63,337 nucleotides of DNA from Eubacteriales bacterium (lineage in GTDB: Bacteria; Bacillota; Clostridia; Oscillospirales; CAG-272), in contig JAZRAJ010000067.1 in the NCBI GenBank assembly GCA_045634485.1, positions 1 to 63,337 of the forward strand, in the 5' to 3' direction. The notes under the pieces are model-generated. The model saw nothing but the letters and a program-made list of their open reading frames with translations, did no database searches and was not told the origin of the DNA. Both the position numbers and the translations under genes were made by a program. This document shows, piece by piece, positions 1-63,337 of the stretch. Within the stretch, counting starts at the first letter, position 1. Every line of letters starts with the position of its first letter.

Positions 1-276
1 CTTGAATTCTTTTACTATTTTTTTTGCCGCAAACTGCGAAGTAAAAGCTCTGGCATAAGCTTCTAATTTTCTTATTCCGCTTTTACCGTTTACTCCCTCA
101 ATTTTTATTTTATAAAGCTTATATCCCGCTTGCGGTACGAGAGAGTTCTCTATTCCGTCGGGAGTTCCGACAAACGCTATCTCGCAGCCGGAATAATTAG
201 CCTTCATTATCTCCGCAATAGCAAGCGCAGGGTTTACGTGTCCGCCCGATGCACCACCGCTAAATAAAATTTTCAT
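1..276 (-). CDS. murG: UDP-GlcNAc:lipid I GlcNAc transferase, N-terminal part (runs off window start)
   Basis: Manual translation from ATG at 276: MKILFSGGASGGHVNPALAIAE...AFVGTPDGIE, the MurG GGxGGH motif; follows ftsW. Confidence 0.9.
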   Translation of the reverse strand, partial: MKILFSGGASGGHVNPALAIAEIMKANYSGCEIAFVGTPDGIENSLVPQAGYKLYKIKIEGVNGKSGIRKLEAYARAFTSQFAAKKIVKEFK

Positions 277-323
277 AGCTATATTTATATCCTTTTGTAA
301 TTCTTAATGTCAAAATAAACGCT

Positions 324-1712
324 CTACTTTTTTTGCGTAGAGTAACGGGAGATGGAAAGTATTATTCCTATCTCAAATATCTGCAGCATAAGCGCAGTAC
401 CGCCCGCACTAAAGAACGGAAGCGAGATACCCGTGTTGGGCATCATATTGGTTACAACGGCTATATTCATAGCCACCTGAAGCGCTATCTTAAAGGTTAT
501 TCCCCATACAACGAGAGATGAAAATTTGTCGGGTGCGTTTTGACCTATCTTTATTCCTCTCCAAATCAAGAGTCCAAAAAGGAATATAAGTCCGAATGCT
601 CCTACAAATCCAAGCTCCTCGCAGATAATCGTAAATATAAAGTCGTTCTGAGGCTCGGGAACGTATCCGTACTTCTGACGGCTTGCTCCGAGTCCAAGAC
701 CGAAAAATCCTCCCGAGCCTATTGCGTTAAGGCCCTGAAGAGTCTGCCAAGCACTTCCCAAGGGGTCTACCTCGTCAATGTGAAGCCAAATATCCATACG
801 TGCCTGCGCATAGCTTGAAAAGACGGTTATAAGCACGATAAACGCCACACCTATAAAGCCCAAGAGCATAAGTATCCAACGCAAGCGTGTTCCACCCATA
901 AACATAACCGCAAGTCCGATAAGACCAACTATCATAACTCCCGAAATGTGAGGCTGAGCAACTATAAGTATACAAAGTGAGCCGATTATGCACATCGGAA
1001 CAAAAAATCCGTGCTTAAAATGTCCACCGAATTTTTGAAGCGAGTTAACCTGCTTATCGTGCTTTTCAAGATACAAGGCAAGCATCATTATAACGGCAAG
1101 CTTTGCTATCTCCGAGGGCTGAATGGTTACAGGGCCTACCTGAATCCAACGCTCCGCACCGCCTCCCACACGTCCTGCAAAGAGAACAACAACGAGAAGC
1201 ACCATAGCTCCCGCATAAACGAATATCGAAGCCAATCTCCAAAACCATGGACGAGCCAACAAAACGAAGGGGATACTAATTCCTATCGCCGCCACGCTCA
1301 TTATTACGTTACGCACGAGATAACGGAAGGGATCGTCATAGTTCTCCACCGCGTCAACAACGCCCGCACTGTAGCACATAACTATTCCAAAGCAAAGCAA
1401 TATCATCGCCCAAAGCAAAAACCACATATCAACGCTTCCCTTTTCCAAGGGCTTTGCGAGGTCGGGCGCCTCCTCGTTGAGCTTCTCGTAATATATAGCA
1501 TCGTTAAGCTCACGCTTTGCCTCGTTTTTTTCAACGAGAGCCTGAACCTTAACCTTTACGCTCCTTTTCTCACGCTTTTGTTTTTTGTCTTTGTCCTTTG
1601 CTTTACCGCTTATCTTAGCGTTTTTCTCGTCTATCTTTTTATCTAATTCTTTATCAATCTCCTCAAGCAATTCCTCCTCGGGCATAGCTTGATCTTCTTT
1701 TTTATTTTTCAC
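324..1712 (-). CDS. ftsW: SEDS family peptidoglycan glycosyltransferase FtsW/SpoVE
   Basis: RWI..GP..IQPSEIAK, PEPQNDFIF, PNTGISLPFFSAGG motifs; ~10 TM segments; GTG at 1712 fits RBS GGAGGT better than TTG at 1718. Confidence 0.93.
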   Translation of the reverse strand: MKNKKEDQAMPEEELLEEIDKELDKKIDEKNAKISGKAKDKDKKQKREKRSVKVKVQALVEKNEAKRELNDAIYYEKLNEEAPDLAKPLEKGSVDMWFLLWAMILLCFGIVMCYSAGVVDAVENYDDPFRYLVRNVIMSVAAIGISIPFVLLARPWFWRLASIFVYAGAMVLLVVVLFAGRVGGGAERWIQVGPVTIQPSEIAKLAVIMMLALYLEKHDKQVNSLQKFGGHFKHGFFVPMCIIGSLCILIVAQPHISGVMIVGLIGLAVMFMGGTRLRWILMLLGFIGVAFIVLITVFSSYAQARMDIWLHIDEVDPLGSAWQTLQGLNAIGSGGFFGLGLGASRQKYGYVPEPQNDFIFTIICEELGFVGAFGLIFLFGLLIWRGIKIGQNAPDKFSSLVVWGITFKIALQVAMNIAVVTNMMPNTGISLPFFSAGGTALMLQIFEIGIILSISRYSTQKK

Positions 1713-1765
1713 AATCAATACCTCCCCGAAAAAGAATATTTTAAAGGCTTAAATAAAATTCATTA

Positions 1766-2818
1766 TTAGCCAAAATAAAGTCCGAGCCAAGCGATACCGC
1801 ACAAAATAACGGTAACGAGCGAGAACACCGTGTCAACGGTAACCTCGTTCCATCCGCAAGCCTCAAAGTGGTGATGCGCAGGAGCGCACTTGAAGAGTCG
1901 CTTACCCGTGCCCGTAGCAATTCTGGTTATCTTAAAGATACCAACCTGAAGCATTACGCTTATAGCCTCGAAAATATAAATTCCGCCTGCTATAACTATT
2001 ATAAGCGGCTCGTCGATAATAAATGCCGAGCCAACTACCATTCCACCAAGGAATAGCGAGCCTGTGTCGCCCATAAATACTCTTGCGGGATGATGGTTGT
2101 ATATCAAAAATCCTATCATAGCGCCAATAAGAGCCGAGGAAACGAAGGAGAGCGAAGCACGCGCACCGTCGTTTTCAAGCATAGGCGTTTTAACGGTAAA
2201 GAGAACCACCGCAAAGAAGAGTGCAACCGTTAAGGTAATGCTTGATGCGAGTCCGTCAAGACCGTCGGTAAGATTTACACTGTTTACAACTCCAACGATA
2301 AGAATTACCGCAAAGAGATAGTATACTATTCCAAGCTCAACCGTTTTATCGATAAAGGGAATGTGAAGCGTGGTATCCAAGCCACCAAATCTTACGAGCA
2401 AAATTATATAAGCAACTGCGGCTATAACCTGAAGCGCAAACTTTTGCCAAGCCTTAAGTCCCTCGTTTTGCTTTTTTAAAAGCTTACGGTAATCGTCAAA
2501 AAATCCTATCATACCGTTGAAAACGGCAAGAGCGAGAGTGAGTCCCAAGGGGATAAGTCTGTTTTGCTCTCCTCTTATAGCGTAAACCACAACCATAACG
2601 AGCGCAATAATAAGCATTGCGAATATAAAGGAAATTCCGCCCATAGTGGGGGTTCCCGCCTTAGCGTAATGTGACTTTGGTCCCTCCTGTCTAATAGGCT
2701 GACCTGCCTTTTTAGCAACCAAAATCGGAATAATAAAATGGGAAAGTATCGCCGTTAAAGCCAACGACGATACTCCTACTATCAAAAATTCAATCAACGT
2801 TCTATTCATCATAATCAT
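1766..2818 (-). CDS. mraY: Phospho-N-acetylmuramoyl-pentapeptide transferase
   Basis: KAGTPTMGG, GFFDDY, NSVNLTDGLDGLA, VFMGDTGS, APAHHHFE motifs. Confidence 0.97.
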   Translation of the reverse strand: MIMMNRTLIEFLIVGVSSLALTAILSHFIIPILVAKKAGQPIRQEGPKSHYAKAGTPTMGGISFIFAMLIIALVMVVVYAIRGEQNRLIPLGLTLALAVFNGMIGFFDDYRKLLKKQNEGLKAWQKFALQVIAAVAYIILLVRFGGLDTTLHIPFIDKTVELGIVYYLFAVILIVGVVNSVNLTDGLDGLASSITLTVALFFAVVLFTVKTPMLENDGARASLSFVSSALIGAMIGFLIYNHHPARVFMGDTGSLFLGGMVVGSAFIIDEPLIIVIAGGIYIFEAISVMLQVGIFKITRIATGTGKRLFKCAPAHHHFEACGWNEVTVDTVFSLVTVILCGIAWLGLYFG

Positions 2819-2853
2819 CCTCTTTCCACCGTCTACTGACCGCTAACCGCTAA

Positions 2854-4308
2854 TCACTTACCGTAACGTAGTCTTGCCTCGTTAGCCTTAAGATACTCTA
2901 TAACTCGCTCCGCCTTAACTCCGCGGCTTGCCTTGACGAGAAGCATATCTCCCGCCCTTGCGTTGCTAATTATCATCTCTCCGGTAATATCAGGACGGTC
3001 AAGCGCTACGTTTCTAAATATAGCCTCGCTTGACATACCGCCCGCAATCGCTCCCTCGGCTATGGTGCTTGCAAGAGAGCCGAATGTGTAAAGAGCCGAG
3101 CCGCCTCTGCGCGCAAATTCCATGCCAACAGAGGTGTGGGCATCGTTTGAGCAGATTCCAAGCTCATACATATCGCCAAGAAGCGCAGTCATTCTGCCAC
3201 ATTCCTTTTGGCGCACAACGTTGCTGAGAACGGCAATAGATGCTCTCATAGACTCGGGGCTTGCGTTGTAGCAATCCTGAATAATGGTAATATCGCCGAT
3301 ATCAAATATAGTCTGGCGCATACCAACGCTTCTAAAGTTGCTAAGTCCACGCTCGATTACGTCCTCGTCAAGATTCATATTAACGGCGATAGCATAAGCG
3401 TAAAGCGCCGCATAAACGTAATGCTCGCCAACTATCGGTATAGAAAGCCCCTCAAGAGTGATTCCCTTGTAGGTTACGTCAAAATAAGTTTTATCGGTAC
3501 CAACCTTAACTTTAGTTGCTCTTACATCGCAATCCTCGGAAAAGCCTACGTACTCGCATCTTATTCCGCTAAGCTCCTCACGGTTACGAAGCAAGGGCTC
3601 ATCTCCGTTAAGCAAAAGCAATCCGCCGGGCTTAAGTCCCGTAACTACCTCAAGCTTTGCCTTGCAGATATTCTCTCTGCTTTCGAGATACTCCATATGC
3701 GACGAGCCGATATTCGTAATAACCGCTATATCGGGCTCGGCAATGCGAGAAAGATACTCTATCTCTCCAAAATTACTCATACCCATCTCAAGCACGGAGA
3801 CCTGAGTATCCTTAGTCATCGTAAGCAAGGAAAGAGGCATACCAAGGGTACTGTTATAGTTGCCCTCGGTTTTATGTAAGCGAAGATGCTCTGAAAGCAC
3901 CGCCGCAATAAATTCCTTAGTCGTGGTTTTTCCAACGCTACCCGTTACGGCAATCTTTTTATGATTTATTCTTCTATCATAAGCCTTGGCAAGGTCGCCT
4001 ATTGCGCGGAGCGTATCGTTAACGACAAGCGCCGCATAGCTTCTGCCGTTTAAGCTCTCGGGAATATGATCGCAAAGAACGCACTGACCTCCGCGGTCAA
4101 GCGCCGCACCGATGAAATTATGACCGTTAACGTTTTGACCGTCAAGCGCCACGAAAAGAGAGCCGTTCTCTGCTTCTCGAGAGTCGGTGCATACGGTGTT
4201 AAACGGCACATTTCTATTATTTTGACCGCCTACAAGGCAAAGCATTCCGCCACACATTTCTGCGAGCTCGGACATAGTTATTGCATTACAACCTACGTTA
4301 ACCTTCAT
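2854..4308 (-). CDS. murF: UDP-MurNAc-tripeptide--D-Ala-D-Ala ligase
   Basis: VTGSVGKTTTKE, LEMGM, DCYNASPESM, LGDMYELG, LVKASRG motifs. Confidence 0.96.
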   Translation of the reverse strand: MKVNVGCNAITMSELAEMCGGMLCLVGGQNNRNVPFNTVCTDSREAENGSLFVALDGQNVNGHNFIGAALDRGGQCVLCDHIPESLNGRSYAALVVNDTLRAIGDLAKAYDRRINHKKIAVTGSVGKTTTKEFIAAVLSEHLRLHKTEGNYNSTLGMPLSLLTMTKDTQVSVLEMGMSNFGEIEYLSRIAEPDIAVITNIGSSHMEYLESRENICKAKLEVVTGLKPGGLLLLNGDEPLLRNREELSGIRCEYVGFSEDCDVRATKVKVGTDKTYFDVTYKGITLEGLSIPIVGEHYVYAALYAYAIAVNMNLDEDVIERGLSNFRSVGMRQTIFDIGDITIIQDCYNASPESMRASIAVLSNVVRQKECGRMTALLGDMYELGICSNDAHTSVGMEFARRGGSALYTFGSLASTIAEGAIAGGMSSEAIFRNVALDRPDITGEMIISNARAGDMLLVKASRGVKAERVIEYLKANEARLRYGK

Positions 4309-4310
4309 TT

Positions 4311-5819
4311 TTACATCCTTTCCTGCCGTATTTTTCGTCGCTCTGCCAAAGCATCCCTTGCAATTCTACGCTCGTCAAACGAATGCTTACCGTCAATGCC
4401 TATCTCGTAGGGCTCGTGTCCCTTACCCGCTAAGACCACGGTATCGTTGCTTCTTGCATAGCGAATTATCGCGTCAAGGATTGCTTCCCTGCGCGATTCT
4501 ATCACGGCAAATTCCTTTTCCTTATCAATTCCCTTTAAAATATCCTTGATAATATCCTTAGGGTCCTCACTCCGCGGATTATCCTACGTTACTACTACGA
4601 GGTTGGCAAGCCGCGAGGCTATCTGCCCCATTACTTTTCTTTTTCCCTTATCTCTATCCCCACCGCATCCAAAGAGCAAAATTATTCTTGACTCCTTGGG
4701 TATCAACGCCCTTACGCTACGCAAAAGCGCCTCGAGCGCATCGGGTGTGTGCGCATAATCTATGAAAACGCTAATATCGTCAGTCGAATCACAAAAGACT
4801 TTTTCAAGCCTTCCCAAAACCAACGGCATTTTCTCTATAGCCGCACAGGATAAAGCACTGTCTATTTTGCAAAGCTCTGCCGCCGCAATCGCCTCCAAGG
4901 AATTCATTACCTGAAAGCCTCCGCAAAGCGGGCATCTAACGGTTTGAGCGTTGCACATATCGTTATTTTTTACTAAAACGTATTCTATACCGTCCCTTAC
5001 GCTTACCTCGTCAAGAGCGCAAAAATCCCCCTTGTTTCGCGAGCAGCTTTTTTTACAGACGTCTTGCTCACAAAGAAAAGAATAAAGTCTTTTACCCGCA
5101 TCGCTATCAATATTGACAACGGCGCTTTTCGTCTGTAAAAACAGCTTTTCCTTTGCTTTGTAATAATCCTCCATACCGTTATGGAAGTCAAGATGCTCTT
5201 CGCTTAGGTTGGTAAAGATTGCGACGTCAAAGGTTATCGGATAAACTCTGCCTTGCGCAAGCGCATGCGAGCTTACCTCCATAACAACGTATTCAACGCC
5301 ATCCTCACACATTTCTCCTAAAGCGCTATAAAGAGCCTGCGGAGCAGGGGTAGTCATATTTCCCTCAAGCTCTATCCTTCTCCGATGCGCAGAAAGGCAC
5401 TCAACCGTGCCGATAAGACCCGTCTTATAGCCGACGGACTCCAGTATTTGAAGAAGTATATAAGCCGTTGAGGTTTTTCCGTTTGTACCCGTTATGCCAA
5501 TAAAATGCATTTTGCTAACGGGATCTCTATACCAAAGATTATAGAGCAAAGAAGCTACATTCCTTGTGTTCTCTGCATAAAGCAACGCGGCACCACCCAC
5601 ACACTCGTTACGCACGTTCTCTGCTACTATAACCCTTGCGCCTGCATTAAGAGCCTCACTGATATAACGGTGTCCGTCATCATCTCTACCCTTAATACAG
5701 ATAAAAATACTGTTTTTAACTACCTCTCTGGAATCGGTTGTAATTTTAGATACCTCAATTCCAAAAAGCTCCCTTGGGCACCAAAGCCCTGCCGATAAAA
5801 GCAATTCCTCAAAGAACAT
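4311..5819 (-). pseudogene. murE: UDP-MurNAc-dipeptide--meso-DAP ligase with one in-frame TAG at 4584-4586 (pseudogene or base-call error)
   Basis: GITGTNGKTST, MEVSSH, DYAHTPDAL, FGCGGDRD; reading through the TAG gives VVVT*DNPRSEDP...LAGKGHEPY, in frame with ORF 4311..4505. Confidence 0.85.
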
Positions 5820-5914
5820 ATTATCCTCCGAAAATCGAATTTACATCAACTTCCTTAGTCTATGCTCTTCTTGCCTTTATAATCGATAAAATTTTTAAAT
5901 CTTAATTTTTAATA

Positions 5915-8290
5915 TCAACTAACCTTTTCAAACTTAACCGTGATAACGGTTCCCTCGGGCACCATAGTTCCCGCAGGAATTGACTGGTAAACAACTCTGT
6001 AGTCGGTTCCAATCGAATGTCCGCCCTCGCCCTCGATTTTAATATTCAAGTGGCGGTATGCAAGTATTCGATTTGCCAAGGTCGGGTTTTCTCCCTCAAG
6101 AAGCGGAACCGCAACCGTAGGCGTAGGCTTTACGCCCGCATACAAATAAATTGTTCCCGTTGATTTGTCGATATATTCGCCGTAAGCGGGTAATTGCGAG
6201 GTAACCTTAAGCTCCTCGTCCGCCTCAGCATCTCCTGTGCCTCCAACGACTACTACGTTGAGGCCTCTATCCTCAATATATTCCTTTGCTCTGCCAACAG
6301 ACCAACCGCGGTAGCTGCCAACCTTAACGGTAAGCTTTGCAAGCTCCTCTGCAGTGTACTCTGCCTCGATACCGAGGTACGGCATAGTATTTTCAAGCAC
6401 GTTAGCAACGTAAGGAGCCGCAACCGTGCTTCCGTAGAGCGAGCCTGCGGTAGGCTCATCTACCATTATTATAATAGCAATCTGTGGATCGTCCGCAGGG
6501 GCGAACGCAACGGTGGAGCAGATATACTTTTCACTAACCTCAAAGTATTCGTCCTCTCCGTAAAATCCGCAAACGCTACATTTATAGAACTGTATTCCCT
6601 CTATCTCCTCGGTGGGTATACCCGTGTATCCGCACTTAGGGCACTCTCGCTCCTTCTTTTCGGCGGTACCGGTTTTAGCGGCAACACGGTAGCCTGCAAC
6701 GTAGGCGTTTTTAGCACCTCCGTTATTGGAAACACCCTCCTCGAGTATCTTAGAAACCGTCTTGCAGGTTTCACTGCTTACAGTTCCGCGCTTTGTTTGT
6801 AAATTATGCTGAAATATTAGGTTACCCGCATTGTCCGTGATTTTCTCAACGAGATAAGGAGTAACAAGCGTTCCGCCGTTTGCAACCGACGCAATTGCGG
6901 TAAGCTGCTGGATAGGCGTTACGTTAAAGTTCTGACCAAACGCATATATCGCAAGGTCAAGATTTGTCATTTCTGCGGCAAATATACCGCTTCCCTCACC
7001 GGGAAGGTCTATACCGCTCTTTTCGGTATAACCGAACATCTCAACGTAGTTTTTGTACTTTTGAATGCCCAAGCGCTCGCCAAGCTCCATAAACCATACG
7101 TTGCAGGATTGCTGAAGTCCCGTTGGGAAGGAAAGATTTCCGTGTCCCGACGTAACGTGACAGTGAATTTTGTGACCGTAAAGCGATCTGTAGCCCGAGC
7201 AGGTAAGCGTTTCGGTAAGATTTACAAGCTTTTCTTCAAGAGCCATCGAGGACGTTATTATCTTAAACGTCGAGCCCGGAATATAGCTTTCGGTTACCGC
7301 CTTGTTAGACCACATCGTTGTAAGAAGTGCGCGCGAGATATCGTTGTACTCATCGCTCTCCTCGGTGTAGCCCTCATCAAGAGCGTTATTTAATATTTGC
7401 TGTGATCTTTCGTCAAGCCCCCAAGGATCGTTAAGATCAAAGGGCGACGAGGTTGCCATTGCAAGAATAGCTCCCGTATTTACGTCCATAACTATTCCGC
7501 ACGCTCTGTTAGTTACCTCGTGCTTTTCAACCGTTGCGGCAATCTCCGCCTCAAGATAGCTTTGTATCGTTGAGTCTAAGGTTGTAGTAAGATTATAACC
7601 GTCTATTGCGTCGATATAGCTTGCATACTCAAACGGCATTACGTTGCCATAGGAATCTCTTGCCTTTATATAATATCCGTCAACACCGCCAAGGTATTCA
7701 TCGTACTGAAGCTCAAGTCCGTAAAGTCCGTCGCCGTCGCTGCTTGTAAATCCAAGCGCGTGAGCCGCAAGGCTTCCTGCAGGATAATATCTTGTGCTTT
7801 GAGCCTCAACGTAGACCATGGTTTCAAGCGAATTTTTAGCGATAAACTTTCTTATCTGATCCGCCTTTGCCTCGTCAACCTTCTGCGACATAAGTCTGTA
7901 ATATTTATCGGCAAATCGGTTTATTTGGTCACGAATGCTCTCCTCGGTAACGTTTTCCAAAAGCTCGGGGAGACCCTTGGAGATAATGCTCGTGTAATTA
8001 ACCTTTTGATCCTTCTCTGCGGTCTTTATAGAGGACGGAGAGATAAACACCTTATAGGTGGTTATATTCGTAGCAAGTATACTTCCGTTCCTATCGTATA
8101 TCTTTCCGCGGTTTGCGGGCACGGGCGACTCAGTGGTCATCTGCTTAACCACTCTCTCCTGATACTTTTCAAAGTCGACCGTTTGTATAAGCAATATTCT
8201 TAAAAGAAGTACGCCAAAAATCGCGAAGATGATAATGCAAACTAAATTTGAACGTCTTATTGATCTTGTTTTTCCCGAGACGCCTTGCAT
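5915..8290 (-). CDS. Class B penicillin-binding protein, SpoVD/FtsI type, with C-terminal PASTA-like domains
   Basis: N-terminal TM, RGKIYDRNG, RYYP, GLELQYD, active-site STFK / SCN / KTGT; dcw position. Confidence 0.93.
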   Translation of the reverse strand: MQGVSGKTRSIRRSNLVCIIIFAIFGVLLLRILLIQTVDFEKYQERVVKQMTTESPVPANRGKIYDRNGSILATNITTYKVFISPSSIKTAEKDQKVNYTSIISKGLPELLENVTEESIRDQINRFADKYYRLMSQKVDEAKADQIRKFIAKNSLETMVYVEAQSTRYYPAGSLAAHALGFTSSDGDGLYGLELQYDEYLGGVDGYYIKARDSYGNVMPFEYASYIDAIDGYNLTTTLDSTIQSYLEAEIAATVEKHEVTNRACGIVMDVNTGAILAMATSSPFDLNDPWGLDERSQQILNNALDEGYTEESDEYNDISRALLTTMWSNKAVTESYIPGSTFKIITSSMALEEKLVNLTETLTCSGYRSLYGHKIHCHVTSGHGNLSFPTGLQQSCNVWFMELGERLGIQKYKNYVEMFGYTEKSGIDLPGEGSGIFAAEMTNLDLAIYAFGQNFNVTPIQQLTAIASVANGGTLVTPYLVEKITDNAGNLIFQHNLQTKRGTVSSETCKTVSKILEEGVSNNGGAKNAYVAGYRVAAKTGTAEKKERECPKCGYTGIPTEEIEGIQFYKCSVCGFYGEDEYFEVSEKYICSTVAFAPADDPQIAIIIMVDEPTAGSLYGSTVAAPYVANVLENTMPYLGIEAEYTAEELAKLTVKVGSYRGWSVGRAKEYIEDRGLNVVVVGGTGDAEADEELKVTSQLPAYGEYIDKSTGTIYLYAGVKPTPTVAVPLLEGENPTLANRILAYRHLNIKIEGEGGHSIGTDYRVVYQSIPAGTMVPEGTVITVKFEKVS

Positions 8291-8348
8291 ATTCCTCTCC
8301 TTTTTTTCGTTTTAAAAATTTCTTCAAAAAAATTGCAATTCCTGTATA

Positions 8349-8377
8349 ATTCTATGGCAAAATAAGAATTTTTATGC
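8349..8377 (-). promoter_or_regulatory. Putative sigma-E (mother-cell sporulation) promoter for the PBP gene
   Basis: Minus strand GCATA-N16-CATAGAAT matches the sigma-E consensus ATA-N16-CATAcaaT; spoVD is a known sigma-E target. Confidence 0.55.
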
Positions 8378-8397
8378 TATACTAAAAGGAAAGAGTA

Positions 8398-9252
8398 TTA
8401 ATCCTCGGGATTTATTCCGAATGCGGAAAGAAGGGCGGACAAGCCAAGGTTTTCCTCCTTGCCCTCGTCGTAGATAACTATTTCATCATCCTCCTTAAGA
8501 GTTATGTACTCGTTATCTGCGTACTGACGCTTTATCATGCCCATAGCCTTTGCATCGGCTTCGATTTGATCAACCGTATATTTAAGGTCAAGCTTTCCTT
8601 CGATATCGGCCTTTTCCGCCTTGAGAGATGCTATCTGGCTATCAAGCTTTCCAACCTCTCCCTCGGAGGTTCCAACAAGAACCGAACCACTAACGATAAG
8701 AGTCATAGAAATTGCGAACACCGCAATACCCGCCATAGCGGATACGGGAAGCTTAAAGCTTCTTCCTACGCTTCTACCCTCCTTACGCTCAATAGGAAAC
8801 CATTCCTTAGCCAAGCTTTTAACGGTTGCGATAAGGCCTTGTATGTGACTCTCCTTCGAGCCCGACTCTGCGTGAGTTAAGCTCGACGAGGAAGCCCCGT
8901 TTTTTCTTGCGGGAACTGCGGAATTTTCCGCAGCCTTTGCCTCTGCCTCTGCCGCCTTATATGCGGACGGAGAATAAAAGGCTCTGCGACTTCTGAAGTA
9001 TCTTACGAAATCGTCAGACGTCATATATCTGCTTCCATTGTAAACTCCGCTACGGTAACTGTCTGCAATCTTTGATTGAGAATCAAACAACACGTATCCG
9101 TCGTTGCTATCTGTGCTTGCGGACAACGCATCACGCTCTCTGAGCGTAGCCGCTTCATGCTTTGCGTTATTAGAAATTGCCTTGCCCCTGTATCTGCTGC
9201 GAAGCTCTGCTATACAGCGGTTGTAAGAATCGTTTATGTTTTCAACTGCCAT
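8398..9252 (-). CDS. FtsL-like cell division protein with long N-terminal extension
   Basis: Between rsmH and the PBP; single TM then heptad coiled coil ending IEADAKAMGM. Confidence 0.7.
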   Translation of the reverse strand: MAVENINDSYNRCIAELRSRYRGKAISNNAKHEAATLRERDALSASTDSNDGYVLFDSQSKIADSYRSGVYNGSRYMTSDDFVRYFRSRRAFYSPSAYKAAEAEAKAAENSAVPARKNGASSSSLTHAESGSKESHIQGLIATVKSLAKEWFPIERKEGRSVGRSFKLPVSAMAGIAVFAISMTLIVSGSVLVGTSEGEVGKLDSQIASLKAEKADIEGKLDLKYTVDQIEADAKAMGMIKRQYADNEYITLKEDDEIVIYDEGKEENLGLSALLSAFGINPED

Positions 9253-9314
9253 GCTCAGTTACCCCCTAATAGATTTTATCTATATCCTTTTCTTTGTGTA
9301 ATTTCGTTTATTTT

Positions 9315-10259
9315 TTAAATTCTTTCCGCTATGCGAAGCTTTGCGCTTCTCGAACGCGGATTTTCCTCAAGCTCTTCCCTTGAAGGAAGAATCGGTTTTT
9401 TAGTTATTATTTTTACCTTTGGCTTATTTCCGCAAACGCATATCGGGAAATTCTTTGGGCAGGTACAGCCCGTGGCGAGTGATGCAAAGGTCTGCTTTAC
9501 TATTCTGTCCTCAAGCGAATGGAAGGTTATTATTGCAATTCTTCCACCCTTGTTAAGAAGCGAAACCGCATCTCTTATTGCAGGCTCGATAACATCAAGC
9601 TCGGAATTAACCTCTATTCTGATTGCCTGAAAGCTTCTCTTTGCGGGATGGTGTCCACCCTCGCGCGCCACACTCGGAATTGCGTATTTAACTATATCCG
9701 AAAGCTCTGCGGTGCTTTCTATCGGCTTTTTCTCTCTTGCTCTAACGATTGCCGCCGCTATCTGCGGAGCAAATCTTTCCTCGCCGTAATCAAAAAGTAT
9801 CTTCTTTAGCGCTTGCTCGGAATAGGTGTTTACCACGGTGTACGCATTAAGCGACCTGCGGTTATCCATTCGCATATCAAGCGGAGCGTCCGCACTGTAC
9901 GAAAAGCCTCGCTCTGCGGTGTCAAGCTGATAGGAGGAAACTCCAAGGTCAAGCAAAACTCCGTCAACACCGTCGATATCAAGCTCACTGCAAACTCTTG
10001 CTATCTCGCAAAAGTTGCTTCGAACCACCGTCGTGTTCTTCTCAAGAGCATTTAGCCTCTCGGTTGCAACCGCAACCGCCGTTTCGTCCTGGTCGATTGC
10101 TATAAGTCGACCGTTGCCGAGTCGCTTAGCAATTTCCGACGAATGCCCTGCGCCTCCTGCGGTTCCGTCGACGTACACACCGTCGGGCTTTATATCAAGT
10201 CCCTCCATACACTCGGAAAGAAGAACCGAATAATGAGAAAATTCAATCTTTTCTGCCAT
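9315..10259 (-). CDS. rsmH: 16S rRNA m4C1402 methyltransferase
   Basis: HYSVLL, DGTAGGAGHS, LDLGVSSYQLD, FQAIRIEVN, NPRSRSAKLR. Confidence 0.98.
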   Translation of the reverse strand: MAEKIEFSHYSVLLSECMEGLDIKPDGVYVDGTAGGAGHSSEIAKRLGNGRLIAIDQDETAVAVATERLNALEKNTTVVRSNFCEIARVCSELDIDGVDGVLLDLGVSSYQLDTAERGFSYSADAPLDMRMDNRRSLNAYTVVNTYSEQALKKILFDYGEERFAPQIAAAIVRAREKKPIESTAELSDIVKYAIPSVAREGGHHPAKRSFQAIRIEVNSELDVIEPAIRDAVSLLNKGGRIAIITFHSLEDRIVKQTFASLATGCTCPKNFPICVCGNKPKVKIITKKPILPSREELEENPRSRSAKLRIAERI

Positions 10260-10269
10260 AGCCTAAAAA

Positions 10270-10713
10270 TCAAAGTCCGAGCTTTTCAAGCTGAGCGCGA
10301 AGATCGCCAATGTTTCGTTTAGCAACCTTGTCTTTAAATTTATCACGATTCCATATTTCAACGTAATCGGTGCATCCGAGGATAACAACGTCCTTAGCCT
10401 CGTCCTTGTCGATTTCCGCCGCCTGCAATATCGTGGGAGGAATAACTACTCTTCCCTGCGCATCGGGCGAAAGCGAGATGGCATACAAGCCGTAGTAGTT
10501 AAATATCTCCTCAAGATACTCGCGAGGAAGCGTGCGAAGCGACGCCAAGTGCTTTTGCCACTCGTCTGCGGACAAAATACGAAGACAGTCGCCACGTAGG
10601 GGCTTAAATACTACGAAATCCTCTCCAAGTCCTTCACGGAACTTTGAGGGTATGAATAATCTGTTCTTAGAATCAAGCGAATGCTCGTGCGAGCCTAAAA
10701 ATCCGTTTACCAT
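10270..10713 (-). CDS. mraZ: Division/cell wall cluster transcriptional regulator MraZ
   Basis: FLGSHEHSLDSKNRLFIPSKFR, DAQGRVVIP, VEIW; first gene of the dcw cluster. Confidence 0.93.
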   Translation of the reverse strand: MVNGFLGSHEHSLDSKNRLFIPSKFREGLGEDFVVFKPLRGDCLRILSADEWQKHLASLRTLPREYLEEIFNYYGLYAISLSPDAQGRVVIPPTILQAAEIDKDEAKDVVILGCTDYVEIWNRDKFKDKVAKRNIGDLRAQLEKLGL

Positions 10714-10846
10714 AGCCGCTGCCTCCTTTCTTATCGCTTTTTATTGCATCGACCTTGCTTTTGACTAAAAAAGCCTTAAATTTGTCTTTAAAAATCCTTG
10801 ATTTTACCTCAAAAATGCGTTTCGGTTGCACTTTCGATTTCAAGTT

Positions 10847-10923
10847 GTGGGTTTTTGTGGATTTTTAAACCATTTCGCCCCACCTCGTGCACTTATTATA
10901 ATATATATAAAAAAAATAATCAA
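10847..10923 (-). promoter_or_regulatory. sigma-A promoter of the dcw cluster with MraZ-box-like repeats
   Basis: Minus strand TTGATT(10923-10918)-N17-TATAAT(10900-10895), followed by GTGCA / GTGGG / ATGG at ~10-nt spacing; two GTGG at 10-nt spacing on the opposite strand (10847, 10857). Confidence 0.65.
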
Positions 10924-11245
10924 TACTTTTTTTGTTTTTTTGAAAAAATATTTGAATATTTTTAATTTACGCCGAAAAAAGTTTTGTTTTTTTCACGAAA
11001 ACTGTAGTTTTTTTGGCGTACCCACGAGAGGTTTTACATATTTTTACATTTCTTTTAATAACTGTAAAAATATGAGGGCGTTTTTTGGGCATTTAGAGGC
11101 TGCTTTGAGGTCATTTTTCCATCTTGCTTCGGCGGGTCTTTTTTTATTTTTTGAGCATTTTTTCGCACCGATAGCACCCTATTTTCCCTTAAAAATATAT
11201 CAAAAAAACACACAATTTTTACAAAAAATCAACATTTAAAAAGCA

Positions 11246-11273
11246 AAAAAGAGCCGAAAATCGACTCTTTTTT
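11246..11273 (-). terminator. Intrinsic terminator after the antiporter gene
   Basis: aaaaagag-ccga/tcga-ctcttttt hairpin with A/T tracts on both sides. Confidence 0.55.
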
Positions 11274-11406
11274 GATGATTTTTACAATTTTTAAACCGTT
11301 TTTATAGGCGCTTTACAGCGTCCCATTTAACACTTTTTTAACATATTTTTCACTAAAAATTACACATTTTATTCAGCTTTTCTTCAATATAATATATTTA
11401 TATATA

Positions 11407-12570
11407 TTACATAACAAATTGAAGCGTGCAGAACGCCGCATAAATGCAAAGCAAAACTATTCCCTGCGCTCTGTAAAGTCTTTTACCTATAAGCGTAGGG
11501 ACTGTAAGAATAAGCATTACTCCGAGCATAACGGGAATGTCAAGCACGAAGGATGCGGGAAGTCCCATTATCTGCGACTCGGCGGGAACTCCAAAGGGAG
11601 AAATCGTGGTTGCAACTCCGCTGACCAAAACAAGGTTAAAGAGATTTGCGCCAATGATATTTCCAAGCGACAATGCGCCGTGTCCCTTTGCAAGAGAAGT
11701 TATTGCGGTAACAAGCTCAGGGAGTGATGTTCCAAGAGCGACGAAAGTAAGCGCTATAACAGTTTGAGGAACGCCCAACGCACTTGCTATTTCGGTTCCA
11801 CTGTCAACGAGAAGATTTGCACCGCCTGCAATTACCGCCGCACCTATTATCATATAGAATATTTCATTAAGCATATCTAAAGGAGATTTTTTGGTAACCT
11901 TACGTATAATTGACAAAGTCGCATATACCGCAAACACCGCTATCATTGCAACAGCAATCCACCTAAATACACCACCGCGATATATCATTATACCGCCGCC
12001 AACAAAAACAACAAGAGCCTCAATAGCAAGAGATAAATACGACGCGTGTGTCGGCTCTTCCTCCTCTGCACTTACGTCGTGCGCATCCTCAACGATGCCG
12101 TCAATTTCGCTTGCGGGAGTTTTCTTCATTTGAAGCACAGTGCTTATCATATATATAATGAAGATACAAAGCAATGCAATACCAACCCAACGTGCAAACT
12201 CTGCAAAGAAGTAAGCAACGAATACGTAGAACGCCGCTGATGCAAAGAAGAAGGCTATAGGAAGAATAAGAGCCTTTCTCTCGGTTTTTGCAGGCTTTAT
12301 TGCAATAGTAAGCGCCGCAATCAAGGAGGTGTTACAAATTATAGAGCCTATTGCATTTCCGTAAGCCATAGCTCCCGAGCCCGCCATAGCGCCCTGCGCC
12401 GAAACCATTACCTCGGGAAGAGTTGTTCCTATAGAAACAACGGTTGCTCCAATTAAAAGCTCGGGCAGATGAAATCTTCTTGCAACGCCCGCCGCACCGT
12501 CAACAAACCAATCTCCACCCTTTATAAGCATAAAGAGTCCGACGGCAAAAAGTATAATATTTATTATCAT
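11407..12570 (-). CDS. Calcium/sodium antiporter (YrbG/CaCA family)
   Basis: Two alpha repeats GTTLPE and GTSLPE, GNAIGS / GNIIGAN; multi-TM. Confidence 0.92.
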   Translation of the reverse strand: MIINIILFAVGLFMLIKGGDWFVDGAAGVARRFHLPELLIGATVVSIGTTLPEVMVSAQGAMAGSGAMAYGNAIGSIICNTSLIAALTIAIKPAKTERKALILPIAFFFASAAFYVFVAYFFAEFARWVGIALLCIFIIYMISTVLQMKKTPASEIDGIVEDAHDVSAEEEEPTHASYLSLAIEALVVFVGGGIMIYRGGVFRWIAVAMIAVFAVYATLSIIRKVTKKSPLDMLNEIFYMIIGAAVIAGGANLLVDSGTEIASALGVPQTVIALTFVALGTSLPELVTAITSLAKGHGALSLGNIIGANLFNLVLVSGVATTISPFGVPAESQIMGLPASFVLDIPVMLGVMLILTVPTLIGKRLYRAQGIVLLCIYAAFCTLQFVM

Positions 12571-12649
12571 AATTTTTTATCCTTATTTTTTTACATATAT
12601 ATATTATTATAACGAGGTGTCGCATAAAGAACACGGCACCTCTTTTTTA

Positions 12650-13726
12650 TTAGTTAAAATAACCCTCTCTGTAAAGAAGCTCTGCTATAAGCAACGCTCC
12701 GCCCGCAGCTCCTCTTAAGGTGTTGTGAGAAAGACCTACGAACTTGTAATCATAAATAATATCCTCACGGAGTCTACCAACGGTTACGCCCATACCACCG
12801 TAAATGTCACGGTCGAGAGCCGCCTGAGGACGGTTATCCTCCTCAAAGTAGGTAATAAACTGCTCAGGGGCGTTAGGAAGTCCAAGCTCCTGGGGCTTAC
12901 CCTTAAATTCTTTCCAAGCGTTAAGGATTTCCTCCTTAGTGGGCTTGTTCTCAAACTTAACGAATACCGCTGCGGTGTGACCGTCGGAAACGGGAACACG
13001 GATGCACTGAGTTGTAATAATGGGAGCGCTTGCCTTCACTATCTCTCCATTTTCAACCTTACCCCATACGCGGAGGGGCTCCTGCTCGCTCTTTTCCTCC
13101 TCGCCACCGATGTAAGGAATGATATTGTCTATCATCTCGGGCCACTCGTTAAAGGTCTTACCTGCACCCGAAATTGCCTGATAGGTTGTTGCAACAACCT
13201 CCTTAATACCGTACTTAAGAAGGGGTGTAAGTGCGGGAACGTAGGACTGAATAGAGCAATTAGGCTTAACCGCAATAAATCCTCTCTTTGTACCAAGGCG
13301 CTTTCTCTGTGCCTCGATAACCTCAAGATGAGCATCGTTAATCTCCGGAATTACCATAGGAACGTCGGGAGTCCAACGGTTTGCCGAGTTGTTGGAAACA
13401 ACGGGAATCTCCTTCTTGGCATATGCCTCCTCAAGAGCCTTTATCTCATCCTTCTTCATATCAACGGCGCAGAAAACGAAGCTTACAAGCTCCTTCATCT
13501 CATCGATGTTAGCCGCATCGTGAATTATCATATTCTTATACTTCTCGGGCATAGGAGTCTTCATCTTCCAACGTGCTCCAACTGCCTCCTCGTAGGTTTT
13601 TCCCGCAGAGCGAGCAGATGCCGCAAGAGCGGTAACCTCAAAATAGGGGTGGTTTTCAAGAAGCGTCAAGAAACGCTGACCAACCATACCAGTAGCGCCA
13701 ACGACGCCAACCTTCATTTTTTCCAT
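12650..13726 (-). CDS. asd: Aspartate-semialdehyde dehydrogenase
   Basis: VGATGMVGQRF, KPNCS catalytic Cys, QAISGAG, RVPVSDGH, HNTLRGAAGG. Confidence 0.97.
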   Translation of the reverse strand: MEKMKVGVVGATGMVGQRFLTLLENHPYFEVTALAASARSAGKTYEEAVGARWKMKTPMPEKYKNMIIHDAANIDEMKELVSFVFCAVDMKKDEIKALEEAYAKKEIPVVSNNSANRWTPDVPMVIPEINDAHLEVIEAQRKRLGTKRGFIAVKPNCSIQSYVPALTPLLKYGIKEVVATTYQAISGAGKTFNEWPEMIDNIIPYIGGEEEKSEQEPLRVWGKVENGEIVKASAPIITTQCIRVPVSDGHTAAVFVKFENKPTKEEILNAWKEFKGKPQELGLPNAPEQFITYFEEDNRPQAALDRDIYGGMGVTVGRLREDIIYDYKFVGLSHNTLRGAAGGALLIAELLYREGYFN

Positions 13727-13842
13727 AACAAAATCCTTTCGAAAATATATATATTAATTATTTATTTTTTTATTACATTATAATATAACACAAAACTCAA
13801 AAAAAATCAACGCATTTTCATTAATTTTATGTCATTTTATGC

Positions 13843-14721
13843 TTATTTTACTAATAAAAGGTCGTATAATGCGTTTCTCGTCATTCCGTGCGCCTCGGCT
13901 ACCGATTTTATAGCGGCATTTTTGCCCATTCCGCCCGCAATTTTTGCATCGACCTCGGAACGAAGTGCATCAATTGACACCTCAGCGCCATCATCGGCTT
14001 CATTATTACCGGAGTTTTCCTTACCCTCTATAACGAGAACGTACTCGCCTCTCGGCTCACGCTCCTCGTAAAGCGCACACGCCTCTGACAGAGTGGTACG
14101 AATTACCTCCTCGTTAAGCTTTGTAAGCTCACGGCAAAGGGCTATTTTGCGGTTGCCGCCTAAAGCCTCGCAAAGATCCGCAAGAGTGGTTCTTAGCTTA
14201 TGGGGTGCCTCGTGCAAAATAAAGGTTCTCCGCTCCGCCTCAAGCTCCTTAAGCCTTTCACGCCTTGGCTTTTTTTGCACGGGTAGGAAGCCCTCAAACA
14301 CAAATCTTACGGTTGAAAGAGCCGAAAGCGCAAGAGCGTTTACCATAGCGCAAGCACCGGGAATTGCCGTAACCGTTATGCCGTTCTCTGCGCAAAGCCT
14401 TACTAAGTCCTCGCCGGGGTCGGATATAGCGGGAGTTCCCGCATCGGTAATAAGAGCACAGCTCTCGCCCTCACGAAGCCTTGCAACTATCTCCTCGCCC
14501 CTCTCACGCTTATTATGCTCGTAATAGGAAACGAGAGGCTTTGATATTCCAAAATAATTAAGCAGGCGCAAGCTGTTGCGCGTATCCTCCGCCGCAATAA
14601 AATCGACCTCGGAGAGTATTTTTATCGCCCTCTCACTCATATCCGCAAGATTTCCTATCGGAGTTGCCACGAGATATAGCGTGCTTTGCGATATTTTATT
14701 TTTTTCAGTATCCTTTATCAT
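13843..14721 (-). CDS. rsmI: 16S rRNA Cm1402 2'-O-methyltransferase
   Basis: LYLVATPIGNL, AAEDTR, DAGTPAISDPG, RELTKL. Confidence 0.97.
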   Translation of the reverse strand: MIKDTEKNKISQSTLYLVATPIGNLADMSERAIKILSEVDFIAAEDTRNSLRLLNYFGISKPLVSYYEHNKRERGEEIVARLREGESCALITDAGTPAISDPGEDLVRLCAENGITVTAIPGACAMVNALALSALSTVRFVFEGFLPVQKKPRRERLKELEAERRTFILHEAPHKLRTTLADLCEALGGNRKIALCRELTKLNEEVIRTTLSEACALYEEREPRGEYVLVIEGKENSGNNEADDGAEVSIDALRSEVDAKIAGGMGKNAAIKSVAEAHGMTRNALYDLLLVK

Positions 14722-14727
14722 TATATT

Positions 14728-15090
14728 TTATTTCTGCCTTTCAAGCATTATCTTTTTTATTATCAATAAAAGTCCTAAGGTTGCATATCCCAAAAAGATA
14801 TATATAAGCGAGTACGAGAAAAGCTCGATTACTATTCCACCCATAGCAAGCGAAAACAATAGCGGAAAGCTAATTGCACTAAACAGTGGCATCCACCAAA
14901 GATGCTTCACGTTTTTTGAGATAAGCGCTCCAAGCATTATAAAAAGCAAGGGATAGACTATAAAAAAGAATATCATGCATACGCCCATTCCCGCATCGGC
15001 AGGCATAAGCTTTACCGAAAGAAACGGAATTAAGAGCGTTGCGACAATATTACAGGTAAAAAACAGTAATAGCTTATAGCGTAATTTCAT
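14728..15090 (-). CDS. Hypothetical membrane protein (about 4 TM)
   Basis: RBS GAGG, four hydrophobic segments, 6 bp upstream of rsmI. Confidence 0.7.
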   Translation of the reverse strand: MKLRYKLLLFFTCNIVATLLIPFLSVKLMPADAGMGVCMIFFFIVYPLLFIMLGALISKNVKHLWWMPLFSAISFPLLFSLAMGGIVIELFSYSLIYIFLGYATLGLLLIIKKIMLERQK

Positions 15091-15181
15091 TTTAAGTGCC
15101 TCTTAATGTAACTATTTTCAGATTTTTTTCATATTATTTTATAAAGCGTTTTATAATCAACAAAACAAGGGGTGTAACCGT

Positions 15182-17776
<2,595 letters not shown>

Positions 17777-17919
17777 TCAACATCATATTATATTATACCA
17801 ATTTTTAACGGTTATGTCAATCAAAGAAGGATATTTTTTTGCGCTAAAGTTATTAAACAAGCCTCCAAAATCATAAGTTTTAGACAGTAGGCTTGCTCTA
17901 TCTCGGAGGTATTGCAAAA

Positions 17920-18930
17920 ATGAAAATACTTTTTTCTATCCTCGTTCTCGGCGTGGCTCTTGTTAACGGTTGGACAGATGCGCCAAGCGCAATAGCGGGA
18001 TGCGTTTCCACACGCGCTCTGTCTCCACGCTTAGCGCTTATCCTTGCCGCCGTCTGCAACCTCTCGGGCGCTGTAGTTATGGCTCTAATCTGCCCCACCG
18101 TTGCAAAAACGCTATACGGTATTGCCGACTTTGGAGATAACCCTCGCTCGGCAATTATCTCCCTTTCGATAGCGCTTATAACCGTTATACTCTGGGCAAC
18201 GCTTGCCGCCGTGCGAGGACTTCCGACAAGCGAGAGCCACGCCCTTATATCAAGCGTTTGCGGAAGCGCAATTGCCTCAAATATGTCGGTAGAGTCAATA
18301 GGGCTTAGCGAATGGAAAAGCGTTCTGCTTGGAATTTTAATCTCCACCCTACCCGTTATGCTGTTTTCCCTCTTTATCTACAAGCTATCAACGAGGATAT
18401 TCAAGGAGCAGGACCGCAGAAGCACTATGCGATATTTTAGACGAGTTCAGCGCATAAGCGCAGGAATAAGCTCGTTCTTGCACGGAGCGCAGGACTCACA
18501 AAAGTTTATTGGTGTATATATGCTGGGGCTATCCTTTTTAAGCGGAGCATCAAGCACTGACGCCGACAAATTCTCTATTCCGCTTTGGATAACGCTTTCC
18601 TGTGCCGTAGCGATGACGCTTGGAACTCTTATGGGTGGCTCTCGAATAATAAAAAAGGTGGGGTGCGATATGACCGAGCTTGACCCGCTTAGCAGTAGCG
18701 CCGCAGACACGGCGTCCTCTTCCTTTCTCGGCGTTTGCTCCTTTTTGGGTATTCCCACGGCAACCACTCAGGCAAAGACCTGCGCAATTATGGGTATAGG
18801 ACTTTGTAAAAGGGGCGGAACTAACCCCAAAATTGCCGCAGAGGTGTTCCTTGCTTGGCTTTTAACCTTTCCAATATGCGCAATTATAAGCCTTTTACTC
18901 TCGCTTTTGGCTAACGCAATATTTTTATAA
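17920..18930 (+). CDS. PiT family inorganic phosphate transporter (divergent)
   Basis: NGWTDAPSAIA, GLPTSESHAL, HGAQDSQK, AWLLTFP; ATG at 17920 after GGAGGT. Confidence 0.85.
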   Translation: MKILFSILVLGVALVNGWTDAPSAIAGCVSTRALSPRLALILAAVCNLSGAVVMALICPTVAKTLYGIADFGDNPRSAIISLSIALITVILWATLAAVRGLPTSESHALISSVCGSAIASNMSVESIGLSEWKSVLLGILISTLPVMLFSLFIYKLSTRIFKEQDRRSTMRYFRRVQRISAGISSFLHGAQDSQKFIGVYMLGLSFLSGASSTDADKFSIPLWITLSCAVAMTLGTLMGGSRIIKKVGCDMTELDPLSSSAADTASSSFLGVCSFLGIPTATTQAKTCAIMGIGLCKRGGTNPKIAAEVFLAWLLTFPICAIISLLLSLLANAIFL

Positions 18931-18963
18931 ATTTATCTTTAATTATCCCTAAAGAAGGTGCTT

Positions 18964-19515
18964 ATGCAAAAAATAAACTATTTTGAGCTTTTAGAGGATA
19001 TATCTCTGCTCTCTGCAAGAGCCGTATTTTTGGCAAGCGGCAGCACTCGCCAATCGCTTCAAAAATCTCTACCCGAATGTCGAGCGCTTCAGGGTCAGTG
19101 CGCAGAAAAGATTTGTGCGCTTGAGGAGCGACTGTTTACAGATTTTTTGCCTCCGCTTGAGCGTCGCTCGATAGCCGAGGCGGCGCACGGAATGGGAAAG
19201 ATAATAGATTGCTCCTATAAAACGATATTCCTAAAGCTTCAACGTACCGGCTACGATAAGCGAGCAAAGGAGCAGGAGGCATCCCTTAAGCTTATGGAAA
19301 TTCTTGAGGAAAGCGTAGCGCTTCTCAAAAAAATAAAAAAGCCAAATCAAATGCCACGCGCAAGAGAATTTAGGGATATTCTGCTTACCTCACGCTCAAG
19401 CGCAAGACCTCAGAGCAAAAAGCAAAGCCCCTCGACTCCTTATACACAGGAGCTTTGCGAGGAGCTTTCTGATTGCTTTGATAAAATTATCGAAATTATG
19501 CTTTGCAATATTTGA
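18964..19515 (+). CDS. DUF47/PhoU-like PiT accessory protein (divergent)
   Basis: Adjacent to PiT; NYFELL, LFTDFLPPLER, helical. Confidence 0.6.
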   Translation: MQKINYFELLEDISLLSARAVFLASGSTRQSLQKSLPECRALQGQCAEKICALEERLFTDFLPPLERRSIAEAAHGMGKIIDCSYKTIFLKLQRTGYDKRAKEQEASLKLMEILEESVALLKKIKKPNQMPRAREFRDILLTSRSSARPQSKKQSPSTPYTQELCEELSDCFDKIIEIMLCNI

Positions 19516-19516
19516 G

Positions 19517-20866
19517 TTATTCGCTACTCTCTTTTCCTTGCACACCGAAGTACGCCTCGGTTTCCTCCCTTACCTCTCTGCTAAGCTTTATCAATATTAG
19601 CACGTTTATAAAGGTCATAATACCTATGGAAAGATCTGCGCCGTCCCATATAATATCGGCGGAAAGCACCGAGCCTAAGCATATTGCCGTCGAATAAACG
19701 GCAATAAATATTGGAATTGCAAAGCGACGGGAGGTAAGATATTTAAGGCTTACTATTCCGTAGTGAGCCCAGCAAAGCACAGTTGCAAGACCGAAGAGCA
19801 GTACCGAAATAGCAATAAAGTATCCCGAAAATCCTCCCAAAAGCGAGGTATAAGCACCAACCGTCATCATCATAAAATCTCCGCCTGTGTCAACGCCCTC
19901 AAAGCCGACGATAATTACTATAGCCGTTAGTGTGCAAAGCAAAATAGTGTCAACGAACACCTCAAAAATCCCCCACGCACCCTGCTTTGCGGGAATTTTA
20001 CAGCTTGAAACGGCGTGCGCCGCAGGAGCCGTTCCGCACCCCGCCTCGTTGGAGAGTATTCCGCGCATAGTGCCGTATCTCAGCGACGAGGAAAGCAAAA
20101 AGCCCATAGCGCCTCCTACTCCGCTTTTTAGCGTAAAGGCGTTTTTAAATATAAGCGAGAATGCGTTAAGCGTTCTATCGGGATAAATGCAGATAACCGC
20201 AACCGAGAGCAAAAGAAATCCAACCGTCATAAACGGCACAAGCCTTTCGGTTACCGCCAAAATGCCGTCACGCCCACGAATGGTTGCAAAAAGAGTTATC
20301 GCTCCAAAAGCAATTCCAACGACTATAGGTGGCAGCCCGAATACTCCGTTTATTGCGTTTGCCGCAGAATTTACCTGTATCATTCCACCCATAGATATAG
20401 CGTTAAATATACAAAGACAGGCAAAAACGGAGGCTACCACTCGACCTAAAATCCCCTTGCCGAGGGCATCGCTTATATAATACATCGCCGCACCGTACGG
20501 TCGCCCCTCGCTATCGTAGCGTCTGTGCCGCATAGCAAGAGTTATCTCGGCGTATTTTAGTATCATTGCAACGATAGCGCTTACCCACATCCAAAATATC
20601 GAGCCAAAGCCTCCAAGTGCAATAGCCGATGCAACGCTCACCATATTGCCAACGCCAAGCGTTCCCGCAAGCGCCAAGGACATAGCGCCAAAGGAGGAAA
20701 CACCGCTTTTTGCGTTGTCGGGCTTTAGCGCCTTAATTATTTTTATAGGATGCAAAAAATGAAAAAATTTAAGCCGAAAGCAAAAAAACAGTCCGGCAAA
20801 AATAAGTATTATCGGCACTCCCGCACCAAAAATATACTCGTTTAAAAATTCAATTACAGTATTCAA
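19517..20866 (-). CDS. Alanine/glycine:cation symporter (AGCS) family
   Basis: LAGTLGVGN, GSIFWMWV, RGILSNEAGCG, EVFVDTILLC. Confidence 0.92.
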   Translation of the reverse strand: MNTVIEFLNEYIFGAGVPIILIFAGLFFCFRLKFFHFLHPIKIIKALKPDNAKSGVSSFGAMSLALAGTLGVGNMVSVASAIALGGFGSIFWMWVSAIVAMILKYAEITLAMRHRRYDSEGRPYGAAMYYISDALGKGILGRVVASVFACLCIFNAISMGGMIQVNSAANAINGVFGLPPIVVGIAFGAITLFATIRGRDGILAVTERLVPFMTVGFLLLSVAVICIYPDRTLNAFSLIFKNAFTLKSGVGGAMGFLLSSSLRYGTMRGILSNEAGCGTAPAAHAVSSCKIPAKQGAWGIFEVFVDTILLCTLTAIVIIVGFEGVDTGGDFMMMTVGAYTSLLGGFSGYFIAISVLLFGLATVLCWAHYGIVSLKYLTSRRFAIPIFIAVYSTAICLGSVLSADIIWDGADLSIGIMTFINVLILIKLSREVREETEAYFGVQGKESSE

Positions 20867-21036
20867 GGTAGCCCCTCCGTATCATAATATCTAAAGCATA
20901 TTGTTCCCTTTTTTATTATTTTTCGCCAAGCTTTTTCATAATATTTTATTTTATCGCTTTTTAAATTGTTAACTAAATGTTAATATATTCAAAAAGGACT
21001 TGATTTTTCGTAAAAATCGTGTAAAATATCTTATAG

Positions 21037-21063
21037 TTAGCACTCAAAGTTTGCGAGTGCTAA
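21037..21063 (+). promoter_or_regulatory. CIRCE element (HrcA operator)
   Basis: Perfect TTAGCACTC-N9-GAGTGCTAA upstream of groES. Confidence 0.97.
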
Positions 21064-21114
21064 AACCCCAAAATGTATTCTTATTTACATATTTATTGTT
21101 AGGAGGAAGAAAAA

Positions 21115-21402
21115 ATGACAATAAAGCCACTTGCAGACAGAGTTGTCGTTAAGCTTGTAGAAGCAGAGGAAAAAACAAAGAGCGGTCTTATTCTTACCGC
21201 ATCGGCGCAGGAAAAGCCCCAAGTTGCAGAGGTAGTTGCGGTTGGACCCGGCGGAATAGTTGACGGCAAGGAGATTACCATGACCGTTAAGGTTGGCGAT
21301 AAGGTTATTACGTCCAAGTATTCCGGAACAGAGGTTAAGGCAGACGGCGTTGAGTACACCATCGTTCGTCAGGGCGATATTCTCGCTATAGTTGAGGACT
21401 AA
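21115..21402 (+). CDS. groES: Co-chaperonin GroES
   Basis: IKPLADRVVV, TKSGLIL, VVAVGPG. Confidence 0.98.
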   Translation: MTIKPLADRVVVKLVEAEEKTKSGLILTASAQEKPQVAEVVAVGPGGIVDGKEITMTVKVGDKVITSKYSGTEVKADGVEYTIVRQGDILAIVED

Positions 21403-21439
21403 TTATTTAATATTCCTACTAAATATTATACGTTATTGA

Positions 21440-23098
<1,659 letters not shown>

Positions 23099-23100
23099 TA

Positions 23101-23133
23101 TAATCGGGAATGAGCTTTGCTCATTCCCGATTA
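23101..23133 (+). terminator. Hairpin/terminator after groEL
   Basis: taatcgggaatgagc-ttt-gctcattcccgatta, perfect 15-bp stem. Confidence 0.75.
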
Positions 23134-23141
23134 TATTAATA

Positions 23142-23303
23142 AACTATGATCGCTTTCGCGAGTTTACAGTTATGATTGTCTGCGACAAGTTATGATGTGC
23201 CTTTCGGCACAGTTTAAAGCATCATAGCGATCATATCATAACGTTTGCGGAGCAAACTCATAACTTTTGGCAATACCAAAACCATAACTCTAAACTAATA
23301 ACT
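23142..23303. repeat. Multi-hairpin element built from GTTATGA/TCATAAC repeats (candidate structured RNA/DNA)
   Basis: Five short hairpins separated by recurring (G)TTATGA, then complementary (T)CATAAC words. Confidence 0.55.
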
Positions 23304-23320
23304 TATTCGTGAGGAAATAT

Positions 23321-23671
23321 ATGACAGAAAGCATATTAAGAACAAAAACTAAAGAATTTGCAAAAAATGTTATTTTTCTTTGCAGGGAAATCAAACAAAA
23401 CGGTGCAGAAAGTGTACTCGTCAATCAACTTTTACGTAGTGGAACGTCAATTGGCGCTAACGTTCATGAAGCACAATATGCGCAAGGAACAAAAGATTTT
23501 ATATCAAAACTTGAAATTGCTTTAAAAGAATGTAACGAGAGTAACTATTGGATCGAATTATTATATGATACCAACTGCTTGAATGAAGAAATATTTAATG
23601 ACTTACAAAAACAATGTATTGAACTTCGTCGTATGCTCGTTTCTTCCATCACTACCTTAAAAAAGAAATAA
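23321..23671 (+). CDS. Four helix bundle protein (23S rRNA IVP / Avd-like family)
   Basis: NQLLRSGTSIGANVHEA, DFISKLEIALKECNES.YWIELL; AT-richer than neighbours. Confidence 0.9.
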   Translation: MTESILRTKTKEFAKNVIFLCREIKQNGAESVLVNQLLRSGTSIGANVHEAQYAQGTKDFISKLEIALKECNESNYWIELLYDTNCLNEEIFNDLQKQCIELRRMLVSSITTLKKK

Positions 23672-23776
23672 TATTATAACCCAAATTTACAGTTACACTC
23701 ATACGAACTAAGGTGCTGTCACAAATGCAAATCCTAAAGCATTCGAAACAGCACCTTTATTTTAATATAACTTTAA

Positions 23777-24430
23777 TTATTTCTCCGGATCAAGATACTT
23801 CCAATAATCCTTTATATAGCTTATTCCCGACCAAAGAGTCATAACGAGTGAAAGAGCTATACTTATCCAAGAAAGCGGTAATATGTCGTATCTCCAATAA
23901 ACCGAATGGCCGACGATAGCCTCGGTTATAAGTCTTGTTATCCACTGAACAACCGGCTCTAAAAATACAGTTGAAATAGCCACTATCTGCGTTACGGTTT
24001 TAACCTTTCCCAATATTTGAGCAGCAAGCACAACATTTGATGCGTTTGACGCAACAAGTCTTATCGAAGTAATTGCAAGCTCACGGAAAACAACGGTTAT
24101 AAGGGTTATAAGCATAAAAATCTCAAGATTTTTAAACTTTATCAAAAGCACGAAGAGTGCGCCTATTACCATAAATTTATCCGCAATAGGGTCGATAAAT
24201 TTACCGAAATCGGTAACGAGTCCGTCACGTCTTGCAATCTTTCCGTCAAGCATATCGGTTATAGATGCGCCGATAAACAACGCCGCACAGATAATTGTAA
24301 ATATGTAAAAAGTAAGACTCGGAGCAACCGTTGAATACTCGGGCATTATCATTCCCACAACCAAAATCACAGGAACCAAGCAAAGTCGAAGAAGCGAAAG
24401 CTTGTTGGGTAAATTCATTTTATTTTTCAT
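23777..24430 (-). CDS. pgsA: CDP-diacylglycerol--glycerol-3-phosphate phosphatidyltransferase
   Basis: MNLPNKLS, TDMLDGKIAR...FGKFIDPIADK; ATG at 24430 after GGAGG; rimO-pgsA synteny. Confidence 0.92.
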   Translation of the reverse strand: MKNKMNLPNKLSLLRLCLVPVILVVGMIMPEYSTVAPSLTFYIFTIICAALFIGASITDMLDGKIARRDGLVTDFGKFIDPIADKFMVIGALFVLLIKFKNLEIFMLITLITVVFRELAITSIRLVASNASNVVLAAQILGKVKTVTQIVAISTVFLEPVVQWITRLITEAIVGHSVYWRYDILPLSWISIALSLVMTLWSGISYIKDYWKYLDPEK

Positions 24431-24445
24431 AATCTCCTCCAAAAA

Positions 24446-25786
24446 TCAAAGTATTGCTCTGCCGAAAAGGTCATAATCAAGTACCTCACGCACCTTAACC
24501 TTAACGAACGAGCCGGGAGCTATGCGGCGCTCCGCCTTAAAATACACCTTACCGTCTATCTCGGGCGCATCTGCAACGCCTCGACCAAAGTGAACGCTTG
24601 CAACGGGGTCATAGTCCTCACAAAGCACTGTTATTACCTTACCAACCATTTTCTCGTTGTTTTGCGTATTTATTTCAAGCTGCTCACGCATAATTATATC
24701 TGCCCTATCCTGCTTTATCTGCTCGTCTATCTGACCGTCAAAATCATAAGCAGGAGTGTCCTCCTCTCTTGAATAGGGGAAAACACCAAGATGCTCAAAG
24801 CGTGACTCCTTTACAAACTCGCAAAGCTCTAAGAAGTCCTTCTCGCTCTCGCCGGGGAAGCCTACGATAAATGTCGTTCTTATAACGATATCAGGAATCT
24901 CCTTGCGAAGCTTTTTAATAACGCTGCGAATCATAGCGCTATCGCCGTGGCGGTTCATCGCCGTAAGCATATTATCGCTTATGTGCTGAATAGGCATATC
25001 AATATACTTAAGAATTCTATCGTTATCTCTTATTTCAGCCACAAGCTCGTCGGTTATCTTATCGGGATAGCAGTAAAGCAATCTTATCCACGGTATCGAC
25101 GTATTATCGGTTATTGCACGCAAGAGTGCCGCAAGCTTATATGAGCCATACAAATCAAGTCCGTATCTCGTTATATCCTGCGCAACTATATTAAGCTCAC
25201 GAACGCCAAGCGCCTCAAGGTCCTTAGCCTCCTTAACTATATCCTCAATAGTACGGCTACGGAACTTACCTCTGATTGCGGGAATAGCACAGTAAGCACA
25301 ACGGTTGTCACAGCCCTCTGCTATCTTTAAATATGCGGTGTACTCGGGAGTAGTGAGAATTCTATCTCCTCCGAGGCGAACCTCCTCCTTATCCTCAAAG
25401 GAGGTATATTTACGACGCGAGCCCTTTTTCTTTTTAACGGTAACCGCCTCGATAGCCTCAACTATATTATGTATACTACCAACGCCAAGAACCGCATCGA
25501 CCTCGGGCATTTCCTCTAAAATGCTCTCTCGGTATCTCTCGGCAAGGCAACCCGTTACGATTATCGCCTTAAGGCTTCTGTTCTTTTTAAGCCATGCGAT
25601 ATCAAGTATATTTTCAATAGATTCCTTTTTTGCGCTCTCGATAAATCCACAGGTGTTGATTATAACAACGTCTGCCTCGGTTTCGTCGGGTGTTATCTCA
25701 TATCCCGCCGTTGCAACCTCGTGAAGCATTACCTCTGTATCAAGCTGATTTTTAGGACATCCAAGCGAAACAAATCCTACCTTCAC
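24446..25786 (-). CDS. rimO: Ribosomal protein S12 methylthiotransferase
   Basis: SLGCPKN, NTCGFI, radical SAM CDNRCAYC, APEIDG TRAM domain. Confidence 0.97.
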   Translation of the reverse strand: MKVGFVSLGCPKNQLDTEVMLHEVATAGYEITPDETEADVVIINTCGFIESAKKESIENILDIAWLKKNRSLKAIIVTGCLAERYRESILEEMPEVDAVLGVGSIHNIVEAIEAVTVKKKKGSRRKYTSFEDKEEVRLGGDRILTTPEYTAYLKIAEGCDNRCAYCAIPAIRGKFRSRTIEDIVKEAKDLEALGVRELNIVAQDITRYGLDLYGSYKLAALLRAITDNTSIPWIRLLYCYPDKITDELVAEIRDNDRILKYIDMPIQHISDNMLTAMNRHGDSAMIRSVIKKLRKEIPDIVIRTTFIVGFPGESEKDFLELCEFVKESRFEHLGVFPYSREEDTPAYDFDGQIDEQIKQDRADIIMREQLEINTQNNEKMVGKVITVLCEDYDPVASVHFGRGVADAPEIDGKVYFKAERRIAPGSFVKVKVREVLDYDLFGRAIL

Positions 25787-25834
25787 ATTTTTATTCCTTT
25801 CGTTACTTATATATTTCCAAATAATCTATTTAAT

Positions 25835-26497
25835 TCACGTTAAATTGCGAAAATACTGCAAAAGCTCGTCGCGTGTGTCAAAAAGCGCATCGGGCTCTGA
25901 TGCCTCAAGCACCGCCCTGTCACGGAAGCCCCAAGAAACCGCAAGAGTTATCATTCCCGCATTTTTACCCGTAAGCACGTCAACCTCGCTATCGCCTATA
26001 AAATAGACCTCGCTCGGCTTTGCCTCGAATTTTTCGGCTATCATAAGCGGTACTGTAGGGTCGGGCTTTTTAGGAAGCTCGGTCTGCCCCATGCTAAGGC
26101 TTATAATGCCATCGGGAAAGATGTTTTTAACTATCATCTTAACAAGCTTATCGGGCTTATTGGAAAGCACCGCAAGAATATATCCCTTAGCGTAAAGCTC
26201 TCGCATAGCCTCTGCCATTCCGCTATATGCGCAATTAACCTTAGCCTGCGTTTGCTCGTAGCAAATAGCAAAGTACTCCTTTATTTTAAGGCTCTGCGCC
26301 TCGTCTGCCATCTCACTTTCAGGCATAGTTAGCTGCAAAAGCACTCCAACTCCGTTTCCAACTGCGGCTCTTACCTCCGACTCGCTCCTCTCGGGATAAC
26401 CGAAATGCCGTGCGCAAAGATTTATAGCCTCGGCAATTGACGGCAAAGTATCTGCAATAGTTCCGTCAAGATCAAATATTAAAAGTCCTTTTTTCAT
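25835..26497 (-). CDS. HAD-superfamily phosphatase (phosphoglycolate phosphatase-like)
   Basis: FDLDGT, LSNK, KKPDP, IGDSEVD. Confidence 0.9.
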   Translation of the reverse strand: MKKGLLIFDLDGTIADTLPSIAEAINLCARHFGYPERSESEVRAAVGNGVGVLLQLTMPESEMADEAQSLKIKEYFAICYEQTQAKVNCAYSGMAEAMRELYAKGYILAVLSNKPDKLVKMIVKNIFPDGIISLSMGQTELPKKPDPTVPLMIAEKFEAKPSEVYFIGDSEVDVLTGKNAGMITLAVSWGFRDRAVLEASEPDALFDTRDELLQYFRNLT

Positions 26498-26593
26498 CTT
26501 CTTTTCTCTTTACTTTTAATTTTTCACAATTATAATAATTATATCATATTTTATATATTATGTCAATTATTTTGCTTTAAAATATAAATTATG

Positions 26594-26847
26594 CGGGGAA
26601 AACTTTCTTGAAAGAAAGCTTTTCCCCGCTCCCCTTTCAAAGAACTTTGAAAAGGAGTTTTATTTTTTATTAACGTTAGTTCGCTCGACGATTGCGTGTG
26701 CTATGTTCGCACTGCACCAAAGTAGGAAGTTTTTAGTCAAGTTTTTTTCAAAAAACTTGCGGGTTTGGGCAGAGCCCATAAAAAACGGCGTTTCTTTTTG
26801 CCAAGCTTTTTCTTTGCGCCTCTCGTGCCAAAGAAAAAGCGGTATTG
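26594..26847 (+). repeat. Dispersed ~260 bp palindromic repeat, copy 1
   Basis: Core aagtttttagtcaagtttttttcaaaaaacttgcgggtttgggcagagcccat...gccaaagaaaaagcgg shared with copies at 28.9, 52.8 and 58.4 kb. Confidence 0.9.
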
Positions 26848-27075
26848 AGGATTATATACCTTTATTCAGACAAACGCAGTTTACTTATAACAAATCAATC
26901 AAATTAAGATTAACGCCCCCATTTTAACAGAAAAATGCACAATATTGTAAATTTGCACAACAACCCTCCTCAACTATTTTAAAAAATCGTCATTTGCCCT
27001 CTTTTTTTTATTGCAAAAATATGGTATAATATTAAACTGTAATATTATGACGAAAAACGTTAAAGGAGAAAATTT

Positions 27076-28914
27076 ATGACCCGCAACGATTTAAGAAATA
27101 TCGCTATTATCGCTCACGTTGACCACGGAAAGACCACTCTCGTCGACGAAATGCTAAAGCAAGGCGGAATTTACCGTGAAAATCAGGAAACAGTTACCAG
27201 AGTTATGGACTCGGGCGACCTTGAAAAGGAGCGTGGAATTACAATTCTTGCAAAAAACACCGCCGTTCACTACAAGGATACCAAGATAAATATTATCGAC
27301 ACCCCCGGTCACGCAGACTTCGGTGGCGAGGTTGAGAGAATACTTAAAATGGTTAACGGTGTTATCTTGCTCGTTGACGCAGCCGAGGGACCTATGCCTC
27401 AGACACGCTTCGTTCTTCAGCGTGCGCTTGAGCTTAACCACAGAGTTATTATAGTTTTCAATAAAATAGACAAGCCCGATGCGAGAATAGGAGAAATCGA
27501 GGACGAGATTTTAGAGCTTCTTATCGACCTTGACGCATCCGACGAGCAGCTTGACAGTCCTATGCTCTACTGCTCGGGCAGAGCGGGAAGCGCAACCGAG
27601 GACCCCAACGTTCCCGGAACCGACCTCGTTCCCCTCTTTGAAAAGATTCTTGACTACATCCCCGCTCCCGAGGGAGATGACGAGGGCGAGCTTCAGCTTC
27701 TCGTTTCCTCAATCGACTATAACGATTACGTTGGTAGAATAGGTATTGGACGAATCGAGCGTGGCTCTATCCGTGTAAATCAAGACGCATATCTTTGCAA
27801 CTATCACAATGATGCACCGCCCAAGCGCATTAAGATAGTAGCTCTCTTCCAAATAGACGGTCTTGTTCGTGTTCCCGTTGAGAGAGCAACAATGGGCGAC
27901 ATCGTATGCTTCTCGGGCGCCGAGAGCATTACCATTGGCGACACCGTTACAAGCCTTGCTTGTCCCGAGCCTCTTGAATTTGTTAAGGTTAGCGAGCCTA
28001 CGCTTGAAATGACCTTTGCGGTAAACAACAGTCCCTTTGCGGGTAAGGAGGGTAAATTCGTAACCTCCCGTCAGCTTCGTGACAGACTTTACAAGGAGCT
28101 TCTTAAGGACGTATCTCTCCGTGTTGAGGACGGCGAAACCACCGAGGAGTTTAAGGTTGCGGGCAGAGGAGAAATGCACCTTTCAATTCTTATTGAAACT
28201 ATGCGCCGTGAGGGCTACGAGATGACCTGCTCTAACCCCCGAGTTCTCTTTAAGGAGATTGACGGCGTAAAGTGCGAGCCTATGGAGCGTGTAACTCTTG
28301 ACGTTCCCTCCGAGTACGTTGGTGCGGTTGTTGAAAAGCTTGGTCAACGCAAGGGCGACCTTCTTGAAATGAACCCCGTTGGTAACCGTATGAGAATAGA
28401 ATACTCTATCCCCTCCCGTTGCCTTTTCGGCTATCGCTCGGAGTTTTTAACCGCTACTCGCGGCGAGGGCATTATGAACTCTCTCTTTGACGGCTATCAG
28501 CCCTATCGCGGAGAGGTTATAATGAGATTTACAGGCTCTCTCGTTGCATCCGAAACCGGCGAAACCACAAGATACGGTATCTTTAATACTCAGGAGAGAG
28601 GCTCTATGTTCGTAGGACCGCAAACTCCCGTATACGAGGGAATGATAGTTGGCGAGAACCCCAAAAACGATGATATTGCCGTTAACCCCTGCAAGAAAAA
28701 GCAGCTTACCGCAATTCGTTCCGCAGGTGCCGACGAAAAGCTTCTTCTCACTCCTCCCGTTATCTTCTCTCTTGAGGAGGCTATTGAGTTTATAACCGAT
28801 GATGAGCTTATCGAGGTAACTCCTAAGTCTATTCGTCTTAGAAAGAAGATTCTCAACACAGAGGAAAGAATGAAGGCTGTTATGAAAAAGCGCCGCGCTA
28901 TGGAGAATAAGTAA
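27076..28914 (+). CDS. typA: Translational GTPase TypA/BipA
   Basis: NIAIIAHVDHGKTT, ERGITILAK, DTPGHADFGGEVER, GRGEMHLSIL. Confidence 0.98.
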   Translation: MTRNDLRNIAIIAHVDHGKTTLVDEMLKQGGIYRENQETVTRVMDSGDLEKERGITILAKNTAVHYKDTKINIIDTPGHADFGGEVERILKMVNGVILLVDAAEGPMPQTRFVLQRALELNHRVIIVFNKIDKPDARIGEIEDEILELLIDLDASDEQLDSPMLYCSGRAGSATEDPNVPGTDLVPLFEKILDYIPAPEGDDEGELQLLVSSIDYNDYVGRIGIGRIERGSIRVNQDAYLCNYHNDAPPKRIKIVALFQIDGLVRVPVERATMGDIVCFSGAESITIGDTVTSLACPEPLEFVKVSEPTLEMTFAVNNSPFAGKEGKFVTSRQLRDRLYKELLKDVSLRVEDGETTEEFKVAGRGEMHLSILIETMRREGYEMTCSNPRVLFKEIDGVKCEPMERVTLDVPSEYVGAVVEKLGQRKGDLLEMNPVGNRMRIEYSIPSRCLFGYRSEFLTATRGEGIMNSLFDGYQPYRGEVIMRFTGSLVASETGETTRYGIFNTQERGSMFVGPQTPVYEGMIVGENPKNDDIAVNPCKKKQLTAIRSAGADEKLLLTPPVIFSLEEAIEFITDDELIEVTPKSIRLRKKILNTEERMKAVMKKRRAMENK

Positions 28915-28936
28915 GTTAATTAAATAGTGTTTTTCG

Positions 28937-29356
28937 TGGGGGAAAGAAAACTTCTTGAAAGAAGCTTTTCTTTCCCCCATACCCCCTATCTTTCAAGAAC
29001 CTTGAAAAATAGGGTTTTATTTTTTGCATTGTAAATGCGCTCGGCGGTTGAGAATGATGTGTTTGCACCGCACCCGAGTTGGAAGTTTTTAGTCAAGTTT
29101 TTTTCAAAAAACTTGCGGGTTTGGGCAGAGCCCATAAAACGGCGTTTTCTTTTTGCCAAGCTTTTTCTTTGCGCCTCTCGTGCCAAAGAAAAAGCGGAAT
29201 TGTGGATTTTATGTTTTTTAGGCGGGGAAGAAAACTTTTTTAAAAAAAAGCTTTTCTTCCCCGAAACCCCATCTTTCAAAAACTTTGAAACTGGGGGCTT
29301 ATTTTTGCCATAATGCCTGCGCTCAACGGTTGAACGCACAATGTTCGCACCAAGCC
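28937..29356 (+). repeat. Dispersed repeat copy 2 (28937-29202) plus tandem 5'-half copy (29221-29356)
   Basis: Same hairpin modules and core as copy 1. Confidence 0.88.
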
Positions 29357-29513
29357 TTCCTTGCAAAAAACAAAACTGCTTATTTTTGTCATATTGTCTA
29401 ATTTTATTTCTTATAATTGTTAAAAAATAACATTGAAATAATATCCAAAAAATGCTATAATTACTGTATAGATAACCTATTAATACAATTCTGTTAAGCA
29501 GAAGGAGTTCACT

Positions 29514-31718
29514 ATGAAAGCCCTAAAAAAATCAGCAATATTACTACTTACCCTATCTATACTCCTCGGCTCAGTTGCGTGCGGAAAAAAGCTTGATGAT
29601 TCGTATTCCTCCGACTCGGGCGACGAATATTATTCCGACCTTAGCTCAAGCGACGGAAACGGTAATCAGCTTAACGATTCATCAAAGGAAACCATTGAGC
29701 ATATCGAGGGCTCGGGCATAGCATCAAAAACCGACTTCACTCGCTACACGATAATTGCAACGAAAAGCAACGCTCGTGCGCTTGATGCGGCAAACGGTCT
29801 TAGCGATAAGCTTGCCGACAAGGGCTTTTCCTTAGAGGTCAACAAGCGTTCGGTATATGAAATAATCATTGGAAACAACACGGCAAGTGAAACGAGAGAG
29901 GCAATAGATCAGCTCTCAAAATCCGACAAGGATTATCTTATTAAATTCTCGGGAACTAAAATCGTAATCGTTGCCAAAAACGATCTCGTTTTACCCGAGG
30001 CGTGCGATATGTTTTACGAAACCTATATCAAGGATATCAAAAACAAAACCCTTGAGGTTAAGGACGGCACTGCCACTCTCGGTATATCAAAGAACCTTAC
30101 CACGCTTGCCTACGACGGAGCCCTCCAATACGAAATAGTGCTTGGCAACGTTTCATCCGAGGTAAAGACAAGGGCTGCTGAGCTTGCTTCGTTTATAAAA
30201 ACGATGTGCGGTGTTACCTCGGTTAACTCAAGCGCTAAATACGATAAATCCAAAAAGCAGATACTTATAGGCCCTGCGGGCTTTAGCGAAACCTCCTCGG
30301 CAATAAGAAGTCTTGCAGACGATAAGGGCATTATTACCAAGATAGATAACAAAATAATAGTTGCGGGCAAGGACGATGCAACCACTATTGCGGCAATCGA
30401 CTCCTTTACAAGTCTTATAGAAAAGGCTAAGGGCAACAACTCAAAAAAGGGTAGCTATGCGATATCGATTACGAAATCGCTAATAGACACCTATTGCGCA
30501 AGCCTTGATTCTATTCCGAAATTCTCGGGCGCAACCTACTCGGCAACCTACCCCTCGGGCGACGGAATAAAGCAGCTTTACTATACCTCCGCAGATTCAA
30601 GCAAGATAAACGCATACGTTACTCAGCTTGCAAATCTCGGCTACAAAAAGGTTGAGGATAATTCGGTTAACGGCAACCGCTTCGTTACCTGCTACGGTAA
30701 AAACGGAATAGTTCATATCTCGTATCTAAATCACAATAAATCCCTGTCGGTAATTCTCGACTCTCTAAAAAATTCGGTTTACAAGGAATCGGAGCCCACC
30801 TACACCAAGGTAACTAATTCCTCGCTTGCCGTTATGTCGCTTGATTACGTATTAAACGATGAAACGCACAGAAGCGGAATGTCCTATATAATCACGCTTG
30901 AGGACGGAAGATATATTATTATCGACGGTGGATACAGAGATACGAACACAGGCTCAAGCGATGCATATATTATTTACAATTATATGAAAGACCACAATAA
31001 GCGTGCAGATAAAAAAATCATCATAGCCGCTTGGATATTCACGCACGACCACTCAGACCACCACGGTGCATTCTCGGAATTTGCAGGCAACTACTCCTCC
31101 AAGGCGGAAATACAGTATTATATTATGAACTGCGGAGATAAATCCAATTTCACACAAAAGCCAAGCGGTTGGCTTAACGGTGGACTTATCGACCTTATGA
31201 AGTCAAAATTTCCCTCGGCAAAGCTTATAATTCCGCATACGGGACAAAAGCTTACATTCTGTAATACTACCTTTGATATTCTTTCTACTCAAGAAAGCCA
31301 CACACCCAACAAAATGGAATGGGTTAACGATGCGTCAATAATTTTCAGTATGACATCAAATGGCGTAAGAACTCTCTTCCTTGCAGATGCCGAGGCTCAA
31401 ACCACAAAGCTTATTAACAATATGTACGGAAGCACTATAAAGAGTGACATTTTGCAGATAGCGCACCACGGATACAGTGGCGGCTCGGTTGACCTCTACA
31501 AAAAGGTTGATCCGCAGTGGACGATTTGGCCCACCTCTCAATCTGCATTTAACGAGCGAAAGGTTGGCTCGGGTAACGGCAATGCCCAGGCTCAAAATAA
31601 ATGGGCTGCTCAAAACTCAACCTGCTACGTTGCCGACGGTAAAATTGAGATACTTACCTTCATTGGCGGAAGCTCAAAGATATCCGTGTCTACCTATACG
31701 GCAAATTATAATAAATAA
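29514..31718 (+). CDS. Lipoprotein with ComEC/Pce-like MBL-fold hydrolase domain (paralog 1; duplicated N-terminal module)
   Basis: Lipobox SVAC; IIDGG, THDHSDH, NDAS, LFLAD, DILQIAHHG. Confidence 0.88.
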   Translation: MKALKKSAILLLTLSILLGSVACGKKLDDSYSSDSGDEYYSDLSSSDGNGNQLNDSSKETIEHIEGSGIASKTDFTRYTIIATKSNARALDAANGLSDKLADKGFSLEVNKRSVYEIIIGNNTASETREAIDQLSKSDKDYLIKFSGTKIVIVAKNDLVLPEACDMFYETYIKDIKNKTLEVKDGTATLGISKNLTTLAYDGALQYEIVLGNVSSEVKTRAAELASFIKTMCGVTSVNSSAKYDKSKKQILIGPAGFSETSSAIRSLADDKGIITKIDNKIIVAGKDDATTIAAIDSFTSLIEKAKGNNSKKGSYAISITKSLIDTYCASLDSIPKFSGATYSATYPSGDGIKQLYYTSADSSKINAYVTQLANLGYKKVEDNSVNGNRFVTCYGKNGIVHISYLNHNKSLSVILDSLKNSVYKESEPTYTKVTNSSLAVMSLDYVLNDETHRSGMSYIITLEDGRYIIIDGGYRDTNTGSSDAYIIYNYMKDHNKRADKKIIIAAWIFTHDHSDHHGAFSEFAGNYSSKAEIQYYIMNCGDKSNFTQKPSGWLNGGLIDLMKSKFPSAKLIIPHTGQKLTFCNTTFDILSTQESHTPNKMEWVNDASIIFSMTSNGVRTLFLADAEAQTTKLINNMYGSTIKSDILQIAHHGYSGGSVDLYKKVDPQWTIWPTSQSAFNERKVGSGNGNAQAQNKWAAQNSTCYVADGKIEILTFIGGSSKISVSTYTANYNK

Positions 31719-31721
31719 AAC

Positions 31722-31762
31722 ATCCCGCTTTATTATCAAAACGCAAGATAATAAAGCGGGAT
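31722..31762. terminator. Bidirectional intrinsic terminator
   Basis: atcccgctttattatc ... gataataaagcgggat between convergent genes. Confidence 0.8.
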
Positions 31763-31782
31763 TTTCATATTATTTCCAATGC

Positions 31783-32271
31783 CTATTTTTTCTCAAATCC
31801 GTGTATAAATCCGCCTACGTTTGCAGAGCATACGTCACCGCCTATAACTTTATTTCTATAGACGATAATATTAGCATACACCTTTCCACTTTCCCCACCG
31901 TAATTAGTTATTTCATATGTATAACGCATAACGCTCTTACCCTTATATTTTGAAAGATCAAGCCCTTGGCGCTTTTGAATTTCGTTATATCCAACAAAAA
32001 TCTTATCAAATTTTTCGGGAATAGTTACCTCAACCTCCTCAACGGGATTTTCCTTAACGCTCCATCCAAACTGACTGAGAAAGGCAATTCTATCATCGTT
32101 AGTTTTTATTTTTGAATAATTGATATCAGCCTCACTACCCGTGGTTATGTACTTAAAATCTCCGCCGTCGTAGCTTGGTATAAAGGTTATCATCATAACG
32201 AGAGCCGTAAGAGCCACGCAGACCACCGCAAAGAATTTAAGCGTACTTGCCTTTAGTGAATATACAAACAT
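31783..32271 (-). CDS. DUF4830-like membrane-anchored protein
   Basis: FLSQFGW...IPEKFD...YNEIQKRQGLDLSKYKGK...YTYEITNY...IGGDV; ATG at 32271 after GGAGG. Confidence 0.75.
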   Translation of the reverse strand: MFVYSLKASTLKFFAVVCVALTALVMMITFIPSYDGGDFKYITTGSEADINYSKIKTNDDRIAFLSQFGWSVKENPVEEVEVTIPEKFDKIFVGYNEIQKRQGLDLSKYKGKSVMRYTYEITNYGGESGKVYANIIVYRNKVIGGDVCSANVGGFIHGFEKK

Positions 32272-32391
32272 AGCTTCCTCCAAAATTATTTTTTTAAAAA
32301 TTCTATTACATTTATATTCCCAAAGCCCCTTTTTATGAGCAATTATTATATAAATATAATAAAATATGATAAAAACTCAATAAAAAGAGAA

Positions 32392-32439
32392 AAAACATAT
32401 TGAAAACATATTGAAAAATCAATGTCAAAGTGTTATAAT
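32392..32439 (+). promoter_or_regulatory. sigma-A promoter of the catabolic operon with an 11-bp tandem repeat overlapping -35
   Basis: TTGAAA(32411)-N17-TATAAT(32434) with TG extension; AAAACATATTG x2 at 32392-32413. Confidence 0.65.
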
Positions 32440-32523
32440 GTATTATGTATAAGGAAAAGTTTGACCTTTTAAAAATCAAAAAATAATTAAAACAAAATAC
32501 ACAAAAAAGAAAGGTATTTTTTT

Positions 32524-33672
32524 ATGAGTAACGAAAAGAAGACAGTTCGCTTTGCCGTTATCGGTTGCGGACTTATGGGAAAAGAATTTGCCTGCGCCGT
32601 TGCGCGTTGGTGTCAGCTTAACGCCGATATGCCTAAGCCTATTATAGTTGGCGTTTGCGACCTAAGCGAGGACGCTCGTCGCTATTTTACAGACAACTTT
32701 GACACTGTAAAGTATAGCACCAACGATTACCACGAGCTTCTTGCGGCAGACGATATCGATGCGGTTTATTGCGCAGTTCCTCACAATCTTCATAAGAAAT
32801 TTTACATCGACATAATCAATGCAGGAAAGCATCTTCTTGCAGAGAAGCCCTTTGGTATAGACAAGGCAGACAACGATGCTATTATGGAGGCAATCAAAAA
32901 TCATCCCGAGGTAACGGTTCGTTGCTCAAGCGAATTTCCCTTCTTCCCCGGCGCACAGGAGATGGTACGCTGGATACAGTCGGGCGCATCGGGTAAGATA
33001 ATTGAAATTCGCTCTAACTTCCACCATTCAAGCGATATGGACACAACAAAGCCCATCAACTGGAAGCGTATGATTAATATAAACGGCGAATACGGATGCA
33101 TGGGCGACCTTGGTCTTCACGCAGAGCATATTCCCTTCCGTATGGGTTGGATTCCCGAGAGCGTTTCGGCATATCTTTCCGACATAGTTAAGGAGCGTCC
33201 CGACGGCAAGGGCGGAGTTGTTCCCTGCCTTACTTGGGATAACGCGCACCTCGTTTGCAACGTAAAGCAGGACGATGGCGAGTTCCCCATGATAATCGAA
33301 ATGAAGCGTATCTGCCCCGGCGCTACTAACTCTTGGAATATAGAGATAGACGGTCTTAAGCAGTCTGCACGCTTCTCCACCGACGATCCCAACGCATTCT
33401 ACTACACCGAGCCTCGCGGACGTGAGCAGGCGTGGTGCAGAGTTGACATTGGCTCTAAGCCTATGATACCCACTATTACGGGAAGCATATTTGAATTTGG
33501 ATTTTCCGATTCTATCCTTCAGATGTGGGCAACCTTCGTATGCGAGGTAGCGGGCATTCCCGTACCCTTCGGTTGCTTGCGCCCTGAGGAAACCGCACTT
33601 TCCCACAAGCTTCAAACTGCGGCTCTCATTTCCCACAAGGAACGCCGCGCAGTATCACTCTCGGAGGTTTAA
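32524..33672 (+). CDS. Gfo/Idh/MocA family NAD(P)-dependent oxidoreductase
   Basis: VIGCGLMG, AVPHNLH, HLLAEKP, GCMGDLGLH. Confidence 0.92.
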   Translation: MSNEKKTVRFAVIGCGLMGKEFACAVARWCQLNADMPKPIIVGVCDLSEDARRYFTDNFDTVKYSTNDYHELLAADDIDAVYCAVPHNLHKKFYIDIINAGKHLLAEKPFGIDKADNDAIMEAIKNHPEVTVRCSSEFPFFPGAQEMVRWIQSGASGKIIEIRSNFHHSSDMDTTKPINWKRMININGEYGCMGDLGLHAEHIPFRMGWIPESVSAYLSDIVKERPDGKGGVVPCLTWDNAHLVCNVKQDDGEFPMIIEMKRICPGATNSWNIEIDGLKQSARFSTDDPNAFYYTEPRGREQAWCRVDIGSKPMIPTITGSIFEFGFSDSILQMWATFVCEVAGIPVPFGCLRPEETALSHKLQTAALISHKERRAVSLSEV

Positions 33673-33678
33673 TTTATA

Positions 33679-35220
33679 ATGTTTAAAAACGTAAAGCAAT
33701 CATTAACGTCACTTTTAGGCGCTTCATATATGGAGGGCGTTGCCAGAGCAAACGATTTCTTTGGCAAAATGTCCTATGATGAGGCTATGGCTATCGCTAA
33801 CGAGGAGGTAAGCTTTTACGATGAGGCGGCTCAGGCTAAAAACGATGCGCTCCTCTCTAAGGTAGGCACTCAGGTTATCGAGCCTATGACTCCCGACAAC
33901 AACGACGGTGCGCCCACCGACGCATTTAGAAAGGCAGAAAACAAGGACGCATCCCCTCTCGGCGGCTACGGCTGCTTCCGCCTTGGCGAGGACGGCAAGC
34001 TCTACCTTATCGGTAAGAGTGAGCATTATCACGCGTCCCTCGGTCACGCATTCGCAGGCTATAAGCTCATAGACAATGCTCGCAAGCTTGGCGTGCTTAA
34101 CGCGACCCACAACAATACAAGAGGCTACATAACCCGCTTGCACGAGAGAAGAATCGTTGCGGCGGCAAACGGCGTTGACGATAGTGACGAGACGGCACTT
34201 GATGCGGTTATCGCATCCAAGGAAAAGGGTGTGCTTAACAGAACAATCAATCTTGAAACAGGCTCGCTTGCAGTTGAGGCAGGCGTTAAGATGATGCTTT
34301 CAAGATTCTATCATCTCTCCCCCGAGCTTCCCACGCCGAAGTATGCGGGCAAAACTCCTGTATTCTTCATTATGGCAGACGTTGCCGACGGAATTACGGG
34401 TAACTACCACGGAACCACGGTTCTTACTCAGACCTTTAGAGGTCTTTGGGAGGACTTCCGCGAGAAAGCCGAGGACGGTGGACTTTGGAAGGTTGTTTCG
34501 GTTCGCCCCAACGACGTAGAGGATTTCAAGGCAAAGCTTGAAAAATACAACAGTGGCAACTACAAAACCGCAGGCTTTATGCACGAGATTATTATGATGA
34601 ACTACGGCGCAACCAAGCTTGAGCCCGAGTATCTCAAAGCGGTATACGATCTTTGCCACGCTTGCGATACCCCCACTCTCTGTGACGAAATTCAAACGGG
34701 TATGTGGTACGATACGATATTCCTCTTCCGTAAGTACGGACTTAACCCCGACTTTGCGGTTATCGGTAAGGGCTTCCCCGGTGGCGAATATCCCGCAAGC
34801 CGTATTATAACCACCGCCGAGTACGATACTCTTAATCAGTTCGGCGCACTCGTTACAAACGGTCAGGAGGAGCTTGCATCGCTTGCATACCTCATCACCC
34901 TTAAATACGTTCAAGAGGCAGGCGACGAGCTTGACAGAGTTTCGAATATTTTTGAAAACGGATTCGTTGAGCTTTGCAAGAAGTATCCCGAAAAGCTTGT
35001 TAAGGCAAGCGGACTCGGCTACAACATCGCCCTCCACTTCCACAGCGTTGAGGCGGCTGCGGCGTTTACCCACGAGCTTCACGATGCGTGCATCGATGCC
35101 TCCGCTCAGCTTTACAAGGCAAACTGTGTGCCCGGCGTGCTCTTTAAGCCTCCGGTTATAACCACAGAGGCAACCGCAAGATATATTCTTACTGCTCTTG
35201 ACGAAATCTTAGCAAAGTAA
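33679..35220 (+). CDS. Class III PLP-dependent aminotransferase (atypical, 513 aa)
   Basis: TGSLAVEAGVK, NYHG, CDEIQTG, PDFAVIGKG (PLP Lys). Confidence 0.85.
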   Translation: MFKNVKQSLTSLLGASYMEGVARANDFFGKMSYDEAMAIANEEVSFYDEAAQAKNDALLSKVGTQVIEPMTPDNNDGAPTDAFRKAENKDASPLGGYGCFRLGEDGKLYLIGKSEHYHASLGHAFAGYKLIDNARKLGVLNATHNNTRGYITRLHERRIVAAANGVDDSDETALDAVIASKEKGVLNRTINLETGSLAVEAGVKMMLSRFYHLSPELPTPKYAGKTPVFFIMADVADGITGNYHGTTVLTQTFRGLWEDFREKAEDGGLWKVVSVRPNDVEDFKAKLEKYNSGNYKTAGFMHEIIMMNYGATKLEPEYLKAVYDLCHACDTPTLCDEIQTGMWYDTIFLFRKYGLNPDFAVIGKGFPGGEYPASRIITTAEYDTLNQFGALVTNGQEELASLAYLITLKYVQEAGDELDRVSNIFENGFVELCKKYPEKLVKASGLGYNIALHFHSVEAAAAFTHELHDACIDASAQLYKANCVPGVLFKPPVITTEATARYILTALDEILAK

Positions 35221-35267
35221 TTTTTATATACTGTAATCGTAATAAATTATAATAAAAGGAAAAGATT

Positions 35268-36746
35268 ATGTACTTTTTAGGTGTAGATATCGGATCGTCC
35301 TCAATTAAAACTGCGGTTTTAAGAGTATCCGAATTAGGTTTGCCCGACGCAATAATCGGAAAGGCAAATATCGACTATCCTACGTATTATCCGATAGACG
35401 ATTCCTCCGAGCAAAGCGCGGACGACTGGAACCACGCCGCTGCAGTAGCCATTAAGGGTGCGGTGGCATCAATGTCAACCGAGGAAAAAAACAAAATAGT
35501 AGGCATTTCCTTTTCATCGCAGGCGGGAAGCATTTACCCCGCGGATGAAAACAACAAGCCTCTTTACAACGCTCTTACCTGGATGGATCGCAGAGCGGTG
35601 GCTGAAAACGAGGAAAAGACGGCGGCGCTCGGCTTTGCCAACATAACCGATAAATCGGGTTGGAAGCCCACCCCTGCCGACTGTATCTCAAAGCTTTTGT
35701 GGCTTAAGAAGCACGAGCCCGAGGTATTTGCAAAGGCCAAGCATTTTTACACAACGCTTGAATCGGTAACGGGATTTCTTTGCGGAAGCTTTGTAACCGA
35801 CCCCACTAATATCGCTCTCACTCGTCTTTACGATTACAAGGCGGGCTGCTACATTCCCGAAGCGCTTGAATTCTTGGGTATTACCGAGGATATGCTACCT
35901 AAGGTTGCTCCCTGCGGAAGCCTTGCAGGTAAGCTTTTAAAGTCGGTAGCCGACAAATGTGGACTTCCCGAGGGTATTCCCGTATACGTTGGAGCGCACG
36001 ATCAGTATTGCGCATCGATTGGTAGCGGAGTTACCGAGCCCGGTCAGCTTCTTATAGCAACGGGAACTGCGTGGGTGCTTTTCGGCGTAGCAAATGCTCC
36101 TATTCAAAAGCAACCCTACCCCGCCCCCTGCAAGCATCCGATTGAAAACCGCTACGGCGTTATGACCTCCCTTGCGGGATGCGGTAAGGCAATAGGACTT
36201 CTTGCCTCTGAGTGCAATTGCACGGCGGCATCCTTTGACCTTGAAATTGAAATGAACGGCACGCAAACCTGCAGAGAGAAAAATAAAGACTATTTCGTTT
36301 GCTCACTTCCCGAGGGTATTGCCCTCCCGCACAGGAAGGGCGTTTGCAAGCCTATAGCTCTTGACGGTAAAAAGGCTCCCTACGAGGTGGCTCTTGCCGC
36401 TATGGAGAGTGCGGTGTTCGAGGCAAAATCGGTAATTGATGCATTTGAGGATGCAGGCTTTCCTCAGCGTGGCGAGCTTGTTATCTCGGGTGGTGCATCA
36501 AAGAGCCGACTTTGGACGGGTATAGTTGCGTCGGTATTCTCCGATAGACCCATCTGCCGTCTTGCAGAGCCCGATGCTCCCGCATTCGGTGCGGCTATGA
36601 TTGCGGCGGTAAGCGCAGGCGAGTTTGAATCTCTTACCAATGCGGCAAGACTCGTTCGCAGAATCCCCATCGAGCCCGATGCTAATGCCGCAGAGTTCTA
36701 CGCCGACAAGTATCGCAGATATTGCGATTGGGCGTTGGAAAAATAA
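35268..36746 (+). CDS. FGGY family carbohydrate kinase
   Basis: LGVDIGSSSIK, WMDRRA, GAHDQ, ATGT, SGGASKS. Confidence 0.93.
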   Translation: MYFLGVDIGSSSIKTAVLRVSELGLPDAIIGKANIDYPTYYPIDDSSEQSADDWNHAAAVAIKGAVASMSTEEKNKIVGISFSSQAGSIYPADENNKPLYNALTWMDRRAVAENEEKTAALGFANITDKSGWKPTPADCISKLLWLKKHEPEVFAKAKHFYTTLESVTGFLCGSFVTDPTNIALTRLYDYKAGCYIPEALEFLGITEDMLPKVAPCGSLAGKLLKSVADKCGLPEGIPVYVGAHDQYCASIGSGVTEPGQLLIATGTAWVLFGVANAPIQKQPYPAPCKHPIENRYGVMTSLAGCGKAIGLLASECNCTAASFDLEIEMNGTQTCREKNKDYFVCSLPEGIALPHRKGVCKPIALDGKKAPYEVALAAMESAVFEAKSVIDAFEDAGFPQRGELVISGGASKSRLWTGIVASVFSDRPICRLAEPDAPAFGAAMIAAVSAGEFESLTNAARLVRRIPIEPDANAAEFYADKYRRYCDWALEK

Positions 36747-36765
36747 TTTACGGAGGACAGTTATT

Positions 36766-37782
36766 ATGTTTGGTATAGACGTAACACCCTATGATAAAAA
36801 AATATGGGAGGAGGAGCTTCGCGACTTTCTTCCCGACAAGATATTTGACGCACATATGCACATTTGGGAGCCCGGCACTCGTAAGAGCGCACAAAAGGGA
36901 TGCGTAACCTGGACGTCAATCGTTGCCTCGGATATGACCTACGAAAATATGGTTGAAACCTATTCGCAGGTTTTCCCCGGAAAGCAGGTTAAGCAGATTC
37001 TTATGGCTTCTCCCTTGTGTAAGCTCGACGTAGCCAATGAATATGCGCTTAAACACGCAAAGGAGTTCGGTCACCCCGCCCTCTATTGCACGAATTGGGA
37101 CAGTGACGAATCTGAAATATTGATGGCTCTTAAAAGAGGCTTCTGCGGAATAAAGCCCTATCAAAACAACTCTCCCTCCTATATTCCTGCGGCAGAGGTA
37201 AGAATATTTGACTTCTTAACTCCCCGTCAGCTTGAGCTTATGGATAAGGTTCACGGAGTGGTTATGCTCCACATCTCGAGAAATCTCCGCTTGCGTGACC
37301 CGATAAACCTTGCTCAGCTTATGGAGATAGACGAAAAATATCCCAACGCAAAGGTTATAGTTGCTCACATTGGACGTGCATATATTCCGTCCGACGTTGG
37401 AGATGCCTTTGAGCTTCTCAAGCACACTAAAAATCTTTATTTCGATTTTTCGGCAAACACCTCCGACTACGCTATGCAAAAGCTCTTTGAGTCGATAAGC
37501 TCCGACCGTATTCTCTTCGGTACCGATATGCCATTCTCCAAGATGCGCATGTATAGAATTGAGGAAAACGGCACCTACGTAAACGTTGTTCCGAGAGGTC
37601 GCTACGGCGACGTATCAAACGACCCCCATATGAAGGAAAGCGACGAGGAGAATATAAGCACCTTCGTTTACGAGGAGCTTTTAGCCTTCAAGAGAGCCGC
37701 TACCGCCGTTGGATACACTCGTGAGGATATCGAAAAAATAATGTATAAGAATGCAGAAAAGCTCTTTGACTGTAAAATTTAA
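36766..37782 (+). CDS. Amidohydrolase-2 family metallohydrolase
   Basis: FDAHMH, VMLH, IVAHIG, ILFGTD.P; ATG at 36766 after GGAGG (ORF track start at 36625 overlaps the kinase). Confidence 0.88.
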   Translation: MFGIDVTPYDKKIWEEELRDFLPDKIFDAHMHIWEPGTRKSAQKGCVTWTSIVASDMTYENMVETYSQVFPGKQVKQILMASPLCKLDVANEYALKHAKEFGHPALYCTNWDSDESEILMALKRGFCGIKPYQNNSPSYIPAAEVRIFDFLTPRQLELMDKVHGVVMLHISRNLRLRDPINLAQLMEIDEKYPNAKVIVAHIGRAYIPSDVGDAFELLKHTKNLYFDFSANTSDYAMQKLFESISSDRILFGTDMPFSKMRMYRIEENGTYVNVVPRGRYGDVSNDPHMKESDEENISTFVYEELLAFKRAATAVGYTREDIEKIMYKNAEKLFDCKI

Positions 37783-37798
37783 ATAAGGAGAAGATAAA

Positions 37799-39196
37799 AT
37801 GAACAAGACTAAAATAGGTTTTTTACCTTTTTATATTAAGCTCTACGATGATTGCGGAAGCGGAGCAAAGGCTCGCCCCCGTCTTGAGCCCTTTGCGGAC
37901 AGACTTGTAAACGAGCTTACCGACAGAGGCTTTGACGTGCTTGCAGTTCCCTTTTGCAGAATTAAGGAGGAATTTGCGGCGGCGGTTGCAAAATTTGAGG
38001 CTGAGGGCTGCAAGGCAATAGTTACCTGGCATGCGGCTTACTCCCCCTCTCTTGAATCAATCGATGCGCTTGCATCCACCGAGCTTCCGATAGTTGTTCT
38101 TGACACCACCGAAACCTATTCCATGGGCCCCACCCTCGAGCAATTTGAGATAAGCCTTTGCCACGGTATTCACGGTGTTATGGATATGTGCAGTATGCTC
38201 AACCGCAGAGGTAAAGCGTTTGCTATTGCGGCAGGACACATCGAGCATTCCGACGTAATGGATAAAACCGCAGGCTATATCCGCGCGGCGGTTGCGGCAA
38301 AGGCTATGAACGGCTCTAATACCGGTAGCATTGGCGGCAGCTTTGACGGAATGGGTGACTTTTTGGTTGAGGATGCCGAAATGCTCGAGCGCTTTGGCGT
38401 TAAGGTTATTTACCCCGAGCAGGGCGAGCTTGCAAAATACAGAGCCGAGGTAAGCGAGGATGACGTTAAGGCAGAAATGCAGAAGGACCTTGACACTCTT
38501 TACGAGATAGAGCCCGTTGACGCAGAGTCACACGCTCGCACCGCTCGCAACTGTCTTGCGGTTAGACGCTGGATAGAGGAAAGAAAACTTTCGGCTATGA
38601 CGGTTAACTTTAGAGAGATTACCGACGCAACGGGTCTTGAAATCATGCCCTTTATGGAGGCGTGCAAGGCTATGGCTCGCGGTACGGGATATGCAGGCGA
38701 GGGCGACGTTCTCACGGCTTCGCTCGTTGGCGCTCTTATGAAGGGCTACGATGAGGTAGCGTTTATCGAGATATTCTGCCCCGACTGGAAGGGCAACACT
38801 CTTCTCCTCTCCCACATGGGCGAGTACAACCCCAATCTTACCTCGGGTAAGTGCGGAATGAAGGAAATCCCCTTTATTTACGGTGATGCTAAGAGCCCCG
38901 TGGTTTCCTACGGTAGATACAAGGGTGGCGATGCGGTGTTTATAAACCTCTACCGCACCAAGGACGACTTCCGCATGATAATCTCTGCCGTTGATATGGT
39001 TGAGGTAAGACCCGACGACGATACTCTTGAGGTACGTGTTCGCGGTTGGATGAAGCCCAAGATGCCTATTGCCGACTTCCTTGAGGCTATTAGCCGTGTT
39101 GGCGCAACACACCATAGCGCACTCGTTTACGGTGCAACCGTTTCTGAATTGGTTTACTTTGCAGACCTTCTCGGAATAGGATACGATATCGTTTAA
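37799..39196 (+). CDS. L-fucose/L-arabinose isomerase-like protein
   Basis: GYAGEGD, LLSHMGE, GATHHSAL motifs of the AraA/FucI fold. Confidence 0.8.
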   Translation: MNKTKIGFLPFYIKLYDDCGSGAKARPRLEPFADRLVNELTDRGFDVLAVPFCRIKEEFAAAVAKFEAEGCKAIVTWHAAYSPSLESIDALASTELPIVVLDTTETYSMGPTLEQFEISLCHGIHGVMDMCSMLNRRGKAFAIAAGHIEHSDVMDKTAGYIRAAVAAKAMNGSNTGSIGGSFDGMGDFLVEDAEMLERFGVKVIYPEQGELAKYRAEVSEDDVKAEMQKDLDTLYEIEPVDAESHARTARNCLAVRRWIEERKLSAMTVNFREITDATGLEIMPFMEACKAMARGTGYAGEGDVLTASLVGALMKGYDEVAFIEIFCPDWKGNTLLLSHMGEYNPNLTSGKCGMKEIPFIYGDAKSPVVSYGRYKGGDAVFINLYRTKDDFRMIISAVDMVEVRPDDDTLEVRVRGWMKPKMPIADFLEAISRVGATHHSALVYGATVSELVYFADLLGIGYDIV

Positions 39197-39255
39197 TATC
39201 GTTATATTTTAATTTGTTTTAAAAAATATTTTTTACATAAAAGGAGTACAAAACA

Positions 39256-40089
39256 ATGCTTGTAAATCTTGATTACGTTCTTAAAAGAGCCCAGGAGGGC
39301 GGATATGCGGTTGGTCTTTTCAACACCACCGACACAGATATGCTTGAGGGTGTTCTCGCAGCTGCAGAGGAGCTTCGCGCTCCCGTTATTATCGGTACTG
39401 CAGAGGTTCTTCTTCCCTACGGCGAGCTTAAGCTCATCGCTCCCTCTGTAAGAGCAGCCGCTGAGCGTGCAACCGTTCCGGTAGTTCTTCACTATGACCA
39501 CGGTCTTACCGTTGAGAGATGCATCGAGGCTCTTGACCTCGGCTTCACATCCATTATGTTTGACGGTAGCGCAGGCGACCCCGAAAACAATATCGAGCTT
39601 ACCCGTAAGGTAGTTGAAATGTGCCACGCAAAGGGCGTTACCGTTGAGGGCGAAATCGGCCACGTTGGAAACGCAGACGTTGAGGGCGACCAGGAAAACA
39701 ACTACACCACCCCCGAGGAGGCAAAGGCATTCATCGAGGCTACCGGTGTTGACGCACTTGCAGTTGCAATCGGTACCGCACACGGCGCATACAAGAAGAA
39801 GCCCTGCCTTGACCTTGAAAGACTTGCGGCTATCAGAGCCGAGGTTGACACTCCCCTCGTTCTTCACGGCGGAAGCGGTCTTACCGACGATGATTTCCGT
39901 AACACCATAAAGAACGGTATTGCTAAGGTTAACATCTTTACCGACCTCTGCCTCGCAGGCGCGCGCGCTTGTAAGAAGGGTCTTGAGGACAAGGTTGGAT
40001 ACCTTGAAATGAGAAACCTTAAGGTTGCAGAAATCAAGGCTGAAACCATGAAGAAGATGAAGGTATTCGGCTGCGACGGCAAGGCTTAA
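39256..40089 (+). CDS. Class II fructose/tagatose-bisphosphate aldolase family protein
   Basis: VVLHYDHG, SIMFDGS, VEGEIGHVG, AVAIGTAHG, LVLHGGSG, KVNI.T. Confidence 0.95.
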   Translation: MLVNLDYVLKRAQEGGYAVGLFNTTDTDMLEGVLAAAEELRAPVIIGTAEVLLPYGELKLIAPSVRAAAERATVPVVLHYDHGLTVERCIEALDLGFTSIMFDGSAGDPENNIELTRKVVEMCHAKGVTVEGEIGHVGNADVEGDQENNYTTPEEAKAFIEATGVDALAVAIGTAHGAYKKKPCLDLERLAAIRAEVDTPLVLHGGSGLTDDDFRNTIKNGIAKVNIFTDLCLAGARACKKGLEDKVGYLEMRNLKVAEIKAETMKKMKVFGCDGKA

Positions 40090-40128
40090 TTGCCATATCT
40101 GCTTATATAATTAATAAGGAGAATAATT

Positions 40129-41940
40129 ATGAAGGCTGCACTAACAAGAGCTATAGCTATACTTTTGTTGCTCTGCGCGTTCCCTCTTGCTCTTTTCTCC
40201 TGTGTAAGTACTGACTCAAATGACGATGGCGTAAACAACGATACGATTACGGACGATTCCTACACCGACGCTACGGATGATACCGAAGCCGCAACCGAAA
40301 CCGATGCGGCAGGTACGATTACGTTATTTAAAAACGGAAAATACGTAGCGCGTGTGGTTCGCTCCGAGTATGCCTCTGAAAACGACAGGCTTGCGTACAA
40401 CGAGTTAAAGTCTGACCTCAAGTCAAAAACCGGTAAGGCGGTAATGACCTCAACCGATTTTGTGGCAGCAGGAACAACGCTTGACGATTCCTCGGCTATA
40501 CTCGTTGGCGAAACCGAATATGCGGAATCAAAGGCGGTTTACGAATCATTAAAAAGAGATACGGCAGTTGCGCAAATAGTAAACAACAAATACGTAATCG
40601 CCTTTTCACACATAGAAGCTCTTGTGAAGCTTTTTGAAAGGCTAAAGGAAAAAATCGCGAATGCAAATGCGGAGGAAATCGTGATAGATTCAAGCTGGAA
40701 CATAACAATAGAGCCCACCGTTGCAAGCAGCATAAAGCTTCCAAGCTTTGCGGGCAAGGCTCTTGGCTCTGCCATTGACCTTGGTCAGGGCTCGTCGCTT
40801 TACATAGTAAATAACGCCTCAATGCAAGGATTTAATGATTATAACGAGGAGCTTGTAAGCCTCGGCTTTGAGCTTTACACACAAAATTCTATCGCAGGTA
40901 ACGAGTATAGAACCTATACCTCCAAAAAGCAGATAGTAAACGTTATCTATCTTAAATACTACAACGAGGTTAGAATTATTGAGGACAACCGTGACACAAT
41001 CGAGCTTCCCGCACTTAAGGTGGACAACGTTTACGAGAAGACCTCTACTCCCTCCTTTACCATGATGGGAATTTCCGATGCGGGCTACCCCGGTGGAATG
41101 AGCTTTATTTTTAAGCTTTCGGACGGTACCTTCTTTATCATTGACGGCGGTATGTGCGCAAACCGTACAGGCTCAAATCAATGTAAGAACGAGCCCTCTA
41201 TTCACAGACTCTTTAAGACTCTTCAGGACCTTGCAGACGACCCCAACAACATAGTTATTTCGGGTTGGCTCATAACACACATCCACAACGACCACGCAGG
41301 TGCGTTTATTGACCTTGGCGAAAATCCCGGATATGCAAGCAGAGTAACCATAAAGCAGGTTATCTACAGTCAGCCCGCAGATTCGGATATGACCGACGGC
41401 AATCAGCCCTACCGTCTTGATTGGATGCCCAACGCTCTTGAAAAGCTTAAGATTACAAAAACGGTAAAGGCACACCCCGGTCAGGTATTCTACTTTGCGG
41501 ATCTTACGCTTACCATACTTGGTACTCACGACCTTGTCAAGCCCGATAAGATAACAAGCCACAACAATGCATCTATCGTTTCTATGGTAGAGTTCGGCGG
41601 AAAGAAGATGCTCTTCCTTGCCGATGCAGAGGGTGCTTCAAACAATAAGCTTGATAAGATTTACGGCGATGAGCTTAACGCCGACATTCTTCAGGTTGCT
41701 CACCACGGCTACAACAACACCGAGGCAGGTGTGGTTTACAACTACGTAACCCCCTCGATAGTTCTTTGGCCTATTCAAACAAGCGACTGGAAGTCGGGCG
41801 CAAACGTATACAACGTTTCCTTTAACAAATCTCATTTTGATAAGGCAGGCATTGCGCACTACGTTGGCGGAGATGCAAACACTACCTTTGAGGACCTTAC
41901 TACATGGATTCCTACAAGGCAGAATTGGAAGCCGCTATAA
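40129..41940 (+). CDS. Lipoprotein MBL-fold hydrolase (paralog 2)
   Basis: Lipobox LFSC; IIDGG, THIHNDH, NNAS, LFLAD, DILQVAHHG; 39 bp after the aldolase. Confidence 0.88.
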   Translation: MKAALTRAIAILLLLCAFPLALFSCVSTDSNDDGVNNDTITDDSYTDATDDTEAATETDAAGTITLFKNGKYVARVVRSEYASENDRLAYNELKSDLKSKTGKAVMTSTDFVAAGTTLDDSSAILVGETEYAESKAVYESLKRDTAVAQIVNNKYVIAFSHIEALVKLFERLKEKIANANAEEIVIDSSWNITIEPTVASSIKLPSFAGKALGSAIDLGQGSSLYIVNNASMQGFNDYNEELVSLGFELYTQNSIAGNEYRTYTSKKQIVNVIYLKYYNEVRIIEDNRDTIELPALKVDNVYEKTSTPSFTMMGISDAGYPGGMSFIFKLSDGTFFIIDGGMCANRTGSNQCKNEPSIHRLFKTLQDLADDPNNIVISGWLITHIHNDHAGAFIDLGENPGYASRVTIKQVIYSQPADSDMTDGNQPYRLDWMPNALEKLKITKTVKAHPGQVFYFADLTLTILGTHDLVKPDKITSHNNASIVSMVEFGGKKMLFLADAEGASNNKLDKIYGDELNADILQVAHHGYNNTEAGVVYNYVTPSIVLWPIQTSDWKSGANVYNVSFNKSHFDKAGIAHYVGGDANTTFEDLTTWIPTRQNWKPL

Positions 41941-41955
41941 CTAAAAAATAAAATT

Positions 41956-41999
41956 ACCGCTTTTCTATCGATAATTTGATAGGAAAGCGGTGCTTTTTT
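41956..41999 (+). terminator. Intrinsic terminator
   Basis: accgcttttctatc ... gataggaaagcggt plus T tract. Confidence 0.75.
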
Positions 42000-42000
42000 A

Positions 42001-42029
42001 TTGACAATATCGCAATTATGTGTTATAAT
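42001..42029 (+). promoter_or_regulatory. Consensus sigma-A promoter
   Basis: TTGACA-N17-TATAAT with TG extension. Confidence 0.8.
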
Positions 42030-42086
42030 AAACTGTAAAGTTATATGAATACACGTAAAGGCTTATAATATAAGGTTTATAATATA

Positions 42087-42986
42087 ATGAAAAATAAAGA
42101 AAAATCGCTTGTTATTATGGCGGCGGGGCTTGGCTCTCGCTACGGCGGAAATAAGCAGGTTGATAGGATAGGGCCCGACGGCGAAATCCTTATGCAATAC
42201 TCTATTTTCGACGCTATAAAGGCAGGCTTTACAAAGATAGTTTTTATAATAAAGCCCGAGTACACCGAGCTTATCAATGAAATATCGGCAGATGCAAGGC
42301 TAAACGGAATAAAAATAGATATCGCTTATCAGGATTTTTCATCAATCCCCGACTTCTACAAAATTCCCGACGGCAGAACCAAGCCCTTTGGCACTGTTCA
42401 CGCAGTCCTTTCGGCAAAGGATGCTATAAACGAGCCATTTGCAATCATCAACGCCGACGATTTTTACGGCAGAAACGCATTTATCGCTATGAGCAAGGCG
42501 CTCGACGATGCCTCGTCGGGCAAGGGCGCTATGGTTGCCTACGAGCTTAAGAACACGGTAAGCAAAAACGGCTCGGTAACGAGAGGCGTTTGCAAAACCG
42601 AAAATCAAATCCTTACCGATATAGTTGAGGTTTTTGATATCACACTTTCAAGCGACGGCACTATAAGCGATAAAACGATTGGAGTCCTTGACCCGCTTAC
42701 ACCCGTTTCAATGAATATGTGGGGATTTACGCCCGATATTCTTGACGCTATGGAGGCATCATTTTGCGAATTTCTAAGTCAAATACAGGATGGCGACCTT
42801 AAATCCGAGTATCCTCTGCCCTCGTTTATCGGCAAGGAGATAAATCAAGGCAGACTAACAATTAAGGTCTACACCACGGACGCCGAATGGTTTGGCGTAA
42901 CCTACGCCGAGGATAGACCCGCAGTTGCGGAGCGTCTGAACAATATGAAGAAAAATAACGCCTATCCGGCGAAACTAAAGCTTTGA
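42087..42986 (+). CDS. Sugar-phosphate nucleotidyltransferase (NTP_transferase family)
   Basis: MAAGLGSRYGGNKQ, KPFGTVHAV, INADDFYG, SMNMWGF, WFGVTY. Confidence 0.9.
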   Translation: MKNKEKSLVIMAAGLGSRYGGNKQVDRIGPDGEILMQYSIFDAIKAGFTKIVFIIKPEYTELINEISADARLNGIKIDIAYQDFSSIPDFYKIPDGRTKPFGTVHAVLSAKDAINEPFAIINADDFYGRNAFIAMSKALDDASSGKGAMVAYELKNTVSKNGSVTRGVCKTENQILTDIVEVFDITLSSDGTISDKTIGVLDPLTPVSMNMWGFTPDILDAMEASFCEFLSQIQDGDLKSEYPLPSFIGKEINQGRLTIKVYTTDAEWFGVTYAEDRPAVAERLNNMKKNNAYPAKLKL

Positions 42987-43006
42987 AGGGAGAGTAAATA
43001 ATAATT

Positions 43007-44809
43007 ATGAAGCTTAAATTTATAGCATCAATTCTTGTTGTGGCAACCTTTTGCCTTTCACTTTTCTCTTGCTCGCCAAACTTTAATTTGGGCTTTGAGC
43101 TTGACAGTGACGAATCATTTTTTGACCCAAACGTTGACACCGACAACGGCCTCATTCTTCCCACGGATAAGGCTACCGATAACGTTAACGCAACAAGCAA
43201 AGCAACCGAAAAGATTCCCTCAGGCGCATTCCTTTTGTTCCAGAGCGGAAGCTACAAGGTTAAGGCAATTATGCCCGATAGACCTACGGATATTGAGAAC
43301 ACCGTTTACGCAAAGCTTCGCTCCAAGATGAAGAGCAAAATCGGAACGACTCTCCAGACGAACACCGACTATCTCGTAACCGGTCAGAGCCATTCCTCCA
43401 CTGCTCCCGAAATTCTCGTTGGACTTACCAACTACGAGGAATCTAAGGAGGTATACGGAGATATTACCTACGGAACCTACGGTATAAAGATTATCGGAAA
43501 GAAGATAGTTTTCTACTTCTCCACCCTTGACGAGGGACTTGAGCTTGTTGACTCCTTCATCTCGTCTATAAAGTCAAACGCCGACAACGCTTACTGGGTA
43601 AGCAACACCCTCTCGGTATCCAACAGCTTGGAGTTTAAGACCGAGAGCATTCCGAAGTATCCTACGTCGACAACCTCCTACAATTGCTACGACGATACTA
43701 CGATGCTTCTTGCAAAGAGCTCTAACCTTACCGATTTCAACACCTATTGCAGTAATCTTACAAGCAACGGCTTTACAGAGTATTCAAAGCGTGATAACGT
43801 AAACGGAAACTACTTCCGCACCTACACCAAGGGTACTATGGCTCTCACGGTTTACTTTAACAAGAGCGATAGTAGCGTACGTATAATTTCCGGTCCTCTT
43901 ACGGATATTCCGCCTAAGAATACAACGGCGGCTAAGGAGGTAGATGATGTAACTCCCTCAGTTTCCTTGATTTATCAGGGCGTAAAGAACGACGGAACAA
44001 CCAAGCAGGGCTCGGGCCTTGGTATGGTATTCCTCCTTCCCAACGGCAAATTCATTATCTACGACGGTGGTTATTACGCAAATAACGAGCTTTACAACAC
44101 ACTCGTTAAGCTTGCAGGCGACAACGATATTATTATTGCCGCTTGGATAATCTCTCACCCTCACCCCGACCACGAGCAGGCCTTTGACGTATTCCTTAAG
44201 AACCACGCAAAGGACATAAGAATAGAAACCGTAATGTATAACTTTACAAGCGCATCGGATGATTACGGAACGTCGGAAACCATCAAGCCCTATATTGAGC
44301 AATATCTTGACGGCAAGACCGTTGTTGTTAAGCCACACACGGGACAGATTTACAATTTCGGTAATTCCACGGTAGAAATTCTCCACACCGTTGAGGACTT
44401 TATGCCTAAGGCGGTAACCGACTTGAACTGGTCGACTATGGTAGTAAGAGTAACGGTTGAGGGCAAGTCTACCTTGTTGCTCGGCGACGCTTACGATGAT
44501 GTAGCCCCCTTCTTAACAAAGACCTACGGCTCATATCTTAAATCGGATATGGTTCAGCTTGCGCACCACGGAACATCTCCCGGAACCGAGGCGCTTTACA
44601 GTAACATCAACGCGCAAATTCTCTTCTGGCCCTCCGATGAGGTTAACGCAAGGAAGCGCTACGGCTCAAGCGGACACGAATCCTTAACCAAGGCAATCAG
44701 TGTCGCAAAGGACGTTTACCTTGCAAGTGAGGGTACCGTAACGCTTACCATTCCCTGCACCATCCAAAATAATAAGGATGCTTTCTTAAAGAGAGTGGGA
44801 CTTAAGTAA
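43007..44809 (+). CDS. Lipoprotein MBL-fold hydrolase (paralog 3)
   Basis: Lipobox LFSC; IYDGG, SHPHPDH, LLLGD, DMVQLAHHG. Confidence 0.88.
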   Translation: MKLKFIASILVVATFCLSLFSCSPNFNLGFELDSDESFFDPNVDTDNGLILPTDKATDNVNATSKATEKIPSGAFLLFQSGSYKVKAIMPDRPTDIENTVYAKLRSKMKSKIGTTLQTNTDYLVTGQSHSSTAPEILVGLTNYEESKEVYGDITYGTYGIKIIGKKIVFYFSTLDEGLELVDSFISSIKSNADNAYWVSNTLSVSNSLEFKTESIPKYPTSTTSYNCYDDTTMLLAKSSNLTDFNTYCSNLTSNGFTEYSKRDNVNGNYFRTYTKGTMALTVYFNKSDSSVRIISGPLTDIPPKNTTAAKEVDDVTPSVSLIYQGVKNDGTTKQGSGLGMVFLLPNGKFIIYDGGYYANNELYNTLVKLAGDNDIIIAAWIISHPHPDHEQAFDVFLKNHAKDIRIETVMYNFTSASDDYGTSETIKPYIEQYLDGKTVVVKPHTGQIYNFGNSTVEILHTVEDFMPKAVTDLNWSTMVVRVTVEGKSTLLLGDAYDDVAPFLTKTYGSYLKSDMVQLAHHGTSPGTEALYSNINAQILFWPSDEVNARKRYGSSGHESLTKAISVAKDVYLASEGTVTLTIPCTIQNNKDAFLKRVGLK

Positions 44810-44820
44810 AATAAAAAACA

Positions 44821-44854
44821 AAAGGACTCTTGAAAAATCAGGAGTCCTTTTTTT
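44821..44854 (+). terminator. Intrinsic terminator
   Basis: aaaggactc-ttga..tca-ggagtccttt plus T tract. Confidence 0.78.
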
Positions 44855-45057
44855 ATTTTTGCAGTTTATATAATATATATTGTAAGAATTGTAATTTTAA
44901 CCAAATAAATAAGTACCTTTTTGTTAATTGATACAAGCAAAATCTATTGACTAATTTGCATTTTTTTGGTATAATATAATGAGGAAAATAGTATGAATTT
45001 ATCTATTTTTTCGGTAAATAACAAAAGACTCTGCCAAACGGTCAGAATCTTTAAATG

Positions 45058-45076
45058 TGGCACCCGCAACGGGAAT
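45058..45076 (-). repeat. 19-bp direct repeat of the tRNA-Arg 3' end (att-like / tRNA-linked repeat)
   Basis: tggcacccgcaacgggaat identical to 45221-45239. Confidence 0.85.
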
Positions 45077-45220
45077 TTGTTCCGCCTTTAATTGCTTTCA
45101 TCACGAAAGCGGCGGACCAATGTGGCGAACCCTATTCCGCTTCGCTTCGCTCGCGGAGTGGCTTCTCCTTGCACGGGTTATATCAAAAAATCCCCACCCT
45201 TCGGGCAGGAATTTTTGATA

Positions 45221-45295
45221 TGGCACCCGCAACGGGAATCGAACCCATAACTAACCCTTAGGAGGGGCTTATTATATCCATTTAACTATGCAGGC
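45221..45295 (-). tRNA. tRNA-Arg (CCT)
   Basis: Reverse complement GCCTGCATAGTTAAATGGATATAATAAGCCCCTCCTAAGGGTTAGTTATGGGTTCGATTCCCGTTGCGGGTGCCA: anticodon loop CT-CCT-AA, GGTTCGATT T-loop, encoded CCA; upstream TTGAAA-N17-TATAAT. Confidence 0.93.
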
Positions 45296-45378
45296 GTAAC
45301 CACAAACAGTATTATAACACAGAAATTAATTTTTTTCAATATAAAATTTTAAAAAATATTTTGCAAAAGGAGGTATTT

Positions 45379-47268
45379 ATGAAAATTAAATCAAAGCTAT
45401 TTTCCCTGCTTCTATGCTTGGTAATAGCCTCTACCTCTCTCGTATCCTGTGCAAATAACATCATCGAACCAAATCAAAACGATACGACGAGTCCAAGCAA
45501 CAACGACTCTCAAGACTCTACAGTAGACGAAGAAAAAAATCTAATACTTTACAATAACGGCGAATACACCGCAAAATTCATAATGCCCGACACTGCGTCG
45601 GATATCGAAAAGGCGGTTTACGCAAAGCTCCGTAGCACTATAAAAAACAAAATAAAGGCAGACGTTACCTACAACACCGACATTATTTCCACGGAGGTCG
45701 AGCGTGACCCCGATGAAAACGCCGTGTTGCTTGGAAACACCAACTACGAGGAATCAAAGCAAGCCTACGAAAATATGAATTACGGCGACTACGCAATAAA
45801 GGTTATAAACAACAAAATCGTTTTATCCTTTACCGCAAAGGCTGACGGCAACGAGCTTGTTGAGCTACTCTCAAAGGCGATAAAAACCAACGACGAGGGA
45901 TGCTATTGGGTACCCCGCTCCTTCTCGGTAGTAAAGCAAGCACTCCCCCAGCTTAACGGACTTCCAAAATATCCGTCAAGCGATACCTCACTCGTTGACT
46001 GTAATGACAGTACGTCAATGATAGTTGCCAACCGCACAACCTTAAATGACTTTAATGGCTATTGCGCAGAGCTTGAAAAATTGGAATTCACGCTCAACAC
46101 TTACCGTGACAACGTAAACGGCAACTACTTCCGCACCTACGTTAAGGGCGGACTTGCGGTAACCGCTTACTTTACGCCCTCCTCAAAGACGGCTCGTATA
46201 ATAGCAGGACCCGCAACCGACATTCCAAGCAACGTAAAGGACGAAACGCCCGAAACGGTTGCTCCCTCGCTTACGATTCTTTCGCAGGGCGAGAGATACG
46301 ATAACGGTCTTGGAATGGTTTATCTCTTACCCAACGGAAAATTCCTTATAATTGACGGTGGATACGTAAGAGGAAAAAATCTTTACAACATTCTTGAGGA
46401 CTTAGCGCCAAACAAAAACGAGATTGTGATTGCCGCTTGGTACATATCGCACACTCACGGCGACCATCAGCAATCGATAACCTCATTCTTAAGAGAGCGA
46501 TACAAAAACGTTAAGCTTGAAAGCGTTCTTTACAACTACACCACAACCGAGCAATATAATGCGATAACCACGGGTGCCGAGGGCGCAAGCAGTGCAAAGG
46601 GCTTTGACAATACGATATTTAATTATCTTAACGGTACCGATACAAAGATAATCAAGCCTCACTCGGGTCAGATATACACATACGGCTCTGCAACGGTTGA
46701 AATAATGTATACCGTAGAGGACGTATTACCTAAGGCGCTTGACTACCTTAACACCTCTTCCTTGGTTGTTCGCGTAACGATTGGAGAGCATACGATGCTC
46801 GCGCTTGCCGACACAACGCACGTTTCGGGAGATATACTCCGAAATATGTACGGCTCGTATCTTGAATCGGATATGGTTCAGCTTGCTCACCACGGTACCT
46901 ACCCCGGCTACGCAAGCCTCTATAGCACGATTAAGGCGCCAATACTTATATGGCCCTCGAACCTAACCAATGCAAAGACGCAGATAAGCAACAGTGCGGT
47001 GGCAACAGCGGTAAACTACGCAACCGACATATATCTGGCAAACTCAGGAAACGTAACGCTCACGCTCCCCTACACGCCAATTAACAACAAGCAAGAATTT
47101 TTAGATAGCCTTAACGGCACTAACAATAATAAGCCTGCTGAAGATAATACCGGTAATACAGGTAACACTGATAATACAGGAAATACAGGAAATACAGGCA
47201 GCTCAAGCAATACAAGCAATAAAGTAAATGGAGGAAATGAAGAAAATGAAGAAGACCTTGATGATTAA
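45379..47268 (+). CDS. Lipoprotein MBL-fold hydrolase (paralog 4) with Asn/Thr/Gly-rich tail
   Basis: ATG 45379 after AGGAGG; lipobox LVSC; SHTHGDH, LALAD, DMVQLAHHG. Confidence 0.88.
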   Translation: MKIKSKLFSLLLCLVIASTSLVSCANNIIEPNQNDTTSPSNNDSQDSTVDEEKNLILYNNGEYTAKFIMPDTASDIEKAVYAKLRSTIKNKIKADVTYNTDIISTEVERDPDENAVLLGNTNYEESKQAYENMNYGDYAIKVINNKIVLSFTAKADGNELVELLSKAIKTNDEGCYWVPRSFSVVKQALPQLNGLPKYPSSDTSLVDCNDSTSMIVANRTTLNDFNGYCAELEKLEFTLNTYRDNVNGNYFRTYVKGGLAVTAYFTPSSKTARIIAGPATDIPSNVKDETPETVAPSLTILSQGERYDNGLGMVYLLPNGKFLIIDGGYVRGKNLYNILEDLAPNKNEIVIAAWYISHTHGDHQQSITSFLRERYKNVKLESVLYNYTTTEQYNAITTGAEGASSAKGFDNTIFNYLNGTDTKIIKPHSGQIYTYGSATVEIMYTVEDVLPKALDYLNTSSLVVRVTIGEHTMLALADTTHVSGDILRNMYGSYLESDMVQLAHHGTYPGYASLYSTIKAPILIWPSNLTNAKTQISNSAVATAVNYATDIYLANSGNVTLTLPYTPINNKQEFLDSLNGTNNNKPAEDNTGNTGNTDNTGNTGNTGSSSNTSNKVNGGNEENEEDLDD

Positions 47269-49057
47269 ATCTATCTCACTTTTACTCGTAATTATTATGG
47301 CGTCGACCGCGCTCCTCTCGTGTGTTTCAAGCCCTAACGAGGAAACCGAAGGTAGCACCGATGCAACCGTTACCGACACTGAAAAGTCGGAAACCGATGC
47401 ACCCGGCAGCGTTGACGCATCAAAGTTCCCCGACGGTGCTTTCCCGATTTTTGACGGTAAGAATTACACCGTAAGGGTTGTAAACGCAGACGCTGCAAGC
47501 ACTGTTGAAAGACAGGTTGCTACCACTCTTAGAAGCGAGCTTAAGAAGAAAACCAAGCTTACCATCACCGAAAGCACCGACTATTTGGGCGTTTCTGGCT
47601 CACACGACCCCGAGGCTTACGAGATACTCGTTGGAAAGACAAATCACAAGGAGTCGACGTCGGTATATAAAACCGTTGACTACAACAACTACGGTATTAA
47701 GACCATCGGCAGAAAAATAGTTTTCCACTTTGCTACCCTTAGCGAGGGCGAGGAGCTTATTACACTCTTTATAAACGCACTCCAAAGCAACGATAAAAAG
47801 GCATTTTGGGTTGAAAGCGCACTCTTTGCTTCAAAGATAAGCTCTCCCGTAACCACGGGACTTCCCAAGTACCCCGACTCAAATTCCTCGGTTAACACCG
47901 GAGATAACACCACTATGATAGTTGCAAAGAGCACGTCGCTTAGCAGCTTTAACACCTACTGTAACACTCTTAAGAGTGAGGGCTACGAGGAATACTCCAA
48001 GCGTGAGAATATCGACGGCAACTACTTTAGAACCTACACAAAGGGCGAAACCGCAGTTACCGCATACTTCTCCAAGGGCAGAGGCCAAGCGAGAATTATC
48101 GTAGGTCCTATAAAGGATATCCCCTCCAAGGAGGTAGACGAAACTCCCGAAACCTTTAAGCCTTCGGTTACTATGATAGGTCCGAGCGAAAGCGTTAGCG
48201 GAAGCCTTACTATGATATATATGCTTGAAAACGGTAAATTCTTGATAATCGACGGCGGCATCATTCTTGCCGACAGAATTTACAAGGAGCTTAAGGAGCT
48301 TCAGCCCAACGCAACCGAATACGTAATTGCAGGCTGGTTTGTATCTCACCCCCACAACGACCACCAGGACGGTATTGAGTACTTTATCGAGCAGCACGGA
48401 GATGACGTAACGATTGAAAACATCTACTTCAACTACGCGCAAGCATCTTATTATAACAATCTTACGTCAGATGATCACCAAGACCCCTCTCTTAGAGAAG
48501 GTCCCAGAGTTACAAAGCTTCGTGAGCTTCTTGATAAGAAGGTTAGCAGAAACACAAGGATAGTTAAGCCTCACACAGGACAGATTTACACCTTTGGCTC
48601 TGCAACCGTAGAGATTATCTCCACCGTTGAGGACCTTCTCCCCACCGCGCTTCCCCACGTAAACGAAGCGAGTATGGTAGTACGCGTAACCGTTGCAGGA
48701 CAGTCAACGATGATTCTTGCCGATGCTTCCACGAGTATGAAGGGCATAATCAGATCTATGTATGATACGCACGTAAGATCTGATATGGTAACGCTTGCCC
48801 ACCACGGTGTTTGGGACACTACACCTGCGTTATACAACGAGATAAAGGGTAAGGTCCTCTTCTGGCCCAACAATACAGCGGGCGCAAGAATGTACTACAC
48901 CGATAAATCCACAACCTCCGAGGCAAGACAGGCGATACAAGCCGCGCTCGACAATGCAACCGACGTATTCCTTGCAAAGGGAACCGATACAAAGCTTATG
49001 CTTCCATACACTCCCGTTGGAAACAAGAGCAGCTTTATCAACTCCACACTTAAATAA
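47246..49057 (+). CDS. Lipoprotein MBL-fold hydrolase (paralog 5)
   Basis: Lipobox LLSC; SHPHNDH, MILAD, DMVTLAHHG; start uncertain (47228/47237/47246). Confidence 0.88.
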   Translation: MKKTLMIKSISLLLVIIMASTALLSCVSSPNEETEGSTDATVTDTEKSETDAPGSVDASKFPDGAFPIFDGKNYTVRVVNADAASTVERQVATTLRSELKKKTKLTITESTDYLGVSGSHDPEAYEILVGKTNHKESTSVYKTVDYNNYGIKTIGRKIVFHFATLSEGEELITLFINALQSNDKKAFWVESALFASKISSPVTTGLPKYPDSNSSVNTGDNTTMIVAKSTSLSSFNTYCNTLKSEGYEEYSKRENIDGNYFRTYTKGETAVTAYFSKGRGQARIIVGPIKDIPSKEVDETPETFKPSVTMIGPSESVSGSLTMIYMLENGKFLIIDGGIILADRIYKELKELQPNATEYVIAGWFVSHPHNDHQDGIEYFIEQHGDDVTIENIYFNYAQASYYNNLTSDDHQDPSLREGPRVTKLRELLDKKVSRNTRIVKPHTGQIYTFGSATVEIISTVEDLLPTALPHVNEASMVVRVTVAGQSTMILADASTSMKGIIRSMYDTHVRSDMVTLAHHGVWDTTPALYNEIKGKVLFWPNNTAGARMYYTDKSTTSEARQAIQAALDNATDVFLAKGTDTKLMLPYTPVGNKSSFINSTLK

Positions 49058-49072
49058 TATTAATTTAAAAAT

Positions 49073-50923
49073 ATGAAAACGAAAAAGCAATTTCAGCTTA
49101 CTGCATTTTTCCTCGCACTCGTTATATCGCTTAGTGCTTTTTCCGGGTGCGCGGGAAAATTTAAAAACGAAGGTCTTGGCGAAAGCGGCTCCGATTCCTC
49201 AATTGCCACCGACGGCGATTATATCGACGATGATTATCTCGAGGAGGATTTAGACGGAGAACCCGGAAAGTACACTCCAACGGTTGACCAAAGCAAATTC
49301 CCCGACGGTGCCTTCCCGATATTCGACGGCTCGGCTTATACAATAAAGGTAGTTGTGTCCGATACGGCAAGCGCAACCGAAAGACAGATTGCCACCAAGC
49401 TTAGAAGCGAGCTTAAGAAAAAGACGAAAACAACGATTTCGCAAAGCACCGATTATCTTAAAAAGAACGAATCCTACGATTCAAGCGCCTACGAGATTCT
49501 CGTTGGAAAAACTAACCACATAGAATCCGACTCGGTTTACAGATCAATCGACTACAACAACTACGGCATAAAAACGATAGGCAACAAAATCGTTTTCCAC
49601 TTTGCAACCATTGACGAGGGCACCGAGCTTGTTTCGCTCTTTATCAATGCACTAAAGAGCAACGAGCAGAAGGCGTTTTGGATAAAGAACTCTATCTTTG
49701 TTTCAGAGATAACCTCCCCCGTGCTTACGGGACTTCCAAAGTACCCCGACTCCTATACAACCACCGATTGCGGAGATAATACCTCTATGGTGGTTGCAAA
49801 AAGCACCTCCCTCTCAAACTTCAACAAGTATTGCGAAACGCTTACCTCAAACGGATACACCGAGTACTCTAAGCGTGAGAATATCGACGGCAACTACTTT
49901 AGAACCTATACTAAGGGCTCAACCGCAGTTACCGCATATTTCTCCAACGGCAGAGGTCAAGCAAGAATTATCGTAGGTCCTATAAAGGATATCCCATCCA
50001 AGGATAAGGACGAAACACCCGAAACAGTTAAGCCCTCGGTTACTATGATAGGACCGAGCGACAACGTTAGCGGAAGCCTTACGATGATATATCAGCTTGC
50101 AAACGGTAAATTTATAATAATCGACGGCGGAATTATTCTTGCCGACAGAATTTACAAGGAGCTTAAGGAGCTTCAGCCCAACGCAACGAAATATACGATT
50201 GCGGGATGGTTTATATCGCATCCGCACAGCGACCACCAGGACGGTATTGAATACTTTATCGAGCAGCACGTACACGAGGTTAACATTGAAAACATTTATT
50301 TCAACTATGCAAAGTCCTCCTACTACGATAACCCCTCGGATAAGGACCACACCAACGAGCGTGAGGGCGCACGTGCTACCAATCTTCGTGAAATTCTTGA
50401 AACAAAGGTTTCCCGCTCAACGAGAATCGTAAAGCCCCACTCGGGTCAGATATACAATTTTGGCTCTGCAACCGTAGAGGTAATTTCAACGGTTGAGGAC
50501 CTCCTTCCCACGCAGATGCCCTACGTAAACGATACGAGCATGGTTTTGCGAATAACAGTTGCAGGACAGTCGACGATGCTTCTTGGCGACGCTTCAAAGA
50601 ATATGAAAAACATTATTCGAAGCATGTACGATTCGCACGTAAAATCCGATATGGTAACGCTTGCGCACCACGGAGTATGGGACTTTAACCCCGAGCTTTA
50701 CAACGAGATAAAGGCCAAGGTGCTCTTCTGGCCCAACAATACGGCAGGCGCTAAGGAGTTTTATAACAAGTCAAGCTCCACCGAGGCAAAGAAATCGATT
50801 GACGCTGCGCTTAAGCACGCAACCGACGTATTCCTTGCTAAGGGCACAGACACAAAGCTTCTGCTCCCATACACTCCCGTTGGAAACAAGAGCAGCTTTA
50901 TAAACAACACCTTTAATAAATAA
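49073..50923 (+). CDS. Lipoprotein MBL-fold hydrolase (paralog 6)
   Basis: Lipobox FSGC; SHPHSDH, MLLGD, DMVTLAHHG; close copy of paralog 5. Confidence 0.88.
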   Translation: MKTKKQFQLTAFFLALVISLSAFSGCAGKFKNEGLGESGSDSSIATDGDYIDDDYLEEDLDGEPGKYTPTVDQSKFPDGAFPIFDGSAYTIKVVVSDTASATERQIATKLRSELKKKTKTTISQSTDYLKKNESYDSSAYEILVGKTNHIESDSVYRSIDYNNYGIKTIGNKIVFHFATIDEGTELVSLFINALKSNEQKAFWIKNSIFVSEITSPVLTGLPKYPDSYTTTDCGDNTSMVVAKSTSLSNFNKYCETLTSNGYTEYSKRENIDGNYFRTYTKGSTAVTAYFSNGRGQARIIVGPIKDIPSKDKDETPETVKPSVTMIGPSDNVSGSLTMIYQLANGKFIIIDGGIILADRIYKELKELQPNATKYTIAGWFISHPHSDHQDGIEYFIEQHVHEVNIENIYFNYAKSSYYDNPSDKDHTNEREGARATNLREILETKVSRSTRIVKPHSGQIYNFGSATVEVISTVEDLLPTQMPYVNDTSMVLRITVAGQSTMLLGDASKNMKNIIRSMYDSHVKSDMVTLAHHGVWDFNPELYNEIKAKVLFWPNNTAGAKEFYNKSSSTEAKKSIDAALKHATDVFLAKGTDTKLLLPYTPVGNKSSFINNTFNK

Positions 50924-50949
50924 CACCTTTAAATATCACAGAGGTAAAA

Positions 50950-52779
50950 ATGAATAGCCAATTTAAAATTATAGCGTTACTGCTTGCGCTAATTATGCTT
51001 CTTGGAGCAATTACCGCTTGCAGCAATGCTACTAACGAAAATGATGGCGAGAGTGATAATGACACGGCATCGGGAACATCAACCGATGCCGAAGTCGTAA
51101 GTAAAGCAGATCTCTCACTCTTCCCCGAAAATGCGTTTCCAATTTTTGACGGCACTGCTTACGCCACAAAGGTTGTAACGTCCGATACCGCATCATCAGA
51201 CGAGCGTCAGGTTGCGGCAAGCCTTAGAAGCGCACTTAAATCACAAACAAAGGTTACGCTTAACTCAAGCACCGACTTTTTAAACAAAGGCGAAGCCTAT
51301 GATGTAAGCGCTTACGAAATCCTCATAGGCGAAACCAAGCACGAGGAAGCACAAAGCGTATTCGGCTCGCTCTCCTTTAATAGCTACGGCATAAAGCTTA
51401 TCGGCAACAAAATAATTTTCTATTTTGACACGGCTGATGAGGGTAAGGAGCTTGTTTCGCTCTTTATGTCGTCGATACAGGCCACCGACAAGGGTGCATT
51501 GTGGGTTCCAAACACGATAAACGTTGCAAAAAACTCCACGCTTCAGCTTATCGACGTGCCGAAATATCCCGCAAAAACACTTACTAACGTTGATTGCGCA
51601 GACGATACCTCAATGGTAATTGCAAGCAACACAAGCCTTGCGGTATTTAACGAGTATTGCACAACGCTTACGGCAAACGGATTTGCGGAATACTCCAAGC
51701 GTGAGAATGTCGACGGCAACTACTTTATGACCTACACCAAGGATCAAAAGGCTCTCACGATTTACTACTCCGAGGGTACGAAGCAGACGAGAATTATTTC
51801 GGGTCCGCTTAAGGATATCCCCTCAAAGGAGATAGACCAAACACCCGAAACCTACGAGCCCTCGCTTACCTTCGTTGCGCAGAGCGAAAGCACCGGTAAT
51901 GGTCTTGCACTTGTTTATCAGCTTCCCAACGGCAAATTTATAGTGGTTGACGGTGGATATTATTTAAGCGACAGAATATACAAGGAGCTTAGAGAAATCC
52001 AACCCGACGCAAATAAGCTTACGATTGCTGCTTGGTTCGTATCGCATCCGCACATCGACCATCAGGAGGCATTGGAGAACTTTATAAGACAGCACAGTAA
52101 CGAGGTTGATATCGAGAGCATCTTCTTTAACTACGTAGATGCGGAATATTACGATAACCTCACCGCCTCCGATCAGCAAACCGAGGATGCAAAGGAAGGA
52201 AAATCTGTAAACAAGTTGCGAAATCTCGTTGATAAATACCTCTCCCGCGACACCATGATAATCAAGCCCCATACAGGACAGGTTTATAGCTTTGGTAAGT
52301 CGGCTGAGGTTGAAATAATTTGGACCATTGAGGACTACCTCCCCACCGCACTTGACAGAATTAACACCTCAAGCATGGTAATTCGCGTAACGGTGGCAGG
52401 AACCTCAACTATGGTTCTCGGCGATGCAACGGGCGTTTCCAAGCAGATAATGCTTAAGATGTATAACGAGCATCTAAAATCCGATATCGTAACGCTTGCG
52501 CACCACGGAATTTGGGTTGACACTCCCGAGATGTATACTGCAATAGCGGCGTCTGTCCTCCTTTGGCCATCTAATACAGCATCGGCAAGAGAATTCTACT
52601 ATGCTCTTGAGCCTTCTAAGACAACCTTTTCTCAGCCTGCAATTAAGGAGGCGCTAAATAAAGCGACCGACGTTTATCTTGCAAAGAACATAGATAATAA
52701 ATTCAGTCTTCCCTATACGCATATTAATAATAAGGAAGAGTTTATGAACGTTACTCTTTATCCACCTAGCGAAAATTAA
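50950..52779 (+). CDS. Lipoprotein MBL-fold hydrolase (paralog 7)
   Basis: Lipobox ITAC; SHPHIDH, MVLGD, DIVTLAHHG. Confidence 0.88.
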   Translation: MNSQFKIIALLLALIMLLGAITACSNATNENDGESDNDTASGTSTDAEVVSKADLSLFPENAFPIFDGTAYATKVVTSDTASSDERQVAASLRSALKSQTKVTLNSSTDFLNKGEAYDVSAYEILIGETKHEEAQSVFGSLSFNSYGIKLIGNKIIFYFDTADEGKELVSLFMSSIQATDKGALWVPNTINVAKNSTLQLIDVPKYPAKTLTNVDCADDTSMVIASNTSLAVFNEYCTTLTANGFAEYSKRENVDGNYFMTYTKDQKALTIYYSEGTKQTRIISGPLKDIPSKEIDQTPETYEPSLTFVAQSESTGNGLALVYQLPNGKFIVVDGGYYLSDRIYKELREIQPDANKLTIAAWFVSHPHIDHQEALENFIRQHSNEVDIESIFFNYVDAEYYDNLTASDQQTEDAKEGKSVNKLRNLVDKYLSRDTMIIKPHTGQVYSFGKSAEVEIIWTIEDYLPTALDRINTSSMVIRVTVAGTSTMVLGDATGVSKQIMLKMYNEHLKSDIVTLAHHGIWVDTPEMYTAIAASVLLWPSNTASAREFYYALEPSKTTFSQPAIKEALNKATDVYLAKNIDNKFSLPYTHINNKEEFMNVTLYPPSEN

Positions 52780-52792
52780 TTTATATATTTCA

Positions 52793-53054
52793 CGGGGAAG
52801 AAAGCTTTTTTTGAAAAAAGCTTTTCTTCCACGTAACCCCATTTTCAAAAAACTTTGAAAATGGGGTTTTATTTTTTGCTGTTATTAGTGCGCTCGACGG
52901 TTGAGAGCGGTGTGTTCGCACCGCACCCTATCAGAAAGTTTTTAGTCAAGTTTTTTTCAAAAAACTTGCGGGCTTGGGCAGAGCCCATAAAACGGCGTTT
53001 TCTTTTTGCCAAACTTTTTCTTTGCGCCTCTCGTGCCAAAGAAAAAGCGGTATT
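52793..53054 (+). repeat. Dispersed repeat copy 3
   Basis: Same modules and core as copies 1 and 2. Confidence 0.9.
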
Positions 53055-53335
53055 ATGGCTTATATGCTTTATAGCGGGCGACCACGTTCATCCGCCTGCA
53101 TCAAATTTATTAAAACAATATTCAATAGAACAATATTTGCGTAAATCTTCCTTTTATCCACAAAAAAGAACGCTATATGTTTTCTGTGTGAAGAAACCCT
53201 GTTTTCGGCTTTATTTTGCACAAAAAGGCTTATTCTTTTTTATCTATTCCGCTAATTGAAAAGAAAGGCACATTATGGTAAAATATACTATGGAAGAAAC
53301 TTCGTAAATAAGAATAAATACAAGGAGATATGCTT

Positions 53336-55300
53336 ATGAAAACAAAGTTAATTTTTATTAAGTCAATTTCTCTGTTATTAGTCTTTTTAATGCTATTTTC
53401 CGCACTTATCTCCTGCGCAGGCGGGCTTGAAGGTAGCGGCGAAAGCTCCGACGTAACAGAGGACGGCACTACGTTGGATGGCGACGATGCAAACGGCGAC
53501 GATGCAAACGGCGACGGTGCGCAAAGCGCAGACGGCTCTATCGTTATCTACGAGGATGGCGTTCAGCTTGGTAACGTTGTTCGTCCCGATACGCCCAGCG
53601 ATATTGAAAAAACCATATATAACGATATCCGTGAGCTTATAAAGAAGAAAATGGGTGAGATGCCCTCTTTCTCATCCGACTTTGATGCTCAGGACGGTCC
53701 CGCAATTCTCATAGGAGATACAAAATGCAAGGAGTCCACAAGCGTAAAGCTTAAGGAGGGTCAGGCAAAGGCTACCGTGGTTGGCAACAAGTACGTTATT
53801 AAATGGACCACTGAGGCATCTGCTATCGAGCTTTTTGCAAAGTTTGAGGAAACCTTTAAAAAGAACGTAAAGAACAAAAATATGACCATTACCTCAAAGT
53901 GGAACATAACGGTTACCGTTGAGGAGGTTAAGTTTGACGAAAACGGTCTTGCATCCTCTATTACACTTCCCAATATTTCAAGCACGGGACTTAAATGGAA
54001 CACAAACGGACGCGACTCCGGCCACGGCTCAACGATCTATATTGCAAACAATGCAAATTCCACACACTTTGCAAAGTACACTACGGCTCTTAAGACTGCA
54101 GGCTTTACGCCCTACGCAACTAACAAGCTTCACACCTGTGAGTTTGCAACCTTCGTTACCAAGGATCAGATAGTTCACGTAATGTTCTTTGCTCCCCAGA
54201 ATGTAATTAAGGTTACTGTTGACCCCAGAAGCACGTTCGGTCTTCCCGGTATCAAGGGCGAAAACGATACTCCCAACACCAACAATACCCCCACCCAGTT
54301 CGTTCAGCTTGGAATGAGTCAGGTTTCGGGAGAAGCAAACGGAATGGGCTACATCGTTAAGCTTCCCAACGGCAAGTTCATAGTTGTTGACGGTGGATTT
54401 GCGTACGACAGTGGCGGAGGCGGCGGCTCTGCAACGTTCCTCATAAATACTATGAAAAAGATGCAGGGTAACAATAACAAGCCTGTAATTGCGGCATTTA
54501 TCATAACTCACATTCACACCGACCACGCAGGCGGATTTATGGGTATAGCAAACAAGCATAAAAACGACGTAATCATTGAAAAGCTCGTTTATAACCAGCC
54601 AAGTGATGCGCAGATGAATTCCGTTAGCAATATGAAAGGTCGTATAAATTGGGTTCCCAATGCAATAAACACGCTTAAAAAAGCAGGTAGCTTACAAACT
54701 GTAGTTAAGGCGCATCCCGGAATGCAGCTTCACTATACAGGTCTTACCATAACCATTATGGGCTCTATTGACGTAATTGAAAATTCAGACCACAAGAAGA
54801 TGGAAAACGGTAATAACGCCTCTGTTGTATGTATGTTCGACATGTACGGCAAAAAGGTTCTTATCACAGGTGATGCTGAGCCACTTGAAAGTAGAGCTAT
54901 TCGCGATATTTACGGTGGTATCGGCAATACAAATTCCGTACTCAAGGCAGATTTCACTCAGACTCCTCACCACGGCTACGGAAATACTAATACCGACTAT
55001 AAGAGCGGAAATGACCAGAACGCTCTTAACGTTATGGCAAGTGGTGGTGTTACCGCGGCAGGACAGAGTAAGACATACGCACTTGTCCCCGTTGCTCTTT
55101 GGTCGGGTTCTGCCACAGGAGGATACCTTGACGACTCTCGCTCCAAGGGTTCAATGCAAATATTCCCTGCGAATATGCGTTTGGTTGCTGCCGATAAGAA
55201 TATGACCATTACGTTCAACACAAACGGAACGTACACAATAGACAAGGCAGAATATAATCATAACGGTCACAAGTTCTGGGTTGGTACTTGGAAAACCTAA
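53336..55300 (+). CDS. Lipoprotein MBL-fold hydrolase (paralog 8)
   Basis: Lipobox LISC; VVDGG, THIHTDH, LITGD, DFTQTPHHG; 15-bp tandem repeat (GDDAN) in the linker. Confidence 0.88.
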   Translation: MKTKLIFIKSISLLLVFLMLFSALISCAGGLEGSGESSDVTEDGTTLDGDDANGDDANGDGAQSADGSIVIYEDGVQLGNVVRPDTPSDIEKTIYNDIRELIKKKMGEMPSFSSDFDAQDGPAILIGDTKCKESTSVKLKEGQAKATVVGNKYVIKWTTEASAIELFAKFEETFKKNVKNKNMTITSKWNITVTVEEVKFDENGLASSITLPNISSTGLKWNTNGRDSGHGSTIYIANNANSTHFAKYTTALKTAGFTPYATNKLHTCEFATFVTKDQIVHVMFFAPQNVIKVTVDPRSTFGLPGIKGENDTPNTNNTPTQFVQLGMSQVSGEANGMGYIVKLPNGKFIVVDGGFAYDSGGGGGSATFLINTMKKMQGNNNKPVIAAFIITHIHTDHAGGFMGIANKHKNDVIIEKLVYNQPSDAQMNSVSNMKGRINWVPNAINTLKKAGSLQTVVKAHPGMQLHYTGLTITIMGSIDVIENSDHKKMENGNNASVVCMFDMYGKKVLITGDAEPLESRAIRDIYGGIGNTNSVLKADFTQTPHHGYGNTNTDYKSGNDQNALNVMASGGVTAAGQSKTYALVPVALWSGSATGGYLDDSRSKGSMQIFPANMRLVAADKNMTITFNTNGTYTIDKAEYNHNGHKFWVGTWKT

Positions 55301-55318
55301 AAACAAACTTGAATTTTC

Positions 55319-55347
55319 AGCTCCGCCGAGCAATCGGCGGAGCTTTT
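55319..55347 (+). terminator. Intrinsic terminator
   Basis: agctccgccga-gcaa-tcggcggagct plus T tract. Confidence 0.85.
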
Positions 55348-55388
55348 GTTGTAATTAAAGCACGCAAAATAATGAGAATGTGGAGTAT

Positions 55389-55450
55389 TATGGGGCTACT
55401 CGCCCCAATCCCTCGCAAGTTTTTTGAAAAAAACTTGACTAAAAACTTTC
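55389..55450 (-). repeat. Partial inverted copy of the dispersed repeat
   Basis: cgcaagttttttgaaaaaaacttgactaaaaacttt is the reverse complement of the repeat core. Confidence 0.8.
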
Positions 55451-55704
55451 TACTCGACTACATCTATAGCTCTACATTTAAGCACTATTTGGTGCTAAAT
55501 TCACTCAAACCCGTTTCTCTTCACAAAACCGTCAAAAAACAAATCTATTATGCACAATATACGTCAAAAAAATTTGGTAAAAATGTGTATTGTGACAAAC
55601 GGCTATTTGTGATATAATTATCATAGGAATGAAATAACTTTTCAATATATTATATACACGTATATTTTATATATTGTATATTAAAGCAAGGAGGAAAACA
55701 ATAT

Positions 55705-57753
55705 ATGAAAATTAAAGTACATTCATTAAAACGAATATTAGCAGTATTGCTTATTCTTACAACAATCTGCTCAGTATTTGCATCCTGCGCAGGTGATATC
55801 GGACTTGAAAGCGACTCCAACGGTAGCGACTCCGAATATGCAACCGATGCAAACGGAAATGCTATCAACCCAGACGGCTCCGACGATGTCGAAAGCGCCA
55901 ATGGGCTTATCCAGTTGTTTGCAAACGGCGAGTACACCGCAAGGGTTATCCGCAGTGACACGGCAAGCGCTACTGATAAGGAGGCTTACACTAAAATAAG
56001 AGAGCTTCTTAAAAAGTACACCGGTGTAAATCCCCCCATAGAGGATGACTTTGTTGCAAAGGGCGAGGAAAAGTACGACGGCCCCGCTATTCTTATTGGT
56101 AAAACCAACTATAGCGAGTCTACAAAGGCTAACTCAAAGCTTGGCGAAAATCAAGCAACCGCTACGATTTCGGGCAACAAATACGTTATTGCATTCTCCA
56201 CTCTCGAGGCGTTTGAAAAATTGGCAACAAAATTTAACACTATCCTCAAAAAGTCAGACAAAAACAACATAATAATCGACTCTAAGTGGAAAATTGACGA
56301 GAAGATAACCGGCGAAACCTTTAGCGAGGTTGGACTCATTAAAAAATACGAGAACATCCTCTCCTTGGTTCAAAAGGGTAACGATAACTTAAAATTGGAT
56401 TCAACAGGCTCTGGTCAGGGTTCATTAACAATTTTCAACGTTGAATCATCTGCTACAAAGACAAACTTTGACACCGTTTGCAAAAACCTTGTAGACAACG
56501 GATTAAAGAAATACACAACCAACTCTATTGGCAACAACCAATTTGCAACCTACGTAACCGAGCAGCAGATTGTTCACGTAATGTTCTTCCCCACTCAGTC
56601 TGTTAAGAAAAAAGAGAAGGATAACAAGGATAGGACTGTTTACAATTCCGTTGGTAAGGAGGGTGTGCTTAGAGTTACCGTTGACCAGCGTGGAGTTGGC
56701 ACAGACGGCAAGTTCTCTCTCCCCGGACTTTCGGGCGAAAACAAGTACACAAAAACCACCGAGTCTAAGATGATTGTTTGCGACATCGGTAACGCAGACT
56801 GGCCCGGCGGAATGTGCATTATCTACAAGCTTGCGGACGGAAGATTCTTCATCGTTGACGCAGGTATCGGCGGAACTAAGTCCGACGGACGTGGATTTAT
56901 TGGCTCATCCTCAAGCTGGATTTACGAAACCCTTGCAAAGCATGCGGCAGACCCCAAGAACATTCAGGTTGCAGCTTGGCTTATAACTCACCCCCACTCC
57001 GACCACGCAGGCGGACTTTACGATATGGCGCTTGGCTACTACGGCTCAAAGAGCGGAGCAAAGCACTGCGTAATGCCTAAGGAGATAAAGAAGTATATTA
57101 AGATAGATACTCTTATTTACAACGCTCCCGACAATCTCCCCGACTGTAATAGAGAGGGTTGGATTCCCGAAATAATCAAGCAGTTCAACATTCAAAAGGT
57201 AGTTAAGGCTCACGCAGGTCAGATATTCTACTATGCAGACCTTAAGTTCACCGTTTTCGGCTCGCTTGATATTATGATTGAGAACAAGGCTAAGAGCGGA
57301 GATAGCAACGATTTCTCGCTTGCAATACAGGTTGCATTTAACAACAAGACCGCACTTCTCCTCGGCGATAGCGATACTATTCCCAACGCAGAGCTTGCGC
57401 CTATCTACAAGAACTCGCTTAAGTCGGATATCCTTCAGCTTGCTCACCACGGCTACGGCGACACTGGCGACCATAGCGTTAACTCCTACTGTAATCCCTC
57501 TTGGGTTCTTTGGGTGGTTTCTAACGGTGACTTGCGTTCTAACTATACCATTAACGTGAATACGTCAATTGGAAGCCTTAAGAACGTTAAGAACATTAAG
57601 CCCGGAACCGACAACCTCGTTTACGATAGCAACTGGAATTTGACAAGAATGACACGTAACGATATGGTAAACGCAATCAAGGGTTGTGACGGCTCCACTC
57701 ACGGAGCAAGCAGCTGCGGACAAAAGCCGAGCTTTAAGAACAAATACACCTAA
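55705..57753 (+). CDS. Lipoprotein MBL-fold hydrolase (paralog 9)
   Basis: Lipobox FASC; IVDAG, THPHSDH, LLLGD, DILQLAHHG. Confidence 0.88.
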   Translation: MKIKVHSLKRILAVLLILTTICSVFASCAGDIGLESDSNGSDSEYATDANGNAINPDGSDDVESANGLIQLFANGEYTARVIRSDTASATDKEAYTKIRELLKKYTGVNPPIEDDFVAKGEEKYDGPAILIGKTNYSESTKANSKLGENQATATISGNKYVIAFSTLEAFEKLATKFNTILKKSDKNNIIIDSKWKIDEKITGETFSEVGLIKKYENILSLVQKGNDNLKLDSTGSGQGSLTIFNVESSATKTNFDTVCKNLVDNGLKKYTTNSIGNNQFATYVTEQQIVHVMFFPTQSVKKKEKDNKDRTVYNSVGKEGVLRVTVDQRGVGTDGKFSLPGLSGENKYTKTTESKMIVCDIGNADWPGGMCIIYKLADGRFFIVDAGIGGTKSDGRGFIGSSSSWIYETLAKHAADPKNIQVAAWLITHPHSDHAGGLYDMALGYYGSKSGAKHCVMPKEIKKYIKIDTLIYNAPDNLPDCNREGWIPEIIKQFNIQKVVKAHAGQIFYYADLKFTVFGSLDIMIENKAKSGDSNDFSLAIQVAFNNKTALLLGDSDTIPNAELAPIYKNSLKSDILQLAHHGYGDTGDHSVNSYCNPSWVLWVVSNGDLRSNYTINVNTSIGSLKNVKNIKPGTDNLVYDSNWNLTRMTRNDMVNAIKGCDGSTHGASSCGQKPSFKNKYT

Positions 57754-57787
57754 TTAAATCAAGGTTATTAATTAAAACGTAATATTT

Positions 57788-57825
57788 ACCGCCGCCTCGA
57801 ACGCAATTTCGGGGCGGCGGTTTTT
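57788..57825 (+). terminator. Intrinsic terminator
   Basis: accgccgcc ... ggcggcggt plus T tract. Confidence 0.8.
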
Positions 57826-57863
57826 ATGTGAAATGTAGAATTTTAATAAACGTTTTTTGTGTT

Positions 57864-58360
57864 CGGGAGGAGCAAGCACCCATAGGTGGGAACTTAAGGA
57901 ATTTGTTATAGCAACAAATAGCCACTAAAAGTAGCAAATCTGTTAGCCTTCTCTTGTGAGAGAAGGGGGACCGCTTTAGCGGTGGATGAGTAGATTATGA
58001 AAACGGTTTTAGCGTAATTTGGTGCTAACTCGCTTTATATCGGACACCTCATCCGCCTCGCAGGCTCGGCACCTTCTCCCGCTGGAGAAGGCTCGCATAT
58101 ACGATACTTCCAACAATAGATTTAAATAAAGATTTAATCCTTAATTTTCGTGAGGAGCAAGCCCCTGCCCTACTACATTATAACATTTAAAACTTTACTT
58201 TTTAGACGATGATGCTTCTCAGAGGCTCCCTTGCGGAGGGAGCCTATCATACACAGTGCGAACATTTTATGCTTAATCATTGTTTGGCGTAATGCTAAAA
58301 AATAACCTCCCTTGTGTAAAGGGAGGCTAAAGTTACATTATTCAAAGTAGGGGCGACCTG
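57864..58360. repeat. Cluster of short REP-like palindromes
   Basis: Inverted pair 57945-57990 / 58048-58093; ctcccttg..agggag hairpins at 58223 and 58304; gaggagcaagc x2; gtaggggcgacc. Confidence 0.6.
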
Positions 58361-58390
58361 CGTGTCAAGATTAATAAACATATACCTCAC

Positions 58391-58534
58391 AATACCGCTT
58401 TTTCTTTGGCAGGAGAGGCGCAAAGAAAAAGCTTGGCAAAAAGAAAACGCCGTTTTTATGGGCTCTGCCCAAACCCGCAAGTTTTTTGAAAAAACTTGAC
58501 TAAAAACTTTCCTGTATGGGTGCGGTGCAAACAC
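58391..58534 (-). repeat. Dispersed repeat, inverted 3'-half copy
   Basis: Reverse complement of the core from gtgtgtttgcaccgcacc to gccaaagaaaaagcggtatt. Confidence 0.88.
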
Positions 58535-58683
58535 ACCTTCCCTTTCCTCTCATAGCGTCATCTCCAATTATGCACAATTCGGCGCGGGCTTTTTTGTTTA
58601 AAAAGTATATTGTTTATATTATATCTTTATGGTATAATTATTATAATAGGATAATTGTGTAATTATATTTTTTGGGAGGACAT

Positions 58684-60732
58684 ATGAAAGCATATTCAAA
58701 AAGATTTTTAGCGCTTTTTTTAATGCTTGCCACTGTATGCTCCGTTCTCGTAGGTTGTGTAGACCTTAACAACGGCAGCATCTTTACCGATTCGGGTACC
58801 GGCACAAACGCTTCCACCGATGCTACAAGCGGTGGCACTAACAACGGCACCGACGAAACCAATGGCAACACCGAAACCGAGTCCGTGCTTAAGGAGGGCG
58901 ATATTCCGATATTCTTAAACGGTGCATATTCGGCTAAGATAATCTGCTCCGACACGGCAACCGATTTCGAAAAGGATATATACGATCAGATAAGAGAGCT
59001 TTTTAGAAAGAAGACCGGCGTAACCCCCGAAAGCACCACCGACTACGTTGCATCGGGCTCCGAAAGGTACGACGGACCTGCTATTCTTGTTGGCGAAACA
59101 AGCTACACCGAGTCCAAAAAAGCATACGAAAAGCTTGAAAACGAGCAAGCAACCGCTACCGTTTCGGGCAACAAGTACGTTATTGCTATTTCCTCCGAGG
59201 ATGCTTGGACCAACTTTTTAACCGCATTTAAGAAAAATCTTGCAAACGAAGCAACCAAGACTCAGGTTATCGTTAACTCCAAGTGGGATATTACCGTAAC
59301 CTCGGGCTACGTTGTTTCGGGTAATGAAACCTTTGACGAGAGCGGTCTTAAGAGCTCGGTTACGATTTCTAACATTCCCAATCTCGGAACAGGCTACAGC
59401 TCGGGTCAAAGCTCCAAAACCTATATAAAGAGCAGCGCAACAAAGGCAACCTTTGAAACCCTTTGCGCTGACATGGAGTCTGCAGGCTTAAAGAAGTACA
59501 CCACCAATTCTATTGGTAACAACCTTTTTGCAACCTATTTAACGGAAACTCAGATAGTTCACGTTATGTACTTCCCTAACAAGAAGCAAATCAGAACCGC
59601 AGTTGATAAGCGTGGCGAGGGTATGAACGGATTTGCCCTCACAGGTCTTTCGGGCGAGAACAGATATATGCCCTCCGAAGACTCCAAGATGATTCTTTGC
59701 GACGTTTCCAACGCAGACTGGGGCGGCGGAATGTGCTTTATCTTCAAGCTTGCGGACGGCAGATTCTTCATTGTCGACTCGGGTATCGGCGGATACATCC
59801 ACGACGGTCGTAACGGCAGAGGCTCATCCTCGGGTTGGATATACGCAACTCTTGCAAAGCACGCGGCAGACCCCAAGAACATTGAGGTTGCGGCTTGGCT
59901 TATAACTCACGTTCACTCCGACCACGCAGGCGGTCTTTACGATATGGCTACGGGCTATTACGGCTACAACGGCTCTAAGCACACCGTAATGCCTAAGGAG
60001 ATTAAGAACTACATCAAGATAGACAAAATCATCTACAACTCCCCCGACAAGTTCCCCGACTCCGACAGAACCACTTGGATGAAGAAGATAATTGAAACCT
60101 TCAAGGTTAAAAACGTTATCAAGGCTCATCCCGGTCAGGTGCTTTACCTTGCCGACCTTACCTTGACAATCTACGGCTCGCTCGACCTTATGATAGAAAA
60201 GAAGGATGAATCGAGCGACCTCAACGACTTCTCGATTATGTCAAGAGCAGAATTTAACGGCAAGACGATACTACTCACGGGAGATAGCGACAAGATTCCT
60301 AACCCCGTTGTGGCGGCTATCTACAAGGACGACTTAAAGTCGGATATCCTTCAGCTTTCTCACCACGGCTACGGCGACGTAGGCGACCACGATATCAACT
60401 CCTACTGTAACCCCGAAATAGTTCTCTGGGCTTGCTCTAAGGATGATCAGAGAACCAACTGCAACATCAACGTAAACAAGGAGCTTACCGCTCTTAGCAC
60501 GTCTAACTTTACGCTTAGATACTCAAACAGTGCGGGAACAACGGTTTACGGCGGTCTTAAGACCGATCTTAACTTCCGTCCCGGTATGGGAAATCTTATA
60601 TTCGACAGTAATTGGGAAACATCCTCGATGTCACGCTCAACCTTACTCTCGGAAATTCCCACCTGCGATGGAACGCATTGCGGAAGCTCAAGCTGCACAA
60701 AGAAGAGTAGCGGAAACTACTTCGTTGAGTAA
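58684..60732 (+). CDS. Lipoprotein MBL-fold hydrolase (paralog 10)
   Basis: ATG 58684 after GGAGG; lipobox LVGC; IVDSG, THVHSDH, LLTGD, DILQLSHHG. Confidence 0.88.
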   Translation: MKAYSKRFLALFLMLATVCSVLVGCVDLNNGSIFTDSGTGTNASTDATSGGTNNGTDETNGNTETESVLKEGDIPIFLNGAYSAKIICSDTATDFEKDIYDQIRELFRKKTGVTPESTTDYVASGSERYDGPAILVGETSYTESKKAYEKLENEQATATVSGNKYVIAISSEDAWTNFLTAFKKNLANEATKTQVIVNSKWDITVTSGYVVSGNETFDESGLKSSVTISNIPNLGTGYSSGQSSKTYIKSSATKATFETLCADMESAGLKKYTTNSIGNNLFATYLTETQIVHVMYFPNKKQIRTAVDKRGEGMNGFALTGLSGENRYMPSEDSKMILCDVSNADWGGGMCFIFKLADGRFFIVDSGIGGYIHDGRNGRGSSSGWIYATLAKHAADPKNIEVAAWLITHVHSDHAGGLYDMATGYYGYNGSKHTVMPKEIKNYIKIDKIIYNSPDKFPDSDRTTWMKKIIETFKVKNVIKAHPGQVLYLADLTLTIYGSLDLMIEKKDESSDLNDFSIMSRAEFNGKTILLTGDSDKIPNPVVAAIYKDDLKSDILQLSHHGYGDVGDHDINSYCNPEIVLWACSKDDQRTNCNINVNKELTALSTSNFTLRYSNSAGTTVYGGLKTDLNFRPGMGNLIFDSNWETSSMSRSTLLSEIPTCDGTHCGSSSCTKKSSGNYFVE

Positions 60733-60753
60733 TAATTAATTATAATAAAATTT

Positions 60754-60791
60754 AGCGATTTACTGTGCCTCGGCACAGTAAATCGCTTTTT
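60754..60791 (+). terminator. Intrinsic terminator
   Basis: agcgatttactgtgcc-tc-ggcacagtaaatcgct plus T tract. Confidence 0.85.
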
Positions 60792-60937
60792 AATTTTCAT
60801 TATGCACAATAAGATTTTTAAAAATTCGGCTAAATGCATATTGAAAAAATGGCAAATTTGTGCTATAATTATATGGGATATTATGTCATTTTTACTTTTT
60901 TCACAATATATTTATCAAATTTAGGAGGATAAAGGAT

Positions 60938-62902
60938 ATGAGATCTATTTGGATAAAGCTTATATCAATTTTAATCGTTGCGGCAACGTTAGTAACTGCG
61001 TTTGCTTCCTGTACATCAAACGACGTCGGCGACGAATCAAGCTCAGAATCAAGCACCGAGGCAAACGGCTCAAGTGAAACCGAGCCTATAATCGACCCCG
61101 AGGGCGTTATTACAATTTTTGCAAACGGTGCGTACAACGCAAGGGTTATTCGCCCCGAAACACCGTCAAATGACGAAAAGGACGTTTACAATCAAGTAAG
61201 AACGCTTCTTAAAAAGCGTACAAATATCAGCCCCGCTATTAACACCGACTTCGCCGCGGCAGGCACAGAGCGTTACGACGGCCCCGCTATTCTCGTTGGC
61301 GAAACCGACTACGATGAATCCAAGGCAGCTTACAAAAAGCTTAGCGTTGGCGAGGCTACTATAACCATTAGCGGCAACAAGTTGGTTCTTGGCTTTACAA
61401 ATGCCGATTCAATTACCTCACTTCTCGATGCGTTCGAAACCAATCTTACCAAAAACGCATCTAAAAGAGAGATTAAGGTAGACAGCAAGTGGGAGAAAAC
61501 CATTAAGCTTCAGTATTATACCTCGGGTAATGAAACCTTTGACGCAACGGGTCTTATTTCAAAGGCAGATATCCCCGGAAACCTCGGTCAAGGTCACGAT
61601 GCAGGTCAGGGCTCAACCACCTACATAAAGACCGGCGCAACCAAATCCACCTTTGAGGACGCTTGCGCAGCCGTTGAGGCAAACGGTTTTAGAAAATACA
61701 CCACCAATTCAATTGGCGATAATCTTTTTGCAACCTATGTAACTCAAACACAGATACTCCACTTTATGTACTTTCCCAACAACGGCGAGCTTAGAACCGC
61801 AGTTGACAAGCGTGGAACGGGCAAAAACGGATTTACCCTTCCCGGACTTTCGGGCGACAACACCTACGCAAAGCTTACAAACTCGGTAATGACTCTCGTT
61901 GACATAGAGAACGCTGCATGGCCCGGCGGTATGTGCCTTATCTTCAAGCTCTGCGACGGACGGTTCGTGGTTGTTGACAGTGGCGTTGGCGGACGTAATA
62001 ACGACGGCTCCTCGTCGGGTTGGGTTTACCAATCGCTTGCAAAGCACGCCGACGACCCCAAGAATATACGAGTTGCGGCTTGGGTGTTAACTCACATTCA
62101 CTCCGACCACGCAGGCGGACTTGTTGATATGGCTCGCGGAACCTATGAAACAACTCTCGTAGCGCACGGCGAAAAATCAGTATATCACAACGTAATGCCT
62201 AAAGAGGTTAGACAGTGGATAAAAATTGATACCCTTATTTACAACCGTCCCGCTAACAACGTTGACGGCAGAAACGGTTGGATGGACGAGATAATCGATG
62301 CATTCAATGTTAAAAACGTTATCAAGGCTCACCCCGGTCAGGTATTCTACTACGGAAATTGTAAGTTCACAATGTATGGCTCGCTTGACCTCGTTGTTGA
62401 AAAGAAGATAAAAAACCACAATGACGAATCCTTGTCTATGATGTTTGAATTTAACAACAAAAAATTCTTAGTTCTCGGAGATGTTTACCCCGAAAACATT
62501 AGATATTTAGCAACAGCTTACAAGAATGAGTTTAAAGCCGACATCGTTCAGCTTATTCACCACGGATATGATCACGGATATGATGATAATGATAAAAATA
62601 TCTCTGATATGATTTATCAATACGTTAACCCAACCATGGTTTTGTGGCCTGTTGCGGGATATGAAAAGGATCAGTGCGGTCTTGTAAATAAATCTATAAA
62701 TTCTGCTTTCAAGAATATTCCAAGCAATATGCAGTTTACACCCCGAGGACAAAACATCGACTTTGACGAAAACTGGCAGGTTGCAGAAAAATACAGCCTT
62801 ATGAGTGAGATTCCCTATTGCGATTGCAACCATTGTAAGAATGATAAGGTTATTGGACCGATAAAGAGTAGCGGAAACAAGCAGACCGCAGATAATACAT
62901 AA
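60938..62902 (+). CDS. Lipoprotein MBL-fold hydrolase (paralog 11)
   Basis: Lipobox FASC; VVDSG, THIHSDH, LVLGD, DIVQLIHHG. Confidence 0.88.
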   Translation: MRSIWIKLISILIVAATLVTAFASCTSNDVGDESSSESSTEANGSSETEPIIDPEGVITIFANGAYNARVIRPETPSNDEKDVYNQVRTLLKKRTNISPAINTDFAAAGTERYDGPAILVGETDYDESKAAYKKLSVGEATITISGNKLVLGFTNADSITSLLDAFETNLTKNASKREIKVDSKWEKTIKLQYYTSGNETFDATGLISKADIPGNLGQGHDAGQGSTTYIKTGATKSTFEDACAAVEANGFRKYTTNSIGDNLFATYVTQTQILHFMYFPNNGELRTAVDKRGTGKNGFTLPGLSGDNTYAKLTNSVMTLVDIENAAWPGGMCLIFKLCDGRFVVVDSGVGGRNNDGSSSGWVYQSLAKHADDPKNIRVAAWVLTHIHSDHAGGLVDMARGTYETTLVAHGEKSVYHNVMPKEVRQWIKIDTLIYNRPANNVDGRNGWMDEIIDAFNVKNVIKAHPGQVFYYGNCKFTMYGSLDLVVEKKIKNHNDESLSMMFEFNNKKFLVLGDVYPENIRYLATAYKNEFKADIVQLIHHGYDHGYDDNDKNISDMIYQYVNPTMVLWPVAGYEKDQCGLVNKSINSAFKNIPSNMQFTPRGQNIDFDENWQVAEKYSLMSEIPYCDCNHCKNDKVIGPIKSSGNKQTADNT

Positions 62903-62914
62903 TCAAACCAACGA

Positions 62915-62949
62915 AAGAGCATATCCAAGGCTCACTTGGATATGCTCTT
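62915..62949 (+). terminator. Hairpin/terminator
   Basis: aagagcatatccaag-gctca-cttggatatgctctt. Confidence 0.7.
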
Positions 62950-62965
62950 AATTTAAGAGGAAAAT

Positions 62966-63299
62966 ATGAATCTTTGCGATATAAAAACAATAAAACAAAC
63001 TATGGCGATGTTCTCAATAAACTTTAGAAAGGAATTTGGTCAAAACTTTCTTACCGATAACCTTGTTGTAGAGGATATTGCCGACAACTGTTGTGATTAC
63101 AACACAAAAACAATTCTTGAAATCGGGCCCGGTATCGGTTCGCTCACAAAAGAACTTGCCGAGCGTTATGAAAACGTCGTAGCAATTGAAATTGATAACG
63201 GTCTTATTCCTGTACTTAAATATACTCTCGGTTCGTATCCTAACGTAAAAGTTATAAACGAAGACGTTATGAAGTGCAATCTTGCCGAAATTCTCGCTC
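62966..63299 (+). CDS. rsmA: 16S rRNA adenine dimethyltransferase, N-terminal part (truncated at contig end)
   Basis: KEFGQNFL, ILEIGPGIGSLT, VVAIEID. Confidence 0.93.
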
Positions 63300-63337
63300 A
63301 AGTCGGATCGTAGCCATGTCGTTCTGTGAGCCAAGGA
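63300..63337 (+). other. Untrimmed MGI/BGI DNBSEQ sequencing adapter
   Basis: AAGTCGGATCGTAGCCATGTCGTTCTGTGAGCCAAGGA matches the standard MGI adapter sequence. Confidence 0.93.

Follow-up and report, generated by a model that had tools for sequence, protein, structure and literature searches.

Pce of S. pneumoniae is reported to strip phosphocholine from teichoic acid (PMC7785958). For the ComEC domain, the literature describes cleavage of bis-pNPP and not of pNPP (PMC8579336), an about 3-fold drop in nuclease activity upon exchange of the Ser that follows the HHG motif (S728A, PMC12455585) and a site modelled as strongly positive (PMC5031224). A trypsin-activated defence MBL is a DNase and reportedly did not cleave pNP-phosphocholine (bioRxiv 10.1101/2025.09.03.673762). 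Of the three branch members that have been characterised, two, ComEC and this defence MBL, are therefore DNases, a counterpoint to the reading as phosphodiesterases acting on polymers that is set out below.

Here we describe an array of genes for related proteins in an uncultured gut bacterium (1.8-Mb assembly, genome 81% complete). The window analysed is the whole stretch of 63,337 nucleotides of contig JAZRAJ010000067.1, in which a sequence-only reading had noticed eleven unbroken same-strand genes for surface lipoproteins with a ComEC/Pce-type MBL domain.

The gene array

The ORF check confirmed the places of all eleven genes on the plus strand (29514, 40129 and nine within 43007-62902, Table 1), and internal stops were found in none of them (0/11). 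Three ORFs had been called from upstream positions (TTG 45361, 47228 and TTG 58672), and ribosome-binding sites indicate likely starts at ATG 45379, 47246 and 58684, respectively; the 45379 gene ends in a low-complexity C-terminal tail. Pairwise local identity among the 11 copies ranges from 21.5 to 69.5%, and a profile built from them recovers each one at E ≤ 1e-190, far beyond chance. The four genes across 45379-52779, of which the 50950 gene is the last, likely form an operon because they are spaced by only -23, 15 and 26 bp. The array is interrupted by a nucleotidyltransferase-like gene, whose position is kept in the congeners G008, G010 and G012, by copies of a genome-wide repeat and by a tRNA-Arg gene, which was checked as an integration site of the array and gave no sign of such. 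The 40129 gene starts 39 bp downstream of an aldolase gene belonging to a sugar-catabolism cluster, a pairing restricted to close relatives: none of 12 regions examined in other genera shows it.

Table 1. Family genes and other features of the array in window coordinates (N, N-module; M, middle module).
Feature	Position	Strand	Clade	Length (aa)	Domains	Motifs	Remarks
Family gene	29514..31718	+	C	734	lipobox; tether; N 29670-30077 and 30087-30491; M 30507-30782; MBL 30813-31676	THDHSDH, NDAS, HHGY	two N-modules
Family gene	40129..41940	+	B	603	N 40306-40713; M 40732-41013; MBL 41044-41901	THIHNDH	
Nucleotidyltransferase-like gene	42087..42986	+					outside family; between 40129 and 43007, ends 20 bp before 43007
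Family gene	43007..44809	+	A	600	N 43217-43627; M 43643-43915; MBL 43949-44761	SHPHPDH, NWST, HHGT	
Terminator-like hairpin	44820-44851						after 43007 gene
tRNA-Arg(CCT)	45221..45295	-					inside array
Family gene	45379..47268	+	A		N 45529-45939; M 45955-46230; MBL 46258-47076	SHTHGDH	
Family gene	47246..49057	+	A		N 47429-47839; M 47855-48127; MBL 48155-49012	SHPHNDH	
Family gene	49073..50923	+	A	616	N 49301-49711; M 49727-49999; MBL 50027-50875	SHPHSDH	
Family gene	50950..52779	+	A	609	N 51124-51534; M 51550-51825; MBL 51853-52719	SHPHIDH	
Promoter-like site	53256-53284						53330 gene
Family gene	53330..55300	+	B	656	N 53528-53917; M 53960-54250; MBL 54281-55258	THIHTDH	
Terminator-like site	55319-55344						53330 gene
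Promoter-like site	55590-55618						55705 gene
Family gene	55705..57753	+	B	682	N 55897-56304; M 56350-56727; MBL 56758-57636	THPHSDH	C-tail contains Cys
Terminator-like site	57788-57821						55705 gene
Family gene	58684..60732	+	B		N 58891-59301; M 59359-59646; MBL 59677-60576	THVHSDH	
Terminator-like site	60754-60787						58684 gene
Promoter-like site	60841-60869						60938 gene
Family gene	60938..62902	+	B	654	N 61097-61507; M 61556-61846; MBL 61877-62767	THIHSDH	rRNA adenine dimethylase gene next downstream

The array was also found in congeners. G008 carries 10 family genes whose order and flanks match those of the window, 9 of them at 67-78% identity to the positional window copy, and G010 and G012 carry 9 and 6 family genes, respectively, ahead of the same rRNA-methylase gene. 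The 29514 gene has positional orthologues in G008 and G010 (58-62% identity), and the 49073 gene is the youngest duplicate, 69% identical to 47246, with a single copy at the same place in G008. The dN/dS of the copies (0.10-0.18) indicates purifying selection; six neighbouring enzymes lie at 0.01-0.05. Among the matches listed, contigs from independent DNA runs span five junctions, namely 42986/43007, 45379/47246, 49057/49073 and 50923/50950 (the last three in run X4) and 60732/60938 (run X1). Contigs of run X1 also span 55300/55705 with about 170 bp replaced, and for the gaps that contain a repeat or tRNA (44809/45379, 52779/53330, 57753/58684) no spanning piece was among the matches listed. 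At least 6 of the copies are covered in part by RNA-run contigs from one study (X12). An assembly artefact is excluded because synteny extends to three congeners, the copies are under purifying selection and five junctions are bridged.

Domain architecture

A simple pattern found a lipobox Cys in 11/11 copies (Cys22-32), and this Cys is invariant in the alignment, in agreement with the surface anchoring proposed before; judged by these signals, the proteins are likely lipid-anchored surface lipoproteins. The chain of the family copies could be fully assigned, with a tether of 26-50 aa (56-82% S/T/D/E/N/G), the N-module, the middle module and the MBL domain. One shared architecture holds for the copies generally, except for 29514 with its second N-module, and the 'EILVG' motif is literal in 3/11 copies, the others reading EILIG, AILVG, AILIG, AVLLG or QILIG. 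The layout as such is less fixed than had been thought: the middle module and MBL domain form a constant core, whereas the N-module occurs 0-2 times and the lipoprotein anchor is optional, with family forms of about 400 aa that have no signal.

In the predicted structure the N-module resembles the N-terminal domain of GH115 (4zmh, Z 11.8; 7pxq, Z 11.2) and would have a GH115/GH20-domain-2-like fold; Pfam GH67N and GH20b match it weakly. It was found in 20 ORFs of this genome, ahead of MBL, alkaline phosphatase, EEP, DUF6528 and other domains, and is joined to alkaline phosphatase at loci L095 and L020 and to EEP at L062. A ConA-like lectin domain is fused to the core in three relatives (L161-L163). 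For the middle module the best folds (LppA, DcrB, PA1624 and BamC-like at Z 8.9, 8.1, 8.1 and 7.3) agree at the level of a common helix-and-sheet arrangement, from which no function is transferable; Foldseek gave no match at E ≤ 0.001, and DUF6591 weakly matches 41 of 130 family members (best E 7.7e-5). Sequence, profile and fold searches found no characterised enzyme, solved structure or curated family with the same full layout, in keeping with the sequence-only reading, which had recognised no described system of this kind.

The MBL domain and its active site

In the alignment of the 11 copies (47228 ORF numbering) C32, D342-x-G344, H374-x-H376-x-D378-H379, N479, D499 and H525-H526-G527 are invariant. 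All window copies (11/11) have HxHxDH and HHG-[YTVI], and the ligand set Hx[HD]xDH, motif III Asn, bridging Asp and HH is complete in 11/11 window copies and in 108/109 aligned units. The full series H,H,D,H,N,D,H,H of eight residues is present in 101 of the 109 units, a count that is partly circular because loci L031-L089 were found by D[GS]G and HHG patterns and rows were picked by window-copy profiles; seven units show a ComEC-like His-to-Asp exchange and one is degenerate. The claimed retention of DxG, HxHxDH, NxxS, [GA]D and HHG holds for the metal ligands, intact in 11/11 copies, but 43007 has NxxT instead of NxxS. Position 528, directly after HHG, is Y in 49, L in 11, I in 10, T in 8, V in 7 and G in 6 of the 109 units.

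The 47246 copy was used for structure prediction (mean pLDDT 79.6), and the MBL domain of the model matches Pce (2bib: Z 23.7, rmsd 3.1, 258 aligned, 15% identity; 1wra: Z 23.6) and the ComEC domain (9ic4, Z 22.7), with the next structure at 16.2. Foldseek again returned 2bib, 1wra and 9ic4 as the top three, Pce and ComEC taking ranks 1-4. At E < 1e-5 the sequence profiles matched solely entries for Pce and ComEC, the top sequence match of the core profile being ComEC 9vc6 (E 1.3e-11), and NCBIfam PRK11539 (ComEC) was matched by 10/11 copies, all far below the range of cut-offs. By profiles, PRK11539 and predicted structure alike, the MBL domain belongs to the Pce/ComEC branch to which it had been assigned, and the nearest folds to the model are Pce and the ComEC nuclease domain.

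A role of the genes as beta-lactamases, anti-phage effectors or inert adhesins is highly improbable, as is an origin of the array by misassembly. A class B beta-lactamase core profile weakly matches 8/11 copies (best E 1.2e-5, cut-off 100 bits), 6A-MBL and Avs1a profiles match weakly as well, and PADLOC LmuA and RTasMBL match 10/11 (over part of the domain) and 6/11; such matches are, however, partial and come from the shared fold, and B1/B3 structures rank far down. A class B beta-lactamase was rejected because the first member scores 14.9 bits with NF012229, whose cut-off is 100, and B3 structures lie at Z 10.8-11.4. An anti-phage MBL effector was likewise rejected: the proteins are predicted to be exported (lipobox 11/11), no sensor, protease or other defence partner was seen in the window or among the scanned neighbours, and the PADLOC matches are partial. 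The near-invariant catalytic residues argue against inert adhesins.

We also consider it unlikely that the enzymes are metal-dependent hydrolases of esters without phosphate, for instance sulfate esters, lactones or carboxylic esters of glycans or metabolites. MBL-fold sulfatases of families S3 and S4 exist (PMC5066984), and arylsulfatase 8gyg reaches Z 16.1, but such structures lie about 7 Z units under Pce and ComEC. Membership of the MBL-fold sulfatases (SdsA1/AtsA) would call for some 30% identity or a nearest fold among them; 8gyg shows 13% identity and a sequence E of 0.22, and SdsA1 is not among the matches listed. The genome gave no formylglycine-sulfatase match, glycosidases or esterases adjoin some relatives, and NCBIfam lactonases match weakly (YtnP 4/11, AidB 3/11); the motif III Asn and the HH pair nevertheless fit the phosphodiesterase branch.

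Five loops around the active site vary between copies in length and sequence. In Pce, the choline pocket has an aromatic residue close to the active site. The loop matching this pocket is hypervariable, with a Trp near its end in 6/11 copies and 5 without. The MBL domains are net acidic in 10/11 copies (-3 to -12), 53330 being the sole one with a net basic domain, although the net charge of a whole domain reflects the surface around the site only roughly.

Distribution and gene context

This genome contains 16 family genes, 11 of them in the window array, and the copies group into three deep clades (A, B and C). Of 201 genomes of the bacterial family, 86 gave family matches, with a patchy occurrence and widely varying copy number; among 400 genomes from elsewhere in the phylum a single one did. 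The suggestion of a lineage-specific, diversified battery agrees with these frequencies and with the divergence of the copies, but the battery is not confined to this genome: the expansion is wider and recurs as separate, independent arrays in other genera.

The neighbours of relatives (83 of 97 scanned, 42 of 51 same-strand scanned) are mostly housekeeping genes. GDPD lies beside or near the family at three loci only (L039, L134, L136) and glycosidases at about 6 loci; the gene context is mixed and points to no substrate. In the 81%-complete genome LicD, TagF/TagB and LtaS/sulfatase (PF04991, PF04464, PF00884) had no match, which would favour an outside substrate, PstS had none, which makes phosphate starvation a less likely driver, and CutC had none, so that choline use is not supported. 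Remodelling of the cell's own phospho-decorated envelope, as by Pce in pneumococcus and for example altering phage or host recognition, appears very unlikely. Pce, the nearest solved structure, is reported to work on its own cell wall, the family proteins are predicted to be membrane-anchored, and CDP-alcohol phosphatidyltransferase or GtrA genes adjoin a few relatives; the unmatched envelope genes, the patchy occurrence with variable copy number and no conserved envelope-synthesis partner nevertheless speak against such a role.

Candidate activity

Teichoic acids, phosphoglycans and nucleic acids are all candidate substrates, and phospho(di)esterase activity is itself an inference. Surface nucleases or nucleotide phosphodiesterases might supply nucleoside salvage by degrading outside DNA, RNA or oligonucleotides, with the middle module gathering substrate as the OB fold of ComEC does, which we regard as possible but rather doubtful. 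In the fold search the ComEC domain is level with Pce, and it tops the sequence matches of the core profile; ComEC and the defence MBL are both described as DNases in the sources cited above, ComEC-type HxDxDH occurs in 7/109 relatives, and 7/11 copies have a net basic middle module. The genome further encodes secreted nucleases (two Endonuclea_NS_2 lipoproteins, Endonuclease_1, SNase and a ribonuclease) and a nucleoside-salvage cluster (upp/DeoC/phosphorylase/mutase), and its own separate ComEC, on contig C93, has a C-terminal part without MBL motifs. We lean away from DNA because the Ser after HHG is replaced, 10/11 MBL domains are acidic, unlike the strongly positive site modelled for ComEC, and neither window copies nor scanned relatives show a fused OB fold or other domain for DNA binding; long variable loops also flank the site, and a non-specific nuclease gives little reason for 16 diverged, selected copies in a 1.8-Mb assembly.

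We prefer, at about even chances, to see the family as phosphodiesterases of the cell surface with paralog-specific active-site loops, scavenging from phospho-decorated polymers or small phosphodiesters outside the cell; the characterised branch members hydrolyse phosphodiesters. Their targets likely lie among other microbes' teichoic acids, phosphoglycans and phospholipid head groups, each copy probably being tuned differently. After export the surface phosphodiesterases would be lipidated at the lipobox Cys, and the disordered acidic tether with one or two N-modules of predicted GH20-domain-2-like fold may keep the enzyme off the membrane. The middle module, which is observed together with the MBL domain, could be its structural partner or a substrate-binding platform. 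By analogy with Pce and ComEC, two metals (HxHxDH, Asn, bridging Asp and second His of HH) would activate hydroxide for attack on phosphorus, the first His of HH touching the substrate. The five divergent site loops would set specificity, and freed sugars, polyols and head groups might enter carbon metabolism rather than phosphate supply. If true, the eleven diverged copies would strip phosphate-linked groups from outside food, for example from the cell-wall polymers of other microbes.

Comparison with known systems

With Pce/CbpE (S. pneumoniae, 2bib, 1wra) the family has in common the ligand set HxHxDH/Asn/GD/HH, the surface location and accessory modules attached to the catalytic domain, although the last motif of Pce is HHH. 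Pce is without N- and middle modules, whereas the family copies have both as well as a lipobox anchor; the choline-binding repeats typical of Pce had no Pfam match in 11/11 copies, and the insert of about 20 residues after DxG of Pce is absent from most of them. The presence of 16 family genes in a genome with no LicD match is also unlike the Pce system. The BLACT nuclease domain of ComEC (9ic4, 9vc6; PMC8579336, PMC12455585) shares the fold (Z 22.7), motif III Asn, GD, HHG and an outward-facing position. Motif II, however, is HxHxDH in 101/109 of the family units, against the HxDxDH of ComEC, which 7/109 carry, the Ser after HHG is absent in the family, and neither the Competence channel (PF03772) nor the OB domain of ComEC had a match in 11/11 copies. 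The defence MBL DNases (Hachiman-MBL, Avs1a, LmuA-MBL; bioRxiv 10.1101/2025.09.03.673762) are of the same MBL branch and have inserted loops near the site; they are described as cytoplasmic effectors with sensor and protease partners, in contrast to the predicted exported lipoproteins of the family, beside which no such neighbour was seen. The LppA/DcrB/PA1624/BamC-like folds and DUF6591 are nearest to the middle module at the level of a common arrangement, and the N-module is similar in fold to the N-terminal alpha/beta domain of GH115/GH67/GH20, here a mobile unit rather than part of a glycosidase.

Array of predicted lipoprotein genes in the window

The window is part of a 1.84-Mb genome assembly of 81% completeness and carries eleven family ORFs of 600-734 aa, all on the plus strand and with no internal stops; three of them probably start a few codons downstream of the called position (see table).

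Features of the window, with the clade of each gene in the tree of core units
Feature	Position	Strand	Remark
Family gene	start 29514	+	clade C
Family gene	start 40129	+	clade B
Family gene	start 43007	+	clade A
Family gene	start 45361	+	clade A; probable start 45379
Family gene	start 47228	+	clade A; probable start 47246
Family gene	start 49073	+	clade A
Family gene	start 50950	+	clade A
Family gene	start 53330	+	clade B
Family gene	start 55705	+	clade B
Family gene	start 58672	+	clade B; probable start 58684
Family gene	start 60938	+	clade B
Six-gene sugar cluster	32524-40089
~300-bp repeat	26576-26883
~300-bp repeat	28916-29352
~300-bp repeat	52780-53084
~300-bp repeat	55373-55456	-
~300-bp repeat	58275-58539	-
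Second repeat	57927-58149

In each ORF a basic-hydrophobic signal leads to the lipobox Cys and a tether of 26-50 aa, 56-82% of which are S, T, D, E, N or G. The alignment of the eleven copies (A1) has 24 invariant columns, including the Cys, DxG, HxHxDH, the motif-III Asn, the motif-IV Asp and HHG, and local identity among the copies ranges from 21.5 to 69.5%. With small corrections, the ORF calls and A1 thus bear out the sequence-only reading of eleven unbroken same-strand paralogues with lipobox, tether and MBL motifs. The single architecture it proposed applies to most copies but not to gene 29514, which has two N-modules, and its NxxS-type motif holds generally, the exception being 43007 with NxxT. 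Because the Pfam family Lactamase_B matches six of the eleven copies (E <= 0.01), most are poorly annotated. Clade A genes between 45379 and 52779 are packed in an operon-like manner (gaps of -23, 15 and 26 bp), and clade B genes have larger gaps with terminator-like hairpins and promoter-like sites. Neither type of site exceeded chance overall (promoter-like 38 vs 31.9 +/- 6.3, terminator-like 29 vs 22.9 +/- 5.0), and only the position of the best sites within gaps was taken from the prediction. Short C-terminal tails of the last three genes (55705-62902, clade B) contain paired Cys/His residues, CDG..H..S..C or CDC.HC, possibly a small disulfide- or metal-bound knot.

The hairpin-rich intergenic repeat of about 300 bp is not specific to the array; nhmmer yielded 211 hits on 75 of 122 contigs (65 of at least 250 bp, 58 near contig ends), with no match in Rfam. 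Its absence at 55347-55517 in the independent DNA run X1 suggests a mobile MITE/REP-like element. The second intergenic repeat has a lower copy number, with up to 18 genome hits, and is very deep in metagenome contigs.

Synteny, selection and expression

We found ten family genes in the same order in the congener genome G008, with the same sugar cluster, nucleotidyltransferase gene and rRNA-methylase gene around them. Of these ten, nine are 67-78% identical to the positional window copy and one is extra (36%), while the window pair 47246/49073 corresponds to a single gene. The layout is repeated in two further congeners, G010 with nine genes and G012 with six up to the contig end. Six junctions are bridged by contigs of independent gut DNA runs, one of them with a replaced stretch; three gaps with repeats or a tRNA are unbridged among the pieces listed from these runs. 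An assembly artefact, the doubt that the sequence-only reading had raised about its own array, is therefore rejected on congener synteny and bridging contigs. For ten orthologue pairs between the window and G008, dN/dS (Nei-Gojobori) is 0.095-0.18, compared with 0.012-0.049 for five sugar-cluster genes and a TypA-like GTPase and 0.10 for the nucleotidyltransferase, dS being partly saturated at 0.8-2.7. The array is real and under selection. At least six copies (43007, 47246, 49073, 53330, 55705, 40129) are represented in part among contigs of the metatranscriptome run X12, a weak hint at expression, as assembled contigs of one RNA run reveal neither level nor strand and may include DNA carry-over. 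In one comparison X12 shows next to no coverage of the repeat-rich gaps, which are dominant in DNA runs; in another, one repeat bin is deep.

Predicted folds of the three modules

AlphaFold2 modelled the 47228 ORF on A1 (mean pLDDT 79.6) as a disordered tether and three folded units. The predicted C-terminal unit resembles the pneumococcal phosphocholine esterase Pce (2bib, Z 23.7, rmsd 3.1, 258 aligned; 1wra, Z 23.6) and the MBL nuclease domain of the DNA-uptake protein ComEC (9ic4, Z 22.7), with the next entry at 16.2; Foldseek and profile searches of PDB sequences agree on Pce/ComEC. For the predicted N-module the GH115 N-terminal alpha/beta domain was found (Z 11.8 and 11.2), along with weak Pfam matches to GH67N and GH20b. 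The middle module was predicted alone on an alignment of 130 rows (A2), made up of the query and 129 of 137 candidates after leaving out one with a stop, five long or near-duplicate and two others; it forms one helix on a curved antiparallel sheet (pLDDT 87.6). Its best structure matches are PA1624, SciW, DcrB and LppA at Z 7.3-8.9 (VIA-align best 8.9), which is the level of a common arrangement. No clear match to this module was found in Pfam, PDB sequences, Foldseek or Atlas; DUF6591 matches 41 of the 130 members weakly, and we found no paper naming 'DUF6591' in the literature. A profile search of longer proteins for the middle module returned nothing but family members.

No solved structure, Pfam or NCBIfam family spans the middle+MBL unit, and no description of the family was found in the openly accessible literature. 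The full architecture likewise had no characterised counterpart in structures, Pfam, NCBIfam or literature, in line with the sequence-only reading, which had recognised none. Clostridioides difficile Cwp12, considered as a related surface MBL, was discarded, as it has Big_3 and CAP domains according to PMC5842191.

Distribution, architecture and tree of the family

In 165 of the 176 module-bearing ORFs in loci L001-L089 the middle module directly precedes the MBL domain; the remaining 11 comprise five with the MBL alone, five with N-modules alone and one cut at the locus end. The ORFs of these loci have 0, 1 or 2 N-modules, and signal-less forms of about 400 aa, one of them in the host genome (contig C121), are often found at an array end. 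The 16 family genes of the host genome contain 17 core units, of which one is degenerate; the genes take up about 30 kb, or 1.5-2% of the assembly. The genome has 20 ORFs with an N-module, and those without an MBL domain carry alkaline phosphatase, EEP, DUF6528, serine-hydrolase (PF00144) or unassigned domains. A profile of 109 core units (A3; 11 window units and 98 of 99 non-redundant units from 138 full-length candidates) matches 86 of the 201 genomes searched in the host's family, presumably GTDB's CAG-272, and 50 of the 97 genera sampled there (E <= 1e-25), 24 of 201 genomes in the order and, at E <= 1e-30 and in the MBL part only, one of 400 other genomes of the phylum. Copy numbers per genome are floors because scoring was limited to 9 and 4 candidates per genome. 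Atlas matches are all Bacillota where recorded, and other genera also have arrays of four to seven family genes. Where records with relatives carry a name, they are MAGs of uncultured Clostridia sampled from the hindgut of ruminants and the human gut; the DNA runs holding the window stretch are animal, mostly bovine, gut metagenomes.

A FastTree tree of the 109 core units, midpoint-rooted and without a Pce or ComEC outgroup, places the window copies in three deep clades, and most of them group with their positional orthologues. The arrays of loci L047 and L066 and of genomes G002, G003 and G011, from other lineages, form clades of their own, which argues for repeated amplification. Some members are very long (1399-1976 aa; L027:1230-7157 in G008, L181, L156:11713-15909), with large unannotated N-terminal regions before the core. 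On contig C108 of the host genome, L092:7409-11128 (minus strand) encodes 1240 aa with a signal peptide, two middle+MBL units, the first degenerate, and a strongly eukaryote-like ubiquitin domain (PF00240, E 1e-24, residues 35-102); the next gene, L092:11153-14755 (minus strand), has a ubiquitin-like domain together with an EEP domain.

Gene context and genome content

No conserved partner gene was seen among 83 of 97 neighbours and 42 of 51 same-strand neighbours of the family, mostly housekeeping genes. GDPD is adjacent to the family or close by in three loci, rhamnosidase-like, fucosidase, GH20 and GH65 genes lie near it in about six, and a ConA-like domain is fused to three relatives. The six-gene cluster of the window (Gfo/Idh/MocA oxidoreductase, divergent class-III aminotransferase, FGGY kinase, amidohydrolase, AraA-like isomerase, class II aldolase) obtained no equivalog-level assignment and possibly represents a so far undescribed route for the breakdown of amino sugars or amino polyols; its aminotransferase has orthologues in 28 of the 201 genomes from the host's family. 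We treated the association of this upstream cluster with the array as positional, since a family gene was absent from all 12 cluster regions retrieved from other genera.

The genome contains one GDPD and six EEP matches, and a Pit-type transporter is encoded in the window. A loose pattern gave 106 lipoprotein-like ORFs, some of them false. The domain scan, covering 65 of 194 ORFs from selected regions, includes loci L095, L099, L101, L092 and L097 with two Endonuclea_NS_2 lipoproteins, Endonuclease_1, SNase, a ribonuclease, EEP proteins and alkaline phosphatase; such secreted nucleases and phosphoesterases are many for a small genome. There is also a nucleoside-salvage cluster (upp/DeoC/phosphorylase/mutase/DHH/SurE), and on contig C93 a ComEC with DUF4131 and Competence domains (L110:901-2970, minus strand), whose C-terminal part is without MBL metal motifs. 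No match to LicD, TagF/TagB, sulfatase/LtaS, PstS, CutC or DUF4838 was found in the 81%-complete genome. That the family remodels the cell's own envelope is, in our judgement, quite improbable.

Active site and probable function

Across A3 the eight key positions read H, H, D, H, N, D, H, H in 101 of 109 units, a count that is partly circular as many loci were found by motif patterns; seven units have the ComEC-like Asp in place of the second His and one is degenerate. The ComEC-type motif II, HxDxDH, in seven family units (L024, L025 in G002, L077; six in one clade from a single genome) possibly marks a switch of metal or substrate. Pce has the same residues as the family at the aligned positions, including the Asn; PMC8579336 words the motif-III comparison differently, and the residue match here rests on our alignment. 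The same paper describes the ComEC domain as a nuclease and phosphodiesterase that depends on Mn2+ and has hardly any monoesterase activity, and PMC12455585 gives Pce as its closest structure and a bridging-hydroxide mechanism. By analogy, the family probably hydrolyses phosphodiesters of some kind; the catalytic fold is already known, and the mechanism would follow from family membership. Action on non-phosphate esters (PMC5066984) is improbable, and a beta-lactamase, a defence role, an inert protein or an artefact is highly improbable. Across A3 the lengths of five loops surrounding the site differ greatly (3-25, 4-21, 11-37, 10-24 and 8-34 residues), which fits a set of enzymes with common chemistry and differing specificities.

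Tandem arrays of surface-enzyme paralogues are ordinary in themselves. The Pce/ComEC branch has very few characterised members, each serving a single purpose, be it wall remodelling, uptake of DNA or defence against phages, and is represented here by a large, modular, repeatedly amplified surface-enzyme family, found in one of every two genera sampled from a gut family that is abundant and uncultured. Gene investment on this scale points to a main feeding strategy of these organisms. We give about even chances to scavenging of outside phospho-decorated polymers or small diesters. A bolder and rather doubtful proposal is that the middle+MBL unit constitutes a lineage-defining enzyme family, not described so far, and that it serves a large group of uncultured hindgut Clostridia to strip other microbes' envelopes of phosphodiester decorations (teichoic acids, phosphoglycans), with substrate-specific subfamilies as in glycoside hydrolases; these Clostridia would then be recyclers of bacterial necromass, and the family a toolbox of selective 'teichoicases'. 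The eleven copies are predicted to be soluble, are intact and differ mainly in active-site loops, and the family could yield new enzymes for phospho-decorated glycopolymers.

The family belongs to the Pce/ComEC branch, yet it is neither Pce nor ComEC, because the defining modules of both were looked for and not found. An action on nucleic acids or nucleotides would agree with two of the three characterised branch members being DNases (bioRxiv 10.1101/2025.09.03.673762), but is unlikely overall. In ComEC, H725 and S728 of HHGS are reported to play a part in handling the substrate, with DNA binding provided by an OB fold (PMC12455585), and the site is modelled as strongly positive (PMC5031224). 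In contrast, the family is without the Ser after HHG and without the OB fold, retains the HHG His, and has net acidic MBL domains in ten of the eleven window copies.

Follow-up and report, generated by a model that had tools for sequence, protein, structure and literature searches.

The closest described relatives of the operon analysed here each share part of its make-up. With the L-arabinose, L-fucose and L-rhamnose routes (AraA–AraB, FucI–FucK–FucA) it has in common an isomerase and an FGGY kinase, frequent DeoR control and the AraA catalytic residues, but its proteins are only 22–23% identical to E. coli AraA and FucK, its aldolase is a TIM-barrel class II enzyme rather than FucA, and it adds a PLP enzyme, a hydrolase and a dehydrogenase. 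The sulfo-EMP2 and sulfo-SFT routes (SqvD/SftI, SqiK, SqiA) and the E. coli Ydj cluster likewise handle an unusual sugar with an isomerase, a kinase and a class II aldolase; however, the operon isomerase falls far short of the SftI type (22 bits versus 700). To our knowledge, none of these routes includes a PLP enzyme or an Amidohydro_2 protein. PbfA and ETNPPL/PHYKPL resemble the operon in the class III fold and in the logic of joining a kinase to a PLP enzyme, ETNPPL and PHYKPL being phospho-lyases that are coupled to kinases. COG3618 amidohydrolases (4dlf, 4mup, LigI) have the folds closest to that of the operon hydrolase (Z 21–22), but at 13–16% identity and with tied Z values this likeness extends to the fold only. 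In the azasugar cluster (GabT1, a phosphatase and GutB1), an aminotransferase reportedly acts on a phospho-ketose beside a dehydrogenase (PMC8382821). That cluster is biosynthetic and includes a phosphatase, whereas the operon has a kinase, an isomerase and a hydrolase, with no phosphatase among its six genes.

Layout of the operon and its conserved core

In the window (the whole 63,337-nucleotide stretch that was analysed), seven genes lie co-oriented on the forward strand behind a sigma-70-type promoter at 32411–32439 (TTGAAA-17-TG-TATAAT, an 11/12 match with an extended −10). This promoter is kept in five of five related upstream regions printed, two of which belong to a different chromosomal locus; promoter-like sites across the region occur at chance level (34 found, 26.8 expected). 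The genes encode a Gfo/Idh/MocA NAD oxidoreductase (32524–33672, 382 aa), a class III fold-type I PLP enzyme of an uncharacterised Aminotran_3 subfamily (33679–35220, 513 aa), an FGGY sugar kinase (35268–36746, 492 aa), an Amidohydro_2 metal TIM barrel (36766–37782, 338 aa), an AraA-like aldose–ketose isomerase (37799–39196, 465 aa), a class II ketose-phosphate aldolase (39256–40089, 277 aa) and an MBL-fold lipoprotein (40129–41940). Successive gaps are 6, 47, 19, 16, 59 and 39 bp, so that the six enzyme genes are spaced by 6–59 bp. For the Amidohydro_2 gene, a TTG start at 36625 was rejected and the ATG behind GGAGG preferred. A search for a stable hairpin in the aldolase–lipoprotein gap found none (z −0.7), and an intrinsic terminator lies on the same strand at 41955–41992 (z −8.3). 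The open reading frames, their spacing and the conserved promoter confirm that the six genes form a real operon, in keeping with the preliminary description, which had placed six packed genes behind one promoter, the lipoprotein 39 bp downstream and a terminator at 41956.

Four of the enzymes, the PLP enzyme, the Amidohydro_2 protein, the AraA-like isomerase and the FGGY kinase, make up the conserved core; the Gfo dehydrogenase and the aldolase are variable add-ons. In 40 loci with at least 6 kb on both sides, the PLP gene is accompanied by the FGGY gene in all 40 and by the hydrolase and isomerase genes in 33 each, counts that are not independent, given the kinship and partial redundancy among the loci. 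Of 399 Clostridia genomes drawn evenly, eight were positive (∼2%), seven with all four core genes within 10 kb and one whose contig stops after the kinase. In 68 of 73 loci, among them loci of the split clade, the kinase gene comes next after the PLP gene; 16 loci are split, and the isomerase and Gfo enzyme were encoded elsewhere in the genome in all five split genomes tested. A sister PLP subfamily from environmental metagenomes, 26–31% identical to the main one, is joined by each core partner in 18 of its 22 long loci. Its commonest arrangement sets the PLP gene against the hydrolase gene and not the kinase gene, and gene order therefore cannot fix the order of reactions. Hydrolase, isomerase and kinase also occur together without the PLP gene, beside TIM-like and FSA/transaldolase genes (loci L101 and L102), so the hydrolase need not serve the amine.

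Co-conservation elsewhere had been set as a test beforehand, and the core indeed recurs both in gut Clostridia and in the environmental sister loci. The six-enzyme unit first proposed thus holds as a conserved, uncharacterised catabolic unit, with only four of the six enzymes in its core. A known pathway with high identity was also looked for, and no enzyme reaches the curated cut-off for a named activity; a literature search, in which coverage of subscription journals was limited, found no paper on the gene set.

Residues and fold of the PLP enzyme

Y243, D336, K364 and T393 of the PLP enzyme map to GabT Y138, D239, K268 and T297, which places it among class III fold-type I enzymes. K364 is the PLP lysine, D336 the Asp that binds the pyridine ring and Y243 the stacking aromatic residue; G195–S196 forms the phosphate Gly-Ser, T393 the phosphate Thr, and all cofactor residues are intact. 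Its model (pLDDT 90) gives a TM score of 0.67 to PatA and 0.62–0.63 to 6tor and 5g4i, values no better than those to transaminases, and a Foldseek search with the model did not separate lyases from transaminases.

The residues typical of 2-oxoglutarate omega-transaminases (GabT, PatA, ArgD, OAT) are replaced. GabT R141 and the gateway residues E211 and R398 become T246, N308 and L488, a pattern found in 79–80 of 80 unique main rows and 66–70 of 70 unique sister rows. The BioA R391 position, which we take to be equivalent to the pyruvate-transaminase arginine, holds Ser475 in all 80 main rows; 69 of the 70 sister rows have Arg there, which fits a pyruvate-type transaminase. Because both the 2-oxoglutarate residues and the BioA-type arginine are missing, lyase chemistry is about as likely as transamination. 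H116, H144, R254 and K490, conserved in both subfamilies, are candidates for binding phosphate or acting as an acid; K490 and R148 may match phosphate-binding residues of phospho-lyases, a likeness that is left out of the case made here. Kinase–PLP fusion candidates yielded no usable phosphate-binding motif.

PbfA, a lyase, also has no equivalents of GabT R141, E211 and R398, and most characterised class III enzymes are transaminases (PMC8154272). The operon enzyme lies outside the PbfA family NF049939 (48.9 bits against a cut-off of 525) and differs from PbfA in its Ser at PbfA Lys438 and in its sugar context. Judged by its residues, it is tentatively predicted to be an ammonia-lyase, with a transaminase having an unusual acceptor site as the second candidate and an epimerase as an improbable third. 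Few class III PLP lyases are known, and none acting on sugars is reported in the literature covered.

Hydrolase, isomerase, kinase, dehydrogenase and aldolase

The best structural neighbours of the Amidohydro_2 protein are 4dlf, 4i6k and 4mup of the COG3618 group (Z 21.8–21.4, rmsd 3.0–3.4, 245–259 residues aligned). The first of these, which we take to be L-fuconolactonase, aligns over 254 residues with Z 21.8, rmsd 3.0 and 13% identity; 4mup is presumably Atu3138. The NagA-type 6fv3 gives Z 14.2, and the protein has no NCBIfam match. Since its fold is closest to sugar lactonases, an N-deacylase role is a candidate only. R172, R175, R204, R261 and R264 are kept, and weak L-fuconolactonase matches occur in 16 of 50 hydrolase members (best E 2.5e-4). 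An anionic substrate fits the arginine-rich site, the lactonase-like fold and the glucuronidase-like GH2 found in seven sister loci.

E301, E324, H339 and H439 of the isomerase, present in 30 of 30 rows, correspond to AraA E306, E333, H350 and H450, which we take to be the catalytic and metal residues. AraA Q16, F83, Q125 and Y335 are replaced, indicating a changed pocket, and the protein scores 123.5 bits for the AraA equivalog (cut-off 622). Of the AraA/FucI-like character originally assigned to it, the likeness to AraA stands (99 bits) and that to FucI does not (29 bits). The kinase stays below the XylB (220 versus 380 bits), FucK (112 versus 471) and AraB (108 versus 428) cut-offs, and FGGY sequence does not distinguish a 1-kinase from a terminal kinase. 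The Gfo enzyme best matches scyllo-inositol/L-glucose and levoglucosan dehydrogenases (E 1e-19 to 1e-24).

The aldolase belongs to the class II ketose-bisphosphate family TIGR00167 (264 bits, cut-off 215.6) and not to housekeeping FBA, TIGR01859 (274 versus 343 bits). It has Ala at the position of FBA Ser49, a residue that serves the 6-phosphate (PMC10665668). A housekeeping FBA role was rejected for the genus, most of which has a separate 36–39% copy; in G000 and the 95%-complete G008, the operon aldolase is the only copy shown. YdjI and SqiA structures are among its matches, and PfkB, lyxose-isomerase and GH123 neighbours elsewhere are no more than suggestive of tagatose-type specificity.

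Proposed pathway and alternatives

No transporter or regulator lies in the cluster within the window, as first described, and a search of the assembly (81% complete) at E ≤ 1e-6 gave no DeoR orthologue; beside other copies, however, transporters and regulators are common. DeoR regulators adjoin 30 of 79 main loci, solute-binding-like lipoproteins 15 of 79 and an SSS symporter 32 of 80 sister loci, and LacI regulators and importers also occur, as do genes for GH20, GH3, GH1, GH2, O-acetylesterase and GH109-like proteins. The DeoR regulators, solute-binding-like lipoproteins, symporter and glycosidases, together with a kinase instead of a phosphatase, indicate a catabolic context.

An amine-bearing substrate, proposed at the outset, is supported by the co-conservation of the PLP enzyme with the core and by the catabolic neighbours, and the operon likely catabolises such a sugar. 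The amine may well be removed after phosphorylation. Our leading, still tentative reading is that the operon degrades an amine-bearing aldose and that its PLP enzyme removes the amine once the sugar is phosphorylated, acting most probably as an ammonia-lyase that needs no acceptor. The Amidohydro_2 protein would unmask the sugar by opening a lactam or lactone or by removing an N-acyl group, the AraA-like enzyme would isomerise the aldose and the FGGY kinase would phosphorylate the amino-ketose; the PLP enzyme would then take off the amine, leaving a carbonyl for the Gfo enzyme to reduce, and the aldolase would split a ketose 1-phosphate into DHAP and an aldehyde. The last steps appear to be replaced in other genomes by transketolase or other aldolases. 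AraA-like isomerisation requires C1 and C2 to be free, which would place the amine at C3–C6. Gene content, co-conservation, folds and residue patterns were observed directly, and the clues to the substrate come from neighbouring genes only; the best guess, speculative and rather improbable as it is, would be an aldose of L-arabino/D-galacto configuration that carries its amine at C4 and stems from bacterial glycans, for example L-Ara4N or D-Fuc4N(Ac).

Deacylation and transamination might instead come first, as in the order originally proposed, the Gfo enzyme then turning the keto-sugar into an ordinary aldose by reduction (Fuc3NAc giving D-fucose, for instance) before isomerase, kinase and aldolase act as in deoxy-sugar routes, a possible but doubtful order that gives all six enzymes a role. 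The Gfo enzyme, closest to inositol and sugar C3 dehydrogenases and present with the PLP enzyme in the same 10 of 81 genomes, suits this order, yet its orthologue lies within 10 kb in only one of eight class-draw loci and Gfo-like matches in only 7 of 80 sister loci. The sister enzymes keep the pyruvate-type arginine and their genes adjoin the hydrolase gene, but the main family has lost all mapped oxo-acid anchors, and the hydrolase fold is further from NagA than from lactonases.

An amino sugar acid, lactone or lactam, or else an iminosugar once oxidised, is an unlikely substrate; the Amidohydro_2 protein would in that case act on an anion as a lactonase, lactone isomerase or decarboxylase. 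The 13–14% identity and tied Z values that accompany the nearest folds speak for fold only, and an AraA-type isomerase requires an aldose; the kept arginines, the L-fuconolactonase matches and the glucuronidase-like neighbour are nonetheless consistent with such a substrate, and azasugar synthesis offers class III enzymes whose substrates are ketose phosphates (PMC8382821). GabT1 from that same source is also the precedent for a biosynthetic unit, in which the aldolase would build a ketose phosphate for the PLP enzyme to aminate. The window without a transporter and ThrE-type exporters in 8–9 of 79 loci are compatible with this, but the kinase in place of a phosphatase, the importers, regulators and glycosidases beside other copies and the absence of the aldolase from 80 of 80 sister loci make it very unlikely.

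The lipoprotein is likely reached by read-through in this lineage, as was originally suggested: in four loci printed, the gap behind the aldolase is 26–39 bp and has no terminator. In four gut metatranscriptome runs, assembled contigs of relatives cover the six operon genes, although contigs cannot show one transcript; one contig spans 40078–40812 but overlaps the aldolase by just 12 letters, too few for the bridging rule, and in a second run a contig passes from the aldolase into different sequence. The window holds 11 such paralogues, this one among them, and the assembly 18 matched stretches; the lipoprotein is 62–81% identical where the enzymes keep 79–99%. It follows the aldolase in five near species only, and in genome G017 a hairpin (z −5.4) ends the operon right after the aldolase, similar lipoproteins forming an array on another contig. 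The further proposal that it frees the substrate from a phosphodiester polymer is the least probable of all, since, despite an intact lipobox and metal motif and a PLP gene in seven of eight other genus genomes with a strong lipoprotein match, it immediately follows the aldolase in 3 of 79 loci and is absent from all 80 sister loci; it is likely a lineage-specific local neighbour and not part of the pathway.

No characterised pathway corresponds to the four-enzyme core, yet the core is kept from gut Clostridia to environmental bacteria, and a cultured carrier exists (Subdoligranulum variabile TSDC17.2-1.1, record OY725846.1). The operon could, though we hold this only as a possibility, represent an undescribed cross-lineage scavenging of rare bacterial-glycan amino sugars (L-Ara4N, Fuc4NAc) that is built on a new family of class III PLP sugar-phosphate ammonia-lyases working with an FGGY kinase, together with an amidohydrolase reaction that would also be new. 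The lower route follows the familiar isomerase–kinase design. Either a sugar-phosphate lyase or a transaminase that lacks the known acceptor anchors would be new enzymology, and the pathway, if true, would name a fate of bacterial surface-glycan amino sugars in the gut.

Layout and host of the operon

The six enzyme genes and the MBL-fold lipoprotein gene (40129-41940) are all present and tightly packed, as the preliminary description had claimed, and the start codon of the hydrolase lies at 36766. The single promoter proposed ahead of them corresponds to a near-consensus site at 32411-32439 that five related upstream regions also retain, and a strong terminator follows the lipoprotein gene at 41955-41992 (z -8.3). 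We found no hairpin in the gap between the aldolase and lipoprotein genes, and read-through from one to the other is likely in the window. The window is contig C67 of a host assembly 1.84 Mb in size and 81% complete, with uncultured gut Clostridia as relatives. None of the operon's enzymes reaches an equivalog cut-off, and the aldolase passes a broad subfamily model only.

A DUF4830 gene (31783-32283, minus strand) diverges from the operon; it occurs in 62 of 72 genomes of the genus, usually adjoining typA. On the other side lies a nucleotidyltransferase gene (42087-42986) whose promoter at 42001-42029 matches the consensus perfectly; contig C111 of the same assembly carries a 42% identical paralogue.

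Conservation of the gene set

In species genomes, 142 relatives of the PLP enzyme were confirmed by a pattern scan; because the best 80 were used (79 loci, 47-97% identity), this main set is biased to near relatives. Partners in these 79 loci were the kinase (73), Gfo oxidoreductase (54), hydrolase (53), isomerase (48), DeoR (30), aldolase (28), a second, GH109-like Gfo (25), solute-binding-like lipoproteins (15) and ThrE (8-9). The 40 loci from this best 80 that are flanked by 6 kb or more on both sides hold the kinase in all 40, the hydrolase and isomerase in 33 each, Gfo in 31, the aldolase in 21 and DeoR in 18. Sixteen ruvB-adjoining loci contain mostly the PLP gene and kinase alone; the five genomes of this type that were tested all carry isomerase (57-61%) and Gfo (58-61%) genes elsewhere, and the hydrolase adjoins the isomerase in 4/4 regions fetched. 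Across 81 relatives, Gfo and the PLP gene have an identical distribution, both occurring in one set of 10 genomes, nine of which have the isomerase; the isomerase occurs without the PLP gene in four genomes at 40-46% and three at 23-27%.

An even draw across the class gave a PLP-enzyme match in 8 of 399 other genomes (one unscored). The PLP gene, kinase, hydrolase and isomerase lie within 10 kb of one another in seven of these, and the eighth contig stops after the kinase; a Gfo orthologue lies within 10 kb in one and the aldolase in none. A cultured carrier, Subdoligranulum variabile (OY725846.1, L100:4161-16690), has the PLP gene (52%), Gfo (57%), aldolase (49%) and an AraA-like gene, with DegT aminotransferase, DHDPS-like and aldo-keto reductase genes on the opposite strand.

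A profile search recovered a sister subfamily of the PLP enzyme at 26-31% identity. The best 80 of its 242 metagenome loci include the hydrolase in 49, the isomerase in 43, the kinase in 39, an SSS symporter in 32 and DeoR in 30, with neither aldolase nor lipoprotein in any; where 4 kb was available on both sides (n=22, from the same 80), the hydrolase, isomerase and kinase were each present in 18. Based on partner counts across the main, class-draw and sister loci, which are non-independent and include related and duplicate loci, the proposed six-enzyme unit reduces to a co-conserved core of the PLP gene, kinase, hydrolase and isomerase, to which the dehydrogenase and aldolase are add-ons. 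PLP-free variants (L101:186-9559 and L102:7120-15194) combine the hydrolase, a TIM-like protein, AraA-like isomerase, FGGY kinase, FSA/transaldolase and DeoR, also with MFS or SIS and UPF0047 genes, indicating that amine removal by the PLP enzyme is not needed for the hydrolase, isomerase and kinase to function.

Like its 10 paralogues within the window, the lipoprotein carries a lipobox together with an intact MBL motif; 18 stretches of the assembly match. Four further species of the genus have an orthologue (60-78%) behind the aldolase, wherever checked within the same syntenic block. The PLP gene is present in 7/8 other genomes with a strong lipoprotein match, which counts for a functional link but may be explained by shared ancestry. 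The role in the pathway originally given to the lipoprotein is not supported: it is absent from the best 80 of 242 sister loci, and in genome G017, where the operon has another location, a hairpin ends it after the aldolase. A tandem array of MBL-fold lipoproteins occupies 29514-31718 and 43007-62902 (11 paralogues, 26-35% identical to that at 40129, all with metal motifs), and such arrays occur in other species of the genus too.

Active sites of the enzymes

The PLP enzyme is predicted to have a class III fold (pLDDT 90), with ~20% identity to any solved structure and intact cofactor residues. Structure comparison gave TM 0.67 for PatA versus 0.62-0.63 for phospho-lyases, which does not separate the groups. 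According to the supplement of PMC8154272, 2-oxoglutarate transaminases are characterized by GabT R141, E211 and R398, none of which is present in the lyase PbfA. Alignment with E. coli GabT, PatA and BioA (80 + 70 unique rows) places T246, N308 and L488 at these positions in both subfamilies, which also share H116, H144, Q251, R254 and K490. Because of these replacements, the PLP enzyme is, as judged from sequence, not a 2-oxoglutarate transaminase of known type. A lyase and an atypical transaminase are about equally likely; the BioA R391 position is Ser in the main family, and the Arg found there in the sister family argues for a transaminase. P0251, P0264 and P0269 form another, third group of class III enzymes, which has Asp where the gateway Glu would be, lacks the gateway Arg and carries the same Lys as K490.

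Across 50 hydrolase sequences, with identities as low as 25%, five arginines are conserved along with DxHxH, K130, H169, H201 and D254. The predicted model (pLDDT 96) is closest in fold to the lactonase group (tied, Z 21-22), with NagA lower (Z 14); for such a model, the match shows the fold, not the reaction. The isomerase retains the AraA catalytic set with a changed pocket, and the kinase forms a separate subfamily marked by a GAHDQY motif; its best-matching model, XylB, falls short of the cut-off.

The aldolase is nearest to YdjI. It has Ala where class II fructose-1,6-bisphosphate aldolase has its 6-phosphate Ser (PMC10665668); the distal Arg is present in the window copy and lost in the operon orthologues of 50% identity. 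Other operon copies have split transketolase, RraA-like aldolase or MtlD-like genes in its place. The same aldolase clade (61-71%) lies behind an XRE-HTH-PfkB fusion in ten genus members (L250-L259), sometimes with D-lyxose isomerase and in two with GH123 and GH127 nearby. The genus's housekeeping class II aldolase was not found in G000 and G008, which have the operon copy alone, and no class II aldolase was found in the 97%-complete G044.

Proposed pathway and substrate

The operon probably serves the catabolism of an amine-bearing sugar. An amine-bearing aldose would be unmasked, isomerized and phosphorylated; the phosphorylated sugar would then undergo PLP-dependent amine loss, reduction and cleavage. 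In 68 of 73 loci the kinase comes after the PLP gene, and in 42 of 47 the hydrolase abuts the isomerase, but the order of reactions is a guess because sister loci pair the genes differently from main loci.

AraA requires free C1-C2 and GH109-type enzymes a free C3-OH, so our guess at the substrate is a C4-amino aldose such as L-Ara4N or Fuc4NAc, which occur in bacterial glycans. GH20, GH3, GH109-like and O-acetylesterase genes near other operon copies point to N-acetylated glycans, and a glucuronidase-like GH2 gene in seven sister loci (best 80 of 242) points to acids as substrate. A full-text literature search found no description of the gene set. The module is real, conserved and uncharacterized, and joins an isomerase-kinase sugar route to a PLP subfamily with an unusual active site.
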